64,000 bases of DNA from Haliotis rubra. Its lineage: Eukaryota. The stretch covers positions 310,001 to 374,000 of the forward strand of contig NW_025767630.1 in the NCBI RefSeq assembly GCF_003918875.1, given 5' to 3'. Below, in pieces: positions 1 through 64,000 of this stretch. Below the pieces are notes generated by a model that was not told the DNA's origin, made no database searches, and worked only from the letters and a program-made list of their open reading frames with translations. The translations under genes were made by a program, and so were the position numbers. The number at the start of each line of letters is the position of its first letter. The first letter of the stretch is position 1.

Positions 1-1289
1 GCACGACGTTAAACCCAATTTCACCTCACCTCACCATGCCCTACGTACATCGTAAAACAGACAGACAGACAGACAGACAAACAGAGAGACAGGCTGACAG
101 ACAGACACACATAGAGCCTGAAAAACAGTGTACATACGTCTACAAAGTACATCCGCCCAGCACGTGTAGTGTAATACGGAAACTGAAGTCCGTATTACGT
201 ATACAATGTATTATCATATTCATGTAATGTTACTGCAGGTGCAAGTACGTAAATCGAGCCTTCTCACGTGTTAACAGGTAGCGGCCTACTCAAAGCTCCA
301 CATCACACGTGCATTACAGCTACTGGAACCGTATACGTTAAAACGGCACCGCTGCATAGTGTTCGGAGCGCCACGAACTCTTAACATCCGCGCATCTGTC
401 TCTAATTTGATGGAGTGATGAAAACCACACGCCCGACGTCTTGGGGAAATTCCCGCACGTGCAAGACCACACTGACCCGCACTGACCAACAAGGCTCCTT
501 GGCCTGGCGAGCCTCGGCGACCTTGTGGTAATTTACTACAGGTTATCAAATATTAAACAAAGAGGTCACTCCAGAACAAAATGGCGTGTACTATCAGGGA
601 TAATCTACAACGTTATATAGTATCCCTGGTGCTATAAGCCAGGTTTTATGTACCTCATTCAGGAACTGCAGAGATGAAACTTATTCAAGATGTCGCTTGA
701 TCAGAATTGGATTTGAGATTGTATGATTGTATGAGCGTCATTGTCACGTGATCATATCCAAGGTGATTAATTAGCTTGGCTGTCATTTCAGCTCAGTGGT
801 GAAGGCGATCTGTCAAATGACTAAACAGTGACCAGAACAGATAAATGTCAAATATATATGGGCAGATCAATCTTCATTTGGAGACATTACTCGAGAAAGT
901 AAGTCTCTAGTGTACCGTTCAGGTGACAAAATTTACACCTGTTCGGTAAGAGGTGTGTGTAACGAATGGCATTGTGGGAAATAGAGCCATCAGTGAAATA
1001 TGTTAAACCTGTGTTCAAAATCTTGATATAGTGCGTTAATTGATAACAAATACATATATCTGCTTCACCTGGCTGTGATATGGGTGAGTGAGTGAGTGAA
1101 CTTAGTTTTACGCCGCTTTAAGCAATATTCCAGCAATATCACGGTTGGGGACACCAGAAATGGGCTTCACACACTGTACCGATGTGGGGAATCGAACCGG
1201 GTCTTCGGCGTAACGAGCCCCAACATGGGATTGTTGTAACCATATCACCTGTAGATGAGATCAAGTCCAGCGATGGTGTGAAGTTCATG

Positions 1290-3004
1290 ACATTATCAGT
1301 GAATCACAGTCTGGTTTTAGGGCTGATTATTCAACAATTGACCAAATTTTTTCATTGCAGTCGTTACTTCAAAAATATATTAGCAAAAAAAGGGTTAGAT
1401 TTTATTGTCTCTTTGTAGATTTTGCCAAGGCTTTTGATACTCTAAGGCATGATGTTCTTATGTTCTCATGTTCTTTATGAAGCTGGTATACGAGGTAAAT
1501 TTTTTATGCTGTTAACTTCTATGTATAGTTCTTTATCAGCTTCAGTCAAGACATCTAAGGGTGTATCAAATAGTTTTTATTGTAAAATCGGTACTCGCCA
1601 GGGCTGTGTTTTGAGCCCTCAGATTTTTATTATCTTCATAAATAAGCTATGCAGTCTTATGGAGTTGGAAGGAGGTCAAGGTATTACAGTTTCTTTTTCT
1701 ATTAGCAATCTCTTTGCTGATGATGTGTCAGCAATAGCTGACACCTGTGCACAGCTGCAAAAAAGGATCAATGTACTTGGTAAATTTTGTGAGCAAACTG
1801 GTATGAGCGTGAATCTAAAGAAAACTAAGATTATTGTTTTTAGAAATGGTGGTCCCTTGCGCTCATATGAAAATTGGTTTTATAATGGCAATGTTATTGA
1901 AACTGTATCCTTTTACAAGTACCTTGGAATTATGTTCACTCCTAAATTATCCTGGAGTAAAGCTACATCTTGCCTTGCATCACAAGCTAGTAAGGCAATA
2001 TTCTCTGTTAAAAATTTCCAAAAGGGAAACTTGGCAGCATTAATTGTGCAGATTTATTTAAAATCTTTGATTGTATGATATCACCCATTCTCTGTTATGG
2101 GTCTGAAATCTGAGGCACATCCTACTGTAATGCTATTGAATCTGTCCATATCAACTTCTGTAAATATGTCTTGAAACTTGGAAAATCCACCTGTAACAAT
2201 ATGGTCTTGGGTGAATGTGGAAGAGTGCCTTTACAGTTTACTTATACAACCAATGCAGTGAAATACTGGTGCAGACTTCTAAACATGCCTGACTATAGAT
2301 TACCAAAACAATGTTATTTTATGCTATTATCTTTAGACAGGGTAGGACGAAATTCATGGGCAACTAGAATGAATAAAATATTCTTTTTCAATTTGGTTTT
2401 GGATTTGTTTGGATAAGTCAGGAAATTGGTGATCACAAAATATTTATGGAATCATTTAAACAGAGACTACATGATAATTTATTTCAATCTTGGCAATCAT
2501 CTTTGGACAGTAAATGTAAATGTCTTTACTATAAGCAATTCAAATCTTTGTTAAATGTTGAGAGCTACTTGATAAATATTGATATCCCTCAATATTTAAA
2601 AACTATATATGCCCGATTTCGGTGCTGTAATTTTAAACTAGCAGTTGAAACGGGCAGATACACTGATGTTGCATATAATGAAAGGCATTGCCTGTTTTGT
2701 AAATTAAATGGTATCTTCGTTGTTGAAGATGAATGGCATGTGTTTTATATCTGTGATGCATATTCTCATATCAGAAATAAGTACAATATTTTAGTAAATG
2801 TCCATCAATTATTAATTTTATATCAATATTACAGAGTAAAAATGTTAATATTATCAAGGATGTATGTCTATTTTTATACTTTGTTGACAAGAAACACAAA
2901 TCTAAATGAAATATATATGTGCTCTACTTATTATCAATTTATGTACATGTATTTTGGGCCGGAGGCCTGTTACTGAAATAAAATTCTGTTCTGTTCTGTT
3001 CTGT
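1290..3004 (+). mobile_element. 5'-truncated, frameshifted non-LTR retrotransposon (RTE-X-like ORF2: RT plus C-terminal Cys/His region)
   Basis: Motifs ESQSGFR, FVDFAKAFD, RQGCVLSP, LFADD, YKYLG, GECGR, FRCCNFKLAVETGRY, CLFC...EDEWH across several frames; ends in AATAAA plus (TTCTG)n tail. Clade assignment is inferred. Confidence 0.88.
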
Positions 3005-4144
3005 TATTGAAGGGGAGAGGGGGTTTGGGTTGATTGATTGATTGATCGTTGTTTAACGCAGCACTCAGCAATATTCCAGCTATATGGCGGCGGTCTGTAA
3101 ATAATCGAATCTGGACCATACAATGCAGTGATCAACATCATGAGCACAGTTCTACGCAGTTTGGATACGATGACATGTGTCAACAAAGTCAGCGAGCCTG
3201 ACTACCCGATCCCGTTAGTCGCCTCTTACGACAATCATGGTTACTGAAGATCAATTCTAACCCGGATCTTCAGGGGTCAGGGGCGTTGGAGGTGGGCGTG
3301 GCACGGCTATAGGACGGCGACCTGTAATTCAGTCTCTCCTTGATTAGTTAATCGCAATTGTAAGCGAGGAGCTGGCTTACCTCTAAACCCAGGGAGTATA
3401 GCTTAGAGGGGAGTGTGATCGCCTGTTAGGGATTCTATTCCAAAAAGGTTTCGATAATAAATGTTACTGTCAACCACTCTAACTGTAATAAAGTTAGCCC
3501 ACTTCAAAGCACTTAGCTGGGTCAAGGTCGCCGTTGATATGAATCATTTTCTTGGGGCCAAATCTTGTCTTCCTTTTGACCTTCTACGACATACCGTGCC
3601 ATCTCAGCCAACACCAGGGTTGTGGGGTAGCCTAGTGGTTAAAGCGTTCGCTCGTCACGCCGAAGACCCGGGTTCGATTCCCAAAATGGGTACAATATGT
3701 GAAGCCCATTTCTGGTGTCTCCGCCGTGATATTGCGGGAATATTGTTAAAAGCGGCGTAAACCTAAACTCACTCATCCACTCAGTATCCAATAAGTCATC
3801 TCGGCCATCAGCTAGGAAATAATTTACAGGTGACATTGACATTCCAACGCACAAACTGACACGTATGTAAATATTACTCCATAGCAAATTAAATTACTAA
3901 TGTCTGACTCCTATTTACAACAAAACACCTTTTCCAAAGAATGACCGTCATGTTGGACAAACTACATATTCATGCGAGCATCTGTTGATATACGGCTTAC
4001 GGTGAATTAATGCAATACCTCTACTCTGGATCCATTACTGCCCGAGGCGTCTCATTTTACGTATGTAACGGAATAAGCCGAGTCAACCCGAATGGTGTCG
4101 TGACAGTTCACTGACAACTCAGCTCACATGCGTAAGGTCATTAG

Positions 4145-4294
4145 TGAGTGAGTGAGTGTGGTTTTATGCCGTTTTAGCAATATTTCGGCAATGTCATGGC
4201 GGGGGCTTCACACATTGTACCCATGTGGGAAATCAAACCCGGTCTTCGGCGTGACGAGCGAACGTTTTAACCACTCGCCTACCCTACCGCCCCA
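4145..4294 (-). mobile_element. SINE family A copy with 12-bp TSD
   Basis: TSD TAAGGTCATTAG at 4133-4144 and 4295-4306. Confidence 0.9.
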
Positions 4295-7004
4295 TAAGGT
4301 CATTAGACCGACACCGCCCATTACATATTAGTAGACTTACGTGTATTCCTTGATTATATTTAATAAATATATATATTCACAAAATGTAAATTATTAAAAC
4401 CAAAGGAAACCAGAACAATGTCTGATTTCCTTAGAGCTGAAGCAAACAACAGCCCAAACATTCTGGGCTGGAGTTAAATGGCATTGCCTTTTAATTGGCT
4501 GTCTACAAGAAGTCCAGTAATCTAAATCTCTCCCTAACACTGTTTTCAAGTCTTTGGAAAGCATGTAGAAGTGCTACATTTGAGAATGTATCGATGTCAA
4601 CTTTTTCTATTAAAGAAACACTATCAACTATTTTTATATAGTATAATATTACTTCGGCCCAGTCCTTTCTGTAATCCTCTAATGAACCAAGTCTAGATTT
4701 TCCATATGTTCTGATCTCTCATCTTACTGTGGCCCCTTAACATGCAGTTGTTTGTTAATAATGTATTTTCAGAGACTAAACCTAAGTCAAGATGCCCAGC
4801 TGCCTTCGCGAGTCCGAACAGACAAACTCTTAGTCTCGAAATAAATAATGCTTTTGATAAAAACAACTTACTGTATTTAAATTGAACCTGGAAAATAATC
4901 GAGACTTGCTTCATTTAGGGCTGTTGCATTGCAGAAAGGGCAAGCCAGAAGGGATAATGATATGGCTCGGGACTGCGAGACCGACTCCAGTCTGAACACG
5001 ATGACCCAGCAGTCATGACCTGGGCGTATACAGCCCCGGCAGCTGATGGTGATACTGCCGGGCACGTCGTTGACGCCACACAGCGTCCACTTGAGGAGTA
5101 AGCAAATCTACATGCACATACATGATGGATGTTAGAAGCAGTTGTTCAGATGAGCCAACAATTAGCGACTCTTCTGTCGCCCTGTAATCGACAAATCCTA
5201 CCGCACACTCAAGTTATTCTCCGCCAATACCTGCTACATGACAGCTTCACCGCGGCTTTACTGACGTGAAGATATGTAAACACACTTCACTTGCACTGCA
5301 TTAGACGTAATTATATGGGTAAACACAGGAACGAATAGGTTTTTAGAATGTGCATATTTTACCAGGATGTTTGTGAACGAATACAAATTGGACACAATTA
5401 AACATGCATATTTGAAATAACATTCCATCGTGTAAATAGACCAATGATTAATATAGGAGCGTATATTAAAAAATAAACAGATGAATGAAAGAATTACAGA
5501 TGAAGTAACGAACAAACAAGCGAACGACGAACAAAGGATGTTCAAAGAAAGAATGAACGATAAAAAACACTCAGATAAACAAACAAACAAACAAATATAT
5601 TAGGAAACAGACAAATGTGTCAAAGGTCAGTATATATACTCATATTATAATATAATTTCACATGATCAATTTTCTTAACATCATTTGGCTCGTTTCAGTA
5701 ATATCGGAATTAAATCCAGATCACGGTATGTCGAAGTGTTATGGACATGTGTGTGTGGTTGTGGTGGGGAATGGGGGTGAGGGATTGGGGGGTGCTGGTG
5801 GTGGAGTAGAGTAGGTCCCCTGTGCCTCTCCTTTGTCTCAACCCTGTCACCCATCTAACTAGGTCATGTCACCAACAGTAAACTAGCCACAGTATCATAT
5901 TTCTTACCTGGACAAAGCCCAATGACCTTGCTCAGGTGAGATTAATACCTGTAGCCCATTACACCTGGATGAACTGAATTCCGCAGTTAATTAGTTTTTT
6001 ATTTATTTACAAACAGAGCATGCATGCATTTTGTAAAGTACAGAACACAAAAATACAACATTCGACCACATCATCAATAGTTAACGCACCGACGCGTACA
6101 CCTACATATGAATGATAATTTGTACTTTCAAACATTATTCGTATTAGGACTGTTCTAGCAGGTGTGTTTTTGAGAGTGCATCTATCTGATGCACGAACGC
6201 TGCTAGAAATATAATGCAAACATTCTCTCGCCACGAACAGGGCAGCGGGTGCCGAGTTTTGGGCTGCGTGGCCAGGGGGACAAAACACTGGGAAACTGAC
6301 TATAGGGGCCAACATTACACCTGAACACACCTGACAGTTACCAGCCTTGTCGGCGTCAATCTGGCGTGAAGGGTCCACGGCCCAGCAACATATACCGTAT
6401 ACAATGTAAAAAATCAGGTAATTTATATTTTTTTCGCATTGATATATTTTACAAATATCATGTGAGAATTATGCTTTTATGTTACTAATATCATATTAGA
6501 ATTATTTTTATGTCGAATTCGGTTTCGATAAAACATTGACGACCAACAGGGGGAAACAATAGGTCTACCGAGAGTTATGAAGGCAATTGTTTTAAAAGTT
6601 AAATCTAGTTGTGTTTTTGCCAAAGAACATTGCCGATCGTTGTTCTGGAAATTAAGGACTGGTTTGCCTGGTCCAGGCTCGAACACTTAATGCTTCGGTA
6701 CTACTTCGAACCCCATTAGTCTCCAATAGGTCATGCATTACTTGGGGCTTTCCTCCCACAGCAAGGTGAAAGGGGATGAAGTAGGTTTACCTTCAATACT
6801 GATCAAACGGCTTAAATTTTATTCGCCTAGCTACTCTCTCACAGCGGCGCTGAAACAATTCTCTGTTTAACGCATATCATGTATATCGTGTCTCGGGGAC
6901 TAAACACTGGAGATACACATTGTGTTGTTGGCTTAAATATGTAGGTCTTGAATTATCAGTGTAGGTTTTGGTGATCAAAAGTTGAGGTTTTGATTATCGC
7001 AGTC

Positions 7005-7370
7005 TCGATGGCTTGATTATCACAAGTGGGGTGGCGTTAGTACAAGGAGGGTGATGGCGTGATTAACACAAGCATAGTGGCTTGATTGTGACAAGCTTGA
7101 TGGCGTGATAAACACAAGCATGGTGGCTTGATTCCCACAAGGGTGATGACGAGATTAATCCCAGCATAGTGGCTTGATTCCCACAAGCGTGATGACGTGA
7201 TTAACACAAACATAGTGGCTTGAATGTGACAAGCTTGATGACGTGATTAACACAAGCATAGTGGCTTGATTCCCACAAGCTTGATGACGTGATTAACACA
7301 AGCATAGTGACTTGATTCCCACAAACGTGATGACGTGATTAACACAAGCATGGTGGCCTGACCATGTCAA
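7005..7370. repeat. Minisatellite, 23-bp monomer alternating as a 46-bp dimer
   Basis: GATTAACACAAGCATAGTGGCTT alternates with GATTCCCACAAGCGTGATGACGT. Confidence 0.9.
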
Positions 7371-10300
7371 GTTTGAGTGATTTATTTATCACCACCTTGA
7401 TACACCTTGAATAAAACAAACATGTTTGTTTGTCTTTCGGATTGAGCAATACCTGTGGAGCTCGAGCAAAGGTTCCCGGGTTATTTTCTCCAATAGAAAA
7501 AACACACGTTATGCAGTCGATACTCAATTAGATGCGATTGGTGATCGCGTATTCGTTCGTTCCGGTTCTGAGCTGTGCACAACCAGTCTCTGCTTAGGCC
7601 CAGAGTTGCTTTTCCGACTTACATGCCCAGATCTGTACTTGTCTTCCAGGCCCAAGAGAATCAATTGAATAGGAAGCCATCTCAAGGCTAGAATGATTTG
7701 ATTTCTAGATTACCTCAGCTCCTGAAATTACGGATTATCCTCGGGCCCATTTACATTTTTTTAGATACATATTTTTGAATAGATTCTTATTTCAGGGACG
7801 AAATGCCAGTCTTCCCAGCACGCAAAACGCAGCTTAAGCAAGATTATTATTTTGGGGTAACTACAGTACGGTATAGGGTGATCTCGCCGCCGGGGTGATC
7901 TTTAAGTTCGGAAAACGGCACATGCCCCGATCAGCTGATTGCCCGCCAGCTGATTGTCAAACGGCCCGTCGAAGGGCGTGGCGCCAGCCCCATGTCACCA
8001 CAAGGTTGAACAAAGTTGACATAGGAAATTCATCAAATAATTTTCCAGCTGCTTTTATTTGCAGGCGTTTCATTCGCAAAACGATGTGTCAAACACCTTG
8101 AATAACTAAACCTCATCATATTTTGATCTCCATGTGTATTGTCTGGGAGATTGAATGGGCGTTTATTCTTAAAAATACGAAAGATTCTGAGTCAAATATT
8201 CAGATCTGGCCCATTATTAATGGAACATAGCTACGTTCGGATGAACAACCTTATTAAATGTAGCAGCAAAGTTCCAACAAAACAGTGTTAATGTATGATA
8301 ATTGTACAACCTATTCGTGTTAAGCATAAAATAAAAGTGAAATATGTTAATTGTAGATTCACAAGTCGGAACTACTGCAGCAGTTTTCCTGGAATCAGGC
8401 CATAACAGAAGTCTGTGTGAAACCATTCAACAACAAAGCTATGTGATATTATTCACGAATGTATTTTCTAAAATTAACTGAGTATAATTTTAAAGCATAA
8501 ACTTTTCATAATTTGTATGTACAAAATGCCTGACCCCCCTACCTAGTACATGTGCACAAAATTGATGACCCCCCTACCTGCCCGTTGTCTAGGGTACTCT
8601 TTGTGTTAAAAGTGAATGACCTGCTTCTTTTCCCCACGCCCCGCTCGTTAGATATAGCTGTTCTTAACGACGGGAAACAAGCCTTACCCCCAGCTCACTC
8701 ACTCACTGTTGTGTACACAAGGGGATGTAAACAGTTGAACAAAACGTATTACTTTTACAAAAATGAAACTCTGTTTTTGTCTTATGACGTATGAACCGAA
8801 ATTGTCGGCCTGCACCAATATTCATGCAAGTTTACCAATGCACGAGTTTTGCACTTGCACAACGTGTAAGATGCATAATATGAACAATAAATTCAAAACA
8901 TTGATTACACAACAGTCTCGTTTCCTGCTGACTGGGTTCCGTCCTATTGCGCAACTTAGTACAATAACCAGACCATAATTTTGAGACCAACTCATTCAAC
9001 TGGATATATTAATATTAATCAGTATTATTTGATGCATTTCAGCACTTGTATATTGCAACACTACGCTCCTTCTAATCCTTACAAACACGTCGTGCAGCGT
9101 GCTCTACCGTACAGCGTGCACTGACAAACGGAAATCTGGAAATCGCGGAATCTCGAAACGAGGCTCGGCCGCTAGAAAAGTTTGGCAGTCTGGTACGGAC
9201 TTGATATTATATCATTCACTCTGTACGTTACCAGAATACACTTAATAAGCGCAAAGAGCACATAACAGTTGTAACCAGTGAGCCAGATGAGTTGTGAATC
9301 ATTGTACGACCTCTTCAAACAGGGGCAGTCTGTGACGTCTTTGTTAAGGACATGCTGCCTAAACCTCGACATAAAATATAGAAATACGATTTTCTTAAAC
9401 TTTAAAATTAAAATTAATTTGTAACTACCCTTTCTTATGAAATAAGGAATTGGAATTTAGTGTAACCATAGTTGTTTGTAATGTCTCTTTTCACTTTCAC
9501 ACGAGAAAATTCGGGTCGGCTGAAAGGTAGGTCATTGTCTGACTTGGTTAATGAGACTCATGTTTCGGTTTGCACGTCCGTTATTTGTGCCAAAATAAAT
9601 AAACTGCCGGTTAAAAGTGAGTGAGTGAGTAAGTGGGTGAGTAAAGTTTTACACCGCTTTTCGCAATATTCCAGCAATATCACGGAGGGGGACACCAGAA
9701 ATGGGCTTCACATATTGTACCCAGCCAGGTAAAAGCAATTATACACCTGAACACAGGATTTGATACAGTTTTAACAGACTGTCACCGAAACTGTTAACTT
9801 GTAAAACTGAACTGTGATACTGGCACCACATACATCACCATTGAAAAAAACATTTCATTTTTATATATTTTTTAACAACCACACACATAGGTGTATAGTT
9901 TCTTTTGAAGGTCAGTATGGTGAGGAGGTAAACAGGGTATGCTTATCTGGGTCTGGCCGTCACTGTCGCATCGTACACTGATGAACGACGGTGAATACAT
10001 GCAAGCCATTGCAATGAGTGTCAGCTAACGGGATATCTATAAGCTGGTCCTTAACCGACTTCGTGACTGAATGGTTCATGACGGAACTTTAAATATCCAC
10101 TTCCTGAACACGATCGAATGAGGCATCTGAACATTTTAGAACTGGGTAAAATGTCCTAACAGTCATTGCCTGGAAAAACATTCGGATGAACGGATTACTG
10201 GTATTAAGATTAACGTACATTTGAGTTGTTCAAGAGAAGAAACGTTTCGAGTGAGTGAGTGAGTTAATATTACGCGTCACATCGGCAATATATCAGCCAT

Positions 10301-11197
10301 ATCCTTATAGTGAGTGAGTGAGTATGTTTTTTACGCCGCTTTTAGCAATGTTCCAGCAATATCACGGCGAGGGACACCAGAAATGGGCTTCAGACATTGT
10401 ACCCATGTGGGGAATCAAACCCGGGCCTTCGGCGTAACTAGCGAACGCTTTAACCACTATAGGCTACCCCATCGCCCCAGAAACGTGTTGAAAATGGATT
10501 ATCTGCCACATTGCATTTGCCGATTACAGAGTGACAGAATAGACGCTAATTGCTGGCTCATCTGAACAACTGCTTGTTACTTCCATTATGTATGCACATG
10601 AAGATTTGCTTACTCATCAGCTGATTGCTGCGCAGCCCGGATGTAACGTCATCGACGTCGGCGTACCTTTGAGTAGCATTTGGAAGTGATACACACACGA
10701 TAACACATAACATCCATAACTTCCCTGACTTTCAACGACACGTTTTTTATGTTTGCTATACGTTTATCCATGTTATTTGTAAGTTTAGTGTCTGGAAAAC
10801 AAAGTGTGGAAAACACCGTATTTTCGCGCAGGAGGCGTGGGAGAGATGCACAAATACTGATTATGGTTTCAGAGGACGAGCGGGCCCTATCGATCTGCAG
10901 CTATGTGGTAGTCGGCTGCTTGTGGGGAACTCGAGAAGTGTTGACAGACATCACCAGCCGCGTCATCGTTTTGTATGTTTGTTTGTTTGTCAATGCACCA
11001 CACGGCGATATTGCAGCTGTATGGCACCAGCCTCTTAATAATCTGTTCTGGGCCAAGGCAAACCGGTGATTGATATGACAACGGTCATACGCTACTGTAG
11101 TACTCTGACTGGCCATTAAGCAGATTGCAGAGCTTACCCCATCCTTCAAGTCGCCTTTTAAAAAAGAACATATATGACTGGAGAGTTCTCTCCAGGA

Positions 11198-11199
11198 AT

Positions 11200-11264
<65 letters not shown>

Positions 11265-11640
11265 GTACGTGTGTGAGAGAGACGTACGTGTGTGTGTGTG
11301 AGAGAGAGAGCGATAACAGATGGATAAGAGAGAGAAGAGTGTGTGTGTGTGAGAGAGAGAGAGAGACGCACGTGTGTGTGTGTGAGAGAGAGAGCGATAA
11401 CAGATGGATAAGAGAAGAGTGTGAGAGAGAGGTACGTGTGTGTGTGAGAGAGAGACGTGTGTGAGNNNNNNNNNNNNNNNNNNNNNNNNNNNNNNNNNNN
11501 NNNNNNNNNNNNNNNNNNNNNNNNNNNNNNNNNNNNNNNNNNNNNNNNNNNNNNNNNNNNNNNNNNNNNNNNNNNNNNNNNNNNNNNNNNNNNNNNNNNN
11601 NNNNNGAGAGAGAAGAGTGTGTGAGTGAGAGAGCAATATG
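11198..11640. repeat. Compound (TG)n/(AG)n microsatellite containing an N-run (11466-11605)
   Basis: Visible directly in the sequence. Confidence 0.95.
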
Positions 11641-14600
11641 TGTGTGTTTGTGTTTTATATTATATATAATGACCATTCGGGTTAGACAGCTAATATGTGT
11701 AGCGATATAACACTGCATACCATATTTTCGGTACTCTGCCTCAGGGAGAATTTAAATTTCAACATAGAGCGACAGTTTCGTGTACTTAATGTGAATTTAA
11801 ACCTCGGATGTACAATGATGACTGTCGCGAGGCTGAAGGGGATGAAAGACGGAGGCGACGTAACACGCCCGCAGACGAATGCACCTGGAATGTAGTATAT
11901 GTAAGTACAGATATGTATCGCACCAGTGACCTTTTTGTGTGGCGTAGGTGTAAGGGTCGGTGCGTGCACACGAGAAGGGGAAGGTTGCTGTGTGCGGAAG
12001 GTGTATGATATCGCCTTGCTGGAATGATGATAATGATGTGTATCTTTACTGATAGTAATTCTTTACAGATGTGTGACGGTTTCCTCGACCTAAACATACG
12101 TGTACGTCTTCACAGGGATTGAATACATGCAGGTGGCGGGGCATATCACGAGGCTGACATCTATGACGCCGTCTCGAGTGAACAACATCGATTTTGTTTC
12201 TTGACGAAGACCGAGTGGTTGGGATGAGGTGGTGAACTGACCTGACCTTGAAGCGACGACGTTGACTGCAGCACGTACACAGTTGGCCTTTTCAACGACG
12301 CATCATTATATCTCCAATGTGTATTTAAAGCGCTTGTGCGAGTCACTGGTATAACATCGTATAATTGATGTTGTTTGTTTCGTGTTGGGGGAAATCGTCT
12401 TTTCGATTTCGCTTTGAGAGTCGTAAACGCGAGTACAGCGATATGTATAGTTCTATAACTGCCGTGACGTTTTACGCCGCAGCCAGAAATATCCCAGGCA
12501 TATCTTGGTTAGTCATATCTAATCTGTGATAGGAAGCGAGTGATGTATCCACAACGTGGTCTGACGACGTTACCCGTGGCCACAATGACTATGCTATACT
12601 GTGTGGAGGCTGCATGTGTCCAATAATGATTCTTCATATAATAATAATCATGATAACACATAAGAGCAGGGTTCAGGGCGGAGTCAAGAGAGGGGATCCA
12701 AAAACATACGGTTTGTCTGTTTATTATTTAACGTCGCATCGATCAATCCAGTGGTCAGCAGCATGAGCGTCAATCTACGCAATTGGGACACGATGACATG
12801 TGTTAACCAAGTCAGCAAGCCTGAGCCCCCGATCACGTTTAGTCGCCTCTGACGCATGGGTTGCTGAAAACCAGTTCTAACCCGGATCTTCACCGGTAGT
12901 AATTATCAGACTAATAACACCCACCCCACCATCCACCCCCAAAAAAAAGAAAGAAAGAAAAAGATGCAGGCAAGCAGGGTGATCATGGAAGCGTAGTTCC
13001 AACGATCCACCCAGTATCGAGGTATGATTCACAATGACCCATTTTTTTCAATAAGACCTCTGACGTCACTATGTGCGGCAAGTTTTGGCATCAATTAAAG
13101 TCACGAGTGTTGTATGTTTTGAATTAAACACAATACGTCGAATGGAACTGGGATCATCAAAACATCGGCGCCTCATTTACCGGTTGCCTCCCTTGGGTGC
13201 GCTAGGAAACGATGATGTTTGATTTATATTCTTGATTCGCCCTGATTATGTTTCTAGGTTTGGCAGCACCGAAGTCCATCACGCAAAATACCGGGGTGTC
13301 TGTGTGCAAGGGGNNNNNNNNNNNNNNNNNNNNNNNNNNNNNNNNNNNNNNNNNNNNNNNNNNNNNNNNNNNNNNNNNNNNNNNNNNNNNNNNNNNNNNN
13401 NNNNNNNNNNNNNNNNNNNNNNNNNNNNNNNNNNNNNNNNNNNNNNNNNNNNNNNNNNNNNNNNNNNNNNNNNNATCCGAGCTTATACCGAAATGAGACC
13501 CTTTAAAGGCCCAAAATATTGAAAATTTATGTTTAAAACTATGGCTCCTGCTTAGAGTTGTGTCAGTCGTAACGGGATCGAATTGCACGTAATAAAATTG
13601 CGAAAGAAATATGAAAGGATGTACCATGGAAAGTATTTTATCGATATGGATGCGGCGACTCCCTCCTACACAGCAGTCGGAGATGTCCCTGTCTGGCATA
13701 ATCAGCGTGACTCATCATTGCTCCGGATCTAAAGGTCAGTTTCATCTGACATAGTCAGAAATAGAAGACACCTCCGTGAACGGTGTACAGCTACATCACC
13801 GGACACCGGACCAGCAACGTGGATAAACAGGATCATCAGTTATGACATTCTCAGCATGGACCGCGAAGCGACATTGACAACGTCGGCCTGCACGTGCTAC
13901 CCACCTGACATGCCGTGTATCTGACGTCCTTTTGACCCAATGTCTTTGACTGATCTGTTACCAGGCCCGCTTCATCACCTTCGCTAGCAGCAGCAATGGC
14001 GTTTTATGACAAGGAGTTTCCGATGTGCAGGATCCTTCAGTGACGATCGATACTGCAATTACATAAGCTGAGTGGGTTATAGCCCAATGGTGACGCGTTC
14101 GCTCGTCGCACATGTAATCATTGTTCGATTCCTGGGTTCAGTAGTGTTCATGTCTTCAGAGCGGCTTAAACTCTACTAATTCATTCTACGTCAAAGGGGG
14201 AAGATAAATTTCTTGCTGTCTTGCTGACATGATGTGACATTGTACATTGGCAACGTGTGACACGCAACACTTTAACTCACTCATTGTAACGGGACGGTGG
14301 GATAGCTTAGTAGTTAAAGCGTTCGCTCGTCACGCCGAAGACCCGGGTTCGATTCCCTACATGGGTACAATGTGTGAGGCTCATTTCTGGTGTCCCCCGC
14401 CGTGATATTGCCGGAATATTGCTAAAAAACTGCGTAAAACCAAACTCAATCTAAGTCTAAAACCAAGTCAATACATATTTAGAACAGTGTGCCTAATTTT
14501 TCTACTGCGAACACAACATATCATATAACTGTTATTTCTTGTTTGAAAGTTGTTTATCATTGCATTTACCAATATTCCAGCTATGTGACAGCGGTATGTA

Positions 14601-15130
14601 AATATTCGAGTATGTGAGGTGAGGTGAGGTGAGGTGAGGTGAGGTGAGGTGAGGTGAGGTGAAATTGGGTTTAACGTCGCGCTGGAGAATATTTCGCTCA
14701 TATGACGACGTGCAATGACATGCATGGGTACAATGACATGCATCAGCCAAGTCAGCAAGGCTGACCACCCGATCCATCTGGACCCACCTGGACCATCGCC
14801 TAATGCTGCTTAACTGTTTGGTGGTACTGGTGACTGACTGACAGAACGCTCTGGACCCCCTCAGTCGAGCTCTGTAGGAGTGAGTGAGTAAGAGAGTTTG
14901 GTTTTACGCCGCTTTCAGCAATACCAGACACCAGAAATAGGCTTTGCACATAGTACCCATGTTGGGAATCGAACCCGTGGTCTTCGTCGAATGTTTTAAC
15001 CACTAGGCTACCCCACCGCCCCAGCCCCAATGGGATTCATATTGGGTCTTCTGTGGGAGTTTGCTGGCCTCTTCAGGGAGAGCATGTTCGTCAAGCAACT
15101 TTGTTCGGCATTGTTGCCTTAACCATGCAG

Positions 15131-15296
15131 GGGGGCGGTGGGGGTAGCCTAGTGGCTAAAGCGTTGACTCGTACGCCGAAGACCCGGGTTCGATTTCCCA
15201 CATGGGTACAATGTGTGAAGCCCTTTTCTGGAGTCCCCCGCCGTGACATTGGTGGGATATTGCTAAAAGCGGCGTACAACTAAACTCACTTACTCA
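15131..15296 (+). mobile_element. SINE family A (tRNA-derived head, ~165 bp), representative full copy with 13-bp TSD
   Basis: A box TAGCCTAGTGG, B box GGTTCGATT, (ACTC)n tail; TSD CTTAACCATGCAG at 15118-15130 and 15297-15309. Other copies at ~1084-1218, 3618-3780, 9617-9724, 10310-10478, 14290-14450, 14878-15022, 17883-18005, 19105-19278, 19670-19806, 21845-21955, 34212-34376, 39289-39385, 41698-41776 and 46127-46203. Confidence 0.92.
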
Positions 15297-15526
15297 CTTA
15301 ACCATGCAGTGCCTTTGGTACACCCGATCGACGTGTAATTATCAATCTAATGAAGCCGGTTAATGATGACTGTATGCGACCATTCCACGTGCAGGGCCAC
15401 GTCAAGGTGACCCTATGCATTAAAAAGGTGTGCTTCAATAACAAATTGAAGCCACGTATGAATTCACTTTACAATTTTTTGCGTAGAGCATTCTTCAGGT
15501 GACGCGTCAGTAGGGAATGGTAGTAT

Positions 15527-16360
15527 TATAAACTGATGTGCAAAAGAAAGTACACAGGTTGTGTTTCATCCAATAAGATAAAAACAACAAAATCTTTTGA
15601 TGAAATGGAAAATGTATGTTGAAGCACACTGCAATACACGTGTTTTATCAGCAAAATGACATTGTAACAATAAACAGCGATGTAGTGATGACCACTGCAG
15701 ACGGTTCCTACAATGCTGGAAGGTCAAGGCCATTCCACGCAGCGGTCGGTAGGCCCATACATACCAGCAGGACGAAGTCGTCTTGTCACTGTGAATCGGC
15801 TTACGCGATGACCCAATGATGTGGCTGCTGATGACGTCACCGTCAACATCCAGTTGCGTTGGTGAATAACCCGCAGATAGCGATCCTCTTGGGGTGTTGT
15901 GACTCTGGAACGTCCACTTCTGGGTCGATCACATGTCTGGCCTGTCGTACTGAAGCGGTTAAACAGCCGAATTATGGTTTGTCTTGTGCAACCCAATGTC
16001 CTTGCAATATCGCTGTTGAAAGCACCCATTTGTGTCATTCCTTTGGCCCATTCTCGTTGCGCCGACGTCAATCTTGGCATTTCCTCGTGAGATTTCTGCC
16101 AAGTGATTGTTCAGTCTTCACAACAAATAGGTTTTATACTCTCTGTCAGAAAAGTGCTGGTGCATGGGACAATAATCACAATTTTGCAAAAATTCGAGCA
16201 AAACACGTACAACTGTTTTTTGGTTGCATTTTGGCATATGAAACATGATGGTTGCGTTCTATACAATCAATGTTTTTCAATAATTTTATTAGTTAGAACG
16301 CATATTTGGGATTGCAACAACAATTACACCTGTGTACTTTCATTTGCTCGTCAGTTTATA
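15527..16360 (-). mobile_element. Internally deleted Tc1/mariner DNA transposon
   Basis: ORF 15724-16080 encodes the Tc1-type N-terminal HTH region (MPRLT...DIARTLGC...DRPRSGRSRVTT...TVTRRLR). A frameshifted continuation (ALTFQHCRNRLQW) follows and there is no DDE domain. Imperfect ~32-bp TIRs TATAAACTGAtGtGCAAAaGAAAGTACACAGG at both ends. Confidence 0.88.
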
Positions 16361-16528
16361 CTGACTGTCTGACTGAGTTTGGTTTTACGCCGCTTTTAGC
16401 AATATTCCAACAACATCACGGCGGGGAACACCAGAAATGGGCTTCACACATTGTACCCATGTGGGGATTCGAACCCGGGTCTTCGACGTGACGAGCTAAC
16501 GCTTTAACTACTAAGCTACCCCACCGCC
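16361..16528 (-). mobile_element. SINE family A copy inserted at the Tc1 terminal repeat
   Basis: 14-bp TSD CTCGTCAGTTTATA at 16347-16360 and 16529-16542. Confidence 0.92.
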
Positions 16529-16989
16529 CTCGTCAGTTTATAAATTATACACTTCAAGAAGTAGTACTCGAAAATAACAGACGGTTACAATGTGGTATCA
16601 TGTACTGTATCATAGACTACTGCTTAACCTCTGAATGCATATAACTTTGAACAAACATTTCCACTTGAACAGGAAAGGGGCCCAAGTGAGATGAACCTGG
16701 GGGGAATCTAGACTTGCTTTAGCACTGCGGGAGGGAAAATAATTCGGTTCTGGGACTGTGATACAGACTAAGTGTAACAGGACAATCAACAGTCAGATCA
16801 ATAAAGACGTGACTGTCACGTATCATGTCAGGCCAACCTCCAAAATGTCACGTTGCCTTACGCTGTCGTTCGCTGGGCCCTATCCAGACTCCGAAGTGAG
16901 GGATACACATGAACTCATCTCAAAACTATACAGGAGACTATTGGCGATTCCATCGGTCTTCATGTTGTGGCTAGAATTTGTCGGTTGGT

Positions 16990-17212
16990 TCACAGCGTTC
17001 ATAGTCTGCCTACAAGAATCCAGATACAATAATATACAGGAATCTAAACACAACACATGTTATATTTGGGATTACACTTTCTCAGTTAAGTACAGATTCT
17101 AGTACCTTTGTTGGGCTGAGTTCCATCCGGGATTCGAACCCACACCCTCAGAATCAGGCACCAAATCCCCAGCACAGTTAGTCGCCTAACCCACTCGGCC
17201 ACCGCGGGTTCC
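16990..17212 (-). mobile_element. SINE family C (tRNA-like head); partial second copy at ~59727-59820
   Basis: Minus strand has A-box-like GTGGCCGAGTGG and B box GGGTTCGAATCC; about 90 bp shared with 59727-59820. Confidence 0.7.
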
Positions 17213-19601
17213 ACAGATCCAAGTATAGTCTATAATGACTGGGCAAGACTACATTATCTGATATTGTTTGGGGTCCTTTTGGATCTTAGTATGATTTTGA
17301 TCTGACATATATTTTAAGATAACTATTTCTGGGACTAATTGTCGGTCAAGACGGTACTAAAGCGGCTCGGAGAGGATTTATTATTTCTAACTTGAACTTT
17401 GGTGGTCTGGTGAAAGTACACAGCGATCAGATTGGCTGTTTGGACTTGATTTCTTAAAGCATGGTTTCTGATTAATCGACCACACTTGTGTTGTTGACCT
17501 ACGACGCCCTGCACGGGGACCATCATAAATATTTTGTGTCTGTTCCAAAGACAGACTTGAGACACGCTGAACATGTGTTGTTCAGTCCAACCATTTAGAA
17601 GCAGATCTGCAACCTTGAAACGGTAATAACATTGTAGATGGTGCTTTTCCAATCTGATCCCAAATACTGTATTAAGGCAAGAATAGACAGCTTACGTGTC
17701 GTGGCGGAACTGAGAAATCAGCAGCCCTTGCTACACAGCAGTTTGACGATCTTTCACTGAATTGTCAAAAGTCTAAAATGCCCCCCTTACCCTACACTGT
17801 TTCACAGTCCCTGAACCACATTATTTATCAATCCACCAACAAAGCGTGAGTCTCCCTTTATCCCCTTTTTCAAAGATAATCTGGTGGGGTAGCCCCGTTG
17901 TTAAAGCGTTCGCTCGTCACGCCGAAGGCCCGTGTTCGATTCCCCACATGGGTACAATGTGTGAAGCCCATTGCTGGTGTCCTAGATATTTCTGGAATAT
18001 TGATTAAATATATATATGACATTTAGTGATGGAAAATCTTAGACCTTCAATAGATGCAAGTAACGCTACCTTAACTAAAGGCACTGAAATGAATCAATAT
18101 GACTTCGACATTAGGAATACATTTAGCTAATTGGGTAATACATCTTGAAGAGAAAGTAGTTTAGCTTTAGTCTGATATCGAACGAAGTATTGTGACATTA
18201 TAAGTTTATGTGAATAATAAGGTATTGCCATGGCAACACATGAAATTCCTCTTCTGAGACCTCATTAGACTCGCAAAGCCTGTGAAAGGTCATCAGAAAT
18301 ATGACGACCGAATGTAAATCTAAACTATTTAGATTTTGTGCAAATGATGCCAGCATAATTATTCAGAAAGCGTCTTCCTGTTGCCGGTTAGCTACTATTA
18401 CCGCTGACGTGCCGACAAAACGGCATTATCTGGAGGGTTGGACAAACAAAGGTATGTTTGTTCGTTGTGTTGCGCCCGTCGTCTGTACACAGCCCATTGT
18501 GTGTCACGTTGACACGGTGACATCACTTGGGCCGCTCGGCAAGCCACAAGATGGCTGGACGAAGGGAGGTAACTCTAACTTTTCACATGTATTGCACAAT
18601 CATGTGTTCCTGTAATAATTATCACTGGTATTTTAGCCGCATTTAAAACTATTCCAATAATAAGGCAGGTGTCGAGCGCTAGAGGTGTGTTTCACACATA
18701 CGGTCAATGTGGGGACTCAAACTCGGGTCTTCGACCAGTGTAGCAAACACTCTAGACACAAGACTACCCCTGTACAAACCTACTTCCTCTCGTAGTTTTG
18801 ATATTTTTGGCGCCCCAGCCATTCCTTTAATGCCATTTTCCCAGCCCCTCCCCCATACCTTTTCCCTAAAATCGACAAAAATCTCAATAAGTCTATTTAT
18901 AACAGCCGTATTACCTTATCTAACAGAACCTGTGAGTTATTATGATACATATCACTGGGAAACGTTTCGTTATCCCAAGTTATTCCTGAATCCTTTAGGC
19001 AGATCTGTCTTGGGGCACAGAAGATCAATAGTTATCAATAATTATGTGAACACTTAAATTGATATGACCCTTTACTGAAATACGGGGGTGGGTGGGGGGT
19101 GGGGTGGGGCGCTGGCGGAGTAGGCTAATGGTTTAAGCGTCCGTTCGTCACGCTGAAGACCCGCGTTCGATTCCGCACAAGCGTTCAATGTATGAAGCCC
19201 ATATCTGGTGTCCCCCGCCGTGATATTGTTGGAATATTGCTAAGAGCGACGTAAAACTAAACTCACTCACTCACTCACCACTGAACATACTGCAATCATG
19301 AAGTAATCAAACACGGATGTCAGTCGTATTGCTATGATCACAGAGGATGTGTATACTCCTCAGTGTTACTCCTCTACGGAAGATACGTCTTCATTGTTTC
19401 ACACGAGCGTGATGCAGAAAGAATATGGATGACCATTCTAACCAATCTGCATTTTCTTACAACAATTATTACACTGTAAACAAAACAAAATATATGTTAT
19501 TAAAACTCCCAATAGGCTCCTCAAGTGTTAGTTTTCGGAATATGAACTGATACCATGATTTAAGTGTATTGGTTGTCAGTGGGTGGGCATAACGCATGAA
19601 G

Positions 19602-19633
<32 letters not shown>

Positions 19634-21059
19634 AACGACGACGACGATAATGGATATGTGTGTTTTGTTCGTAATTTAAGGCCGCATTCAGCCATATTCC
19701 AGCAATATCACCGCGGGGGACACCAGAAATGGGCTTCACACATTGTACCCATGCGGGGAATCGAACCCGGGTCTTCAGCGTGACGAGCGAACGCTTTAAC
19801 CATTAGTGTTAACCATTATATGGTGGCGGTCAGTAAATTCTGGACCACACAATCCAGTGACCAACAGCATGAGTTGTGACGAGCGCACCTTTAAATGATT
19901 TTGTAAAGTTTTATGAGTGAGTGAGTTTAGTTTTACGCCGCATCCAGCAATATTCCATCTATATGCCGGCGGTCTGTAAATAATCGAGTCTGGACAAGAC
20001 AATCCAGTGATCAACAGCATGAGCATCGATCTAAGCAATTGGGATTCGATGACATGTAGCAACCAAGCCAGCGAGCCTGACCACCCGATCCCGTTAGTCG
20101 CTTCTTACGACAAGCATGGGATGCTGAAGATCAATTCTAACCCGGATCTTCACGGGTGAAGATGGATATGATGCTATTTTCTTTCATCAAGTAAAACATC
20201 GATTATGTAAGTGCTAGCAGCAAAGATTACAATATAATGTATTCAGGAGGGCCCGTCGTCATGGCAAATGGATATTTCTGTTTGTAGTGTGAACGCGGGT
20301 CAAACTATCCCATGTGGATAAAATGACGTAATTATAAAATGGCTCGCCAAATAGACAGTCATGATAACGTGATGCCAAGTGCCGGATGTTTGATAAGTGT
20401 GCTTTTCCCTATTAATTGTGTCGTAACTATGCTTGGTTAATATGTAGAACGCGTTGTCTGTTGTTTTTATAAATATTGTTTGCCAATTACTCGACAACGT
20501 ATTTGCAACCAGCAACATACATCTAAAGAGACTTTTTATTCGATTTCTCGAAGAAAACAAATATATTTTTCACTTTTCTATTTGACTGCGTTTTTGCTGC
20601 GGATGAGGAAAATATTGACATGCTGTCCGGGCGCCCGACTTGGTTTTCTATTTTGGTTGCTTAGAAACGGATGACGTTAACACCAGAAACGGTTTCGCGC
20701 GACTCTTAGCCACGTGACAAATCGATCCCGCAACGAGAATCAAGTCAGCAGAGGTCTACTCTAATACAAACAATAAATCTACAATTATGAAAGCTTGCTG
20801 TCATATATATTCCTGGTCATGGTGTTTCATCAATACACCCCTCAGTATCAGAGCGCCCTATATCGGCCTACTGGGCGAGAACCGCGGGAGCCGTTGCATC
20901 GTTACCATTCCGCAAAGAAATATTCATTTGAAGATTGTATGGAGCATATTTTAGACCAGTATTGATTTAATGAAACCGATCATTTATTAACCTGAATTAT
21001 TAATCTGAAGATAGCATACACGTTGTAAAGCCGAAACAAGGGAAACATGATGTTTTAGT

Positions 21060-21206
21060 CCACAGGGGCGTGTCACGCTTAGAAACAGCGTTAGAAAGAC
21101 ATATAGGTATATAGACCCTACCCTAGTATTTATATAGTACTAGGGTAGGGTCTATATACATATATGTCTTTCTAACGTTGTTTCTAAGCGTGACACGCCC
21201 CTGTGG
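21060..21206. mobile_element. Near-perfect 147-bp palindrome (fold-back MITE)
   Basis: 69-bp arms (CCACAGGGGCGTGTCACGCTTAGAAAC...CTAGTA) with 2 mismatches and a 9-nt loop; TTA close to both ends. Confidence 0.75.
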
Positions 21207-22779
21207 CTTAGTCAGTATGAAATAGTCGCAGACTATAGGAATCTTTATCAGTAGGACGAACCATTCTCTAGGAGTGCCAGATGTTGTTTGTTTTTGTTTG
21301 GTTACTTGTTGCTGACTAAGCAATATTCCCGCTACACTGTAAATCATGACTTAAACACACAGGTTTAGATCAGACGATTCTACTTCTCCGTTACCTTGAA
21401 CACGAATTCTTAGATTATAAACGCGTAAATCAAAGTCCTTTTAGCTCTCAATACATTTAGGCTGAAGGCGGCGTAAAACTAAACTCACTCACTCACAAAC
21501 CTTTTAAAATCATTTTAAAGGTGCGCTCGTCACAAACGTATGTCAACGACAATGTGCACTGTTGCTCCCCTTTGTAAACACACGCAATACAATTCAGCTA
21601 TATGGCGCGCTTTGCTGTTTTGTTTGTATATGGCCGCGCTCTGTAAATAATCGATTCTGAATCAGATAATCCAGTGATCAACAGCATGAGCATCGATCTA
21701 CGCGCTATTAGGATATGATGACATGTGGCAACCAAGTCAGCGAGCCTGACCACCCGATCCCGGTAGTCGCCTCTTACGAAAAGCGTGGATTGCTGAAGAC
21801 CAATTTTAACCCGGATCTTCACGGGTATCTTCACAAGTCAAGGGGAGGGGGTAGCCTAATGGTTTAAGCGTCCGCTCGTCACGCTGAAGACCCGGGTTTG
21901 ATTCCCCACGTGGGTACAATATATGAAGCCCATTTCTTGTGTCCTCACCGCACCAAGCGCGTACCCTTTTGGAAACATTATTATAACGTTTACAAAACAC
22001 GTCTTCCATTAATGTCATCAGGCATCATGATCAAAAATATTCAAAAGAAACAAATTAAATTATCTTAAAAATATATGTGTACCTACAAAATACGTTTTAC
22101 ATTTTACCCGAAAGAAGCCCAGAACAGTTTCAGCTGGGGCTTAGACAATGTAGACTTGGGCTTTCTTTCTTGATTTATTGTTTTTCTTCTCTGGGATTTG
22201 GACGACAGAGTAATAATGCTGTTTAGTACAGGAAGCAGTCGTAGGTGCTGAGAGTGGCCAGCTATAGCCAGATTGATCAATCTTCTGGTCGTAGAAAGGC
22301 AAATCAATGGGTGATAATCAAAGTCAATGTAGCCACCATTGTATGCCCCAGTGACGCCAAACTTAGGTTTGTTTACTTGAAGAACCTGAACTTATACGTG
22401 TTGAGGACGAGACTGATTCCCTAGCTACCCACAAAGCACAATCGACAGTTGGTTTACGTGCTTCTTCAGCAGAATTTAGCGTTCGTGACCATTTGGGCTC
22501 ATCTGACTACAGAATGAGTGGTCAGAAATTCATCTGCTTGCACCTTTGTATGTCAAATAAGGCAAGTGCGGGTTTAATGACTTACAGCGGGTCTTTTGCT
22601 TAATCAAAATATTATTTTATTCCGTACAGCGATACTAGTATATAGTTCCATGATACTATATTTTTGTGTGTGATTTTTCAGCCTAGTTTCAATCAAAAAC
22701 GCCAGAGGAAATATTATGAAAGATGACAGAATAAATGTCGCTAGAGACTCATCCAGTTAATAGTTGATATCGTAAGGGT

Positions 22780-22978
22780 GTTAACAGTTGAAATTGGTAG
22801 GGCGTTAGCAGTTGAAATTGTGAGGAGTTAGCATGTTGCAGTTGAAATTGTGAAGGCGTTAGCAGTTGAAATTGTGAGGGCGTTAGCAGTTGAAATTGTG
22901 AGAGCGTTAGCAGTTGAAATTGTGAGGGCGTTAGCGGTTGAAATTGTGAGGACGTTAAAAGATGAAATTGTGAGGGGC
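22780..22978. repeat. 24-bp minisatellite
   Basis: GTTAGCAGTTGAAATTGTGAGGGC, about 8 copies. Confidence 0.92.
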
Positions 22979-23611
22979 AACGAAAAGGGACTATATAATA
23001 TATAAGACGAGTCCATATATATCATCTTGTCAAAACTCTTTATCTGCACAAGATCTTTCGCCGTTCAACGGCTCTTCGGGTGAACAATGAACAGCGTTCC
23101 CACATTTTTGTGAAAAACAATTCCATGATTTTTCAAGACAAATATTGCTTGTTCCAGACACAACACTATGTGTTCTAGGACATTTTGATACCTTTAAACA
23201 AATAAAACTGTGTCTGAAATAAAACAATATCTTAAATACGCCCTTATATTGCCCATTCCCACCTCTTTATGATAAGATGACATAATAAACACGAAACATC
23301 AAGTCTAGCAATGTTTCTTTTCTTCTTTAACTATCTGTACTGCCACATAACCAATATGTTGATGGCTGTCATGTCCATTGTAGCACTGTTAAGATATACA
23401 GTTTTGTTAGATAAAAACACCAAGATTATTCCATGATTTCATCCACTTATTTTAAATTCCATGATGTTTCCAAAACTAGGAAATGGGGTGTGAAATTTCC
23501 AGTTTTCCAGGTCTTGAAGGAACTCTAATGAAAACTAAGCGTAGTCACAGGCGACGCATAACGGTATATATATTAGTGATTAGGCGTAACGGTATATATA
23601 TTAGTAATTTA

Positions 23612-23856
23612 TACCCGTGAAGGTCCGGGTTAGAATGAACCTTCAGTAACCCATGCTTGTCGTAAGAAGCGACTAACGGGATCGGATGGTCAGGCTCGCT
23701 GACTTGGTTGACACATGTCATCGGTTCCCAATTGCGCATATCGATGCTCATGCTGTTGATCACTGGATTGTCTGGTCCAGACTCGATTGTATACAGACCG
23801 CCGCCATATAACTGGAATATTGCTGAGTGCGGCGTAAAACTAAACTCACTCACTCA
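23612..23856 (+). mobile_element. SINE family B (~245 bp), representative full copy
   Basis: Starts ACCCGTGAAG, central GCTTGTCGTAAGA(G/A)GCGACTAA block, tail CTGGAATATTGCTGAGTGCGGCGT plus simple repeat. Other copies at ~3030-3277, 12715-12895, 14600-14780, 19914-20157, 21590-21827, 25715-25838, 37351-37594, 50947-51163, 61560-61790 and 62670-62915. Confidence 0.88.
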
Positions 23857-26800
23857 TATTAAGGCATACGTATGACCCTCCTGTCCTCGTATCCTGGTAT
23901 CCCCTTTCACGCCCAAATGTAGTACCGCTGGCCTCGCTACAGGAAGCAAGCTTCTTAAAATTATTTCCTTATTTCCGGTTTCTTTCGTGAACAAGCTGAA
24001 GCGTCAGTGCATCAGTTTCTGAAAAGCTGCTCTCGGCTTCTAGCCAGTCTGCAGATCTCACTATACTCTTACAAAGATTATCTAAATTAATGCATATTTC
24101 CCAAAGTTTCAAGCTTCGTTTGTATCCTACAATGACAACTAATTGAGCTGTCAGAAAAACATTAGTTGGCATTTAGACTGAAGTTCTCAAAACCTCAAAG
24201 GTTAGTGATTGCACCACACACACTGTGTGCAGAATATGTATGACTGAAATGATACTGATGTCATAAGTTTGAAATGTGTTCATAGAAGTTAATCAATTCG
24301 AAGACTTAGTAACAATAATCTGGAACGTAACGTTAAGCACCCTAGTTCATCTCACCTCATGTTTCTGTTCTTCGTTGACAACTTGTTACAATTCCTGAAA
24401 TAGTTGTGGAAAATATATGACAGACTGGGTTTGAGAAAGGTTTGCGTTTCGTCGCCTTTTTAAACGTTGATTTTGAATCTGCACGCTTGCAATACTCATT
24501 CAACACAAGGCAGATTAATTAATATTAAATACATTGTGTTTGTATTCGTTTAACAATTTGAAACAAATCCACATATTGGCGTGGTAATACAGTCGGAAGC
24601 AGAATAAGCCCCTTTAGCAGAAGACTAGCCTTGCTCCAAAGCTAGAATGAATTCTGAACCCATGGATGTACAGTAATTCTATCCTTCGAAGAGGCAAGTC
24701 TAGATAGGCTGACAGTACAAAGGACCACAGTCTGTTACATATTACTATTTAGAAATTATCATTTAAACTACTAAGTTTTACCTTATTGGCATTTGCAAAT
24801 CTAACAGAAGACTTGCCTAAGTATTTAAGGCAATATTTACCAGCTCAATTCATCTTTCCCTGATGAAAAAATGTAATAAGAACAGGTTATTCCAGAAAAG
24901 ACTGGCTTCCTTAGATGCACTGTCCGCATTTCTATACTTGCATATTATACCTTTTTAGATATAATTACTACACATCAATAGACTTAGAGCTTAAAGCAAT
25001 GCTAGTGCAAAAAACACATTACGAGGTAATGTTGTAGGGACGTCCCGCTTCGCAAAATTATTATCTGTCCCGTTCTGTATATTACAGTGTACTAATTGTA
25101 TAGCCTATCTGGGTAAACTGCATGGAGTCTGCCCTCTTTGCAATTCCCCTTGGTGAGGCTAAGTGGAAAAGCCAGACCACTCATCTCAGCATCTCGTTTG
25201 AGTAAACGACACACCATGCTTCCCTGCACGTATGCAAGGCGAACGGAGGTCAGTATAAGGGAGGCTACTCTCCCATGAACATGTACGCGAGTCGTTAATA
25301 AAATACCTCACAAACGTTCCGGTGATCGTTCATTGATTTAAAGTCTTTTATAGACGTTTAGAAACTTTTGCAACATTAAACGGTAATATTTTATGGAATT
25401 ATTTTTTTATTGTGTATAACGACGTTTACCCGATGAAAGTGTAACAAGTGAAACGGTGGCCCATAAAATAGATCAATAAAAAAGTTCTCATCCATAAAAC
25501 TACGTCCTCATAAATATATTCATAACTTGGCGAATGAAAGGTTGAAACAAAACTGTACATATAATAAAGTGAAATATTTGTCCCCTTTTGACGTTCCACA
25601 GCTGGGCTAAAACCATGAAAATACAATATACATATCAATGAATTTGCATTTTAAGTGCAGTAAAGAGGATTCCATGCGTTATTTGGTAACAAGTATCATA
25701 ATTGTATACTGTGTCATCTCTTGGAATCGATACCCATACTGTTGAGCACTGGATTGTCTGGTCCAGGCTCGATTATTTACAGACCGCCGCCATATATCTA
25801 GAATATTGCTGAGTGCGGCGTTAAACAACCAACCAACCATCTCTTGGATTGTTGAAAAAGTTCACTTACTCTTGTGTGGTAAGACACGGACACAGCAAGT
25901 ATGGCTATCAGCCTATGACTATCTTAGACAAACGCTCACACCCTGAATATATATGATATTGATAGTAACAAATAAACCATTTAAATTGAAAAGGAGCCCC
26001 AGTGAGTTGGGAGATTCCCTGAACCTGGGGAAAATCTAGACTTGCTAAGGGTTTAACATTGCAGGGAGGCTAGGTAGTAGGGAAAATAATGTGGTTCAGG
26101 GACTATGAGGCAAACTATGACCATCTTTGCGTGATATACATTTCGTCAAGTCACACAAGTTCGATCGTCATGTAACTTCGATCGCCCATTGTGAATGGTA
26201 ATTGTCGCAATACGTAGCGATAACTTACGATATCTGCAGCTTTGATCTTCTGGTGACACCACTTTCATTCGTTTGGACCGGAAAATGTTTCGTGTCAAGT
26301 TACCAAATGTAAGTTATAGCTCATTTTCAGCAAACAACTACTTTTTAACCCTAGATCAATAATGTAACTTTATCAGCTCAAATTTCACACGTTGTAAATT
26401 GACAGCACCCCTGTCTTCTGTTTGTTTACGATGCTGGTCTAATTGTTACATGTCCAGACACGTGATATCCTTGTCAAAATTTAAAACTTTGGAAACAAGT
26501 AAGGGCCATTTCTTATAGAAAACTTAATGCTTTTTGAGAATTTCCGTGAATTTGTACCTGATGAAGTTCGAGCTATTGCCTCATTGATAAATACAACCTT
26601 GGCACAATGTACCCACCCTACATGTCAGCACAGAACACATTTACGTTTCTGTAAGCCAGTTCGTGGTGTTTGTGTACATTCTGAGGTTTGATGCCCGTCA
26701 AGACGAGCCTGAAGAATAATTCCCTGCATAATACTTGTATATAAGCTGAATATTTGTGACTTTTCATCGTTTTTAGAAACATTGAAACATAAAATGAACG

Positions 26801-27800
26801 TTTCATGGACATAAATACCATAAAATTACTTGGGACTGCTCTAGCTCTGAATTTGACACAAGACATCGTCCATACAAGTCATCCTGTTTACGCGACAAGC
26901 CAGCCAATCATATGATCGAACTTATGTGACGTAGCTTTCTGGGTCACTTGTGTTGACAGTGAGAGGGCGGCCATGCCGCGATTGTGAAAAGCAGTAAAAA
27001 TACCTGGATTTTGGAAATGTTTGACATAAATAAACAAGTTTAGAGGTAGGAGATTTGAAAATAAGATTATATGAATATAACTTTGAAAATTCAGCGACAG
27101 TTCTTAAGTCATCGAACTTACATGACACAAGGATATATCACATATGTAACATTATCTGATATCATTATTAAATAACCACTATGTGTTTTGCAACCATGGG
27201 CCTTTTAGATAAAAAGAAGAAGAATACTGTATATATGTTATGAAGGAAGTTATTTACTTGAATTAGCCCTTTGAAGGCTTCAAGAATAAACATAGCATAT
27301 AAGGTATACATATATGGACTACGTGGAACAAGAAGATGATGCGGTTTGGAAATATACTCGAATCCTAACCAATCGCCCTCAACAGTCATTCGAGAACAAA
27401 AAATTAACTCCAATCATTCTGGCGACAGGGCGACTGGTGAGAGAAATGTCGTTCAATCGCTCTCCGGCTTGTCCCGGAATAACGAGCTGGTGACGAATGG
27501 AATAATCCGGGACATGACTGTCGTTTACCGGAAGAGGATCAAAGCTCCACTTCACCACATGCAACCGTACAGCGTAAAGCCAAGTTATCTGTTGTGGATA
27601 TTATCCCTGCATGGAGCTTAAGACAATGGCTTCGCAATCTGCTTGCAACGAAATAACAAGAGCTGTAGATATGCTGAATAATTGACTTTCTTTGTGTAAA
27701 TTGTTATTGTATTATTTGATAATACAATTCGAGTGATACGTACGCACAATCAGTCAAATTACTATATTCAAATATATAAATTTCCCCGAATACCATCAGA

Positions 27801-27872
27801 TCCTCGGTAGTATAGTGGTCAGTATCCCCGCCTGTCACGCGGGAGACCCGGGTTCAATTCCCGGCCGGGGAG
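27801..27872 (+). tRNA. tRNA-Asp (anticodon GTC)
   Basis: 72-nt cloverleaf: acceptor stem TCCTCGG/CCGGGGA plus G discriminator, anticodon arm CCCGC-CTGTCAC-GCGGG, T-arm GGTTCAATTCC; oligo-T Pol III terminator from 27877. Confidence 0.95.
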
Positions 27873-27918
27873 AATATTTTTTTTTAATTTTTTTTTCTAT
27901 CTTGTTTTCTACATTTTT

Positions 27919-28455
27919 TAGTTGAGTTGCTTTTTGCGTCACATCGGCATTATTCCAGCCTTATAGTGACGAGAACAAGTTTGCATTAATAAACATTGTA
28001 AGTACATACTCGGAATGAGTTTTATTTCAAAAACATATATTCATTACATTGTCATTTAAAAGCAGAAAAAGTCATAGCACCAAATTTAAAGGCAGACAAT
28101 TTGTTAGTCACATTTCACAGTTACAATTTATGATACAATTCAACTTCCCTCAGGTAGTTCACTATCAGATGAGCGCTCACGCGGGAGAACAGATCTTTCA
28201 GGTTTCTTGCATCATAATGTGAGTCCCTTGCAGACGATAAGTCCACGCATTCGAGCAGAATATGCTTGATGGTGAAAACCTCATCGCAAGAGACACACAT
28301 GGGGGGTCCATCCCCATCCTGTGGCCAATACGACATCGTCGTAAAATTACCTCATCACGTCTTTACTGACAACCCAAGTAGGTATAACCAATTGTTGGTT
28401 TCAATTCATACAGTCTATTTCTTCCTACTGGAGTGTCCCATCGTTTTTGCATGAG
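27919..28455 (-). mobile_element. 3' end of an I/Nimb-group LINE (C-terminal CCHC knuckle, 3' UTR and tail)
   Basis: MQKRWD...EVILRRCRIGH / PPMCVSCDEVFTIKHILLECVD...IVNYLREVELYHKL*; tail GCTGGAATAATGCCGATGTGACGCAAAAAGCAACTCAAC. Confidence 0.8.
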
Positions 28456-29577
28456 GTCGTCGAGTATAGCTTTTGTTCTACATTTTTTAACGGAATATGA
28501 TACATATAATTGTTCGTGTTTATATATTTGTTTATTGATCTCTGGGCTATTCGACCTCTATAGCTACGTTAGTTAGTTGCTGATTACGAAAGAAAACTCT
28601 TATTTTTAGAAGCGTCTTTTGTTAATAAATATTTAAACAATTCACTGACCCAAACTGCTTTTCTCAAGATATGTAGAATAAGACGATGCAAGCATAAAAT
28701 AACATCTTGGGTCACCGGCGTGCTCAAAGTTAGATTCTTTCTTGAAATTAAAAGAATGTATATTCTTGCATTGTTTTACAAAGTCATGTAGAGTCTCGAT
28801 TTTTGTTTTTACGCTAGATCGATCTCTAATAAATATGTGCAATGGACAAATCCACTAAAGATGGCGAAATTATTTAATTCAAGAAGAACTAATACATTGC
28901 GCAACCTCGCAAAATATATTGATATTATATCAAAACGATTAAAATGTAATTCTGTTTAAAATGTTACCCCCAATTTTTTATGTAATATCTATATTTCTTC
29001 ATATATTTTCCAGGTGATTGTGTGCTGACTTTATGAATCAATGTAAATTCCCCTATCTCGGTATTTCAGCATATTTATTGATGTAAGTTTGATATTGTCT
29101 CATGTACCACCGCTGGTGGTTTCGAGAATAAACTATGTTTATGTCTGTGTTTGAACTGTGTCTGTGGCTGAACTCTGTTTGAACCAGCCAAAATTCCTGC
29201 TGGTGCAAGTATAAGAAAAGACTAACAACTAGTCTCTGAAATGAACATATTTTACTGAAAAAAAGTTCATCAGAAGCTGAGGAAGTAAAAAAAAATATAA
29301 TGAAAAGGAAGTCAAACCCTGAGACTTTCTTCATTTTCAGAAGCTGAGGAAATCTAGACTTGCCACATTTTTCTAGGCTTTCTTGGATATATTTGCTTCA
29401 GGGTCTTTGCTTCAGACTAGTATAAGAAGGAATAAGTTAGATGTGAACTATTTGAGTATGTCGGATACTTTACATAATATATGTTCAAAGTTTTCTCTTC
29501 TCTGTAAATTTGACATTTACATGGGGTCCAAAAGGTCCCTTGCTCTACCCCGTCCTTTGCACAGCATCATATTATAA

Positions 29578-29711
29578 AGAATACAAGACACTTGATATGG
29601 ATGTGCAACTTCTTTATTATTTACACAGGACGTTTCTGGTCTAATACTTGCCCCATTCACCTGTGTAAATAATAAAGAAGCTGCACATCCATATCAAGTG
29701 TCTTGTATTCT
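29578..29711. repeat. Inverted repeat with 52-bp arms and 30-nt spacer (possible Penelope-like terminal remnant)
   Basis: AGAATACAAGACACTTGATATGGATGTGCA...ACACAGG (29578-29629) is reverse-complemented at 29660-29711 with 1 mismatch. Confidence 0.8.
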
Positions 29712-31281
29712 CTACCAACTTCTAAATGCCTACCAAACCACCTGATCATATATAGAGATCAAAGTACACATTATAGTTCAAACAGGTTACACACACTAGT
29801 GGTGTTGGATTAATTGAAATAATCGAAGATTGATCGCAGTGACCAAACGACCAAGCAATCGATCACATTTTCTCATAATCGAACATAAACGATTTTGGAA
29901 CTACTGTTTTAGTCTTTGAAATACTTGACAATGGAACATATCTTAGACGTTGTCAGGGCATGAAAACGTGTTTACTAACTGAAAAGCCATGACTGAATAT
30001 TTCTTGAAGACTCCAGGAAGTTTATGTTCATGATATATTAGTCATCACTTTAAAGTAGCAAGTTGCATCATGTTATAAATATCTGCAATAACAACCTGGA
30101 TAGGAAAATCTGAAAAATACGCTAACAATTTTTTTCGATGATTGCTCGTTGGTAATGAAACAATCATCAATTGTGAGATTTCAACCAATTCCCAACACTT
30201 ACACACACTAATGTCATCTAACATGTTGGAAGCATTGTTATCTTGAGTCATCTTTGTTATGGCTGAAGATGACTCACTTAAAAAACCCAATATCCCCTCT
30301 TGACATAACCTAGACTGTGTGGTGAAGAAATATATACATGTTTGATACTTCTATGCTTGAACAACAGCGTCGTTCAGCCGTTACTACAGAATTAGAACGA
30401 GCGAATTTTAGAGTTCAGTAACCAGTGTTTGGGGCCTGTGGAACGATATTAAATACGTCACACGTGGTAAGCAGTAGGTGGTAAAACAGTGGGTCTGGTT
30501 CAAAAGGTGGGGTGTCGCTATTTAGCGATTCCGGCTTTTACTCTTACCGCGGCTAGAGAAATTCGTTTGTTTTATTATCTATTTGAGTAAATTAATTTCC
30601 ACCAAAATTACCACGCGCGTGTAGGTACGCTTTAAACATGACTCCCTCTCAGGTAAATGAAGAATTAGATGTGATCGTTAACAATAACAAGTTCTACTTT
30701 TGCCTTCCGCCCCATTAACGTGTTGTCCCAGGTGAGACAGATCCCCCAATCACGGCCCCTCCACATCTGTCCCCACAGCTGACTGTCAATCACAGCTCGT
30801 CACAGTGAAGTGAGCGCGTGGACTCCCTACGTCGACAGTCAGGCCAAACAATGCACGAAGGCAGCAGGAGTTATGTCCCTTTAGTCACACATCTGTCCAC
30901 TGAAAGCGAGTGGAGGTTTGTTATCGATAGGTCGTCTCCTGTGAGAGTGTCATTGCCCGGGGCACGGCTATCGGAGACTTGACTGATCAGTGAAGGTGAT
31001 AGCCAGCAGTGATTAAACCACAACTATGTCTGGTAAAATCAGGCAACCGGCTGGAAACGTAATGTTTGGGTTTGATGATCTGTGGACGCAGGCTTGTGTC
31101 GGCTGCACGGACTCATCAACACTGCACGTGGTTTACAATACAAAACCCCAAACATTTCGTGCTCTGACCGTTTTAGAAAGATTTTTTTACAACTCATGGG
31201 AACAACGTACATCTTTACACAATAAATTATGCTGGCAATAAGTTACATTAATATTTGCTGTAGGATGATCCATTGAAATTA

Positions 31282-31602
31282 GGGACCGTTCATAATTTAT
31301 GTCTAGGGGTGGGGGGGGGTGGTTTGATGATTTTGGGGTGTCACCCATTTTGTTCTGTGGAGCTAGTGGGGGTCAGCAATTTTGTACACACGTACTAGGG
31401 GGTCAGCAATTTTGTACATAAAAATGTGTTTAAAATTATGGTTAGAAATTATGGGGAAGGGGATTTGATTTGATTTTGTACATGACATGCAGGGGTCACT
31501 TATTTTGTACATACATTTAGGGGGGGGGGTGTCATTCCATTGTACATGCTTCTCCACAAAAATCATCATCACCCCCCCTAGCCATAAATTATTAACAGTC
31601 CC
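31282..31602. mobile_element. MITE, PIF/Harbinger-like
   Basis: TIR GGGAC(c/t)GTT(c/a)ATAATTTATG(t/g)CTAGGGG at both ends, flanked by TTA (31279-81 and 31603-05); internal GGGGGTCAGCAATTTTGTACA repeats. Confidence 0.8.
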
Positions 31603-32559
31603 TTAGAATATTTTTCCCACGGTAGTTTGAGAGGGTTTTCCTTATTTTGAATCAAAGCGATTACAAGATGAAGTGTTTAAGTTCATTGCACTACAAAACG
31701 CATAAAAGGAATTGTTTCCATCAAATTGTATATGTATATATATTCAGACACTAAGCTTTAGACTATTAGATACCATGCCATTGTTAAACATTTATAAACA
31801 CCCCCCCGGACCGGTGTGACAGGATGAAAGGAGGATAAGAGATCTAGAGATACCTGATCCTTGAACTGATACATTCTTGAGTGAAATTATTCTGGGATGA
31901 AAGCACTCCCCTCTCAGGATCAAAACACTCCTATAGGGATAAAATCCCGTACACCCCTCACCCCCAACCCCCACACACCTTAGGATCAAATCAGTCCCCT
32001 GGAACAAATGCAAAATATATCAAAAGAAAAGGAATATGTTTTTGAAATAGTATAACTCAGCTCCAAAGTGGTATATAATGCCACAGAAAATATCTGCTGG
32101 GGGTTACTATTGATTTGTGTGTGAGTGATATGGATGTGAGTGATGTTCACATATTGACGAATGATATTTTGTCTCATATTAAATGCGTTGTATTTAATTT
32201 TATAAGTTTATATCTCCAGAGACACCGCGGATAATTGGCATAGTGCCCAATAGGAAATATATATTCAAGTCCAATTTTAGGTGCCCTGAAGGAAGAATGG
32301 GGTGGAATAAAGTTGACATTGCACCCTTGATATGGAGCATGCCATCGACGAATCCGGGATTGTCTTGAGTATAAGGCCGATTCACGCGATATTTATGAGT
32401 TTGACTTTTCAGGGTAAATAACGTGATGAACAGGGACAAATTACTACAAAGTAAATACAATGGCAATACACTTTATAGTGCCAGTGGAAAACCTTATGGC
32501 AGTACTAAATGCTAAAACTGTGGTAAACGCAAGTCATTGTTAATAATATTCTCCTGGAA

Positions 32560-33740
32560 GCAACAGTGACCTAAGGTATGCAGTCCTGGACAATGACGAT
32601 CATCTCAGACAGCATCAGTGAACTAAGCTATGCAGTCCCGGGCAATAACGATCATCTCAGACAGCAACAGTGATCTGAGGTATGCAGCATTGGGCAATAA
32701 CCATCATCTCAGACAGCAACAGCGATCTAAGGTATGCAACATTGGGCAATAACCATCATCTCAGACAGCAACAGGGATCTAAGTTATGCAGTCCTGGACA
32801 ATAACGATCATCTCAGACAGCAACAGTGACTTAAGCTATGCAGTCCTGGGCAATAACGATCATCTCAGACAGCAACAGTGATCTAAACTATGCAGTCCTG
32901 GGCAATAACAATCATCTCAGACAGCAGTACTAAATGCTCAAACTGTGGTAAACGCAAGTCATTGATAATAATATTCTCCTGGAAGCAATAGTGACCTTAG
33001 GTATGCAGTCCTGGGCAATGACGATCATCTCAGACAGCAACAGTGATCTAAGCTATGCAGCATTGGGTAATAACCATCATCTCAGACAGCAGCAGTGATC
33101 TAAGGTATGCAGCATTGGGCAATAACCATCATCTCAGACAGCAACAGCGATCTAAGGTATGCAGTCCTGGACAATAACGATCATCTCAGACAGCAACAGT
33201 GACCTAAGCTATGCAGTCCTGGGCAATAACGATCATCTCAGACAGCAACAGTGATCTAAGCTATGCAGTCCTGGGCAATAACGATCATCTCAGACAGCAA
33301 CAGTGATCTAAACTATGCAGTCCTGGGCAATAACGATCATCTCAGACAGCAACAGTGATCTAAACTATGCAGCATTGGGCTGATCATCTCCTGGGGGAGT
33401 GATCTAAACTATGCAGCATGGGCAATAACGATCATCTCAGACAGCAACAGTGATCTAAACTATGCAGCCCTGGGCAATAACGATCATCTCAGACAGCAAC
33501 AGTGATCTAAAATGCAGCTATGCAATAACGATCATCTCAGACAGCAACAGTGATCCCAGCCTGGGCAATAACGATCATCTCAGACAGCAACAGTGATCTA
33601 AACTATGCAACCCGGGGCAATAACGATCATCTCAGACAGCAACAGTGATCTAAACTATGCAACCCGGGGCAATAACGATCATCTTAGACAGCAACAGTGA
33701 TCTAAACTATGCAGCATTGGGCAATTACCATCATCTCCTG
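32560..33740. repeat. 52-bp minisatellite
   Basis: GGGCAATAACGATCATCTCAGACAGCAACAGTGATCTAAGCTATGCAGTCCT, period 52 (e.g. 33221 to 33273). Confidence 0.95.
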
Positions 33741-35004
33741 ATGCGATGAAATGTAAGAATACAGAGGCACGCGTCTGCCCCATAGATACCACTGCCCTCG
33801 GAATGTAAACACAAACAGTAACACAATCGAAACACGGCTTTACATTATAACACAATAATAACATTGAAAACTGAAAGTAGAGGAGATATCGACAAAACGC
33901 ATTACGATACGTCATGCAGGTAGTATTAGGGTAGTGCTTCTGTCTGGCGTGTGCTTTCATCCTGCAAAGGGAGTGTTATAATCCTGAGTGGAGTGTTAAG
34001 TCCTGAGGAGAGTGATTTGGTCCGAGGGTAAACCAATCACTTGTATGATGTGGTCACAGTGAGTGACCGGATCCTGCTACATCGACAAGAGTTTTTTCTC
34101 TCTTCAGGCTGATCGACAGACAGGGTAATAACAAGTACCACATTTTAACGTATTTTGTAAGCTGACTCAGGGGATCAAACTACCAACTCTCGCTCTCCTG
34201 CCTGCCTGCCTGACTGAGTGAGTGTGGTTTTACGCCGCTTTTAGCAATATTCCAGCAACATCACGGCGGGGGACACCAGAAATGGGCTTCACACATTGTG
34301 CCCATGTTGGGATTCGAACCCGGGTCTTCGGCGTGACGAGCCAACGCTTTAACCATTAGGCTACCCCACCACCCCCTGCCTGGCGCTCCTTCCACAAGAT
34401 CAGTGGAATAGTTTCTGTGTGTTTCAGATGAAACAAATTACCATTTACGTTTATTGTTGTGGAAGAACAATGACAGGAGAATAACTCATGTTAGGTAGAG
34501 ACCCAAAGAGGGTTAGATTTGTCATTAGGATAGCTTATATATAATTATTTAGAAGGGGACACCAAAAGAGCGGAATCCTCGCAACAGGAAACACTCGTAA
34601 AATCTGAAACATCCTCATTATCTGTTGATCGACTTGAAATGTAATGTCAGAATCTGCCGATCAGATGGCGTGTGTTTGAGAGAGCGACACGGACTCGTTT
34701 CAGAAGTACAAGTGAGTCACCCGGTTGAGAGTAACGAACTATTACTGTTTAAAGATTTTGTAGAAACCTCCTGAATATGTAAAGTTTTCAATATACTGAT
34801 AATATCTTTGCTATTTGCGTATTTTAAACCTCTAACATGTAACTGTTTTATAAAATGTTACGAAGTTGAAGATACATGTTTAGAATAAGCAAGTAAAGTG
34901 AAAGAGTTGCTACAGCACAAAACATTTAAATATTGCCTGAGGTTCAAATGAATTGCATTTACTCTGTATGTTTGATTTAGTTGGAGAGTTGGGTATGATC
35001 TGTT

Positions 35005-36730
35005 ATGGACCCTGGTATGAACCCTGGCATGAACTCTTGTATGAACTCTTGTATGGACCTTAGTGTGAACTCATATATTAATTCTGGTATGGACCCTAGC
35101 ATGGACTCTGGTATAATCTCTGGTATGGACCCTAGCATGGACTCTGGTATAATCTCTGGTATGGACCCTAGCATGGACTCTGGTATAATCTCTGGTATGG
35201 ACCCTAGCATGGACTCTGGTATAATCTCTGGTATGGACCCTAGCATGGACCCTGGTATAACTCTGGTATGGACCCTAGCATGGACTCTGGTATGGAATCT
35301 CTGGTATGGAGAGTTGACCCTAGCATGGACTCTAGAACTCTTGTATGAACTCTTAATCTCTGGTATGGACCCTAGTATGGACCCTGGTATGACTCTGGTA
35401 TGGACCCTAGCATGGACTCTGGTATAATCTCTGGTATGGACCCTAGCATGGACTCTGGTATAATCTCTGGTATGGATCCTAGCATGGACTCTGGTATAAT
35501 CTCTCTGGTATGGACCCTAGCATGGACTCTGGTATAATCTCTGGTATGGACCCTAGCATGGACTCTGGTATAATCTCTGGTATGGACCCTAGCATGGACT
35601 CTGGTATGGACTCTGGTATGGACCCTAGCATGGACTCTGGTATAATCTCTGGTATGGACCCTAGCATGGACTCTGGTATAATCTCTGGTATGGACCCTAG
35701 CATGGACTCTGGTATAATCTCTGGTATGGACCCTAGTATGGACCTTAGTGTGAACTGGACTCTGGTATGGACCCTAGCATGGACTCTGGTATGGATCCCC
35801 TGGTATGGATATGAACTCATATATTAATTCTGGTATGGACTCATGGTATAATCTCTGGTATGGACCCTAGCATGGACTCTAGTATGAACTCATATATTAA
35901 TTCTGGTATGGACCCTAGCATGGACTCTGGTATAATCTCTGGTATGGACCCTAGCATGGACTCTGGTATAATCTCTGGTATGGACCCTAGCATGGACTCT
36001 GGTATAATCTCTGGTATGGACCCTAGCATGGACTCTGGTATAATCTCTGGTATGGACCCTAGCATGGACTCTGGTATATAATCTCTGGTATGGACCCTAG
36101 CATGGACTCTGGTATAATCTCTGGTATGGACCCTAGCATGGACTCTGGTATAATCTCTGGTATGGACCCTAGCATGGACTCTGGTATAATCTCTGGTATG
36201 GACCCTAGCATGGACTCTGGTATAATCTCTGGTATGGACCCTAGCATGGACTCTGGTATAATCTCTGGTATGGACCCCTAGCATGGACTCTGGTATAATC
36301 TCTGGTATGGACCCTAGCATGGACTCTGGTATAATCTCTGGTATGGACCCTCATGGACTCTGGTATAATCTCTGGTATGGACCCTAGCATGGACTCCTCT
36401 GGTATGGACCCTAGCATGGACTCTGGTATAATCTCTGGTATGGACCCTAGCATGGACTCTGGTATAATCTCTGGTATGGATCCTAGCATGGACTCTGGAG
36501 TATAATAATCTCTGGTATGGATCCTGGCATGAACTCTTGTATAACTCTGGTATGGACCCTAGTATGGACTCATATATAATCTCTGGTATGGACCCTAGCA
36601 TGGACTCTGGTATAATCTCTGGTATGGACCCTAGCATGGACTCTGGTATAATCTCTGGTATGGACCCTAGCATGGACTCTGGTATAATCTCTAGCATGGA
36701 CTCTGGTACGAACACTGATATGGACCCTCG
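35005..36730. repeat. 36-bp minisatellite built from three 12-bp subunits
   Basis: ATGGACCCTAGC-ATGGACTCTGGT-ATAATCTCTGGT tandem array with scattered indels. Confidence 0.96.
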
Positions 36731-37829
36731 TGTGATTGGAATCACTTCATCGATCATTATCACCCAACTACTGCATGATGTGGATTCCTTCTATAGGATT
36801 GTATATATAACTATGACAGCAGTCATATGTCATTATTGTCAATATGTAGAGTGAGGATGGGTTTATTTTGCTTTGAACAACATTCTAGTATTTCAGCATA
36901 CTGTTAGCGTGTCAGTTAAATATACCAGTAAAGTCCGAATGTCGATCTTGGGCTTTTACTACTTTGGTGAAACCCACGAATGCTGGTATGGTGATGACCA
37001 TTCTAGGAACATAATAAGGTGAACTAAGCTTCAAGCCGAGGCTCCTAGCTCACCCAAGGGCGCTACTCTACACAGCGAACTGCGGCACTTAGACGACTCT
37101 TCCACCCGTTGTTCCTGCCGGTAAGTAGTGGATAAAATATCCACCAATCTCTGCAGTAGAAATTTAAAGCAACGCTTTCCATGGAAACCAATACTCACTT
37201 TTAGTTGTATACATTCATGAAAGACTTGCCGAAATTCTGTATTGTAAAATTTCATTCGTTTGGATCCCAATAGTCGGGAATCACTTTTCCTAAAGAGGTA
37301 ACTGTAAGGAAGGTAACCTGATTTACAAAAGTGGGTATATGCAAATAACTTGAGTGTGTGAGTTTAGTTTTACGCCGCACCCAGCAATATTCCAGCTATA
37401 TGGCGGCGGTCTGTAAATAATCGAATCTGGACCAGACAATCCAATGATCAAAAGCATGAGCATCGATCTACGCAATTGGGATACGATGACATGTGTCAAC
37501 CAAGTCAGCGAGCCTGACCACCCGATCCCACTAGTCGCCTCTTACGACAAGCATAGGTTGCTGAAGATCAATTCTAACCCGTATCTTCACGGGTTGCAGA
37601 TAACTTGAAAGATATGACCGATAAAAAGTTCATTTCACTATTTTATTGATATACATTGTCAGACAGTAATGACAAAAAATTACACACAGTCTCATAGAGT
37701 ATGCACAGGAGACAGGTAGCACCATAAACAAGCGATACTAGCAGAACCGCTGCTTTGTTAGAAGTATGTACACTGCATACTGATTGTCACTGAAATATTG
37801 TCCTCGGGTCTCCTCTTGGTTGTCAGAAA

Positions 37830-38501
37830 TTAGTGTTTGGATTTCCTCAATTTCGCTCGAGCATTTTGAAACCAGACTTTTGTCACCTTCTTCGACAGTC
37901 CTGCGTCCATGGCAACCTGATCAAGGTGAAGGCTATTTGGGTTGGGGTCGATCTCGAAGTGGCGTTGTAGAGTGGCGACCTGGTCCTCAGTGAAGGCTGT
38001 TCGGAATCTCTTGGACATTGGTCGGCAGGTGACGTTCTCGTCGTCGGGGTTGAGGACGTGGACTCGACAAAGAATGCGGCCGTCGTGGATGGCAAAGTCT
38101 TCTCCTGTGGACAATTGTCTTTGGCACGTGCTGCACGAGAAACAGGCAAGGTGGTACATGTTCTCACCGGCCGATCTCACCCAGTCTCCAGACTCGATGG
38201 GTCGTAAACAGGAACTACACTTTGTCTGGTAAACTTTGGCGAAGACTCTCTGACAGAATATGTTTTCGTCCCTGACGAAGCATGTTGAATGTCCACCAAG
38301 TGTCACCTGACACACACAGCAACTCAGACAGTTCTCGTGCCACACGTGATTCCCAGCACGTAGATAGTATTGGTCGGTGATGACGTCACAGCACGTGAAA
38401 CAGATCGGCATGTCAGGGTCCGGGCTGAGACTAGTGAGATATGATTGTATCTCATCCTCGAGATCCGACGCTGAAGAGGACATATACGACGAGTGAGACA
38501 T
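37830..38501 (-). CDS. Intronless LIM-homeobox gene, copy 1 (Arrowhead/Lhx6/8-like; most divergent copy), 223 aa
   Basis: Single ORF with two LIM domains (CFTC...WHENCLSCCVC...CQRV; CSSC...YHLACFSCSTC...CRVH) and a homeodomain (KRFRTAF...WFQNARAK). TATATAA on minus strand at 38583-38589; AATAAA on minus strand at 37642-37647. Confidence 0.93.
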   Translation of the reverse strand: MSHSSYMSSSASDLEDEIQSYLTSLSPDPDMPICFTCCDVITDQYYLRAGNHVWHENCLSCCVCQVTLGGHSTCFVRDENIFCQRVFAKVYQTKCSSCLRPIESGDWVRSAGENMYHLACFSCSTCQRQLSTGEDFAIHDGRILCRVHVLNPDDENVTCRPMSKRFRTAFTEDQVATLQRHFEIDPNPNSLHLDQVAMDAGLSKKVTKVWFQNARAKLRKSKH

Positions 38502-38589
38502 GATGGAGCAAGTGCCGTTACAGATGTAGATGCAGCTCAGTCGAAGAAGGGAATGCGGATGATTGACGGTGCGTCCATGACGTTATATA

Positions 38590-39030
38590 CTTCTACGGAC
38601 ATCACGCTGAGTGAACGACTTCGGGAGTGACGGCACTGTCAGCGTCGGTATGATTGGCACCATCGATATTCAATCATTGGCTGATTGAGGCATGAGATAT
38701 ATTTACACCTTGTGCATATTGTTTCAGCTATGAGTGAACGACGCATTTGTTAGTCAGGTTGACACGCACCATCACGTATAATCTCGCGTTGCTTTGATTG
38801 ACACGCTTAACATTCAATCATTGACTGATAGGGGCATGGGATGTAGTTACGCGTCGTGTTGCTGTTACAAGTATGAGTGAACCACTTCGGGCGTGACGCC
38901 CTTGTTAGCCAGCTTGACATGCACCGTCACGCAAATCTCCGGGCGCTCTGATTGACTCCGTCAACAGTCAATCATTGACTGATAGGAACATGAGTTGTAT
39001 TTACGCGTCGTGTATACAGTTACTGTCCAA
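38590..39030. repeat. Three degenerate 123-143-bp tandem repeats directly upstream of LIM-HD copy 1
   Basis: GAGTGAAC recurs at 38609, 38732 and 38875, each followed by TGATTG(A/G)C...TCAATCATTG(A/G)CTGAT...CATG; homologues at ~43505-43760 and ~47927-48180. Confidence 0.8.
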
Positions 39031-39619
39031 TTGATTGACCAATCAATACAGCACCCCGAGCCCTACATCTACTGTTAATTCACCGAAACAACCACACACA
39101 CGTTTTTAAACTCCCACTCTTAATATTGCATACAATGAATAACATCTTTGCTATACATCTAAGACCAATCGGTTAACGATTTAAGAGAAAAAATTACATT
39201 TTGAAATGCATGGTACATATGTACATGCGTTTCCATGAATGATTGCGCATGTTTTCTAACATACCTAAACATCTTCCGACAACATTAAGAGTGAGTGAGT
39301 GAGTTTAGTTTTACGCCGCTTTTAGCAATATTCCAGCGTAAAACGGCGGGAGACACAAGGAATGGTCTTCACACATTGTACCCAGACAACATTAAGACCA
39401 AACCCGGGGTTGATAACATTTATTCAACATTATTCAACAAGTGAAAACTCGACGATTTGAAACAATGAATAACACAATTCACCAGACTTTCTCCGAGTCC
39501 ATTTATAATGGACATTACAGCAACGTATGTACTTCATTGTTTGAAACATCTTCACATTTAATCGGAACCAAAGATTAGCCGGTACATTCTCCTATTTGCC
39601 AAAGGGTCTCACCATGAAG

Positions 39620-39781
39620 GGGCGGTGGGGTAGCCTAGTGGTTAAAGCGTTGGCTCGTCACGCCGAAGACCCGGTTCGAATCCCCACATGGGTACAATGT
39701 GTGAAGACCATTTCTGGTGTCCCCGCATGATGTTGCTGGAATATTGCTAATAGTGGCGTAAAACCAAAACTCAGTCAGACA
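39620..39781 (+). mobile_element. SINE family A copy in the copy 1/copy 2 intergenic region
   Basis: 14-bp TSD GTCTCACCATGAAG at 39606-39619 and 39782-39795; the paralogous site near 44197 is empty. Confidence 0.9.
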
Positions 39782-40527
39782 GTCTCACCATGAAGACGCG
39801 TTACTCTGGATATGCACATGAGTGTTACTAAACAACATAATATCTGAGATTTGTTTCTCACCATCAATATTTCAGAGTGAACCACGGGGTGTTTGACCTG
39901 TGATCACCTCATGGCGCTTTTAAATATCATCATGGAAGTCGTGAACAACAATAAAAATAAGATTAGCTATGAATTTGGAAATATCACCACAGACCGAGAC
40001 ACATAAAGCTCAATAATTCTGTATAGAGATATATGAACGTTAAATATTTAATTACACCGTATTTCAACAATTGTTTTATCCCATTTCATCCAACAATTTG
40101 CTTTTTTTACTGCTTGGATGAGATGTATAACGCGAATTTGTCGCGCGATTAACCCGTGTGTGCATTAATACAATTGTTCTGTATTGACAAAGCGTAGGCC
40201 ACACAAAGAAATCTATTGTTTCCTTCTTATGATAGTTTTATCACAATATAAATGCTTGACTCGTAAGTTTGCAAATGGCAAATATTTTGCATCCATTATA
40301 TGAAATATGAACTGTTGTTAGTTTTTCTTTTGATTTATGAGATTTGTTTTAATAACATAACGTATTTGTGAACTGTGTGTTATGTCAAGCATCATCAACC
40401 TGCATGATGAGCGAGCTCATCGATGACAAGGAAACAGTGCAATGTTCAGTATCAATGATTACTGAGTGGACTCGTCGCGGCTGATCACTCTGATGTCATT
40501 GCTTGTCCAAACACTGATCTCGCGTCA

Positions 40528-40574
40528 TCATGGCACTCCAGTTCACTCTAAGATGCCAAGCCAACATTTAAATA
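40528..40574 (+). promoter_or_regulatory. Conserved proximal promoter of the LIM-HD genes (TCATGRCA-N5-GTTCACTC plus TATA-like box)
   Basis: GTTCACTC at 40541, 44963, 49382, 60413 (+) and 38609, 53741, 59170 (-), each 17-19 bp upstream of a TATA-like box and about 105-120 bp upstream of the ATG. Confidence 0.75.
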
Positions 40575-40661
40575 GACTTGATGTGTGCTGGAGTCATCAT
40601 TCCATCTGTCATCAGATCTCCACAACAAGTCCTCCTCCAGATCCTTCTGAGCTATTCCAAA

Positions 40662-41324
40662 ATGTCGGATATGTCATATGACTATCTATCCTCCGACTTG
40701 GAAGAATCGGCAGACTTCATCGCTCTCAGTTTCAACGTGGCTGACCCCTTGTGTTTCACGTGCTGTGACGTCATCACCGACCAGTACTATCTACGTGCTG
40801 GGGATCACGTGTGGCACGAGCACTGTCTGCGTTGCTGTGTGTGTCAGGTGACGCTCGGTGGACATTCTACTTGCTTCGTCAGAGACGGAAACATATTCTG
40901 TCAGAGAGACTTCGCCCAGGTTTATAAGACCAAATGTAGTTCCTGTTTACGACCCATCGAGTCTGGAGATTGGGTGAGATCGGCTGGTGAGAACATGTAC
41001 CACCTTGCATGTTTTTCGTGCAGCACGTGCCAAAGACAATTGTCCACAGGAGAAGACTTCGCCATACACGACGGACGAGTACTTTGCAGAGTCCACGCCC
41101 TCAACCCCGACGACGAGAACGTTAACTGCAGATCAAAATCCAAGAGATTCCGAACAGTCTTCAACGAGGACCAGGTAGCAGTTTTACAGAAGTACTTCGA
41201 CCTTGACACTAACCCAGCCGGAAGTGACCTCGGGATGATCGCCGAAGAAGCGGGTCTTCCCAGACGAGTGGCCCAAGTGTGGTTCCAAAATGCACGTGCT
41301 AAGCTCAAGAGGGCCATGCATTGA
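40662..41324 (+). CDS. Intronless LIM-homeobox gene, copy 2 (Awh/Lhx6/8-like), 220 aa
   Basis: ATG at 40662 (MSDMSYDY...) matches the start of the paralogs; the track start at 40578 is TTG. LIM-LIM-HD intact; AATAAA at 41578-41583. Confidence 0.95.
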   Translation: MSDMSYDYLSSDLEESADFIALSFNVADPLCFTCCDVITDQYYLRAGDHVWHEHCLRCCVCQVTLGGHSTCFVRDGNIFCQRDFAQVYKTKCSSCLRPIESGDWVRSAGENMYHLACFSCSTCQRQLSTGEDFAIHDGRVLCRVHALNPDDENVNCRSKSKRFRTVFNEDQVAVLQKYFDLDTNPAGSDLGMIAEEAGLPRRVAQVWFQNARAKLKRAMH

Positions 41325-42389
41325 ACATGACAACGTTTTGTATTGACAACTCTGGAACTTATTGTATTGTAGATAATTATGTATTTATAAATTGTCCTTG
41401 TTGTTGATATCGTCAACTAATCACTGCAGCTCGAAGTGCTCTATCTCAGCTAAGGCACTTAATTGTGTATATACTTTATTTATTTTACCACTTGTTATTA
41501 TTTATGCCATCAGTGACTGTTCTGTACCTAGCCAATATTTAACATGTAATTTATTTTATGTCCATACTTTGACCATTAATAAAGGATTCGACGCACATTT
41601 TATTTTGTTGTGTAAACAAGTGTAATGTAAAAGGTGCATAATAATATTTTGTTTACACTAGTGCTTCTCGAAGGGGAAGAGTGCACTTAATTTCCCTTCA
41701 GCAATATCACGGCGAAGGACACCAGAAATGGGCTTCACACATTGTACCCATGTCGGGAATCGAACCCGGGTCTTCGTCCATGACGTTATATGTTTCTACG
41801 TATACGGACATTACATTGAATGAACGACTTCGGGCTTGACAGCACAGCCAGCCACGTCAACGGGGTAGTCCCGTAAGTTCGACCTTTAGGTCGAGGTAAA
41901 ATTCCTTTGATGTTGAATGTTTTGAAAACGGATTAAGACACTGGTTTTCTACAAAATGTGAAATGTGTCCACTAAGGCAGCGAAATATGACATTTGTACC
42001 AGCTGGATGACATGTGAACCAGCGGCTTAAGTGAGTGAGTTTAGTTCTCTCAATTCATTAGTAGTAAGTTATTCAATTTCTTACATAAACTTGCATGCTA
42101 TAAGAATGTTGGAACTGACAGTTTTCATCATCATTTCCACAACTTCAGTTATGGCAAATGCACAATTGGTTATATCCTAGTTCTCGTGGTGGAAGATATA
42201 AATAAATGGTTATATTTATATGCATCGTGGAGATGCATTCAGAAAGACTGCATATCAGTCTCAACAGTGAACGACATAATTTCCCAAATACCTGGAGACC
42301 ACAACCACAGACCTGTACACAACGAAGTCAAGGTGAATCTTTTCGACTGTACCATTTCATCAATTCATGCAATAACAGAAACTTAATAC

Positions 42390-42665
42390 ATTGGTCTATA
42401 TAATTATCTAAATTAAAAGTTGATGGTTATACTCTCGGAACCATGAGATAGTAGCAATTCTTCTAAATCGTTTATAAAAATTGAAAACAGTAGCGGTGAC
42501 AAGTTTTCTCCTTGTCTTACTCCAGAGTGACTGAAGAATTAGTCCGAGTAGGATTTACTAATGTTAACACATGATTTGATATTATTATACATGTTCTGTA
42601 TGAGTAACATGTAGAAATTTTCCATTTATATTACACCTGAACATTTTTTGCCATAGCCCAATTAT
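42390..42665 (-). mobile_element. Decayed LINE RT fragment inside the duplicated unit (second copy ~46817-47092)
   Basis: Minus-strand translation LWQKMFRCNINGKF.../NMYNNIKSCV...GVRQGENLSPLLFSIFINDLE with stops and frameshifts. Confidence 0.75.
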
Positions 42666-45083
42666 CAAAAATACTGACGGTCCCCGCACAAACAACAACC
42701 TCGGGGGTTGGCATTGCCGTCTCACGAAGGTTGTGGGGATAACATCCCAACCTTTTCTCGAGTTGCCCAAGTTCTTGGCAGATGAAAAGTACTGAACGAG
42801 ACAAAGATGCTTCAGTACAATGCTGGCCNNNNNNNNNNNNNNNNNNNNNNNNNNNNNNNNNNNNNNNNNNNNNNNNNNNNNNNNNNNNNNNNNNNNNNNN
42901 NNNNNNNNNNNNNNNNNNNNNNNNNNNNNNNNNNNNNNNNNNNNNNNNNNNNNNNNNNNNNNNNNNGGAACGACTAGATATCTCGAAGTTCAGGTGTGCA
43001 AATAACGACCTGACATTGACGGAGTACCTGGAAAATGTCTCCTATTATTGTGTTAAGTTGTTGAGCTCGTGCTTCTTGGTTCTGGACCGTATATCTGTGT
43101 TGCCTGTATATTTTGCTTTCACCATATATGATTTGTGCTATTTAATTTAATTCATAAGGAAATGGTCATTTGTAGTGCTATTGTATGTTGTGTTATTTAA
43201 AGTTGCGTATTTTGGTGCTATAAACTTTTTTATGTATATATTATGTTATATGAATTTGTATTATATATTATGTAGACAATAGTAATTACCGTCACATTGA
43301 ATGTTTAATTAAAAATGATATTTTACAGCGTGAATCTTGTCCACTTATTTAGCGGTGAACATATTAACATTAACCCTACAGTTGTAAAAACATTGACTGC
43401 CAATTGTCTAGAACCAGTGGACCTTAAAGATACACCCCTGCAACCCGACCAGTTTGTTTTTACACCCATGCAAAGGTCGGACTGACGGGACCTTACCACG
43501 TTAACGCCGTCACATACAATCTCGCGGGGCTTTGATTGACTCAACCAATAGTCAATCATTGGTTGATGGAGGCATGAGATGTATTTACGTGTCGTGCTTA
43601 CGGTTACAGCCACCTAACTGAGTGAACGACTTCGGGCGTGACGCCTTGCTAGCCGGGTTGACACGCACCGTCACGTGCAATCTAACGCTTTGATTGACTC
43701 CTTCACGGTCAATCATTGATTGATAGGGGCATGGGTTGTGTCTACGTGTCGCAAATACAGTTAAGGTCGAACTGCTCGATATGTCAATGCTGTACCCCGA
43801 GCCCATCACCGTTCATTCACTGAAACAGACACGCAGAAGAATTCCATTCTAAATATTGCATACAATTAATAAAATCTTCACTATACAACTAAGACCAATC
43901 GGATAGCGATTTAAGAGAGACTATATTTTGTACTGTATGGTACACATCTATATACGTTTACGAAAGGCATTGCGTATGTGGTCCAACATACTTAAGATGC
44001 TTACAGCAACACAAATGGTCAAATCTGGGGTTGATAATCATAAACCTCGACATTGTAAAAATAAATAACAAATTCATCAGACTTTCCCTCATTCCAATTA
44101 AAATTGAGTTTGCAGCAAAACATTTACTTCATTTTCTAACACATCTTTGTATTTAAACAGAACAAAAGATGAGATGGTGCGTTATATGTGGCCAAGGGTC
44201 TCACCATTATGCAAAACATGTTATAATTACTCTGCAAATACACGTGATTATATGTATATTAGCATAAAATCTGCCGATTTGTTCCTGACCTTCAGCATTA
44301 GATTTCCGCGTGAACCGTGGGATGTTTAACCTATGATCAACTGATGGCCCTTTCAGATATGAGCATGTAAGTTGTCTACAACAATAAACATGTTAAAAAC
44401 ATATTTGGAACATTTTTTCGGACTGAAAATATGAAGACAGACCAGGACATACTAAGCTCAGGAATTCTATATAGCGGTATAGAAACGTTGGATATGTACT
44501 AACATCGTATTCAAATATTTGGTTTATCCCATTCCATCCAACAATTTTATTTACTTGACAGTTTGGATGAGACTTTAATTTGTAGCGCGCTAAACCCGTG
44601 TGTGCAATAATACAATGGTTCTGCACTGACAAAACATACTCCAAACACTAGACATCAATTGTTTCCTTGTAGTATATTTTTATCGTAATATAAGTATACA
44701 TGCTATGTATTTCAGTTGGCAAATGGCAAACATTTTGTATCTATAAAATATTGTATGAAATATGAACAACTGTTTCTTTTGATCCGTGAGATTTGTTTTG
44801 ATAACATAATATATTTGTGAACTGTGTGTTATGTCAAGCATCCAATGACAAGGAAACAATGCATCGATCAGTCTCAATGATTAATGGGTGAGCTCATCGC
44901 GGCAGATAACTCTGATGTCGTTGCTTGTCCAAACACTGATCTCGCGTCATCATGGCACTCCAGTTCACTCTAAGATGCCAAGCCAACATTTAAATAGACT
45001 TGATGTGTGCTGGAGTCGTCATTCCATCTGTCATCAGATCTCCACAACAAGTCCTCCTCCAGATCCTTCTGAGCTATTCCAAA

Positions 45084-45746
45084 ATGTCGGACATGTCATA
45101 TGACTATCTATCCTCCGACTTGGAAGAATCGGCAGACTTCATCGCTCTCAGTTTCAACGTGGCTGACCCCTTGTGTTTCACGTGCTGTGACGTCATCACC
45201 GACCAGTACTATCTACGTGCTGGGGATCACGTGTGGCACGAGCACTGTCTGCGTTGCTGTGTGTGTCAGGTGACGCTTAGTGGACATTCTACTTGCTTCG
45301 TCAGAGACGGAAATATATTCTGTCAGAGAGACTTCGCTCAAGTTTATAAGACCAAATGTAGTTCCTGTTTAAGACCCATCGAGTCTGGAGATTGGGTGAG
45401 ATCGGCCGGTGAGAACATGTACCACCTTGCATGTTTCTCGTGCAGCACGTGCCAAAAACAGTTGTCCACAGGAGAAGACTTCGCCATCCACGACGGCCGA
45501 GTACTTTGCCGAGTCCACGCCCTCAACCTCGATGAAGAGAACGTCAACTGCAGACAAAAATCCAAGAGATTCCGAACAGCCTTCAACGAGGACCAGGTAG
45601 CAGTTTTACAGAAGTACTTCGACCTTGACACCAACCCTACCGGAAGTGACCTCGGGAGGATCGCCGAAGAAGCGGGTCTTCCCAGACGAGTGGCCCAAGT
45701 ATGGTTCCAAAATGCACGTGCTAAGCTCAAGAGGGCCATGCATTGA
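45084..45746 (+). CDS. Intronless LIM-homeobox gene, copy 3, 220 aa
   Basis: Near-identical to copy 2, 4422 bp downstream; intact LIM-LIM-HD; AATAAA at 46005-46010. Confidence 0.93.
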   Translation: MSDMSYDYLSSDLEESADFIALSFNVADPLCFTCCDVITDQYYLRAGDHVWHEHCLRCCVCQVTLSGHSTCFVRDGNIFCQRDFAQVYKTKCSSCLRPIESGDWVRSAGENMYHLACFSCSTCQKQLSTGEDFAIHDGRVLCRVHALNLDEENVNCRQKSKRFRTAFNEDQVAVLQKYFDLDTNPTGSDLGRIAEEAGLPRRVAQVWFQNARAKLKRAMH

Positions 45747-48700
45747 ACATTACAACGTATTGTATTGAACCATCTGGAACTTACTAGTATTGTATTGTAG
45801 ATAATTATGTATTTATATATTGTCCTTCTTGTTGATAATCGCCAACTAACCACTGCAGCTTCAAGTGCTCTATCTCAGCTAAGGCATTTAATTATATATA
45901 TTATATTCCTTTTACCACTTGTTATTATTTATGTCATCAGTGACTATTTTGTACATAGTCAATGTGTAACGTGTAATTTATTTGATGTCCATTCTTTGAC
46001 CATTAATAAAGGATTCGACGCACATTTTATTTTGTTGTGTAAACAAGTGTAATGTAAAAGGTGCATAATAATATTTTGTTTACACTAGTGCTTCTCGCAG
46101 GGGGAAGAGTGCACTTAATTTCCCTTCAGCAATATCACGGCGAAGGACACCAGGGTGGGCTTCACACATTGTACCCATGTCGGGGATCGAACCCGGGTCT
46201 TCGTCCATGACGTTATATGTTTCTACGTATACGGACATTACATTGAATGAACGACTTCGGGCGTGACAGCACAGCCAGCCACGTCAACGGGGTAGTCCCG
46301 TAAGTTCGACCTTAAGGTCGAGGTAAAATTCCTTTGATGTTGAATGTTTTGAAAACGGATTAAGACACTGGTTTTCTACAAAATGTGAAATGTGTCCACT
46401 AAGGCAGCGAAATATGACATTTGTACCAGCTGGATGACATGTGAACCAGCGGCTTAAGTGAGTGAGTTTAGTTCTCTCAATTCATTAGTAGTAAGTTATT
46501 CAATTTCTTACATAAACTTGCATGCTATAAGAATGTTGGAACTGACAGTTTTCATCATCATTTCCACAACTTCAGTTATGGCAAATGCACAATTGGTTAT
46601 ATCCTAGTTCTCGTGGTGGAAGATATAAATAAATGGTTATATTTATATGCATCGTGGAGATGCATTCAGAAAGACTGCATATCAGTCTCAACAGTGAACG
46701 ACATAATTTCCCAAATACCTGGAGACCACAACCACAGACCTGTACACAACGAAGTCAAGGTGAATCTTTTCGACTGTACCATTTCATCAATTCATGCAAT
46801 AACAGAAACTTAATACATTGGTCTATATAATTATCTAAATTAAAAGTTGATGGTTATACTCTCGGAACCATGAGATAGTAGCAATTCTTCTAAATCGTTT
46901 ATAAAAATTGAAAACAGTAGCGGTGACAAGTTTTCTCCTTGTCTTACTCCAGAGTGACTGAAGAATTAGTCCGAGTAGGATTTACTAATGTTAACACATG
47001 ATTTGATATTATTATACATGTTCTGTATGAGTAACATGTAGAAATTTTCCATTTATATTACACCTGAACATTTTTTGCCATAGCCCAATTATCAAAAATA
47101 CTGACGGTCCCCGCACAAACAACAACCTCGGGAGTTGGCATTGCCGTCTCACGAAGGTTGTGGGAAAATAACATCCCAACCTTTTCTCGAGTTGCCCAAG
47201 TTCTTGGCAGATGAAAAAGTACTGAACGAGACAAAGATGCTTCAGTACAATGCTGGCCNNNNNNNNNNNNNNNNNNNNNNNNNNNNNNNNNNNNNNNNNN
47301 NNNNNNNNNNNNNNNNNNNNNNNNNNNNNNNNNNNNNNNNNNNNNNNNNNNNNNNNNNNNNNNNNNNNNNNNNNNNNNNNNNNNNNNNNGGAACGACTAG
47401 ATATCTCGAAGTTCAGGTGTGCAAATAACGACCTGACATTGACGGAGTACCTGGAAAATGTCTCCTATTATTGTGTTAAGTTGTTGAGCTCGTGCTTCTT
47501 GGTTCTGGACCGTATATCTGTGTTGCCTGTATATTTTGCTTTCACCATATATGATTTGTGCTATTTAATTTAATTCATAAGGAAATGGTCATTTGTAGTG
47601 CTACTGTATGTTGTGTTATTTAAAGTTGCTTATTTTAGTGCTATAAACTTGTTATGTATATATTATGTAGTATGAATTTGTATTATATATTATGTAGACA
47701 ATAGTAATTACCGTCACATTGAATGTTTAATTAAAAATGATATTTTACAGCGTGAAACTTGTCCACTTATTTTCCGGTGAACATATTAACATTAACCCTA
47801 CAGTTGTAAAAACATTGACTGCCAATTGTCTAGAACCAGTGGACCTTAAAGATACACCCCTGCAACCCGACCAGTTTGTTTTTACACACATGCAAAAGTC
47901 GGACTAACGGGACTTACCACGTTAACGCCGTCACATACAATCTCGCGGGGCTTTGATTGACTCAACCAATAGTCAATCATTGGTTGATGGAGGCATGAGA
48001 TGTATTTACGTGTCGTGCTTACGGTTACAGCCACCTAACTGAGTGAACGACTTCGGCAGTGACGCCTTGTTAGCCGCGTTGACACGCACCGTCACGTGCA
48101 ATCTAACGCTTTGATTGACTCCTTCACGGTCAATCATTGATTGATAGGGGCATGCGTTGTGTCTACGTGTCGCAAATACAGTTAAGGTCAAACTGCTCGA
48201 TATGTCAATGCTGTACCCCGAGCCCATCACCGTTCATTCACTGAAACAGACACGCAGAAGAATTCCATTCTAAATATTGCATACAATTAATAAAATCTTC
48301 ACTATACAACTAAGACCAATCGGATAGCGATTTAAGAGAGACTATATTTTGTACTGTATGGTACACATCTATATACGTTTACGAAAGGCATTGCGTATGT
48401 GGTCCAACTTACTCAAGATGCTTACAGCAACACAAATGGTCAAATCTGGGGTTGATAATCATAAACTCGACATTGTAAAAATAAATAACACAATTCATCA
48501 GACTTTCCCTCATTCCAATTATAATTGAGGTTGCAGCAAAACATTTACTTCATTTTCTAACACATCTTTGTATTTAAACAGAACAAAAGATGAGATGGGG
48601 CGTTATATGTGGCCAAGGGTCTCACCATTATGCAAAACATGTTACTCTGCAAATACACGTGATTATATGTATATTAACATAAAATCTGCCGATTTGTTTC

Positions 48701-49502
48701 TGACCTTCAGTATTAGATTTCCGCGTGAACCGTGGGATGTTTAACCTATGATCAACTGATGGCGCTTTCAGATATGAGCATGTAAGTCGTCTACAACAAT
48801 AAACATGTTCAAAAAATATGTGGAACATTTTTTCGGACTGAAAATATCAAGACAGACCAGGACATACTAAGCTCAGGAATTCTATATAGCGGTATAGAAA
48901 CGTTGGATATTTACTAACATCGTATTCAAATATTTGGTTTATCCCATTCCATCCAACAATTTTATTTACTTGACTGTTTGGATGAGACTTTAATTTGTAG
49001 CGCGCTAAACCCGTGTGTTCAGTAATACAATGGTTCTGCACTGACAAAACATACTCCAAACACTAGACATCATTTGTTTTTTTGTAGTATATTTTTATCG
49101 TAATATAAGTATACATGCTAGGCTCGTATTTTAGTTGGCAAATGGCAAACATTTCGTATCTATAAAATATTGTATGAAATATGAACAACTGTTTCTTTTG
49201 ATCCGTGAGATTTGTTTTGATAACATAATATATTTGTGAACTGTGTGTTATGTCAAGCATCCAATGACAAGGAAACAATGCATCGATCAGTCTCAATGAT
49301 TAATGGGTGAGCTCATCGCGGCAGATAACTCTGATGTCGTTGCTTGTCCAAACACTGATCTCGCGTCATCATGGCACTCCAGTTCACTCTAAGATGCCAA
49401 GCCAACATTTAAATAGACTTGATGTGTGCTGGAGTCGTCATTCCATCTGTCATCAGATCTCCACAACAAGTCCTCCTCCAGATCCTTCTGAGCTATTCCA
49501 AA

Positions 49503-50165
49503 ATGTCGGACATGTCATATGACTATCTATCCTCCGACTTGGAAGAATCGGCAGACTTCATCGCTCTCAGTTTCAACGTGGCTGACCCCTTGTGTTTCAC
49601 GTGCTGTGACGTCATCACTGACCAGTACTATCTACGTGCTGGGGATCACGTGTGGCACGAGCACTGTCTGCGTTGCTGTGTGTGTCAGGTGACGCTCGGT
49701 GGACATTCTACTTGCTTCGTCAGGGACGGAAACATATTCTGTCAGAGAGACTTCGCCCAGGTTTATAAGACCAAATGTAGTTCCTGTTTAAGACCCATCG
49801 AGTCTGGAGATTGGGTGAGATCGGCCGGTGAGAACATGTACCACCTTGCCTGTTTTTCGTGCAGCACGTGCCAAAGACAGTTGTCCACAGGAGAAGACTT
49901 CGCCATCCACGACGGACGAGTACTTTGCAGAGTCCACGTCCTCAACCCCGACGACGAGAACGTTAACTGCAGACAAAAATCCAAGAGATTCCGAACAACC
50001 TTCAACGAGGACCAGGTAGCAGTTTTACAGAAGTACTTCGACCTTGACACCAACCCTACAGGAAGTGACCTCGGAAGGATCGCCGAAGAAGCGGGTCTTC
50101 CCAGAAGAGTGGCCCAAGTGTGGTTCCAAAATGCACGTGCTAAGCTCAAGAGAGCCATGCATTGA
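49503..50165 (+). CDS. Intronless LIM-homeobox gene, copy 4, 220 aa
   Basis: Near-identical to copies 2 and 3, 4419 bp downstream of copy 3; intact domains. Confidence 0.93.
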   Translation: MSDMSYDYLSSDLEESADFIALSFNVADPLCFTCCDVITDQYYLRAGDHVWHEHCLRCCVCQVTLGGHSTCFVRDGNIFCQRDFAQVYKTKCSSCLRPIESGDWVRSAGENMYHLACFSCSTCQRQLSTGEDFAIHDGRVLCRVHVLNPDDENVNCRQKSKRFRTTFNEDQVAVLQKYFDLDTNPTGSDLGRIAEEAGLPRRVAQVWFQNARAKLKRAMH

Positions 50166-52971
50166 ACATGACAACGTTTTGTATTGAACCATCTGGAACT
50201 TATTGTATTGTAGATAATTATATTTTTATAAATTGCTTTTGTTGTTGATATCGTCAACAAACCACTGCAGCTCGAAGTGCTTTATCTCAGCTAAGGCATT
50301 TAATTGTGTATATGTATACTTTATTTATTGTACCACTTGTTATTATTTATGCCATCAGTGACTATTTTGTACATAGCCAATATTTAACGTGTAATTTATT
50401 TTATGTCCATACTTTGACGCACAGTTATTTCAAATATTTGTTTTTGGTAGTAGTTAACGTTGAAATAACAGTTCATTGAGTGCCCCAACTGAAATGTAAG
50501 ACCCAAATATAACGAGAGGAATCTACTCTATCTCTTAAGGCGGTGCTAGGAGATATAACGGGAGTGAAGGAAAACTTGCTTTCTGTATTTTATGGAATAA
50601 ATGATTTTTGTGACAAAATTCCCAAGAGGATGCTGAATTTTATGTAGTAATAATATGAATAACATGGCCACTGAACTCCCCGCCACATGGATATGCCCTA
50701 AGCACACACAACTAAAATGTTAAACAACTAAATTGTCGACAATTAAGAAACAAATGGGTCTTCAGGCAGAAGAAAGGACGAGCCACTAAAGGCCGTATAA
50801 ACGCGTTTTGTACATATCAGGGACCCTTGTCACAAAGACATTTTGAAGGCACGATATCACACCACACTTCTCTAAAAATAAATAATGCATTTCTCTCAAT
50901 AATATTAACTATCAGCCCTCAGGGAAGTTACCATATAATTTATTAAGTGAGTGAGTTCAGTTTTACGCCATTTCAGCTATATGGCGGCGGTCTGTAAATA
51001 ATCGAGTCTGGACCAGACAATCCAGTGATCAACAGCATGAGCATCGATCTGCGAAACTGGGAACCGATGACATGTGTCAACCAAGTTAGCGAGCCTGACC
51101 ACCTGATCCCGTTAGTCACCTCTTACGACAAGCATGGGTTACTGAAGATCAATATTCTAACCCTGTATAATAAATAAATACATACATGCATGCATACGTG
51201 TTGAATGATANNNNNNNNNNNNNNNNNNNNNNNNNNNNNNNNNNNNNNNNNNNNNNNNNNNNNNNNNNNNNNNNNNNNNNNNNNNNNNNNNNNNNNNNNN
51301 NNNNNNNNNNNNNNNNNNNNNNNNNNNNNNNNNNNNNNNNNNNNNNNNNNNNNNNNNNNNNNNNNNNNNNNNNNNNNNNNNNNNNNNNNNNNNNNNNNNN
51401 NNNNNNNNNNNNNNNNNNNNNNNNNNNNNNNNNNNTGTGGTCATCTTAATACTTGGATCGCTTTGTGGATCTGATCCCAGACATACAGCCGATGCACGAT
51501 AAAACAAAATTCTAATTGCTTTACATTTCGTTCAAATAACAACAGAACAAAAAAAAATATTAAATGCTACAATACTATCAAGCATGTAGATGCATTTCAT
51601 TTACAAATGGTAGTCAGCTTAAATTCTGTGCTTTTCACACATTGTTTGCTGATGTACAAATATAAAATGCTTAAGCTATTATAATACATGTAATGAGAGT
51701 AAAAAGAATACCTTCCAAGCTCTTGTTTGATCTATGAACTGACTAGTAAATGTATGTACGTTTTATATGAGCATGTGTGACATAATGTATTTGAACATCT
51801 GGAAAATAAAAGGTAACCCCACCCCCACCCCCCACACACACACCCCAAAAAATAAAAAATACAAAAATTACAAAAATCCCGAAACAACAGAACTTCCAGC
51901 GACTTTTAGGACTTAGTTACATGGGGAGTTACACATGATTCCGGATAACAAGGGTATCAACACGAAGATGAAGCGAACGCTCAAGAAATCGTCTTCTGCC
52001 CCATTTTCATGTGTCCCCACCTTTTTGCATCATTGTAAACGTCACTGATGTAAATATTAAATGGTGTTAGGACCCCGTGGTCAAATATGGCCTTTTCTTT
52101 CACAGCAGTTCATGCAGAAATTTGGGAAATTTGATTTTAACCTGATATTATTATTATCATTTTTTTATTTATACTTTTCTATTATTTCTTTTCCTCGTGT
52201 AGTTTAAAATAATATTTTCTTTACTGAGAAAGTGTAACTCCGAACATAGCAGGTTACATGAGACCACTTTCTGAAAAACACTGTATTGATTGATTCCATC
52301 CAGTTTCTGTCCCTGCAGTGGTGTTATGTGACTCGATGTTTCAGGACTTTTATTGTAAATTATAGCAGCTGTATTATGGTGAAGATGTACAAAGATGTTT
52401 CTGTCCAGCTATGAATGAATACCTGTGGAAAAAAAAAGATTTTAACCTGATCAGATTCGATTGATAAAGTTGAATTTGACAATGTTGAATTTGATAATGT
52501 TGAATTTGATAATGTTGAATTGTGTCTTGTAACCCTTCACATAAAAGTGGACGACTGCGATGCATGCATGGGGAGGAGACATCTACTGCTTGAGTACACT
52601 GCGTGCATATACATATCATATGATTGCCCTCGTGGTCAAGTGGATATTGTGTTTGTTCGTAGAGCAGAAAGGTAGCGGTTCGAACTCTGGTCTCGTCAGA
52701 ACAAAAGCTATTGAAAGATAATCTTATACAACATGATAAAATGTGCATTGAATAATTTATTAACAGTTTAATATATACACACGAAATATACCACAATCAA
52801 ACATTGGCTATGTACAATGTAGTCACTGATGGCATGAATAATAAGGGGGCACAATAAATAATAACATTCATCCCTATTCATGAAGAGCACTTCAGACTGT
52901 ACCGGTTGTTTTATATCAGCAGTAAGTCATGTCACATAATTATTACTGCCTGAATGTGTGAAATATCACAT

Positions 52972-53634
52972 TCACTGCATGGCTCTCTTGAGCTTAGCTC
53001 GGGCATTCTGGAACCACACTTGGGCCACTCTTCTGGGAAGACCCGCTTCTTCGGCGATCCTCCCGAGGTCACTTCCTGTAGGGTTGGTGTCAAGGTCGAA
53101 GTACTTCTGTAAAACAGCTACCTGGTCCTCGTTGAAGGCTGTTCGGAATCGCTTGGACTTTGGTCTGCAGTTGACGTTCTCGTCGTCGGGGTTGAGGACG
53201 TGAACGCGGCAAAGGACTCGACCGTCGTGGATGGCGAAGTCTTCTCCTGTGGACAACTGTCTCTTGCACATGCTGCACGAGAAACATGCAAGGTGGTACA
53301 TGTTCTCACCGGCCGATCTCACCCAATCTCCGGACTCGATGGGTCTTAAACAGGAACTACACCTTGTCTTATAAACGTAGGCGAAGTCTCTCTGACAGAA
53401 TATGTTTCCGTCTCTGACGAAGCAAGTAGAATGTCCACCGAGCGTCACCTGACACACACAGCAACGCAGACAGTGTTCGTGCCACACGTGATCCCCAGCA
53501 CGTAGATAGTACTGGTCAGTGATGACGTCACAGCACGTGAAACACAAGGGGTCAGCCACGTTGAAACTGAGAGCGATGAAGTCTGCCGATTCTTCCAAGT
53601 CGGAGGAGAGGAGTTCATATGACATATCCGACAT
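52972..53634 (-). CDS. Intronless LIM-homeobox gene, copy 5, 220 aa
   Basis: Intact LIM-LIM-HD ORF; TATAAAT on minus strand at 53717-53723. Confidence 0.95.
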   Translation of the reverse strand: MSDMSYELLSSDLEESADFIALSFNVADPLCFTCCDVITDQYYLRAGDHVWHEHCLRCCVCQVTLGGHSTCFVRDGNIFCQRDFAYVYKTRCSSCLRPIESGDWVRSAGENMYHLACFSCSMCKRQLSTGEDFAIHDGRVLCRVHVLNPDDENVNCRPKSKRFRTAFNEDQVAVLQKYFDLDTNPTGSDLGRIAEEAGLPRRVAQVWFQNARAKLKRAMQ

Positions 53635-55439
53635 TTTTAGGGTGCAAAGGAGGTCTTACTGATGCCTTGATGAAGACGATGGAGAATGGAATGACGACAG
53701 CGGCGAACAAGAAGTGATTTATATGTTGGTTTGACAACTTGAGTGAACAAGCGTGTCATGATGATAAGTGTTTTAACACGTCATGGCGACCTATCGATTA
53801 GCTGATTGGCGATCTGATCGATGCATTGTGATTGGCAACGTGATTGCATCTCACAACTGAGCAGATGATGTTAAACCTTAATTGGTAATGATTAATGATT
53901 TAAATTTAATGCTATTTATGTCCCGTGTCAGCCTGTTACTTTGTGCCGTTTTTGTAATTAATTAGTTTAAGGATCCCCCAACAGTGAAAGTAAAGAAAAT
54001 AGAAATAATATAAAAAAAACTGAGAGTTTCTTTTTATTGTCGCCTACTCTGCAAAACCCATTAATTCAGAGTAATGATCAGAGTAGTCTCCAGCAGCATT
54101 ATTGTAATTTCACATGACGAGGCCAAGACTGACTGAATAATATAATGAGAAAGTGTAATCCCAAATATAACATGTGTTACGTACATGATCTTGTTCACCT
54201 TATAACAAACACAAAGGATTTGTTTATATCTGTCGACCATTGTTGAGAAGTTAAGGTGAAAAATGTGGCGTTTGTATAATGCATATTCATACACTTTGAT
54301 CATATTTACAAGTGTACCTTTTGATGCGTATCATAAGTTGAATGACCAAAACCTGTCGATGTTGTTGACAAAGCGAGGAATGTCTGATACTATTTTTTTA
54401 TTTTCCATTTTGAAAAGATAACCAAATATACCACCGCTCCTCTCCACAACTTCTCATGACAAAGTCATTTTTTTACCGTTAAAGATGTTACTGTGGAAAC
54501 GTGGATTGTGTGTGACCACAAGAAGGAACTACATTATTTATTGAGAAGCAAAGACGAAAATTATCTGTCTTTAAATTATTTGGAATTCCAAAATTATCAT
54601 TATGAATAGTTTAATTATCCAGCTGTTTTTATTATTGAATTTAAAACATCAATTAGCCCGCTTATTTTCTTTTCAGTTCTATCATGTTGAGGAAAGTTCA
54701 GGTTGAATATGAAATGATGAATTGAAAGGGAACTCCCCAAAAATAGAATATTTGCAACAACCTGCAAACAATAGATATTTTCAAAGATTTATGGAATGTG
54801 GGCATAAGATTTTTTACGTGGCCTTGTGTAAACATAAATCTACTGTTGGAATGTCCGTGTTACGTTATGCCAGAAATATTCTGTTGCCGCACTATCAAAA
54901 TATGACAATATTGTTAGAATCACAAACATATGGCTTTTTCAGGTTCTCAACAATGTAGTCACGTTTATCTAAACAAACAAAGACATAAAAACACCATGAA
55001 TTCTCTATGATTTCTTGTTGGAGATTTATCAGAGCTCTTCCGGTGAAGTCTGTGTCACGCCCGAGACAAACATCATCGAGGCGTAAAAGTAACGTTTAGC
55101 GTGACTTAACTAGTTGTCAAGTATACTAGTATTTCCGGACGGAGGGGTCAATCTTCGTGGGGTCAGCGGCTTGATTGCCTGGGCAGTAACGTTCACTTAG
55201 TTGTAAAAACATATTGACTGATTGACCGGTGTGAAATAATTAAGAAAACAAGTTCATAACGGCACTGCTCATCACAGATTAATCACTGCACTGACCAGCA
55301 CTGACCACGGACCGGTCACAGTGTGACACGATACTCGTCATGTGTCAGCACATCCAAGCTGACAAAGTCCCGAGTATAAAGGTAACAGAATCAGGTCTAC
55401 AGGCACTTCTCCCCTCACCTTCTCCTGGAAATCTACGCA

Positions 55440-56105
55440 ATGTCGGACACATCATATGACCTCATGTCCTCCGACTTGGAAGAATCAGCAGACGTCATCG
55501 CTCTCAGTTTCAACATGGCTGACCCCTTGTGTTTCACTTGCTGTGACGTCATCACCGACCAGTTCTATCTACGTGCGGGGGATCACGTGTATCACGAACA
55601 CTGTCTGCGTTGCTGTGTGTGTCAGGTGACGCTTGGTGGACATTCTACTTGCTTCGTCAGAGACGGGGACATATTCTGTCAGAGAGACTTCGCCTACGTT
55701 TATAAGACAAGGTGTAGTTCCTGTTTAAGACCCATCGAGTCTGGAGATTGGGTGAGATCGGCCGGTGAGAACATGTACCACCTTGCATGTTTCTCGTGCA
55801 GCATGTGCAAGAGACAATTGTCCACAGGAGAAGACTTCGCCATCCACGACGGTCGGGTACTTTGCCGAGTCCACGCCCTCAACCCCGACGAAGAGAACGT
55901 TAACTGCAGACACAATTCCAAGCGATGCCGAACAGCCTTCAACAAGGACCAGGTAGCAGTTTTACAGAGGTACTTCGACCTTGACACCAAACCTACCGGA
56001 AGTGATCTCGGGAGGATTGCCGAAGAAGCGGGCCTTCCAAGACGAGTGGCCCAAGTGTGGTTCCAAAATTCACGTGCTAAACTCAAGAAGAGAGCCATGC
56101 AGTGA
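55440..56105 (+). CDS. Intronless LIM-homeobox gene, copy 6, 221 aa
   Basis: Intact ORF with private changes (HVYH, KRCRT, DTKP, WFQNSRAK); TATAAA at 55375-55380. Confidence 0.93.
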   Translation: MSDTSYDLMSSDLEESADVIALSFNMADPLCFTCCDVITDQFYLRAGDHVYHEHCLRCCVCQVTLGGHSTCFVRDGDIFCQRDFAYVYKTRCSSCLRPIESGDWVRSAGENMYHLACFSCSMCKRQLSTGEDFAIHDGRVLCRVHALNPDEENVNCRHNSKRCRTAFNKDQVAVLQRYFDLDTKPTGSDLGRIAEEAGLPRRVAQVWFQNSRAKLKKRAMQ

Positions 56106-58398
56106 ACTTTTGATCTTGCGTGTCAGGTAGTGCTCTATTTATGTGCTGTGTTAGTCACGGGTATCTGAAGACACCCGCATCTATTTATCCGGCCTCCATC
56201 GATTCATGGGTCAAGTGCTATGAAACTTATTACCCTGTGCAGCAAATCCCGGTAAAATGAACCACAAAGGAACGTTTTACATGATTAGACAGGCCGAGGT
56301 TTTCGGGGGTGGCTAGAATTGCCTGTTTCTTTTAAATTCCCACTGTTCTTTATAAGATACAATTGTCATGCTTTGCCCTTTAAATCATTTTTTTCTGCAT
56401 ATGTTTATGTGACCAACATGTCATTGCATCGCACCTGTGATCAATAATTGCTTCATGTTATTAAAATGTCTATTATTGCCTCTGAAGTAATAGCATGGCA
56501 TTTGACATTCTTCTACATGTGAATAATAAACAAAGAATGCATACATTTGTTTCTTGTATAGTTGTGTACAATCTCTCAGATTCCCTTGAGATAAGAAGGC
56601 TGGGATCGAAGCGATCGTTTCAACCACATACATGTCTATATACAGAATATATACAAACATCTTTACATACATACTATATGCACTATGTGAGATTAGAGCT
56701 GTTGCTTGCAGGGAATCCTGGTATTCTGATATGTTTAGTTTAGCAGTCTGATTAGGGCTGTGAATGGAATGGAATATTTGCTTTTATTGGCAGCTCATGT
56801 GACCATGACGTAAGATTCAGATATATGTAAGGTGTGTAACAGCCAATTCTTTTTCACGTATTTACACACTGAACTAACGAAACCATGTGATCTGATTTTT
56901 CTGTGAATATAAAGATTCAGCATTACAAACAAACCAAATAACAAATACAAACTTCCCCCAAACAACTAAAACAAATATCCATTAGTTTGCATGACACGAG
57001 GGATGTCGTAAACTTTATGTCTGAACACCCGGTATCAAGACTTTCATAGTGGTTTATAAACACATGCTCTGTCATCGTATCACATGGTGACAATCACTGG
57101 ATTGTCTGCTCCGGACTCGATTTGTTTACAAACATCATCGTACAGCTGTGATACTGCTGAAACAAATATATACTCATGATATAGTCACAATTGTACAACC
57201 GGCTCTGCTTTCAGAAGAGATTTCTTGTGGATGTGGACATGGTTTTGTCGCTTCAGTTTGCAGGTACAACACTCTCATTCAACTCAAATATTGTTTGCTC
57301 AGAACTTTAGGTCTCAAAAGAAGTTATACCGTAGACACGTAGAAGACATTTCCAAAATTTGACTCATCGGTCTCTCCAGTGCAATTCTCATTAGTTTCAG
57401 GTGGCAAATGACTTGCCTTTGTATGTGTTTGTGAATGGTTCCCCGGAGGAGCCGGATATCACATGGTTATCGCTGTTTGACAGGGATTTCTAAACACACA
57501 TGTTGTGATACAGTTGACATTTACAAAGACAACGTGTTAAGGCAGAAAATATTTTTTGCATTTTCAAAGAACTGATAACATCTTTAAATGAGAGTTATAG
57601 ATCCGTATGGTGAACAAATGAGATGCTTTCTTTGGATAAACAACTTCTTTCCCACAGTAAGCTATCACTTATCTCAGTGTTAATATCTACACTGCAGTCA
57701 CTGTAAAATATATCACGATATCCATGTAGTTATTTCCCCCTTTCTCCAAACAACGTATTTATGCTGCCATTCATCACCACTCGCCCCTTTCCGTAACCTT
57801 CAGGAAGACTCGTCCACTATCAATGAATAGTATGTGAGGAAATACGACATGCCAGTCAGAATACTTACGTTACTTCCGGTCCATCGATCAAAAAATCTTT
57901 CAGGATTGTCTATCAATTTCAAATACATCTTGTATCTCAAAATATATCAAAGATACAATTAATTGTGTCCAACTTAAGTTTTAACTGTGTCAACATAAAG
58001 CCTACTTAATTCGATGTGCTTTAAAAAACATCATATATTATATAAACATGTAAAATATAAGTGAATTAGAAGGCCCCAGTTGACAACTGTTTCGTACGTA
58101 CGCGCTTAGATGGAACCAGTATGATCACAAGACGTGACGAGTCTCTTTTCTGCTTGTTAAGTTAATTCGTTGGGTTTCTTTGAAACCACACTTTGGACAC
58201 TCTTCACATCTCCTTTGTGATCACCCCAAGGTCAGGCAGACAGACTTACAGACATTGATTCATTTCATCTTTCATTTATTTCTATATGCGTTGATTAAAT
58301 AGATGTGGTTGATTTCTACAATACATACATATACCAGGATTCACCACAGTACATAAACAGTTTACATAAAGCACTAGCTGACACGCGAACTCGAATGT

Positions 58399-59076
58399 TC
58401 AGTGCATGGCTCTCTTGAGCTTAGCTCGGGCATTCTGGAACCATACTTGGGCCACTCTTCTGGGAAGACCCGCTTCTTCGGCGATCATCCCGAGGTCACT
58501 TCCTGTAGGGTTGGTGTCAAGGTCGAAGCACTTCTGTAAAACAGCTACCTGGTCCTCGTTGAAGGCTGTTCGGAATCTCTTGGACTTTGGTCTGCAGTTG
58601 AAGTTCTCGTCGTCGGGGTTGAGGACGTGAACGCGGCAAAGTACTCGACCGTCGTGGATGGCGAAGTCTTCTCCTGTGGACAACTGTCTTTGGCACGTGC
58701 TGCATGAGAAACATGCAAGGTGGTACATGTTCTCACCGGCCGATCTCACCCAATCTCCAGACTCGATCGGCCTTAAACAGGAACTACATTTGGTCTTATA
58801 AACCTGGGCGAAGTCTCTCTGACAGAATATGTTTCCGTTCCTGACGAAGCAAGTAGAATGTCCACCGAGCGTCACCTGACACACACAGCAACGCAGACAG
58901 TGCTCGTGCCACACGTGATCCCCAGCACGTAGATAGAACTGGTCAGTGATGACGTCACAGCACGTGAAACACAAGGGGTCAGCCATGTTGAAACTGAGAG
59001 CGATGAAGTCTGCTGACTCCTCCAAGTCAGAGGAAAGATAGTCATATGATATGTCCGACATTTTGGAGGAACCCAT
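58399..59076 (-). CDS. Intronless LIM-homeobox gene, copy 7 (225 aa from first ATG; paralog-equivalent ATG at 59061 gives 220 aa)
   Basis: Intact LIM-LIM-HD ORF; TATAAA on minus strand at 59145-59150. Confidence 0.94.
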   Translation of the reverse strand: MGSSKMSDISYDYLSSDLEESADFIALSFNMADPLCFTCCDVITDQFYLRAGDHVWHEHCLRCCVCQVTLGGHSTCFVRNGNIFCQRDFAQVYKTKCSSCLRPIESGDWVRSAGENMYHLACFSCSTCQRQLSTGEDFAIHDGRVLCRVHVLNPDDENFNCRPKSKRFRTAFNEDQVAVLQKCFDLDTNPTGSDLGMIAEEAGLPRRVAQVWFQNARAKLKRAMH

Positions 59077-59399
59077 GGTGAACTATAGCAATACACCTAT
59101 GTTTTCAGGAGGAGAAACGTACAACTCGGAGCACACTTACACCATTTATAGGTTGAAGTTGGCACATTAGAGTGAACGACAGTGTCATGACACTGACTGT
59201 TGTGACACGCACAGTGGTCACCGATCGTCGTAATCAGTTGATGTCCAATCAAGGATTAATCACCCAGTCGTGTGACCATATCTCATAGTAACATTAAAAA
59301 AACACCCAATCATTAGGCCCCCTCGCACGGGTCATCTCAGTACGATAACAGCTTTATTATACGCTGATTGCTATGAATACACAAGGCGTTCAATAAAAA

Positions 59400-59725
59400 C
59401 ATGATGTGTTTGATGCAAAAATATATCCTAGTCTTTTATATAGCGCAGAAATGTGGAGAATAAATACATTTGGAAAATTAGAAAAGGTAAATCTGTATGC
59501 TTGTAAAAGGTTTTTGGGTGTTAAACAAAACACTCCAAATATCATGATCTGTGGAGAATGCGACAGGTTTCCTTTATATATACATGTATATGCTCATATT
59601 TGAAAGTAATCCGGTATTGCATAAAGGTATTACACACGCCAACATATCGCTTACCAAAGAAATGCTATAATATGATGCTTTTATTTGATGGAAATGTGGA
59701 TAAAAACTGGGTTACTGATGTAACA
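59400..59725 (+). mobile_element. Fragment of a related RTE-X-like LINE ORF2 (post-RT region)
   Basis: FDAKIYPSLLYSAEMW...CKRFLGVKQNTPNIMICGECDRFP...RLPKKCYNMM parallels 2080-2400. Confidence 0.75.
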
Positions 59726-60523
59726 AATGTTATATTTGGGATTGCACTTTCTTAGTAAATTACAGATTCTAGTACGTTTCTTAGGTTGAGCCCCATCCGG
59801 GATTCGAACCCACACCCTCAATTATAGCATAAAAACACACAAAAGATGACCCTTTTTTCCAAGTATGAAACTATGGATATATAGAAAATGATTTTTGGGT
59901 CGGGTGTCGGGCTGAATACAAATGATGGGTTTCTGCACTATATTGCAGATGCTCTTATATCACTGTAGTTAATTTGTAATACAGTGAACGATCAACGTTT
60001 CTCATATGCAACAATCGGGTCTTCTTTTAAGTAAAATGTACATCTAAGTGTATCAGATTCACATATTGTGCGTCTAAATGTATGATGTTGTATTTTATAT
60101 ATTAAATCGAACTTTATCGTTGCTGATCCGAATATATGATACGACTAATCAGGTCAAAATATCTATATTCAGATACATGTAATACTTTCACAGAAAAAAT
60201 ATTCCTAAAAATAAAAATGTCATATTTTTCTGATGCGGCTGACTGAAGCTTCGCCGTCTTGAAATTTAAACTGGTTAATTAGGTGATCAAGTGATCAGTT
60301 AATCATTACAGAAAACACCTGATTACTAATCAATCAGCAATTGCTGCTGTGACACGCGCTGGTGACGTCACAGCGTGTCATAACGGTCTTCACTCCTCGT
60401 CATGGCATATGCGTTCACTCGGAACTGCCACCGATGCATATATTAACTGCTGTGCACAACATTTTCAGCATCACTTATCACGTTATCTTCATCTTGCTCT
60501 ATTTCCCCCGGTGCTTCTTCACA

Positions 60524-61186
60524 ATGTCGGACATGTCATATGATCTCCTCTCCTCCGACTTGGAAGAGTCAGTAGACTTCATCGCTCTCAGTTTCAACAT
60601 GGCTAACCCCTTGTGTTTCTCTTGCTGTGACGTCATCACTGACCAGTACTATCTACGTGCTGGGGATCGCGTGTGGCACGAGCACTGTCTGCGTTGCTGT
60701 GTGTGTCAGGTGACGCTTGATGGACATTCTACTTGCTTCGTCAGAGACGGGAACATATTCTGCCAGAGAGACTTCGCCTACGTTTACCAGACAAAGTGTA
60801 GTTCCTGTTTACGACCCATCGAGTCTGGAGATTGGGTGAGATCGGCCGGTGAGAACATGTACCACCTTGCATGTTTCTCGTGCAGCATGTGCAAGAGACA
60901 GTTGTCCACAGGAGAAGACTTTGCCATCCACGACGGTCGAGTACTTTGCCGCGTTCACGTCCTCAACCCCGACGACGAGAGCTTCAACTGCAGACCAAAG
61001 TCCAAGCGATTCCGAACAGCCTTCAACGAGGACCAGGTAGCTGTTTTACAGAGGTACTTCGACCATCACACTAATCCTACCGGAAGTGACCTCGGAAGGA
61101 TCGCCGAAGAAGCGGGTCTTCCCAGAAGAGTGGCCCAAGTATGGTTCCAGAATGCCCGAGCTAAGCTCAAGAGAGCCATGCAATGA
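60524..61186 (+). CDS. Intronless LIM-homeobox gene, copy 8, 220 aa
   Basis: ATG at 60524 (MSDMSYDLL...); the track start at 60362 is GTG and lies upstream of the TATA-like box at 60439. Domains intact. Confidence 0.94.
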   Translation: MSDMSYDLLSSDLEESVDFIALSFNMANPLCFSCCDVITDQYYLRAGDRVWHEHCLRCCVCQVTLDGHSTCFVRDGNIFCQRDFAYVYQTKCSSCLRPIESGDWVRSAGENMYHLACFSCSMCKRQLSTGEDFAIHDGRVLCRVHVLNPDDESFNCRPKSKRFRTAFNEDQVAVLQRYFDHHTNPTGSDLGRIAEEAGLPRRVAQVWFQNARAKLKRAMQ

Positions 61187-63937
61187 ACTGACTTTCTGTC
61201 TGGTATTTAAGTGCTAATGTAATGCTAATTTAGTCTGTCTCAATATATGCACACGTATTTATATCGTTGTATCTGCTTGAAGGGGACATACCTCCCCCAA
61301 ACCTTTCTGTACGTGCTTATAAGTTCTTAAGTCAACGTCTCAGTGCTGAGCTTCGTAATAGTGAAGAGAAATAGAATGAGACATTATGTGTGAACACTGC
61401 ATTCGTACGTGTATGCGTAAAATATGTAGGTACGTATACCTCAATTGTGAATAAATTCAACATGAATCATCAACTTACTTCATTTGTCTGACATCGATCG
61501 CGATGGTTGCACTTTTGACGTCCAGTGTAAGACCTCCCTGCTGCAATCCTTTGGGGAGGCGTGAAGATCCAGGATGGAATTTGTCTTCAGTAACCCATGA
61601 TTGTCGTAAGAATCGAGTATCTGTATCGTTGGTCAGGTTCGCTGACTTGGTTGATGCTTGTCATCGTATACGAATAGCGTAGATAGGTGTCATGATATCA
61701 ATCACTGGATTGATTGGTCCAGGTTCGATAATGTACAGACCGCTGTGATTGCTGGAATATTACCGAGAGCGGATTTCAAACAACAAATCAAGTCATTTAA
61801 TCCTTTATGCTACCACTGTGGTACACGAGTATATACTGTACCGTATTTTTACCACTTGTACCGTATATGTTCCGTCCGTGATAACGCTGGATATGTAACA
61901 GGAAATATGTATAATTACTAGTACCTAAAAATTTAGTAATTATGTATAGTGTCTGTGTCACTCAGGAATTATGTATATTTACTGAAATATTCAGTAATTA
62001 TACATATTTACTGATTATACATATTTCCTGTAACATATACACGCAGATATATGTTACTTGTATGGTATACGATATCTTGGCTGACAGTAGTGTGAATAAT
62101 CGAAATAATTTCAGAAAGTGTCTTTCGCGCTTTATGTCTTGTAGGGCAATAAAACTTTTATATTTAGATGAGCTTGGATAACAAAGATCTTTTTCTTGTC
62201 AATGCATACATCGATATGCACTAAAATAAGGACATGTAAGTAGATAATCTGATGAGATATCGATGAAGCACCAGTTTCAACCCGATCATGATTTTGTATA
62301 GTGAGTTGATAATACTTGGTCATCGTTAAGTCAAAGGTTAGTATGCAGTACCTTCCCCCCATGAAGTTGGGTGGGTGACTTCAGCAGTTTCAGCAGTCTC
62401 ATACCTCTGTTCTGCCCAGCGTTGATTCACATCTTCCCGAAACAAGAGGCTTTGTTCTAAATGTGTCTCTATTCACCCAGTAGTAAATGGGTTCCTTGTA
62501 GGATACAATAGTAGTTTGGGTTGTTAACCTAGTGACTCACAGTCAGCTTGGGTTGCATACTCCCCAGAGAGCTGAGAAAGAAAACCTCATGCACACAGAT
62601 CCTAGATAATGTACGCTCTGGGTTTACCCTGGTCCTTGGATTCAGCGCGGTAGATATGCTTAATAATATACCCTTGACGATCCGTGTTAGAATTGGTCTT
62701 CAGCAACCCATGCTCATCGTATGAGGCAGCAAACGGGACCGGGTGGTCAGGCTCGCTGACTTGGTTGACACATGTCATCGTATCCCAACTGCGTAGATCG
62801 ACGCTCATGTTGTTGATCATTGGATTGTCTGGTCCAGACTCGATTATTTACAGACCGCCGCCATATAGCTGGAATATTGCTGAGTGCGGCGTTAAACACC
62901 AACCAACCAACCAATCAAAGCCGTTAAGTATTTATAGTGAGATAGTTGTGTAAGCATTCTGGTTGGCAGCACCTTGTACATAAAATGGTCCCGATTATTA
63001 TTTAACAAGCTAGACATTGGAATTTTACTGCAGTTATAAGACGAGACTGTGCGCATATGTACATGAAATGGCAATTCACATACATTCAGAGAGCTGTATG
63101 TTCCTTCAAAGGTTGCTGCAGGTTGTCAAAGCCGAGAATTTGATCCACATTTTATATTTTACAAGTGACGAAACCCTTCACATGTTCACAAGAATCTCCA
63201 CTAAAAGCTGAATTTATTGTTCGATTTCGCCTAGGTCATGACCATGTGTTTATGAATCACTATTAAATTGTGATCACACAAGGTCTTTCAGAGACGATGA
63301 ACGTACTCTACCCAACTGGCAGCACCCGCCATACACACATGCACGTCAGTTGTTCACCTGCAAATCATACAAACAAATCACACACCAACATTACCCACTT
63401 GTAATAGGCCACAGTAGCACTCAAAGAAACAAGCAATGATTACACGATGGTAATGTATTCTATGATTAAAGTCCCAATATATAGTTATTTTATCATTTTT
63501 GTCACAGATGCGTCAACTTTTACATGACATCTACTTTTTGAAACCTTTACTGAGGCCATGGGTTTCGTAACTTTACTCAGATAACATTCCAGCGAATGTC
63601 GTATGCCGCTTTTTGCTCGATTTTACCTTAAATGTGGTGAAATGCTAACACCAAAGGTTAGAGTTGCGGGGATATTGCGAGAATAAAGCGCCAGTACTCT
63701 CTTTGAAAGTTGAAGCAATCCCTCTTGGCCATTCAGTTTTGGGGACAGAGTTTTGGCATTCTGAATGTGTTTCGCATAACAGTCCAATAAAAGATCATCT
63801 GTATATCTAAAGTCTACACATGTTCAACTTCTTATCCATATTGCCTTGTTTTGAATTTGCCAATCAGAACAAACATTTTAGTTTGACGTGCATAATGAAA
63901 CATATTATCTGGAGGGTATGTGTGTGTGCGTACGTGC

Positions 63938-63973
<36 letters not shown>

Positions 63974-64000
63974 TGCAAAACTGGGGCCCATCGGGATGAC

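What the first reader, a model, noticed from the sequence alone, without database searches (positions are those of the whole stretch)
37830..61186. Cluster of eight intact, intronless, minimal Arrowhead/Lhx6/8-like LIM-homeobox genes
Seen: eight single-exon ORFs of 220-225 codons within 23.4 kb, none disrupted, each with a TATA-like box. Each encodes a ~30-aa acidic leader, LIM1, LIM2, a linker of about 12 aa and a homeodomain, and stops 1-2 residues after it. Established: invertebrate LIM-HD families are normally single-copy, multi-intron and slowly evolving. The motifs HCLRCCVC, DWVRxA, HLACF, RQLSTGExFA and DxNPxGxDLxRIA are Awh/Lhx6/8-type. Inference: a retrocopy of Awh was amplified locally into a lineage-specific array. 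Compact TATA-driven multicopy transcription-factor genes suit rapid, high-dose expression, for example in early embryos. With no C-terminal tail they could also titrate the Ldb/Chip cofactor. I do not know of a described LIM-class expansion like this.
Basis: partly seen in the sequence, partly recalled or inferred. Interest (0 to 1): 0.93.

Follow-up and report, generated by a model that had tools for sequence, protein, structure and literature searches.

The report
Abalone array of intronless Awh-like genes
Abalone genomes carry a conserved cluster of seven or eight short, intron-free copies of the nerve-cell regulator gene Arrowhead (Awh); the copies are intact and under selection, share a promoter motif and are kept alike by copying sequence from one another, and no paper describing such an expansion of this gene class was found.

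Summary
The window holds eight intact single-exon ORFs (220-225 codons), each LIM-LIM-homeodomain, ending one residue after the homeodomain. The three N gaps are intergenic.

The genome is a Haliotis species, probably H. rubra. The same array, collinear in its flanks, exists in H. asinina, H. rufescens and H. cracherodii. All 30 copies examined are intact, with dN/dS 0.05-0.27.

The proteins nest inside the Awh/Lhx6/8 clade. They align end to end with the 5-exon abalone Awh, including a leader seen only in Haliotis and Gigantopelta Awh among the sequences compared. Awh lies on another chromosome, which favours a retrocopy origin.

New findings:
- There are two types: one single-copy (c1) and one multicopy (c2-c8).
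- Coding sequences evolve in concert. Flanks are orthologous by position, but paralogues within a species are closer than positional orthologues (dS 0.11-0.33 against 0.37-0.54). The AU test rejects positional orthology (p about 1e-109).
- Conversion between c1 and the others covers only the LIM domains.
- A bipartite motif plus TATA box is conserved before most copies.

Expression is untested here. An "Awh-like" transcript switched on in maturing H. laevigata ovary is only a lead.

No paper describes the array, although RefSeq annotates the genes automatically.

The parts
37830..38501 (-). c1, type A gene (223 aa): LIM1-LIM2-homeodomain, single copy with 1:1 orthologues in four Haliotis species
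   Evidence: ORF and Pfam. Orthologues are in cluster 3. Flanks are collinear with H. asinina. It is a mosaic: against type B, dS is 0.33-0.44 in the LIM region and 1.0-1.5 in the homeodomain. The 8th zinc ligand of LIM1 is V instead of D in this genome only.
40662..41324 (+). c2, type B gene (220 aa)
   Evidence: part of the 4.4-kb tandem unit
45084..45746 (+). c3, type B gene (220 aa)
49503..50165 (+). c4, type B gene (220 aa)
   Evidence: AlphaFold2 model: pLDDT 84-92 for the LIM domains, 94-96 for the homeodomain, and a disordered leader at residues 1-25.
52972..53634 (-). c5, type B gene (220 aa); positional orthologue of H. asinina p4
55440..56105 (+). c6, type B gene (221 aa) with its own promoter type; positional orthologue of H. 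asinina p5 and H. cracherodii p4
58399..59076 (-). c7, type B gene (225 aa, or 220 aa from the ATG at 59061); positional orthologue of H. asinina p6
60524..61186 (+). c8, type B gene (220 aa); positional orthologue of H. asinina p7
39801..50418 (+). About 2.4 tandem units of 4.4 kb (90-96% identical) carrying c2-c4; includes N gaps 42829-42966 and 47259-47389 at the same point of successive units
38583..38616 (-). c1 core promoter: GTTCACTC box, then TATATAA 19 bp further on; the TATA box starts 88 bp before the ATG
40531..40573 (+). c2 promoter: TGGCAC-N4-GTTCACTC, then a TATA-like box; the same element lies at 44953-44995 (c3) and 49372-49414 (c4)
53717..53758 (-). c5 promoter: TGACAC-N4-GTTCACTC, then TATAAAT
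55372..55382 (+). c6 TATAAAG box; a promoter type without the GTTCACTC box, conserved in the positional orthologues of two other species
59144..59187 (-). c7 promoter: TGACAC-N4-GTTCACTC, then TATAAAT
60403..60446 (+). c8 promoter: TGGCAT-N4-GTTCACTC, then ATATATTAA

Best explanation
This is a functional array, specific to the abalone lineage, of short intronless transcription-factor genes descended from Awh (Lhx6/8 family). It most probably began as a retrocopy of Awh mRNA inserted on another chromosome. The copy lost the C-terminal tail and then duplicated into at least six positions (one type A, five type B) before the four sampled Haliotis species split. Later tandem amplification occurred at different positions in different lineages. 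Each gene has its own TATA promoter. Most promoters carry a conserved bipartite element, TGRCAY-N4-GTTCACTC.

The coding sequences are kept alike by recurrent gene conversion that stops at the ends of the ORF. Between type A and type B, conversion covers only the LIM1-LIM2 module. The result is two homeodomain variants sharing one partner-binding module.

The proteins keep the zinc ligands (all of them in type B; c1 of this genome has V at one LIM1 ligand) and the DNA-contact residues of Awh. They should therefore bind Awh-type sites and the Ldb/Chip cofactor.

Shown: structure, conservation, selection, conversion and promoter motif. Inferred: the retrocopy origin, DNA and Ldb binding, and a germline or early-embryo role at high dose.
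For: Intactness and domains.
Conservation: 30 of 30 copies are intact in four species.
Selection: dN/dS is 0.05-0.27 for paralogues and orthologues and 0.11-0.17 in every region.
Awh descent: the 120 best hits include no other LIM-homeodomain class, and nearly all named ones are Awh or Lhx8. The array nests inside Lhx6/8/Awh with Lhx2/9 as outgroup, across a 100/100 branch. It is 49% identical to Haliotis Awh over residues 1-228, including the leader MSDMSxDxxSSDxE, which only Haliotis and Gigantopelta Awh share.
Retrocopy: the parent has introns after residue 33, in codon 94, after 164 and after 260. It lies on another chromosome or scaffold.
Conversion: paralogue homology ends within a few bases of the ORF. 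Flanks are collinear between species. dS is 0.11-0.33 within the window against 0.37-0.54 for positional orthologues. The AU test rejects positional orthology (delta lnL 269, p 2.7e-109). Trees built from the LIM region and from the homeodomain disagree for c1.
Promoter: 7 hits against 0.12 expected, and 6 against 0.18 expected. The element is kept in the other species and in two metagenome contigs.
Taxonomic restriction.
Expression lead.
Against: No transcript of any copy was seen with these tools. Identifying the ovary-induced H. laevigata transcript (best hit XP_046546407.1, H. rubra) as an array member rests on elimination only.
No poly(A) tract or target-site duplication remains.
The parent's own promoter carries the same two half-sites next to its TATA box, which a simple retrocopy would not inherit.
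In protein trees the array sits on a long branch beside fast-evolving bivalve Awh rather than beside Haliotis Awh. This is probably long-branch attraction.
Binding to Ldb and to DNA is inferred from conserved residues only.
Confidence: 0.8

Rival explanations
1. The proteins act mainly as antagonists. Lacking the C-terminal tail, they occupy Awh sites and/or soak up Ldb/Chip, as LMO proteins do, and so damp LIM-homeodomain complexes instead of activating targets.
For: They end at homeodomain position 61 and lack the 46-residue tail of Awh. The LIM module is the most strictly shared part, homogenised even between type A and type B (dN 0.03-0.05). The DNA-contact residues equal those of Awh.
Against: Nothing is known here about any activity of the Awh tail. 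LIM-homeodomain proteins can activate through Ldb-mediated complexes without a tail of their own (established knowledge, not tested here). The homeodomain is under the same purifying selection as the LIM domains (0.11 against 0.13), which a pure cofactor sponge would not need.
Confidence: 0.3
2. The founder was a DNA-level duplicate of Awh that kept part of the promoter and later lost its introns (for example by recombination with a cDNA), not a classical retrocopy.
For: The same half-sites (GTGAAC and RTGYCA) lie next to the TATA box in both the array promoters and the parent's promoter. The core is conserved as far as Gigantopelta Awh.
Against: All three introns within the retained region are missing at once, and the locus is on another chromosome. 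The spacing and orientation of the element differ from the parent's. No other upstream similarity was seen.
Confidence: 0.2
3. The copies expanded independently in each species, with no gene conversion, which would explain why coding sequences group by species.
For: Species-wise clustering in the CDS tree. Lineage-specific tandem units do exist: 4.4 kb here and 3.6 kb in H. cracherodii and H. rufescens.
Against: Flanks of c1, c2-4, c5, c6, c7 and c8 are collinear with H. asinina p1-p7 at 79-85% identity over 1.0-2.6 kb, while paralogue flanks are unalignable. The special c6 promoter is shared by positional orthologues in three species. The AU test points the same way.
Confidence: 0.03
4. The copies are processed pseudogenes or an assembly artefact (collapsed or duplicated haplotypes).
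For: The ORFs are intronless. Assembly gaps lie inside the tandem part.
Against: All 30 copies examined are intact. dN/dS is far below 1. The promoter is conserved. Copies differ by 4-10% in DNA, too much for alleles. The same array appears in three independent assemblies, two of them at chromosome scale.
Confidence: 0.02

Closest known systems
Canonical Awh / Lhx6/8 (Drosophila Arrowhead, vertebrate Lhx6 and Lhx8; Haliotis Awh, 279 aa)
   Same: Same domain order. The array is 49% identical across leader, LIM1, LIM2, linker and homeodomain. It has the same DNA-contact residues and nests within this clade.
   Different: No introns (the parent has four in its coding region). No C-terminal tail. 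Seven or eight copies instead of one (oysters have two, PMC5322547). Protein change is about 4-8 times faster: dN 0.052 against 0.012 between H. asinina and H. cracherodii. The promoter has a TATA box plus a bipartite element.
DUX4 / Dux macrosatellite arrays of mammals (from my own knowledge: an intronless retrocopy of a DUX gene amplified in tandem, active at zygotic genome activation)
   Same: A homeobox retrocopy amplified into a local multicopy array of short intronless genes that evolve in concert.
   Different: A different homeobox class (PRD-like double homeodomain against LIM). Dux units are near-identical whole repeats. Here most copies share only the ORF and sit in alternating orientation with unique flanks. 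Expression timing is unknown here.
Obox, Rhox and ETCHbox (LEUTX, TPRX and others) arrays of mammals; SPILE TALE-class genes of spiralians
   Same: Lineage-restricted, fast-evolving duplicates of a conserved homeobox parent. ETCHbox genes also show tandem arrays and gene conversion (PMC8208926, abstract seen). Novel homeobox genes of oysters are recruited to early and late development (PMC5322547).
   Different: Those belong to the PRD or TALE classes. No LIM-class case was found in the literature searched. The abalone copies keep strong purifying selection and an unchanged recognition helix.
LMO (LIM-only) proteins
   Same: A short protein dominated by a tandem LIM1-LIM2 module of the kind that binds the Ldb1 LIM-interaction domain. 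LMO4-Ldb1 and LMO2-Ldb1 structures are among the sequence matches.
   Different: The array proteins keep a complete, selected homeodomain, so they are not LIM-only.

Membership tests
LIM-homeodomain proteins (LIM-class homeobox) | Two tandem N-terminal LIM zinc fingers followed by a homeodomain | tested here: met
   Pfam LIM (two stretches) and Homeodomain in all eight copies. The AlphaFold2 model is confident for both LIM domains and the homeodomain.
LIM-homeodomain proteins (LIM-class homeobox) | All 16 zinc ligands and the homeodomain DNA-contact residues (R3, R5, V47, Q50, N51, R53) present | tested here: met
   Conserved in all type B copies of four species. The one exception is c1 of this genome, which has V for the 8th ligand of LIM1.
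Lhx6/8 / Awh family | Closest relatives and tree position within Lhx6/8/Awh rather than another LIM-homeodomain class | tested here: met
   The 120 best hits include no other LIM-homeodomain class, and nearly all named ones are Awh or Lhx8. The next class, apterous/Lhx2/9, scores about 145-160 bits against about 200-217 for Awh. The array nests inside the Awh clade, with Lhx2/9 split off by a 100/100 branch. The Lhx1/5, Lhx3/4, Islet and Lmx classes were not included in the tree.
Lhx6/8 / Awh family | Collinear similarity outside the domains (leader and linker) to the same lineage's Awh | tested here: met
   End-to-end alignment with Haliotis Awh. The leader motif is shared only with Haliotis and Gigantopelta Awh.
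Lhx6/8 / Awh family | Canonical gene anatomy: multi-exon gene and a C-terminal tail after the homeodomain | tested here: not met
   The parent has 5 coding exons and a 46-residue tail. The array genes are single-exon and stop at homeodomain position 61.
Retrogene (processed copy) | Lacks the parent's introns and lies at an unlinked site | tested here: met
   Three parental intron positions fall inside the aligned region and are absent. In H. asinina the array is on CM074531.1 and the parent on CM074527.1. The two also lie on different scaffolds in H. rufescens and H. cracherodii.
Retrogene (processed copy) | Poly(A) remnant, target-site duplications, and no inherited promoter | tested here: inconclusive
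   No A-run follows the polyadenylation signals, but the event is old. The promoter shares two half-sites with the parent's promoter.
Gene array under concerted evolution | Paralogues within a species more alike than positional orthologues between species, with orthologous flanks | tested here: met
   dS is 0.11-0.33 against 0.37-0.54. The AU test gives p 2.7e-109.
Germline / early-embryo homeobox arrays (Obox, Dux, ETCHbox, Rhox, SPILE type) | Expression restricted to gonad, oocyte or cleavage stages | tested here: inconclusive
   One 'Awh-like' Trinity gene of H. laevigata reads about 0 in 10 immature gonads and 4.6-41 in 9 of 10 maturing ovaries (log2 fold change 6.2, padj 2e-5). That it is an array member is inferred by elimination only.
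LMO-like Ldb/Chip sponge | LIM-only protein that binds the Ldb LIM-interaction domain | tested here: not met
   A complete homeodomain is present and under purifying selection. Ldb binding itself cannot be tested with these tools.

The most novel reading that the evidence does not exclude
The array is a maternal or zygotic-activation-stage regulator set of abalone, a LIM-class counterpart of Dux, Obox or SPILE. It would be made at high dose from many short TATA-driven intronless genes in oocytes or cleavage embryos. Gene conversion would hold one Ldb-binding LIM module constant across two homeodomain variants.
Probability: 0.3. Interest if true: 0.75.

Novelty: new variant of a known kind. Interest (0 to 1): 0.6.

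Why it matters
LIM-homeodomain genes are among the most conservative developmental regulators, usually six to eight per invertebrate genome with one or two Awh (PMC5322547). This locus more than doubles that class in abalone with compact intronless genes that have stayed intact across the genus.

It gives a clean natural case of domain-limited gene conversion: the ORF only, and between the two types the LIM module only. It also offers a small conserved promoter element that can be tested directly.

If the copies prove to be oocyte or early-embryo genes, they would extend the pattern of young homeobox arrays acting in early development from the PRD and TALE classes to the LIM class. They would also supply candidate markers for gonad maturation in a farmed animal.

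Tried and rejected
1. More copies or fragments in the window: none.
2. Frame problems from the N gaps: none, as all three gaps are intergenic.
3. Transcript evidence by exact-protein look-up: every array protein is recorded on a genome contig only, so there is no RNA evidence from these tools.
4. Direct identification of XP_046546407.1: the window's own accession numbers are hidden, so only an argument by elimination was possible.
5. Array-like proteins in other taxa: the 1.84-billion-representative search gave only canonical Awh-type clusters. Its top hit is a mis-modelled Awh with a duplicated LIM region.
6. Dating the origin from the protein tree: the array sits on a long branch beside fast bivalve sequences with weak support, so the tree was not used for dating.
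7. GC-biased conversion: GC3 is 0.56-0.66 against 0.51 in the parent. This is suggestive at best.
8. A transposon vehicle for the copies: rejected, because paralogue homology stops at the ORF ends and no terminal repeats are shared.
9. Naming the factor that binds the bipartite motif: no basis, so left open.
10. Earlier scan notes s1-339738 (promoter motif) and s1-339996 (c1 mosaic) concern this same stretch. Both were re-tested and hold. The lost zinc ligand turned out to be specific to this genome's c1.


Full report
**Observation.** The window holds exactly eight ORFs of the described kind:
- c1 37830-38501(-)
- c2 40662-41324(+)
- c3 45084-45746(+)
- c4 49503-50165(+)
- c5 52972-53634(-)
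- c6 55440-56105(+)
- c7 58399-59076(-)
- c8 60524-61186(+)

Each scores as two LIM domains plus a homeodomain in Pfam. tblastn with the copies finds nothing else in the 64 kb. The proteins are 220-225 residues. They have an acidic leader that AlphaFold2 predicts to be disordered. The LIM domains have pLDDT 84-92, the linker is short and of low confidence, and the homeodomain has pLDDT 94-96. They stop at homeodomain position 61.

**Assembly gaps.** The three N gaps are all intergenic. Two of them sit at the identical point of two successive 4.4-kb tandem units that carry c2-c4. No reading frame crosses a gap. Only the number of such units is uncertain.

**Source genome and wider distribution.** The nearest database proteins are 'LIM/homeobox protein Awh-like' of Haliotis asinina, H. 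rufescens and H. cracherodii.

The window's own proteins are listed without names. The 90% cluster holds seven unnamed members, matching the seven type B copies here. All named members come from those three species. By elimination, and from my own knowledge of which abalone genomes have RefSeq annotation, the window is probably H. rubra.

I fetched the arrays of the other three species. They hold 7, at least 7, and 8 full copies. All 30 ORFs are intact.

A search of 1.84 billion cluster representatives found no array-like family in any other taxon. Two short metagenome contigs encode a 69%-identical relative with the same promoter layout. They probably come from another abalone or vetigastropod whose DNA was in the sample.

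**Descent from Awh.** The 120 best hits include no other LIM-homeodomain class, and nearly all named ones are Awh or Lhx8, from sponges to vertebrates. The next class, apterous/Lhx2/9, scores clearly lower. In a tree rooted on Lhx2/9 the array nests inside the Lhx6/8/Awh clade, across a 100/100 branch.

The array protein aligns end to end with residues 1-228 of the 279-residue Haliotis Awh at 49% identity. The alignment includes the leader MSDMSxDxxSSDxE, which among the sequences compared occurs only in Haliotis and Gigantopelta Awh. This points to the vetigastropod Awh as the parent. The protein tree places the long array branch beside fast-evolving bivalve sequences with weak support. I read that placement as long-branch attraction.

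**Origin.** The parent gene has five coding exons, with introns after residue 33, in codon 94, after residue 164 and after residue 260. The first three positions fall inside the region that the array genes cover without interruption.

In H. asinina the parent lies on chromosome CM074527.1 and the array on CM074531.1. The two also lie on different scaffolds in the two Californian species. This is the expected picture for a retrocopy. No poly(A) remnant or target-site duplication survives.

**Selection.**
- Pairwise dN/dS is 0.08-0.27 within the window and 0.05-0.26 between positional orthologues.
- It is 0.11-0.17 in each of the leader, LIM, linker and homeodomain regions.
- Between H. asinina and H. 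cracherodii the parent has dN 0.012 and dN/dS 0.018. The type A orthologues have dN 0.052 and dN/dS 0.10.

The array proteins therefore change several times faster than Awh but remain clearly constrained. Pseudogenes are excluded.

**Two types and an old locus.** c1 (223 aa, type A) has 1:1 orthologues in all four species. c2-c8 (220 aa, type B) are the multicopy type.

DNA comparison shows that the flanks are collinear between the window and H. asinina (79-85% identity over 1.0-2.6 kb):
- c1 matches p1
- c2-c4 match p2 and p3
- c5 matches p4
- c6 matches p5
- c7 matches p6
- c8 matches p7

There are matching relations to the Californian species. The ancestral array thus had at least six positions in alternating orientation. 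Later tandem amplification hit different positions: the c2-type unit here and in H. asinina, and the c7-type unit (3.6 kb) in H. cracherodii and H. rufescens.

**Concerted evolution.** Within the window, homology among c5-c8, and between them and c2-c4, stops within a few bases of the ORF ends. Yet their synonymous divergence is only 0.11-0.33. That is lower than between positional orthologues (0.37-0.54), which are no closer to each other than any window-asinina pair.

The coding tree groups copies by lineage. A topology constrained to positional orthology is rejected (delta lnL 269, AU p 2.7e-109).

The group c6 / Has_p5 / Hcra_p4 shares a distinctive promoter, which proves their orthology. 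Their coding sequences nevertheless cluster with their own species' copies. Recurrent gene conversion confined to the ORF explains all of this. Independent expansions do not.

Type A is a mosaic:
- Against type B its LIM1-LIM2 region has dS 0.33-0.44 and dN 0.03-0.05.
- Its homeodomain has dS 1.0-1.5 and dN about 0.25.
- In a LIM-only tree each c1 joins its own lineage's type B copies. In a homeodomain-only tree the c1 orthologues form a distant clade.
- Lineage-specific residues shared by both types in the LIM region show the same thing.

**Promoters.** Every copy has a TATA-like box 66-105 bp before the ATG. In most copies the box is preceded, 17-20 bp upstream, by GTTCACTC and, 4 bp further up, by TGRCAY.
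- GTTCACTC followed by a TATA-like box occurs 7 times in the window against 0.12 expected.
- The bipartite element occurs 6 times against 0.18 expected, always before a type B gene.
- It is kept in the other three species and in the metagenome contigs, although the surrounding DNA of paralogues is unalignable.

Polyadenylation signals lie about 110-260 bp after most stops.

One point is unexplained. The parent Awh promoter has the same half-sites (GTGAAC-AC-ATGTCA) 9 bp before its own TATAAAG. The core of this element is conserved in Gigantopelta.

**Likely function.** The zinc ligands are conserved in all type B copies; the one exception is c1 of this genome, which has V at the eighth ligand of LIM1. 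The base-contacting homeodomain residues equal those of Awh in both types. The LIM pair matches solved LIM-Ldb1 complexes in sequence. I therefore infer nuclear LIM-homeodomain factors that bind Awh-type sites and the Ldb/Chip cofactor and lack the Awh tail. Whether they activate or compete is open.

Many short, intronless, TATA-driven genes suit bursts of high-dose expression. The only expression lead is a preprint on H. laevigata (10.1101/2025.08.18.670794). [quoted passage not shown] No H. rubra canonical Awh appears in the protein collection. The hit is therefore probably an array member, but this is not proven.

**Literature.** Four full-text searches found no description of this array or of any comparable LIM-class expansion. 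The oyster survey lists eight LIM-class genes, two of them Awh (PMC5322547). The genes are, however, auto-annotated in RefSeq for the abalone species.

**Verdict.** The functional ideas remain untested. This is a new variant of a known kind, of moderate to high interest to evo-devo and gene-family specialists.

Noticed in passing
L004:2826-2860, L011:2822-2856, L012 about 2870-2905: The multi-exon parent Awh gene has GTGAAC-AC-ATGTCA 9 bp before a TATAAAG box about 150 bp before its ATG. The core GTGAAC..GTCAC..TATA and three CCAAT-type boxes are conserved between Haliotis and Gigantopelta. The half-sites are the same as in the array promoters.
   Followed up: partly
window 37830-38501 (c1), LIM1 last ligand: c1 of this genome has V where its three orthologues and all type B copies have the eighth zinc ligand D (CQRV against CQRD). 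This is a species-specific change or a sequencing error.
   Followed up: yes
L006:1-1004 and L013:1-1191: Two metagenome contigs (ENA ERZ27264536 and ERZ23498712) encode a third, 69%-identical intronless Awh-like gene. It has the same GTTCACTC-TATA promoter, an upstream in-frame ATG giving a similar acidic leader, and an AATAAA soon after the stop. The contigs are probably host DNA of an unsampled abalone or vetigastropod.
   Followed up: partly
L010:1613-1702, 3734-3832, 7350-7448, 10974-11072; L008:10974-11054, 14584-14664: In H. cracherodii and H. rufescens each 3.6-kb tandem unit carries an extra fragment of 27-33 codons from the homeodomain end, about 320 bp after the stop. One N-terminal fragment of 30 codons lies at the array edge.
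   Followed up: no
window 27801-27872 (+): tRNA-Asp (GTC), 61 bits in Rfam, in a stretch collinear with H. asinina.
   Followed up: no
window 34211-34375 and at least eight other places (3622-3775, 4143-4293, 10309-10478, 14291-14451, 15132-15297, 16370-16529, 19120-19277, 39617-39777): A dispersed element of about 160 bp with a weak tRNA-like head (Rfam tRNA, 30.6 bits). Many copies at 80-90% identity occur in the other Haliotis loci, so it looks like a SINE. A second element of about 200 bp lies at 3051-3239, 19930-20158, 23613-23840, 37367-37594 and 62670-62913.
   Followed up: no
window 32499-33737, 34999-36725, 7051-7361: Satellite arrays with units of 52/425 bp, 36 bp and 46/138 bp. The 36-bp array produces the spurious repetitive 159-aa ORF at 35841-36320.
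   Followed up: no
window 1449-2078 (+), 15724-16080 (-): Transposon remnants: a reverse-transcriptase fragment (RVT_1, E 3e-14) and a Tc1/mariner-like helix-turn-helix ORF.
   Followed up: no
window 42829-42966 and 47259-47389: Two N gaps lie at exactly the same point of successive tandem units, with identical letters on both sides. They fall inside a stretch of about 1.6 kb that H. asinina lacks at that point.
   Followed up: partly

Follow-up and report, generated by a model that had tools for sequence, protein, structure and literature searches.

The window analyzed here, a 64-kb stretch of the Haliotis rubra genome, contains an array of eight tandem intron-free LIM-homeobox genes. According to Pfam, the encoded proteins carry two LIM domains and a homeodomain, and their nearest named proteins are Awh-like and Lhx8. 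Our literature search found no description of an abalone LIM-homeobox array. The dN/dS of the array ORFs was 0.07 to 0.26 (approximately 0.1), and 29 intact ORFs were present across four species and one metagenome contig. This indicates that the array proteins are under selection and supports the view of the first-pass annotation that the genes are functional. An Rfam scan of the window gave two tRNA-like matches only and no snRNA. A search of sequencing runs for RNA carrying the array genes found none, and the three to four possibly-RNA runs placed on positions 37700-41700 showed coverage only on SINE-like repeats between copies 1 and 2.

Copies 2 to 4 lie in 4.42-kb units that are 97.6 to 97.9% identical to each other. 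They represent a recent triplication and were therefore counted once, not as the independent cases for which they had previously been taken. Three assembly gaps fall in the intergenic parts of this repeat unit. No motif, promoter, or ORF is within 1 kb of them, and the sequences on both sides of the first two are collinear between units. The copy number of the copy-2-type unit is that assembled across these gaps and may differ from the true number. The features of the array are as follows, with positions counted from the start of the window.

38583..38616 (-): promoter of copy 1 (lineage F), with octamer GTTCACTC at 38609-38616, a 19-bp gap, and TATATAA at 38583-38589; the TCATGRCA half is missing and GTCACTCCCGAAGTC stands in its place; ATG at 38501, CDS 37830-38501 (-)
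38732..38882 (-): two distal F-type modules upstream of copy 1, each GCGTGTCAAC ... CCCGAAGT(C/G)-GTTCACTCA, with octamers at 38732-38739 and 38875-38882
40501..40602 (+): promoter of copy 2 (lineage A), with GCTTGTC 40501-07, TCATGGCA 40528-35, GTTCACTC 40541-48, TGCCAA 40554-59, TTTAAATA 40567-74, and Inr-like TCATTC 40597-602; predicted +1 at the A of 40599; CDS 40662-41324 (+)
42829-42966, 47259-47389, and 51211-51435: assembly gaps
43620..43627 (-): octamer of an F-type distal module within the lineage-A repeat unit, approximately 1.3 kb upstream of copy 3, with its twin at 48041-48048
44923..45024 (+): promoter of copy 3 (lineage A), a near-identical recent duplicate of copy 2, with motif 44950-44970 and TATA 44989-96; CDS 45084-45746
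49342..49443 (+): promoter of copy 4 (lineage A), with motif 49369-49389 and TATA 49408-15; CDS 49503-50165
53689..53783 (-): promoter of copy 5 (lineage B), with CRE-like TGACGT 53778-83, TCATGACA 53754-61, GTTCACTC 53741-48, TGTCAA 53731-36, TATAAAT 53717-23, and Inr-like TCATTC 53689-94; CDS 52972-53634
55338..55381 (+): derived promoter of copy 6 (lineage E), with TCATGTGTCA ... GCTGACA ... TATAAAG 55375-81 and no octamer; CDS 55440-56105
59144..59210 (-): promoter of copy 7 (lineage C), with GCGTGTC 59204-10, TCATGACA 59183-90, GTTCACTC 59170-77, TGCCAA 59159-64, and TATAAAT 59144-50; CDS 58399-59061, with an in-frame upstream ATG at 59076
60363..60446 (+): promoter of copy 8 (lineage D), with the palindromic CRE TGACGTCA 60363-70, GCGTGTC 60373-79, TCATGGCA 60400-07, GTTCACTC 60413-20, TGCCAC 60426-31, and TATATTAA 60439-46; CDS 60524-61186

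The bipartite motif TCATGRCA-N5-GTTCACTC matched the window exactly six times, compared with 0.00 matches expected from 100 dinucleotide shuffles. The exact pattern, TCATGRCANNNNNGTTCACTC, was found at 40528, 44950, and 49369 on the forward strand, at 53741 and 59170 on the reverse strand, and at 60400 on the forward strand, and a search of the window with three mismatches allowed gave no further match. Every match precedes the TATA box of an intact 220-amino-acid ORF of the Awh/Lhx6-8-like LIM-homeobox type at a distance of 17 to 19 bp. The gap from the end of the octamer to the start of the TATA box is 18 bp in copies 2 to 4 and in copy 8, 17 bp in copy 5, and 19 bp in copy 7. Copy 1 has the octamer without the TCATGRCA half, again with 19 bp to the TATA box, and in copy 6 only TCATG is present (55338), located 37 bp upstream of TATAAAG at 55375. 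TATA-like heptamers were found by pattern in seven of the eight promoters in the window, copy 6 having TATAAAG. The motif strings and coordinates, the spacing, and the state of copy 6 reported in the first-pass annotation were thus all correct.

The upstream flanks had also been described as hard to align except for this motif. The promoter lineages have indeed diverged, but further boxes are common to them: a TGYCAA box 4 to 5 bp downstream of the octamer, a GCGTGTCA-like box 20 to 27 bp upstream of the motif, and CRE-like TGACGT sites. From 5' to 3', TCATGRCA, GTTCACTC, TGYCAA, and TATA start at 0, 13, 26, and 39 bp, and the CRE-like site and the GCGTGTCA box lie 20 to 45 bp further upstream of this composite element. 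A step of 13 bp does not correspond to a helical repeat and hence does not imply stacking on the same face of the DNA. Four 8-mers were common to at least four of the six old promoter lineages (0.02 expected), and the top-ranked one, GAGTGAAC, occurred in five of the six. TCATTC, which fits the Inr pattern TCAKTY, lies 29 to 30 bp after the start of the TATA box in lineages A and B only; an exact Inr was sought in the promoters of lineages C and D and was not found there.

The array of H. rubra was compared with the orthologous arrays of H. asinina, H. cracherodii, and H. rufescens. The order of promoter lineages, F-A-(A)-B-E-C-D, was the same across the arrays. In the promoter tree, sequences clustered by lineage with 95 to 100% support, except that lineage A formed two groups, and the branches between lineages measured 0.12 to 0.8 substitutions per site. 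In the CDS tree, sequences clustered by species, and lineage clades were rejected by the AU test (P values from 7e-6 to 4e-84), indicating that the coding sequences of the array evolve in concert. The two trees together indicate that the promoter lineages are older than the species and that gene conversion ends at the ends of the ORF.

Outside the copy-6 lineage, the octamer was exact in 25 of 26 promoters. In these 26 promoters, TGYCA starts 12 to 13 bp and the TATA box 25 to 28 bp after the start of the octamer. Within lineages and across species, only 1 of 40 octamer columns was variable, compared with 4 of 40 in the upstream half, 6 of 35 in the TATA box, and 544 of 1,269 in the background. 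The octamer is thus far better conserved than the background, of which 43% varied (Fisher P = 9e-9), as a functional protein-binding site predicts, and flanks aligning uniformly do not account for the motif. From a flank-only tree length of 5.19 substitutions per site, which is rough since the flanks are saturated, approximately 42 changes in the octamer were expected and one was observed. Fewer promoters keep the TCATGRCA half than the octamer. It is missing from lineage F, whose proximal promoter in copy 1 is kept in four species, and from the metagenome relative; the lineage-D promoters of H. cracherodii and H. rufescens have it in decayed form. The copy-6 lineage was without the octamer in all three species read (H. 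rubra, H. asinina, and H. cracherodii). Judged from these sequences, the loss in copy 6 is an old state.

The canonical Awh gene has introns and is located on another scaffold, unlinked to the array. In H. cracherodii, H. rufescens, and H. asinina, its promoter carries GAGTGAAC, that is, the octamer in inverted orientation, 17 bp before TATAAAG. The reverse complement of this element, CCCGAAGT..GTTCACTCAGTTA, fits the F-type module of the array. In Gigantopelta, the Awh promoter has GTGAACA-N3-GTCAC 14 bp before the TATA box, among approximately eight conserved blocks. In the oyster Awh promoter, a 7/8 match 24 bp before the TATA box was too weak a resemblance to be counted. The proximal promoters of canonical gastropod Awh genes thus resemble those of the array in having the octamer or its GTGAAC core adjoining the TATA box, together with an adjoining CCCGAAGT/ACTTCGGG block, an AATCAGC block, and a CRE-like site. 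They differ in that the octamer module of approximately 30 bp is inverted relative to the gene in the array, and in that two CCAAT boxes and the 12-mer CGAATCAGCGGG of the canonical promoter are retained only loosely there. The descent of the array promoters from the parent promoter argues against a plain promoter-less retrocopy origin of the intron-free genes.

Taken together, the motif is probably the core of a composite TATA-box Pol II proximal promoter that has been kept by selection and inherited from the Awh promoter. The octamer has stayed unchanged in four species while its surroundings mutated and recurs inverted in the parent promoter, and it is therefore almost certainly a real control site. 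Its sequence, geometry, constraint, and homology to the parent promoter are shown here, and we infer that a protein binds it and activates the array genes. One sequence-specific activator most likely docks on the invariant octamer, and the fixed distance to the TATA box suggests that this activator touches the basal machinery directly. The TGRCA and TGYCA arms probably serve as auxiliary sites. Transcription is predicted to start approximately 31 bp after the TATA box, which would place the octamer at about -58 to -51. The Inr of lineages A and B would join the TATA box in the core promoter. The array element descends from the canonical Awh promoter and is not a new invention. Because the octamer is also present in the canonical promoter, one factor probably drives both the parent gene and seven of the eight array copies, a co-regulation predicted from their promoters; the copy-6 lineage would have left octamer control long ago. 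The literature search did not find the octamer described as a site.

A more specific proposal, which we consider unlikely, is that a germ-line or early-embryo factor uses GTTCACTC as its response element and has been in control of Awh from a time before Haliotis (Vetigastropoda) and Gigantopelta diverged, and that abalones amplified a minimal Awh protein, placed under this element, as a maternal/zygotic dosage array. If so, conversion would keep the coding sequences alike, each copy would have its own enhancer context, and the array would represent the molluscan equivalent of oocyte LHX8 or of DUX-type arrays. The one lead is a preprint, in which a transcript annotated as "Awh-like [H. rubra]," which may be from the array or the canonical gene, increased from 0 to 10-41 units in the maturing ovary of H. 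laevigata (10.1101/2025.08.18.670794, supplementary file 6). The literature search found no description of a mollusc ZGA motif.

It is still less probable that the arms and the octamer, whose reverse complement GTGAAC is near TGA(A)CA, form a multimeric site for TALE-class proteins such as MEIS, TGIF, PBX, or spiralian SPILE. The TALE core is TGACA/TGTCA. In the canonical Awh gene, the element GTGAACAC(A/T)TGTCAC forms an imperfect palindrome close in sequence to TGACAGCTGTCA, and TGATTGACA-like PBX-MEIS strings occur upstream of copy 1. However, the arms read TGRCA and TGYCA, with the G/C variants as frequent as the A/T ones, so that half of them are TGGCA or TGCCA, for which TALE proteins have no known preference. 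TGTCA is preceded by G or A instead of C, and the invariant part is the octamer, which is itself not a TALE core, rather than the arms.

The first-pass annotation had suggested a paired-domain (Pax) site, and this is very unlikely. TTCACTC agrees with the PAI half-site TTCACGC at six of seven positions, and TG(C/T) follows 5 nucleotides later, roughly at the position of the RED half. The invariant T nevertheless stands where the ACGC core has G, TCATG takes up a position 5' of the octamer at which Pax sites are not known to have any half-site, the halves are in opposite order to those of a Pax site, and the element is inverted beside the TATA box of the parent gene. In rough searches with P6CON-type and Pax2/5/8-type patterns, no TATA-proximal site matched at three or fewer mismatches, and the totals in the window were those of chance (30 versus 32 and 38 versus 36).

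An equally improbable reading is that the block is transcribed from a more upstream start site and acts in the 5' untranslated region, either as a short upstream ORF (ATG RCA NNN NNG TTC ACT C..) or as an RNA or DNA hairpin of the TGRCA and TGYCA arms. The motif does open with ATG in lineages A to D, and the frame begun there runs for 13 to 14 codons and ends in the TATA box in lineages A and D. The upstream ORF was rejected because the octamer shows no third-position wobble over approximately 5 substitutions per site of flank divergence, and because the ATG is absent from lineage F, the metagenome relative, and the parent gene, all of which keep the octamer; the lengths and ends of the ORF also vary between lineages. 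The hairpin, to which the inverted repeat made by the arms would lend itself, was rejected since R and Y do not covary between the arms: lineages C and G, as well as lineage A in H. cracherodii and H. rufescens, have A/C mismatches. The geometry from TATA box to Inr also suits a start site downstream of the motif, against both forms.

We regard it as extremely unlikely that the identity of the octamer is unselected and due to a recent shared origin, to micro-conversion among the copies, or to a cold spot for mutation. Copies 2 to 4 are recent duplicates, and the coding regions of the array do undergo conversion. The flanks of different lineages, however, are at random identity (approximately 0.25), and the promoter lineages are common to species with a dS of 0.45 to 0.6. 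The R position and the N5 spacer track lineage and not species in three of four lineages, so local gene conversion does not explain the identity of the octamer, and the same octamer is found in the unlinked parent gene. A basal PSE-like element, as found approximately 55 bp upstream of snRNA genes and paired with a TATA box in such geometry in U6 genes, is also extremely unlikely: the element is of suitable shape (approximately 21 bp, bipartite, centered near -55, and 17 to 19 bp from the TATA box), but the downstream genes are protein coding and under purifying selection, the window is without snRNA, and the element, unlike a PSE, is inverted in the parent gene.

The composite TATA-box promoter proposed here has a known parallel in the octamer ATGCAAAT, which is found in immunoglobulin V genes and histone H2B genes at a fixed distance from the TATA box. 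In both cases, a short invariant word precedes the TATA box by tens of base pairs in all members of a tandem family while the surroundings have diverged, and the opposite orientations of the octamer in VH and V-kappa genes are matched by those in the array and the canonical Awh gene. The array differs in its word, GTTCACTC, in the extra flanking blocks at 13-bp steps, and in its family, an abalone-specific LIM-homeobox array. Since the word is invariant across diverged paralogue promoters (25 of 26) and its distance from the TATA box is fixed (25 to 28 bp in the array, with a 17-bp gap in canonical Awh), the octamer element is probably a further case of a known phenomenon, the family-specific proximal promoter element.

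Like the spiralian SPILE TALE genes and the mammalian DUX, Obox, and Rhox arrays, the abalone genes are lineage-specific, small, and mostly intron-poor homeobox genes whose coding sequences are alike within a species. They are of the LIM class instead of the PRD or TALE class, and, unlike in those arrays, conversion is limited to the ORF, with an ancient promoter at each position. The array offers a precise, testable cis-element for a mollusc gene family, eight invariant bases at a fixed distance from the TATA box. It is also a natural experiment in which gene conversion confined to the ORF holds the protein constant, six to seven ancient distinct promoters have the octamer element in common, and one promoter lineage has lost it and kept this loss in the three species read.

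Autoregulation through TGATTG has been described for LHX8 (PMC4282238), and such autoregulation of the array is an unproven side idea. The words CAATCA and TGATTG are frequent upstream of the array genes. Many of these words can be taken for CCAAT boxes, which are themselves weakly enriched there (0.71 versus 0.41 per 200 bp).

The interval 37830-61186 of the window contains eight intact intron-free ORFs of 220 to 223 aa, every one of which (8/8) encodes two LIM domains and a homeodomain. Their closest protein matches are Haliotis proteins named 'LIM/homeobox protein Awh-like'. The coding sequences are listed with the promoter lineage of each copy, assigned by sequence and position.

38501..37830, minus strand: copy 1, lineage F
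40662..41324, plus strand: copy 2, lineage A
45084..45746, plus strand: copy 3, lineage A
49503..50165, plus strand: copy 4, lineage A
53634..52972, minus strand: copy 5, lineage B
55440..56105, plus strand: copy 6, lineage E
59061..58399, minus strand: copy 7, lineage C
60524..61186, plus strand: copy 8, lineage D
Absent from the window: lineage G, which forms an extra tandem pair and was seen in H. cracherodii and H. rufescens

Copies 2 to 4, whose units are ~97.7% identical, are a recent triplication and were therefore counted as a single observation. The copy number of this unit is as assembled, with three gaps unfilled; the gaps are intergenic, lie within the repeat unit and are >1 kb from every motif and ORF, and the first two occupy the equivalent place in successive units with both flanks collinear. 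Copy 7 has an additional in-frame ATG upstream (59062-59076; MGSSK-MSD…), and the conserved MSD start is likelier because the corresponding triplet in H. asinina is ATC. A tandem repeat array (36000-36725; 36-bp unit, 19.6 copies, 91% matches) lies ~1.1 kb past the 3' end of copy 1 and yields long spurious ORFs on both strands. Reverse-transcriptase-like ORFs at 1449-2976, far from the array, are probably a retroelement fragment.

The bipartite motif TCATGRCA-N5-GTTCACTC matched exactly six times in the window, with none expected, upstream of copies 2, 3, 4, 5, 7 and 8 and on the gene's own strand; allowing up to three mismatches added no further match in the window. The gap between the octamer GTTCACTC and the TATA box was 17 to 19 bp in the window promoters. 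Copy 1 has the octamer alone, 19 bp before TATATAA, and copy 6 has TCATG alone, 37 bp before TATAAAG. The strings and coordinates reported in the first-pass annotation were all correct on rechecking.

The motif belongs to a larger composite, in which TCATGRCA starts at 0, GTTCACTC at 13, TG(C/T)CA(A/C) at 26 (two lineage-B promoters have it at 25) and the TATA box at 38 to 40 bp. A GCGTGTCA-like box is located 20 to 27 bp 5' of the motif, and lineages B and D carry a CRE-like TGACGT(CA) just 5' of this box, as does lineage A in the other species. In lineages A and B, TCATTC starts 29 to 30 bp past the TATA start and matches the Inr consensus TCAKTY. For copy 2, a start is predicted at A 40599 with a leader of 63 nt, which would place the octamer at about -58 to -51. 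Two more F-type modules, each with an octamer, are located upstream of copy 1, and the lineage-A repeat unit also contains copies of the module, at 43620 and 48041.

Orthologous arrays and other related loci were retrieved via proteins matching the window ORFs.

L001 and L005: H. asinina array, seven genes
L002 and L007: H. cracherodii array, seven genes and one truncated
L004 and L008: H. rufescens array, seven genes
L003 (identical to L006): 1-kb metagenome contig, a relative with 70% protein identity

The lineage order F-A-(A)-B-E-C-D is identical in the window species and H. asinina, and the segments seen in H. cracherodii and H. rufescens fit it. Outside lineage E, the octamer was exact in 25 of 26 promoters, the lone exception being the lineage-F promoter of H. 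rufescens, which reads ATTCACTC. When variable columns were counted within lineages across species, the octamer had 1/40 (Fisher p 9e-9 versus background), the upstream half TCATGRCA 4/40 (p 8e-6) and TATA 6/35, versus 544/1269 (43%) in the rest of the 300 bp, taken as background. The flanks are thus clearly not equally conserved, which bears out the first-pass view that the motif stands above background. A flank-only tree of 25 promoters, with the motif block masked, had a length of 5.19 substitutions per site; ~42 changes would be expected in the eight octamer columns and 1 was observed (Poisson P ~4e-17, a rough figure because the flanks are saturated). Micro-conversion does not account for the motif identity, since the base at R and the sequence of the N5 spacer track lineage, not species, in 3/4 lineages.

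These comparisons indicate a genuine proximal promoter element under strong constraint, common to 7/8 copies and inherited from the Awh promoter, and sequence evolution gives good support for the functionality of the site. The octamer is most likely where one putative activator docks, at a set distance from the TATA box. Family-specific upstream elements are a well-known kind, of which the Ig or H2B octamer is an example; the new details are the sequence of this element, the family of genes it serves and the separate histories of promoters and ORFs.

The octamer-TATA pair is kept without the upstream half in lineage F and in the metagenome relative, and in H. cracherodii and H. rufescens the lineage-D upstream half has decayed (CCAAAGCA). 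Lineage E has CACATCCAAGCTGACA in place of the octamer region in 3/3 species with a readable promoter, indicating that copy 6 escaped this regulation long ago and does not carry a fresh lesion. The H. cracherodii lineage-C gene (L007 about 7450-8320, minus strand) is cut off after ~30 codons, followed by unrelated sequence, and the TGCCAA box is gone from its promoter, in which the octamer is intact (a single anecdote). Short homeodomain-only relics (…VAQVWFQNARAKLKR…) were seen in L007 and L008.

The canonical Awh gene is intron-bearing and located on a different scaffold from the array. The inverted octamer, GAGTGAAC, is present in this gene 17 bp before TATAAAG in three species (H. cracherodii, H. 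rufescens and H. asinina), and the octamer is followed by ACATGTCAC-TTCGGG. The reverse complement of this element, CCCGAAGT..GTTCACTCAGTTA, matches the array's F-type module at 18 or more positions with one 6-bp indel.

L009, 5826-5857 (with equivalents in L010 and L013): inverted-octamer promoter site of canonical Awh
L011, 2875-2902: proximal promoter site of canonical Awh

The Awh promoter of the distant gastropod Gigantopelta aegis has about eight short blocks in common with that of Haliotis, including GTGAACA-N3-GTCAC 14 bp before TATATAAA; the common blocks are ACGTAATT, two CCAAT boxes, CGAATCAGCGGG, GTGAACA, GTCAC, TATAAA and ATTGCA. The Awh proximal promoter is thus deeply conserved within gastropods. 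In the oyster Awh promoter the best octamer match was 7/8, 24 bp before TATA, and was not counted. The matches in canonical Awh and Gigantopelta show that the element predates the array, which inherited it in inverted orientation. Such inheritance argues against a start of the intron-free genes as promoter-less retrocopies.

The promoters and coding sequences of the array have different histories. In a tree of the 220 bp 5' of each ATG, clusters correspond to lineages across species, with 95-100% support for B to G, lineage A in two groups and inter-lineage branches of 0.12-0.8 substitutions per site. Coding sequences cluster by species, and lineage clades were rejected for them by the AU test (B, p 4e-84; C, 2e-57; D, 4e-8; E, 7e-6), the groups having been set from promoters and synteny after a first CDS tree had been seen. 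Paralogues within a species share 0.90-0.96 identity in the ORF and about 0.25 (random) in the flanks on both sides, a level reached within some 30-60 bp beyond the start and stop codons; beyond the ORF they resemble each other solely in a small island of about 0.5 identity that spans the motif and TATA box. Orthologues between species share 0.66-0.86 identity in the flanks and 0.86-0.91 in the ORF. The dS was 0.27 between lineages within a species and 0.45-0.6 when H. asinina was compared with the other species, and dN/dS of the array genes was 0.07-0.26. Together, the identity profile, dS and dN/dS show purifying selection on the array proteins and concerted evolution of the ORFs, in which homogenizing gene conversion ends at the ORF ends. 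Each array position has kept an ancient promoter of its own, with promoter and 3' flank orthologous across four species.

As to the binding factor, a TALE protein site is a lead. Both the arms and a near-palindrome, GTGAACAC(A/T)TGTCAC, resemble TALE sites such as TGACAGCTGTCA, but half of the arms are TGGCA or TGCCA, and the reading stays a lead for this reason. The paired-domain-type site proposed in the first-pass annotation was not supported: in a rough test, two consensus patterns for Pax missed all TATA-proximal sites, and the TCATG half is on a flank for which Pax sites have no counterpart. A uORF was rejected because the octamer lacks wobble and is kept in promoters that lack the ATG, and a hairpin because the arms lack covariation.

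No public RNA runs were found to contain the array genes. A preprint on ovary maturation in H. laevigata lists a transcript that increases from 0 to 10-41 units and has the best match 'Awh-like [H. rubra] XP_046546407.1'; it may come from the array or from the canonical gene (10.1101/2025.08.18.670794). In two of three possibly-RNA runs on 37700-41700, a depth of ~7, too little to interpret, was seen at 38370-38503, the 5'-most ~130 bp of the copy 1 coding sequence. Otherwise the three runs cover only SINE-like repeats between copies 1 and 2. These are two inverted copies (39290-39340 and 39617-39725) of a very abundant repeat with tRNA-like loose ends, and their contig cover has a very high summed depth.

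What the first reader, a model, noticed from the sequence alone, without database searches (positions are those of the whole stretch)
40662..61186. Patchwork identity confined to the coding sequence suggests gene conversion
Seen: copies 2-8 are nearly identical at nucleotide level, including third positions, but similarity among copies 2, 5, 6, 7 and 8 collapses close to the ATG and stop codon. Variants are shared in incompatible patterns: FAYVY and CSMCKRQ in 5/6/8; QFYL in 6/7; GMIAE in 2/7; HAL in 2/3/6; FNC in 7/8; the silent CAGAATGCCCGA in 5/7/8; YQTK in 1/8. Inference: old duplicates are being homogenised by conversion, as in histone-type arrays, which is unusual for a homeobox gene.
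Basis: partly seen in the sequence, partly recalled or inferred. Interest (0 to 1): 0.72.

Follow-up and report, generated by a model that had tools for sequence, protein, structure and literature searches.

The report
Abalone LIM-homeobox cluster homogenised by conversion
Eight intronless LIM-homeobox genes in an abalone genome sit at chromosomal positions older than the abalone species compared, yet their coding sequences keep exchanging short patches, so copies within one species resemble each other more than their true counterparts in other species: a clean but not unprecedented case of concerted evolution.

Summary
The window, from a Haliotis genome, carries eight intact, intronless Awh/Lhx6/8-like genes (two LIM domains plus a homeodomain, 220-223 aa).

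Copies 2-8 are 90-97% identical in the coding sequence (dS 0.11-0.33). That is similar rather than "nearly identical". Between non-tandem copies, similarity drops to shuffled-control level within 50 nt of the ATG and the stop. All eight listed variant patterns are real. 54% of informative site pairs are incompatible (PHI p=0.002-0.008).

The decisive test used the orthologous clusters of H. asinina, H. rufescens and H. cracherodii:
- Flanks group by position, with P5, P6 and P8 at 98-100% support.
- Coding sequences group by lineage. All 15 Californian paralogs form one clade (99/98), and AU tests reject positional orthology (p 3e-4 to 6e-60).
- Within-genome paralog dS (0.14-0.35) is below positional-ortholog dS (0.37-0.61).

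Gene order and orientation are conserved, which points to non-crossover interlocus conversion, not histone-style unit turnover. Copy 1 takes part only in its LIM region.

Assembly gaps are all intergenic. Public read contigs were too short to verify individual mosaic junctions.

Conversion among homeobox paralogs is already known (TPRX1/2, annelid Dlx), so this is a new member of a known kind.

The parts
37830..38501 (-). c1 (position P1): 223-aa intronless Awh-like LIM-HD gene. Only its central LIM region (about alignment columns 200-400) shares in the conversion pool. The N-terminus and homeodomain have diverged.
   Evidence: dS to c2-8 is about 0.7 overall. Third-position divergence to same-genome paralogs is 0.11-0.16 in the LIM region and 0.4-0.65 outside it. 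Six lineage-diagnostic sites covary.
40662..41324 (+). c2 (position P2a): 220-aa gene, first unit of the tandem sub-array. Flanks are orthologous to the H. asinina gene asi2.
45084..45746 (+). c3 (position P2): 220-aa gene in a chimeric tandem unit. Upstream resembles c4/asi3 and downstream resembles c2/asi2, as expected from an unequal crossover.
49503..50165 (+). c4 (position P2b): 220-aa gene. Flanks are orthologous to asi3.
52972..53634 (-). c5 (position P5): 220-aa gene. Flanks are orthologous to asi4, ruf3 and cra3.
   Evidence: P5 flank clade 98/97
55440..56105 (+). c6 (position P6): 221-aa gene. It resembles c5/c8 in the 5' and central CDS and c2-4 near the 3' end. Flanks are orthologous to asi5, ruf4 and cra4.
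   Evidence: c6-c8 tract, columns 297-380, global p=0.046; P6 flank clade 100/100
58399..59061 (-). c7 (position P7): 220-aa gene. It resembles c2-4 over much of the 5' and central CDS and c5/c8 at the 3' end. Flanks are orthologous to asi6 and ruf7.
60524..61186 (+). c8 (position P8): 220-aa gene. Flanks are orthologous to asi7, ruf8 and cra9.
   Evidence: P8 flank clade 100/100
40423..50421 (+). Tandem sub-array of about 4.42 kb units holding c2, c3 and c4. Intergenic parts are 96-100% identical. Two assembly gaps sit at homologous places in successive units.
53718..53748 (-). Example of the promoter island retained by the copies (GTTCAC at about -114, TATA-like box at about -89 of c5). Equivalent sites: 40541-40574 (c2), 44963-44996 (c3), 49382-49415 (c4), 59145-59177 (c7), 60413-60443 (c8). 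c6 has only a TATAAA at 55375-55380.
   Evidence: These are conserved as motifs while the spacers differ, and they group by position, not by species.
42829..42966 (.). Assembly gap, intergenic (c2 to c3). The others are at 47259-47389 (c3 to c4) and 51211-51435 (c4 to c5).

Best explanation
The eight genes form a lineage-specific cluster of single-exon genes derived from Arrowhead/Lhx6/8. The cluster has six chromosomal positions: P1, P2, P5, P6, P7 and P8. These positions were in place before the four compared Haliotis lineages split.

Since then, the coding sequences of P2-P8, and the LIM-domain part of P1, have evolved in concert. Short non-crossover interlocus gene conversions move patches between copies lying in either orientation, 1.5-20 kb apart. 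The resolvable tracts are about 20-230 nt.

Shown here:
- The positions are ancient.
- The flanks evolve independently.
- Coding sequences, synonymous sites included, are more alike within a genome than between positional orthologs.
- Each copy is a mosaic.

Inferred:
- The tract limits coincide with the CDS because only the CDS is held similar enough by purifying selection on the protein (dN/dS 0.1-0.25). That similarity supports homology-dependent strand invasion.
- The flanks have drifted, and gained repeats, beyond the identity that conversion needs. The boundary is therefore self-reinforcing.
- It is not tied to translation as such: in the Californian lineage the homogenised tract runs about 40 nt into the 5'UTR.
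- The founder gene was probably a retrocopy of the intron-containing Awh gene.

Separately, unequal crossing-over has amplified single positions: P2 to three copies here and two in H. asinina, and P7 to three to four copies in the Californian species.
For: 1. Positions are conserved. The order and orientation pattern 1(-) 2(+) 5(-) 6(+) 7(-) 8(+) recurs in all four genomes. The best flank matches are always the same position in another species. The -240..-1 tree gives P5 98/97, P6 100/100, P8 100/100 and P2 89/92, each with the species tree nested inside.
2. The CDS tree groups by lineage. All 15 H. rufescens and H. cracherodii paralogs of P2-P8 form one clade (99/98). asi5 pairs with asi7 (97/99). 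win5, win6 and win8 group together (84/92). Forcing positional clades costs 110-240 lnL units, with AU p from 3e-4 to 6e-60.
3. dS of paralogs at different positions within a genome is 0.233 (window), 0.353, 0.144 and 0.202. dS of positional orthologs is 0.37-0.61. Between species, same-position dS is about equal to different-position dS (0.449 vs 0.490; 0.374 vs 0.399).
4. Synonymous sites are not constrained. Ortholog third-position divergence is at least as high as flank divergence.
5. Lineage-fixed differences are shared by all paralogs: 8 for window vs Californian, 12 for asinina vs Californian. Lineage-specific amino acids are shared across positions.
6. The mosaic signal is significant. 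PHI p=0.002-0.008 (window), 0.016 (rufescens), <0.0005 (cracherodii and all 28 genes). Permutation-tested tracts: window c6-c8 p=0.046; asinina p=0.002, 0.005 and 0.018.
7. P1 is an internal control. It is homogenised only at about columns 200-400 and saturated elsewhere.
8. Recent tandem copies, and ruf-cra orthologs at P5, P6 and P8, have third positions two to four times more diverged than their flanks. That is expected if patches are imported from other paralogs (cra6-cra7 p=3e-5; win3-win4 p=0.016).
9. The whole genome holds only these eight copies. The canonical Awh gene has introns.
Against: - Individual tracts in the window are only marginally resolved (best global p=0.046).
- PHI is not significant in H. 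asinina (p=0.66).
- The window assembly has gaps, and 1.3 kb of 100% identical sequence surrounds two of them. Part of the fine mosaic, or some singletons, could be polishing errors.
- Public read contigs break inside the paralogous CDS and could not bridge any junction. At some c7 sites only the paralog-majority letter was seen. The tool states that contigs drop rare variants, so this decides nothing either way.
- GC3 (0.59-0.63) is the same in converted and unconverted parts of c1, so there is no clear signature of GC-biased conversion.
- No conversion event has been observed directly.
- The reason the boundary sits at the CDS is inferred, not shown.
Confidence: 0.88

Rival explanations
1. 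There is no conversion. The copies are fairly young duplicates of a short unit (promoter stub plus CDS). Purifying selection keeps the coding sequence alike, and the flanks were never homologous or decay faster.
For: dN/dS of 0.1-0.25 shows strong protein-level constraint. Flank homology between paralogs reaches only about 130-290 nt.
Against: - The same positions, with orthologous flanks, exist in four species, so the duplications predate their split.
- Paralog dS is nevertheless lower than ortholog dS.
- Third positions diverge as fast as flanks between orthologs, so synonymous constraint cannot explain the similarity.
- 54% of informative site pairs are incompatible.
Confidence: 0.02
2. Birth-and-death turnover: each lineage repeatedly lost and re-duplicated genes by unequal crossing-over. 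Paralogs then look species-specific because they really are young.
For: - Copy number differs (8, 7, 8, 9), with lineage-specific tandem amplification of P2 or P7.
- c3 is a chimeric unit of the kind unequal crossover produces.
- The Californian P7 array has a promoter unlike that of win7/asi6/ruf7.
Against: - Turnover moves flanks along with genes. Here unique flanks, spacing pattern and alternating orientation are conserved at P2, P5, P6 and P8 in all four genomes, while only the CDS is lineage-specific.
- Crossovers between inverted copies would invert segments and swap promoters. No such swap is seen.
- It explains the tandem sub-arrays but not the homogenisation across positions.
Confidence: 0.05
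3. The fine-scale patchwork in this window is partly an assembly or polishing artefact. Short reads from one paralog would have been used to correct another in a gapped hybrid assembly.
For: - Five N gaps lie in the window.
- 100% identity over about 1.3 kb surrounds the two homologous gaps.
- Several c7-specific letters (for example at 58529 and 58937) were not seen in any laid contig.
Against: - Three independent assemblies of other species show the same lineage-wise clustering, incompatibilities and tracts.
- Flank/CDS junctions of c6, c7 and c8 are reproduced in contigs from two individuals.
- Logan contigs drop minority variants by design, so missing letters are uninformative.
- An artefact could change some sites but cannot create the cross-species pattern.
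Confidence: 0.1
4. RNA-mediated conversion: reverse-transcribed mRNA recombines with paralogous loci. This would explain both the lack of introns and the restriction to transcribed sequence.
For: - The genes are intronless while canonical Awh has introns.
- Homogenisation excludes promoters.
- In the Californian lineage about 40 nt of 5'UTR is homogenised.
Against: - In the window, the putative 5'UTR (TATA at about -90, so roughly 60 nt of leader) and the first 50 nt after the stop are at shuffled-control similarity. A cDNA donor would carry them.
- Tracts are short and internal.
- P1 is converted only in its middle.
- With no introns, nothing distinguishes RNA from DNA donors.
Confidence: 0.04

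Closest known systems
TPRX1/TPRX2 and LEUTX arrays (eutherian ETCHbox homeobox genes; PMC8208926)
   Same: - Lineage-specific homeobox duplicates defined by position rather than sequence.
- Repeated interlocus conversion makes conspecific paralogs pair in trees.
- Conversion is limited to part of the gene, and tandem arrays are also affected.
- The same tests were used (gene-tree conflict, GENECONV).
   Different: - Those are PRD-class genes with introns, in mammals, and mostly one pair flanking CRX.
- Here it is a LIM-class, single-exon, six-position cluster in a gastropod.
- The whole CDS is homogenised and one member (P1) has partly escaped.
Capitella teleta Dlxa/Dlxb, and hexapod engrailed/invected as cited there (PMC3199776)
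   Same: Closely linked, inverted homeobox paralogs in a spiralian, with a conversion tract over the most conserved part of the gene.
   Different: That case is two genes with a tract of about 150 bp around the homeobox. It has no multi-species test of position against sequence.
Duplicated Amylase genes of the Drosophila melanogaster subgroup and Hsp70 pairs: 'concerted evolution only in the coding region' (recalled from the literature, not checked here; Hsp70 and amylase are listed as examples in PMC3199776)
   Same: Inverted or nearby duplicates whose coding regions are homogenised while the flanks diverge independently. This is the same inferred mechanism of homology-limited conversion.
   Different: Those are enzyme or chaperone genes, usually two to five copies. 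Dosage of an abundant product is the usual rationale. Here the product is a transcription factor of unknown expression.
Histone, rDNA and D4Z4/DUX macrosatellite arrays
   Same: Within-species similarity of repeated genes exceeds between-species similarity.
   Different: Those arrays are head-to-tail units homogenised as wholes, spacers included, largely by unequal exchange. Here the spacers are unique, orientation alternates and position is conserved. Only c2-c4 resemble that mode.

Membership tests
Concerted evolution by interlocus gene conversion | The duplication predates the speciation events compared (positional orthology shown independently of the converted sequence) | tested here: met
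   The same order and orientation occur in four genomes. Flank best hits are position-specific. The flank tree has P5, P6 and P8 at 98-100% support.
Concerted evolution by interlocus gene conversion | Paralogs within a genome are closer to each other than to their positional orthologs, at synonymous sites too | tested here: met
   CDS tree; AU tests; dS 0.14-0.35 within genomes against 0.37-0.61 between orthologs.
Concerted evolution by interlocus gene conversion | Mosaic structure: phylogenetic conflict along the sequence that is spatially clustered, with tracts of excess identity | tested here: met
   PHI p=0.002-0.008 in the window and <0.0005 for all 28 genes. Tracts are significant after multiple-pair correction in the window (0.046) and in asinina (0.002-0.018). 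PHI is not significant in asinina alone.
Concerted evolution by interlocus gene conversion | Direct observation of non-reciprocal transfer (pedigree, gamete or population data) | not testable with these tools
   Only contigs of low-coverage runs were available.
Histone-type tandem array homogenised as whole units | Uniform head-to-tail units whose spacers are homogenised together with the genes | tested here: not met
   Orientation alternates and spacers of 1.5-3.8 kb are unique. Paralog flanks sit at shuffled-control similarity. Only c2-c4 form such units.
Arrowhead / Lhx6/8 group of LIM-homeodomain proteins | Two N-terminal LIM domains followed by a homeodomain | tested here: met
   Pfam LIM x2 (E 1e-24 to 1e-27) and Homeodomain (E 1e-15 to 1e-16) in all copies tested.
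Arrowhead / Lhx6/8 group of LIM-homeodomain proteins | Closest relatives are Awh/Lhx6/Lhx8 rather than other LIM-HD groups | tested here: met
   Among the 120 listed hits, every one that carries a family name is called Awh, arrowhead, LHX6_8 or Lhx8. Identity to canonical genes is 45-52%. No explicit tree against the other LIM-HD groups was built.
Arrowhead / Lhx6/8 group of LIM-homeodomain proteins | Orthology to the single canonical gene (multi-exon structure, about 280 aa with a C-terminal extension) | tested here: not met
   The canonical gene lies elsewhere (contig C2759) in at least three coding exons. The cluster genes are single-exon, 220-223 aa, and end three residues after the homeodomain. 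They are derived paralogs, not the ortholog.
Retrogene-derived gene family | Intronless copy of an intron-containing parent | tested here: met
Retrogene-derived gene family | Poly(A) remnant and target-site duplications | not tested
   The flanks are too diverged for this to be expected to survive.

The most novel reading that the evidence does not exclude
The cluster is an undescribed, abalone-specific array of LIM-homeodomain genes derived from a retrogene. Its coding sequences behave as one shared pool across six old loci. This would be because selection favours many copies of the same product, for instance in maturing oocytes or cleavage-stage embryos, as with mammalian Obox, Dux and TPRX arrays. 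P1 would then be caught in the act of escape: its homeodomain is free to change DNA specificity while its LIM domains remain tied to the pool. If so, it is a tractable system for asking whether conversion is merely tolerated or is selected.
Probability: 0.25. Interest if true: 0.6.

Novelty: new member of a known kind. Interest (0 to 1): 0.45.

Why it matters
The case is unusually clean. Position, orientation and flanks give an independent record of orthology in four genomes. The erasure of that record inside the coding sequence can therefore be measured rather than guessed. One member (c1) provides an internal control: it has converted and unconverted segments within the same gene.

Practical consequences:
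- Gene trees of this family will mislead any orthology or dating analysis in abalone.
- dN/dS scans on these genes are unsafe.
- Short-read mapping and polishing across these paralogs needs care.

The family itself did not turn up in the literature searched. The only trace was an 'Awh-like' entry among ovary-maturation genes of H. laevigata (bioRxiv 10.1101/2025.08.18.670794). That entry may or may not come from this cluster.

Tried and rejected
- **Public reads.** Eight runs hold part of the stretch, and none is on record as RNA, so expression could not be examined. The laid Logan contigs come from roughly 7x data. They break wherever paralogs share words, so none bridges a mosaic junction. 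Letters that differ from the window inside c7 are traceable to cross-laid paralog contigs; for example, 58804 and 58807 carry c3's states. Result: inconclusive for the artefact question. Only the flanks and CDS ends of c6-c8 are confirmed, in two individuals.
- **GC-biased conversion.** GC3 is 0.59-0.63 in all copies and in both the converted and unconverted parts of c1. Canonical Awh has 0.51. This is not diagnostic.
- **PHI in H. asinina alone.** It is not significant, although tract tests there are.
- **A 69%-identical 202-aa relative (P0004).** It traces to a 1-kb metagenome contig with no context, so it says nothing about how far the family extends outside Haliotis.
- **Synonymous constraint or codon bias as the cause of paralog similarity.** Rejected, because orthologs diverge freely at third positions.
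- **cDNA-mediated conversion.** Considered and set low, because leader and trailer sequences are not homogenised in the window.
- **Not done.** No structure prediction or further protein searches were run. The family assignment was already unambiguous.
Full report
**What is there**

The window is G000:C2740:310001-374000 of a 1.38-Gb Haliotis assembly. Its nearest named relatives are H. asinina, H. rufescens and H. cracherodii.

Between 37.8 and 61.2 kb lie eight complete single-exon ORFs of 220-223 aa:
- c1 37830-38501(-)
- c2 40662-41324(+)
- c3 45084-45746(+)
- c4 49503-50165(+)
- c5 52972-53634(-)
- c6 55440-56105(+)
- c7 58399-59061(-)
- c8 60524-61186(+)

Each has two LIM domains and a homeodomain and ends three residues after the latter. 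Among the 120 best database relatives listed, every one that carries a family name is called Awh, arrowhead, Lhx6/8 or Lhx8, and identity to canonical genes is 45-52%.

The genome holds only these eight copies. The canonical Awh gene lies on another contig in at least three coding exons. The cluster is therefore a derived, intronless offshoot, most simply founded by a retrocopy (inference).

**Gaps**

The three N runs inside the finding (42829-42966, 47259-47389, 51211-51435) are all intergenic, at least 1 kb from any coding sequence. ORFs that appear to cross them are artefacts of translating N.

The first two gaps sit at homologous points of successive 4.42-kb tandem units. About 1.3 kb around them is 100% identical between units. 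Continuity there, and even the exact copy number of c2-c4, cannot be vouched for. None of the coding-sequence comparisons depends on this.

**Checking the observation**

- Copies 2-8 are 90.3-96.8% identical, with dS 0.11-0.33 and dN/dS 0.08-0.26. They are similar and under purifying selection, but not "nearly identical at third positions".
- c1 is an outlier, with dS about 0.7.
- Between copies at different positions, repeat arms run 650-695 nt, which is the CDS.
- The matched fraction falls from 0.85-0.95 in the CDS to shuffled-control level in the 50 nt on either side.
- One upstream island (-200..-101) keeps motif-level similarity: GTTCAC, then a TATA-like box about 25 nt further on, around -90.
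- Of 51 informative sites among c2-8, 54-55% of pairs fail the four-gamete test, and compatible sites cluster along the gene (PHI p=0.0075; p=0.002).
- A GENECONV-style permutation test resolves one tract after correction for all pairs: c6-c8, columns 297-380, p=0.046.

**The decisive comparison**

I fetched the orthologous clusters of H. rufescens (8 genes), H. cracherodii (9) and H. asinina (7). I merged the overlapping loci without conflicts.

All 32 genes are intact. All four clusters share the pattern 1(-) 2(+) 5(-) 6(+) 7(-) 8(+). Lineage-specific tandem amplification affects P2 in the window and asinina, and P7 in the Californian species.

*Flanks follow position.*
- For both the upstream and downstream 1.2 kb, the best match of nearly every gene outside the tandem sub-arrays is the same position in another species.
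- A tree of -240..-1 recovers P5 (98/97), P6 (100/100), P8 (100/100) and P2 (89/92).
- The species tree ((window, asinina), (rufescens, cracherodii)) is nested inside each of these clades.

*Coding sequences follow lineage.*
- All 15 Californian P2-P8 genes form one clade (99/98).
- asinina P6 and P8 pair with each other (97/99).
- Window c5, c6 and c8 group together.
- Forcing any position to be a clade costs 110-240 log-likelihood units, with AU p from 3e-4 to 6e-60. The groups were defined from flanks before the tree was built.

*dS agrees.*
- Paralogs at different positions within a genome average dS 0.233 (window), 0.353, 0.144 and 0.202.
- Positional orthologs average 0.37-0.61.
- Between distant species, same-position and different-position pairs are nearly equal (0.449 vs 0.490; 0.374 vs 0.399).
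- Between the closely related Californian species the orthology signal survives (0.104 vs 0.177).
- Homogenisation is therefore slower than the ruf-cra split and faster than the deeper splits.

**Excluding the alternatives**

- *Synonymous constraint.* Between orthologs, third positions diverge at least as fast as alignable flanks: P1 and P2 in ruf-cra give 0.046-0.050 vs 0.044-0.046; window-asinina gives 0.17-0.27 vs about 0.15.
- *Independent duplication or birth-and-death turnover.* This would move flanks with the genes, and they have not moved. Crossovers between inverted copies would swap promoters, and none is swapped. Unequal crossing-over does explain the tandem sub-arrays. c3 has the upstream of c4/asi3 and the downstream of c2/asi2, which is the expected product of such an exchange.
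- *cDNA donor.* This would carry leader and trailer sequence, and those are not homogenised in the window.

**Further signatures of conversion**

- Sites fixed in all paralogs of one lineage and fixed differently in all paralogs of another number 8 and 12. Lineage-specific amino acids are likewise shared across positions.
- In recent tandem copies, and in ruf-cra orthologs at P5, P6 and P8, third positions are two to four times more diverged than the surrounding DNA. Examples: cra6-cra7 0.068 vs 0.016, p=3e-5; win3-win4 0.073 vs 0.036, p=0.016. This fits coding sequences importing foreign patches that the flanks cannot receive.
- In the Californian lineage, the homogenised tract extends about 40 nt into the 5'UTR at P2, P5, P7 and P8. 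The boundary is therefore a property of DNA similarity, not of the reading frame.
- c1 acts as an internal control. In about columns 200-400 (end of LIM1 to LIM2), its third positions are 0.11-0.16 from same-genome paralogs and 0.23-0.30 from the other lineage's. Six of the eight lineage-diagnostic sites between columns 214 and 385 covary with the other copies. In its N-terminus and homeodomain, divergence is 0.4-0.65 and is the same within and between lineages.

**Mechanism**

Shown:
- The positions are old.
- The flanks are independent.
- Coding sequences, synonymous sites included, are homogenised.
- The copies are mosaics.
- No rearrangement accompanies the exchange.

Inferred:
- Exchange is by non-crossover, homology-dependent repair between linked copies in either orientation.
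- Protein-level selection keeps the CDS within the identity that conversion needs.
- Flanks that have drifted, or been invaded by repeats, have escaped. High-copy elements lie at 56.9-57.3, 57.7-57.9 and 59.7-59.9 kb.
- Together these produce a boundary at the ATG and the stop.

**What remains open**

The window's fine mosaic could not be verified read by read. The available runs are low-coverage contig sets that fragment inside the paralogous CDS, and by design they drop minority variants. A share of the singletons could be polishing errors. Examples are the c7 Tyr-to-Cys change at 58529 and the c1 Asp-to-Val change at a LIM1 zinc-ligand position, which is absent from the three other P1 orthologs.

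The phenomenon does not rest on this assembly, since three independent assemblies show it. Expression is unknown: no RNA run was found. The only literature trace is an 'Awh-like' transcript rising during ovary maturation in H. laevigata, which is a lead and not evidence.

**Comparison with the known, and verdict**

Conversion among homeobox paralogs is documented for TPRX1/TPRX2 and LEUTX arrays and for Capitella Dlx, with engrailed/invected cited there. Concerted evolution restricted to coding regions is classical for Drosophila Amy and Hsp70 duplicates (from memory; both are listed as examples in PMC3199776).

The histone-array analogy fails on spacers, orientation and positional stability.

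This is a new, well-resolved member of a known kind, in a gene family that the searched literature does not describe. Interest is moderate.

Noticed in passing
window 37830-38501 (c1): c1 has Val where all other copies, and the P1 orthologs of three other species, have Asp. The site is the last zinc-ligand position of LIM1 (CQRVF against CQRDF). It is either a species-specific change or a base error in this assembly.
   Followed up: partly
window 41760-43100 and 46190-47520: About 1.3 kb around the two homologous assembly gaps is 100% identical between the c2-to-c3 and c3-to-c4 spacers, while the adjacent coding sequences differ at 3-4%. This could be a very recent exchange or re-use of the same reads by the assembler.
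   Followed up: partly
window 45084-45746 with flanks (c3 unit): c3 is a chimeric tandem unit. Its upstream matches c4 and H. asinina asi3. Its downstream matches c2 and asi2. That is the expected product of an unequal crossover between two older P2 copies.
   Followed up: partly
window 56892-57289, 57688-57886, 59678-59876: Word depth runs from several thousand to over 100,000 in all four laid runs, including two other organisms. These are high-copy interspersed repeats sitting in the spacers between c6, c7 and c8.
   Followed up: no
window 37367-37594, 50970-51153, 62670-62897: Three copies of a roughly 200-nt element, 88-90% alike. Two of them form an inverted pair bracketing the whole cluster, just beyond c1 and c8. 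It is probably a small mobile element.
   Followed up: no
window 32447-33773 and 34900-36300: Two minisatellite blocks lie upstream of the cluster, with periods of 52 nt and 12/36 nt.
   Followed up: no
L014-L018, L021 (H. rufescens and H. cracherodii clusters): In the Californian lineage, the last roughly 40 nt of 5'UTR are shared by P2, P5, P7 and P8. The amplified P7-side tandem copies carry a proximal promoter unlike that of win7/asi6/ruf7 and nearer to P5.
   Followed up: partly
L022 (metagenome contig, 1004 nt): A single-exon 202-aa relative, 69% identical to c5, sits on a short metagenome contig of unknown organism. It may mark the family outside the four species compared.
   Followed up: partly
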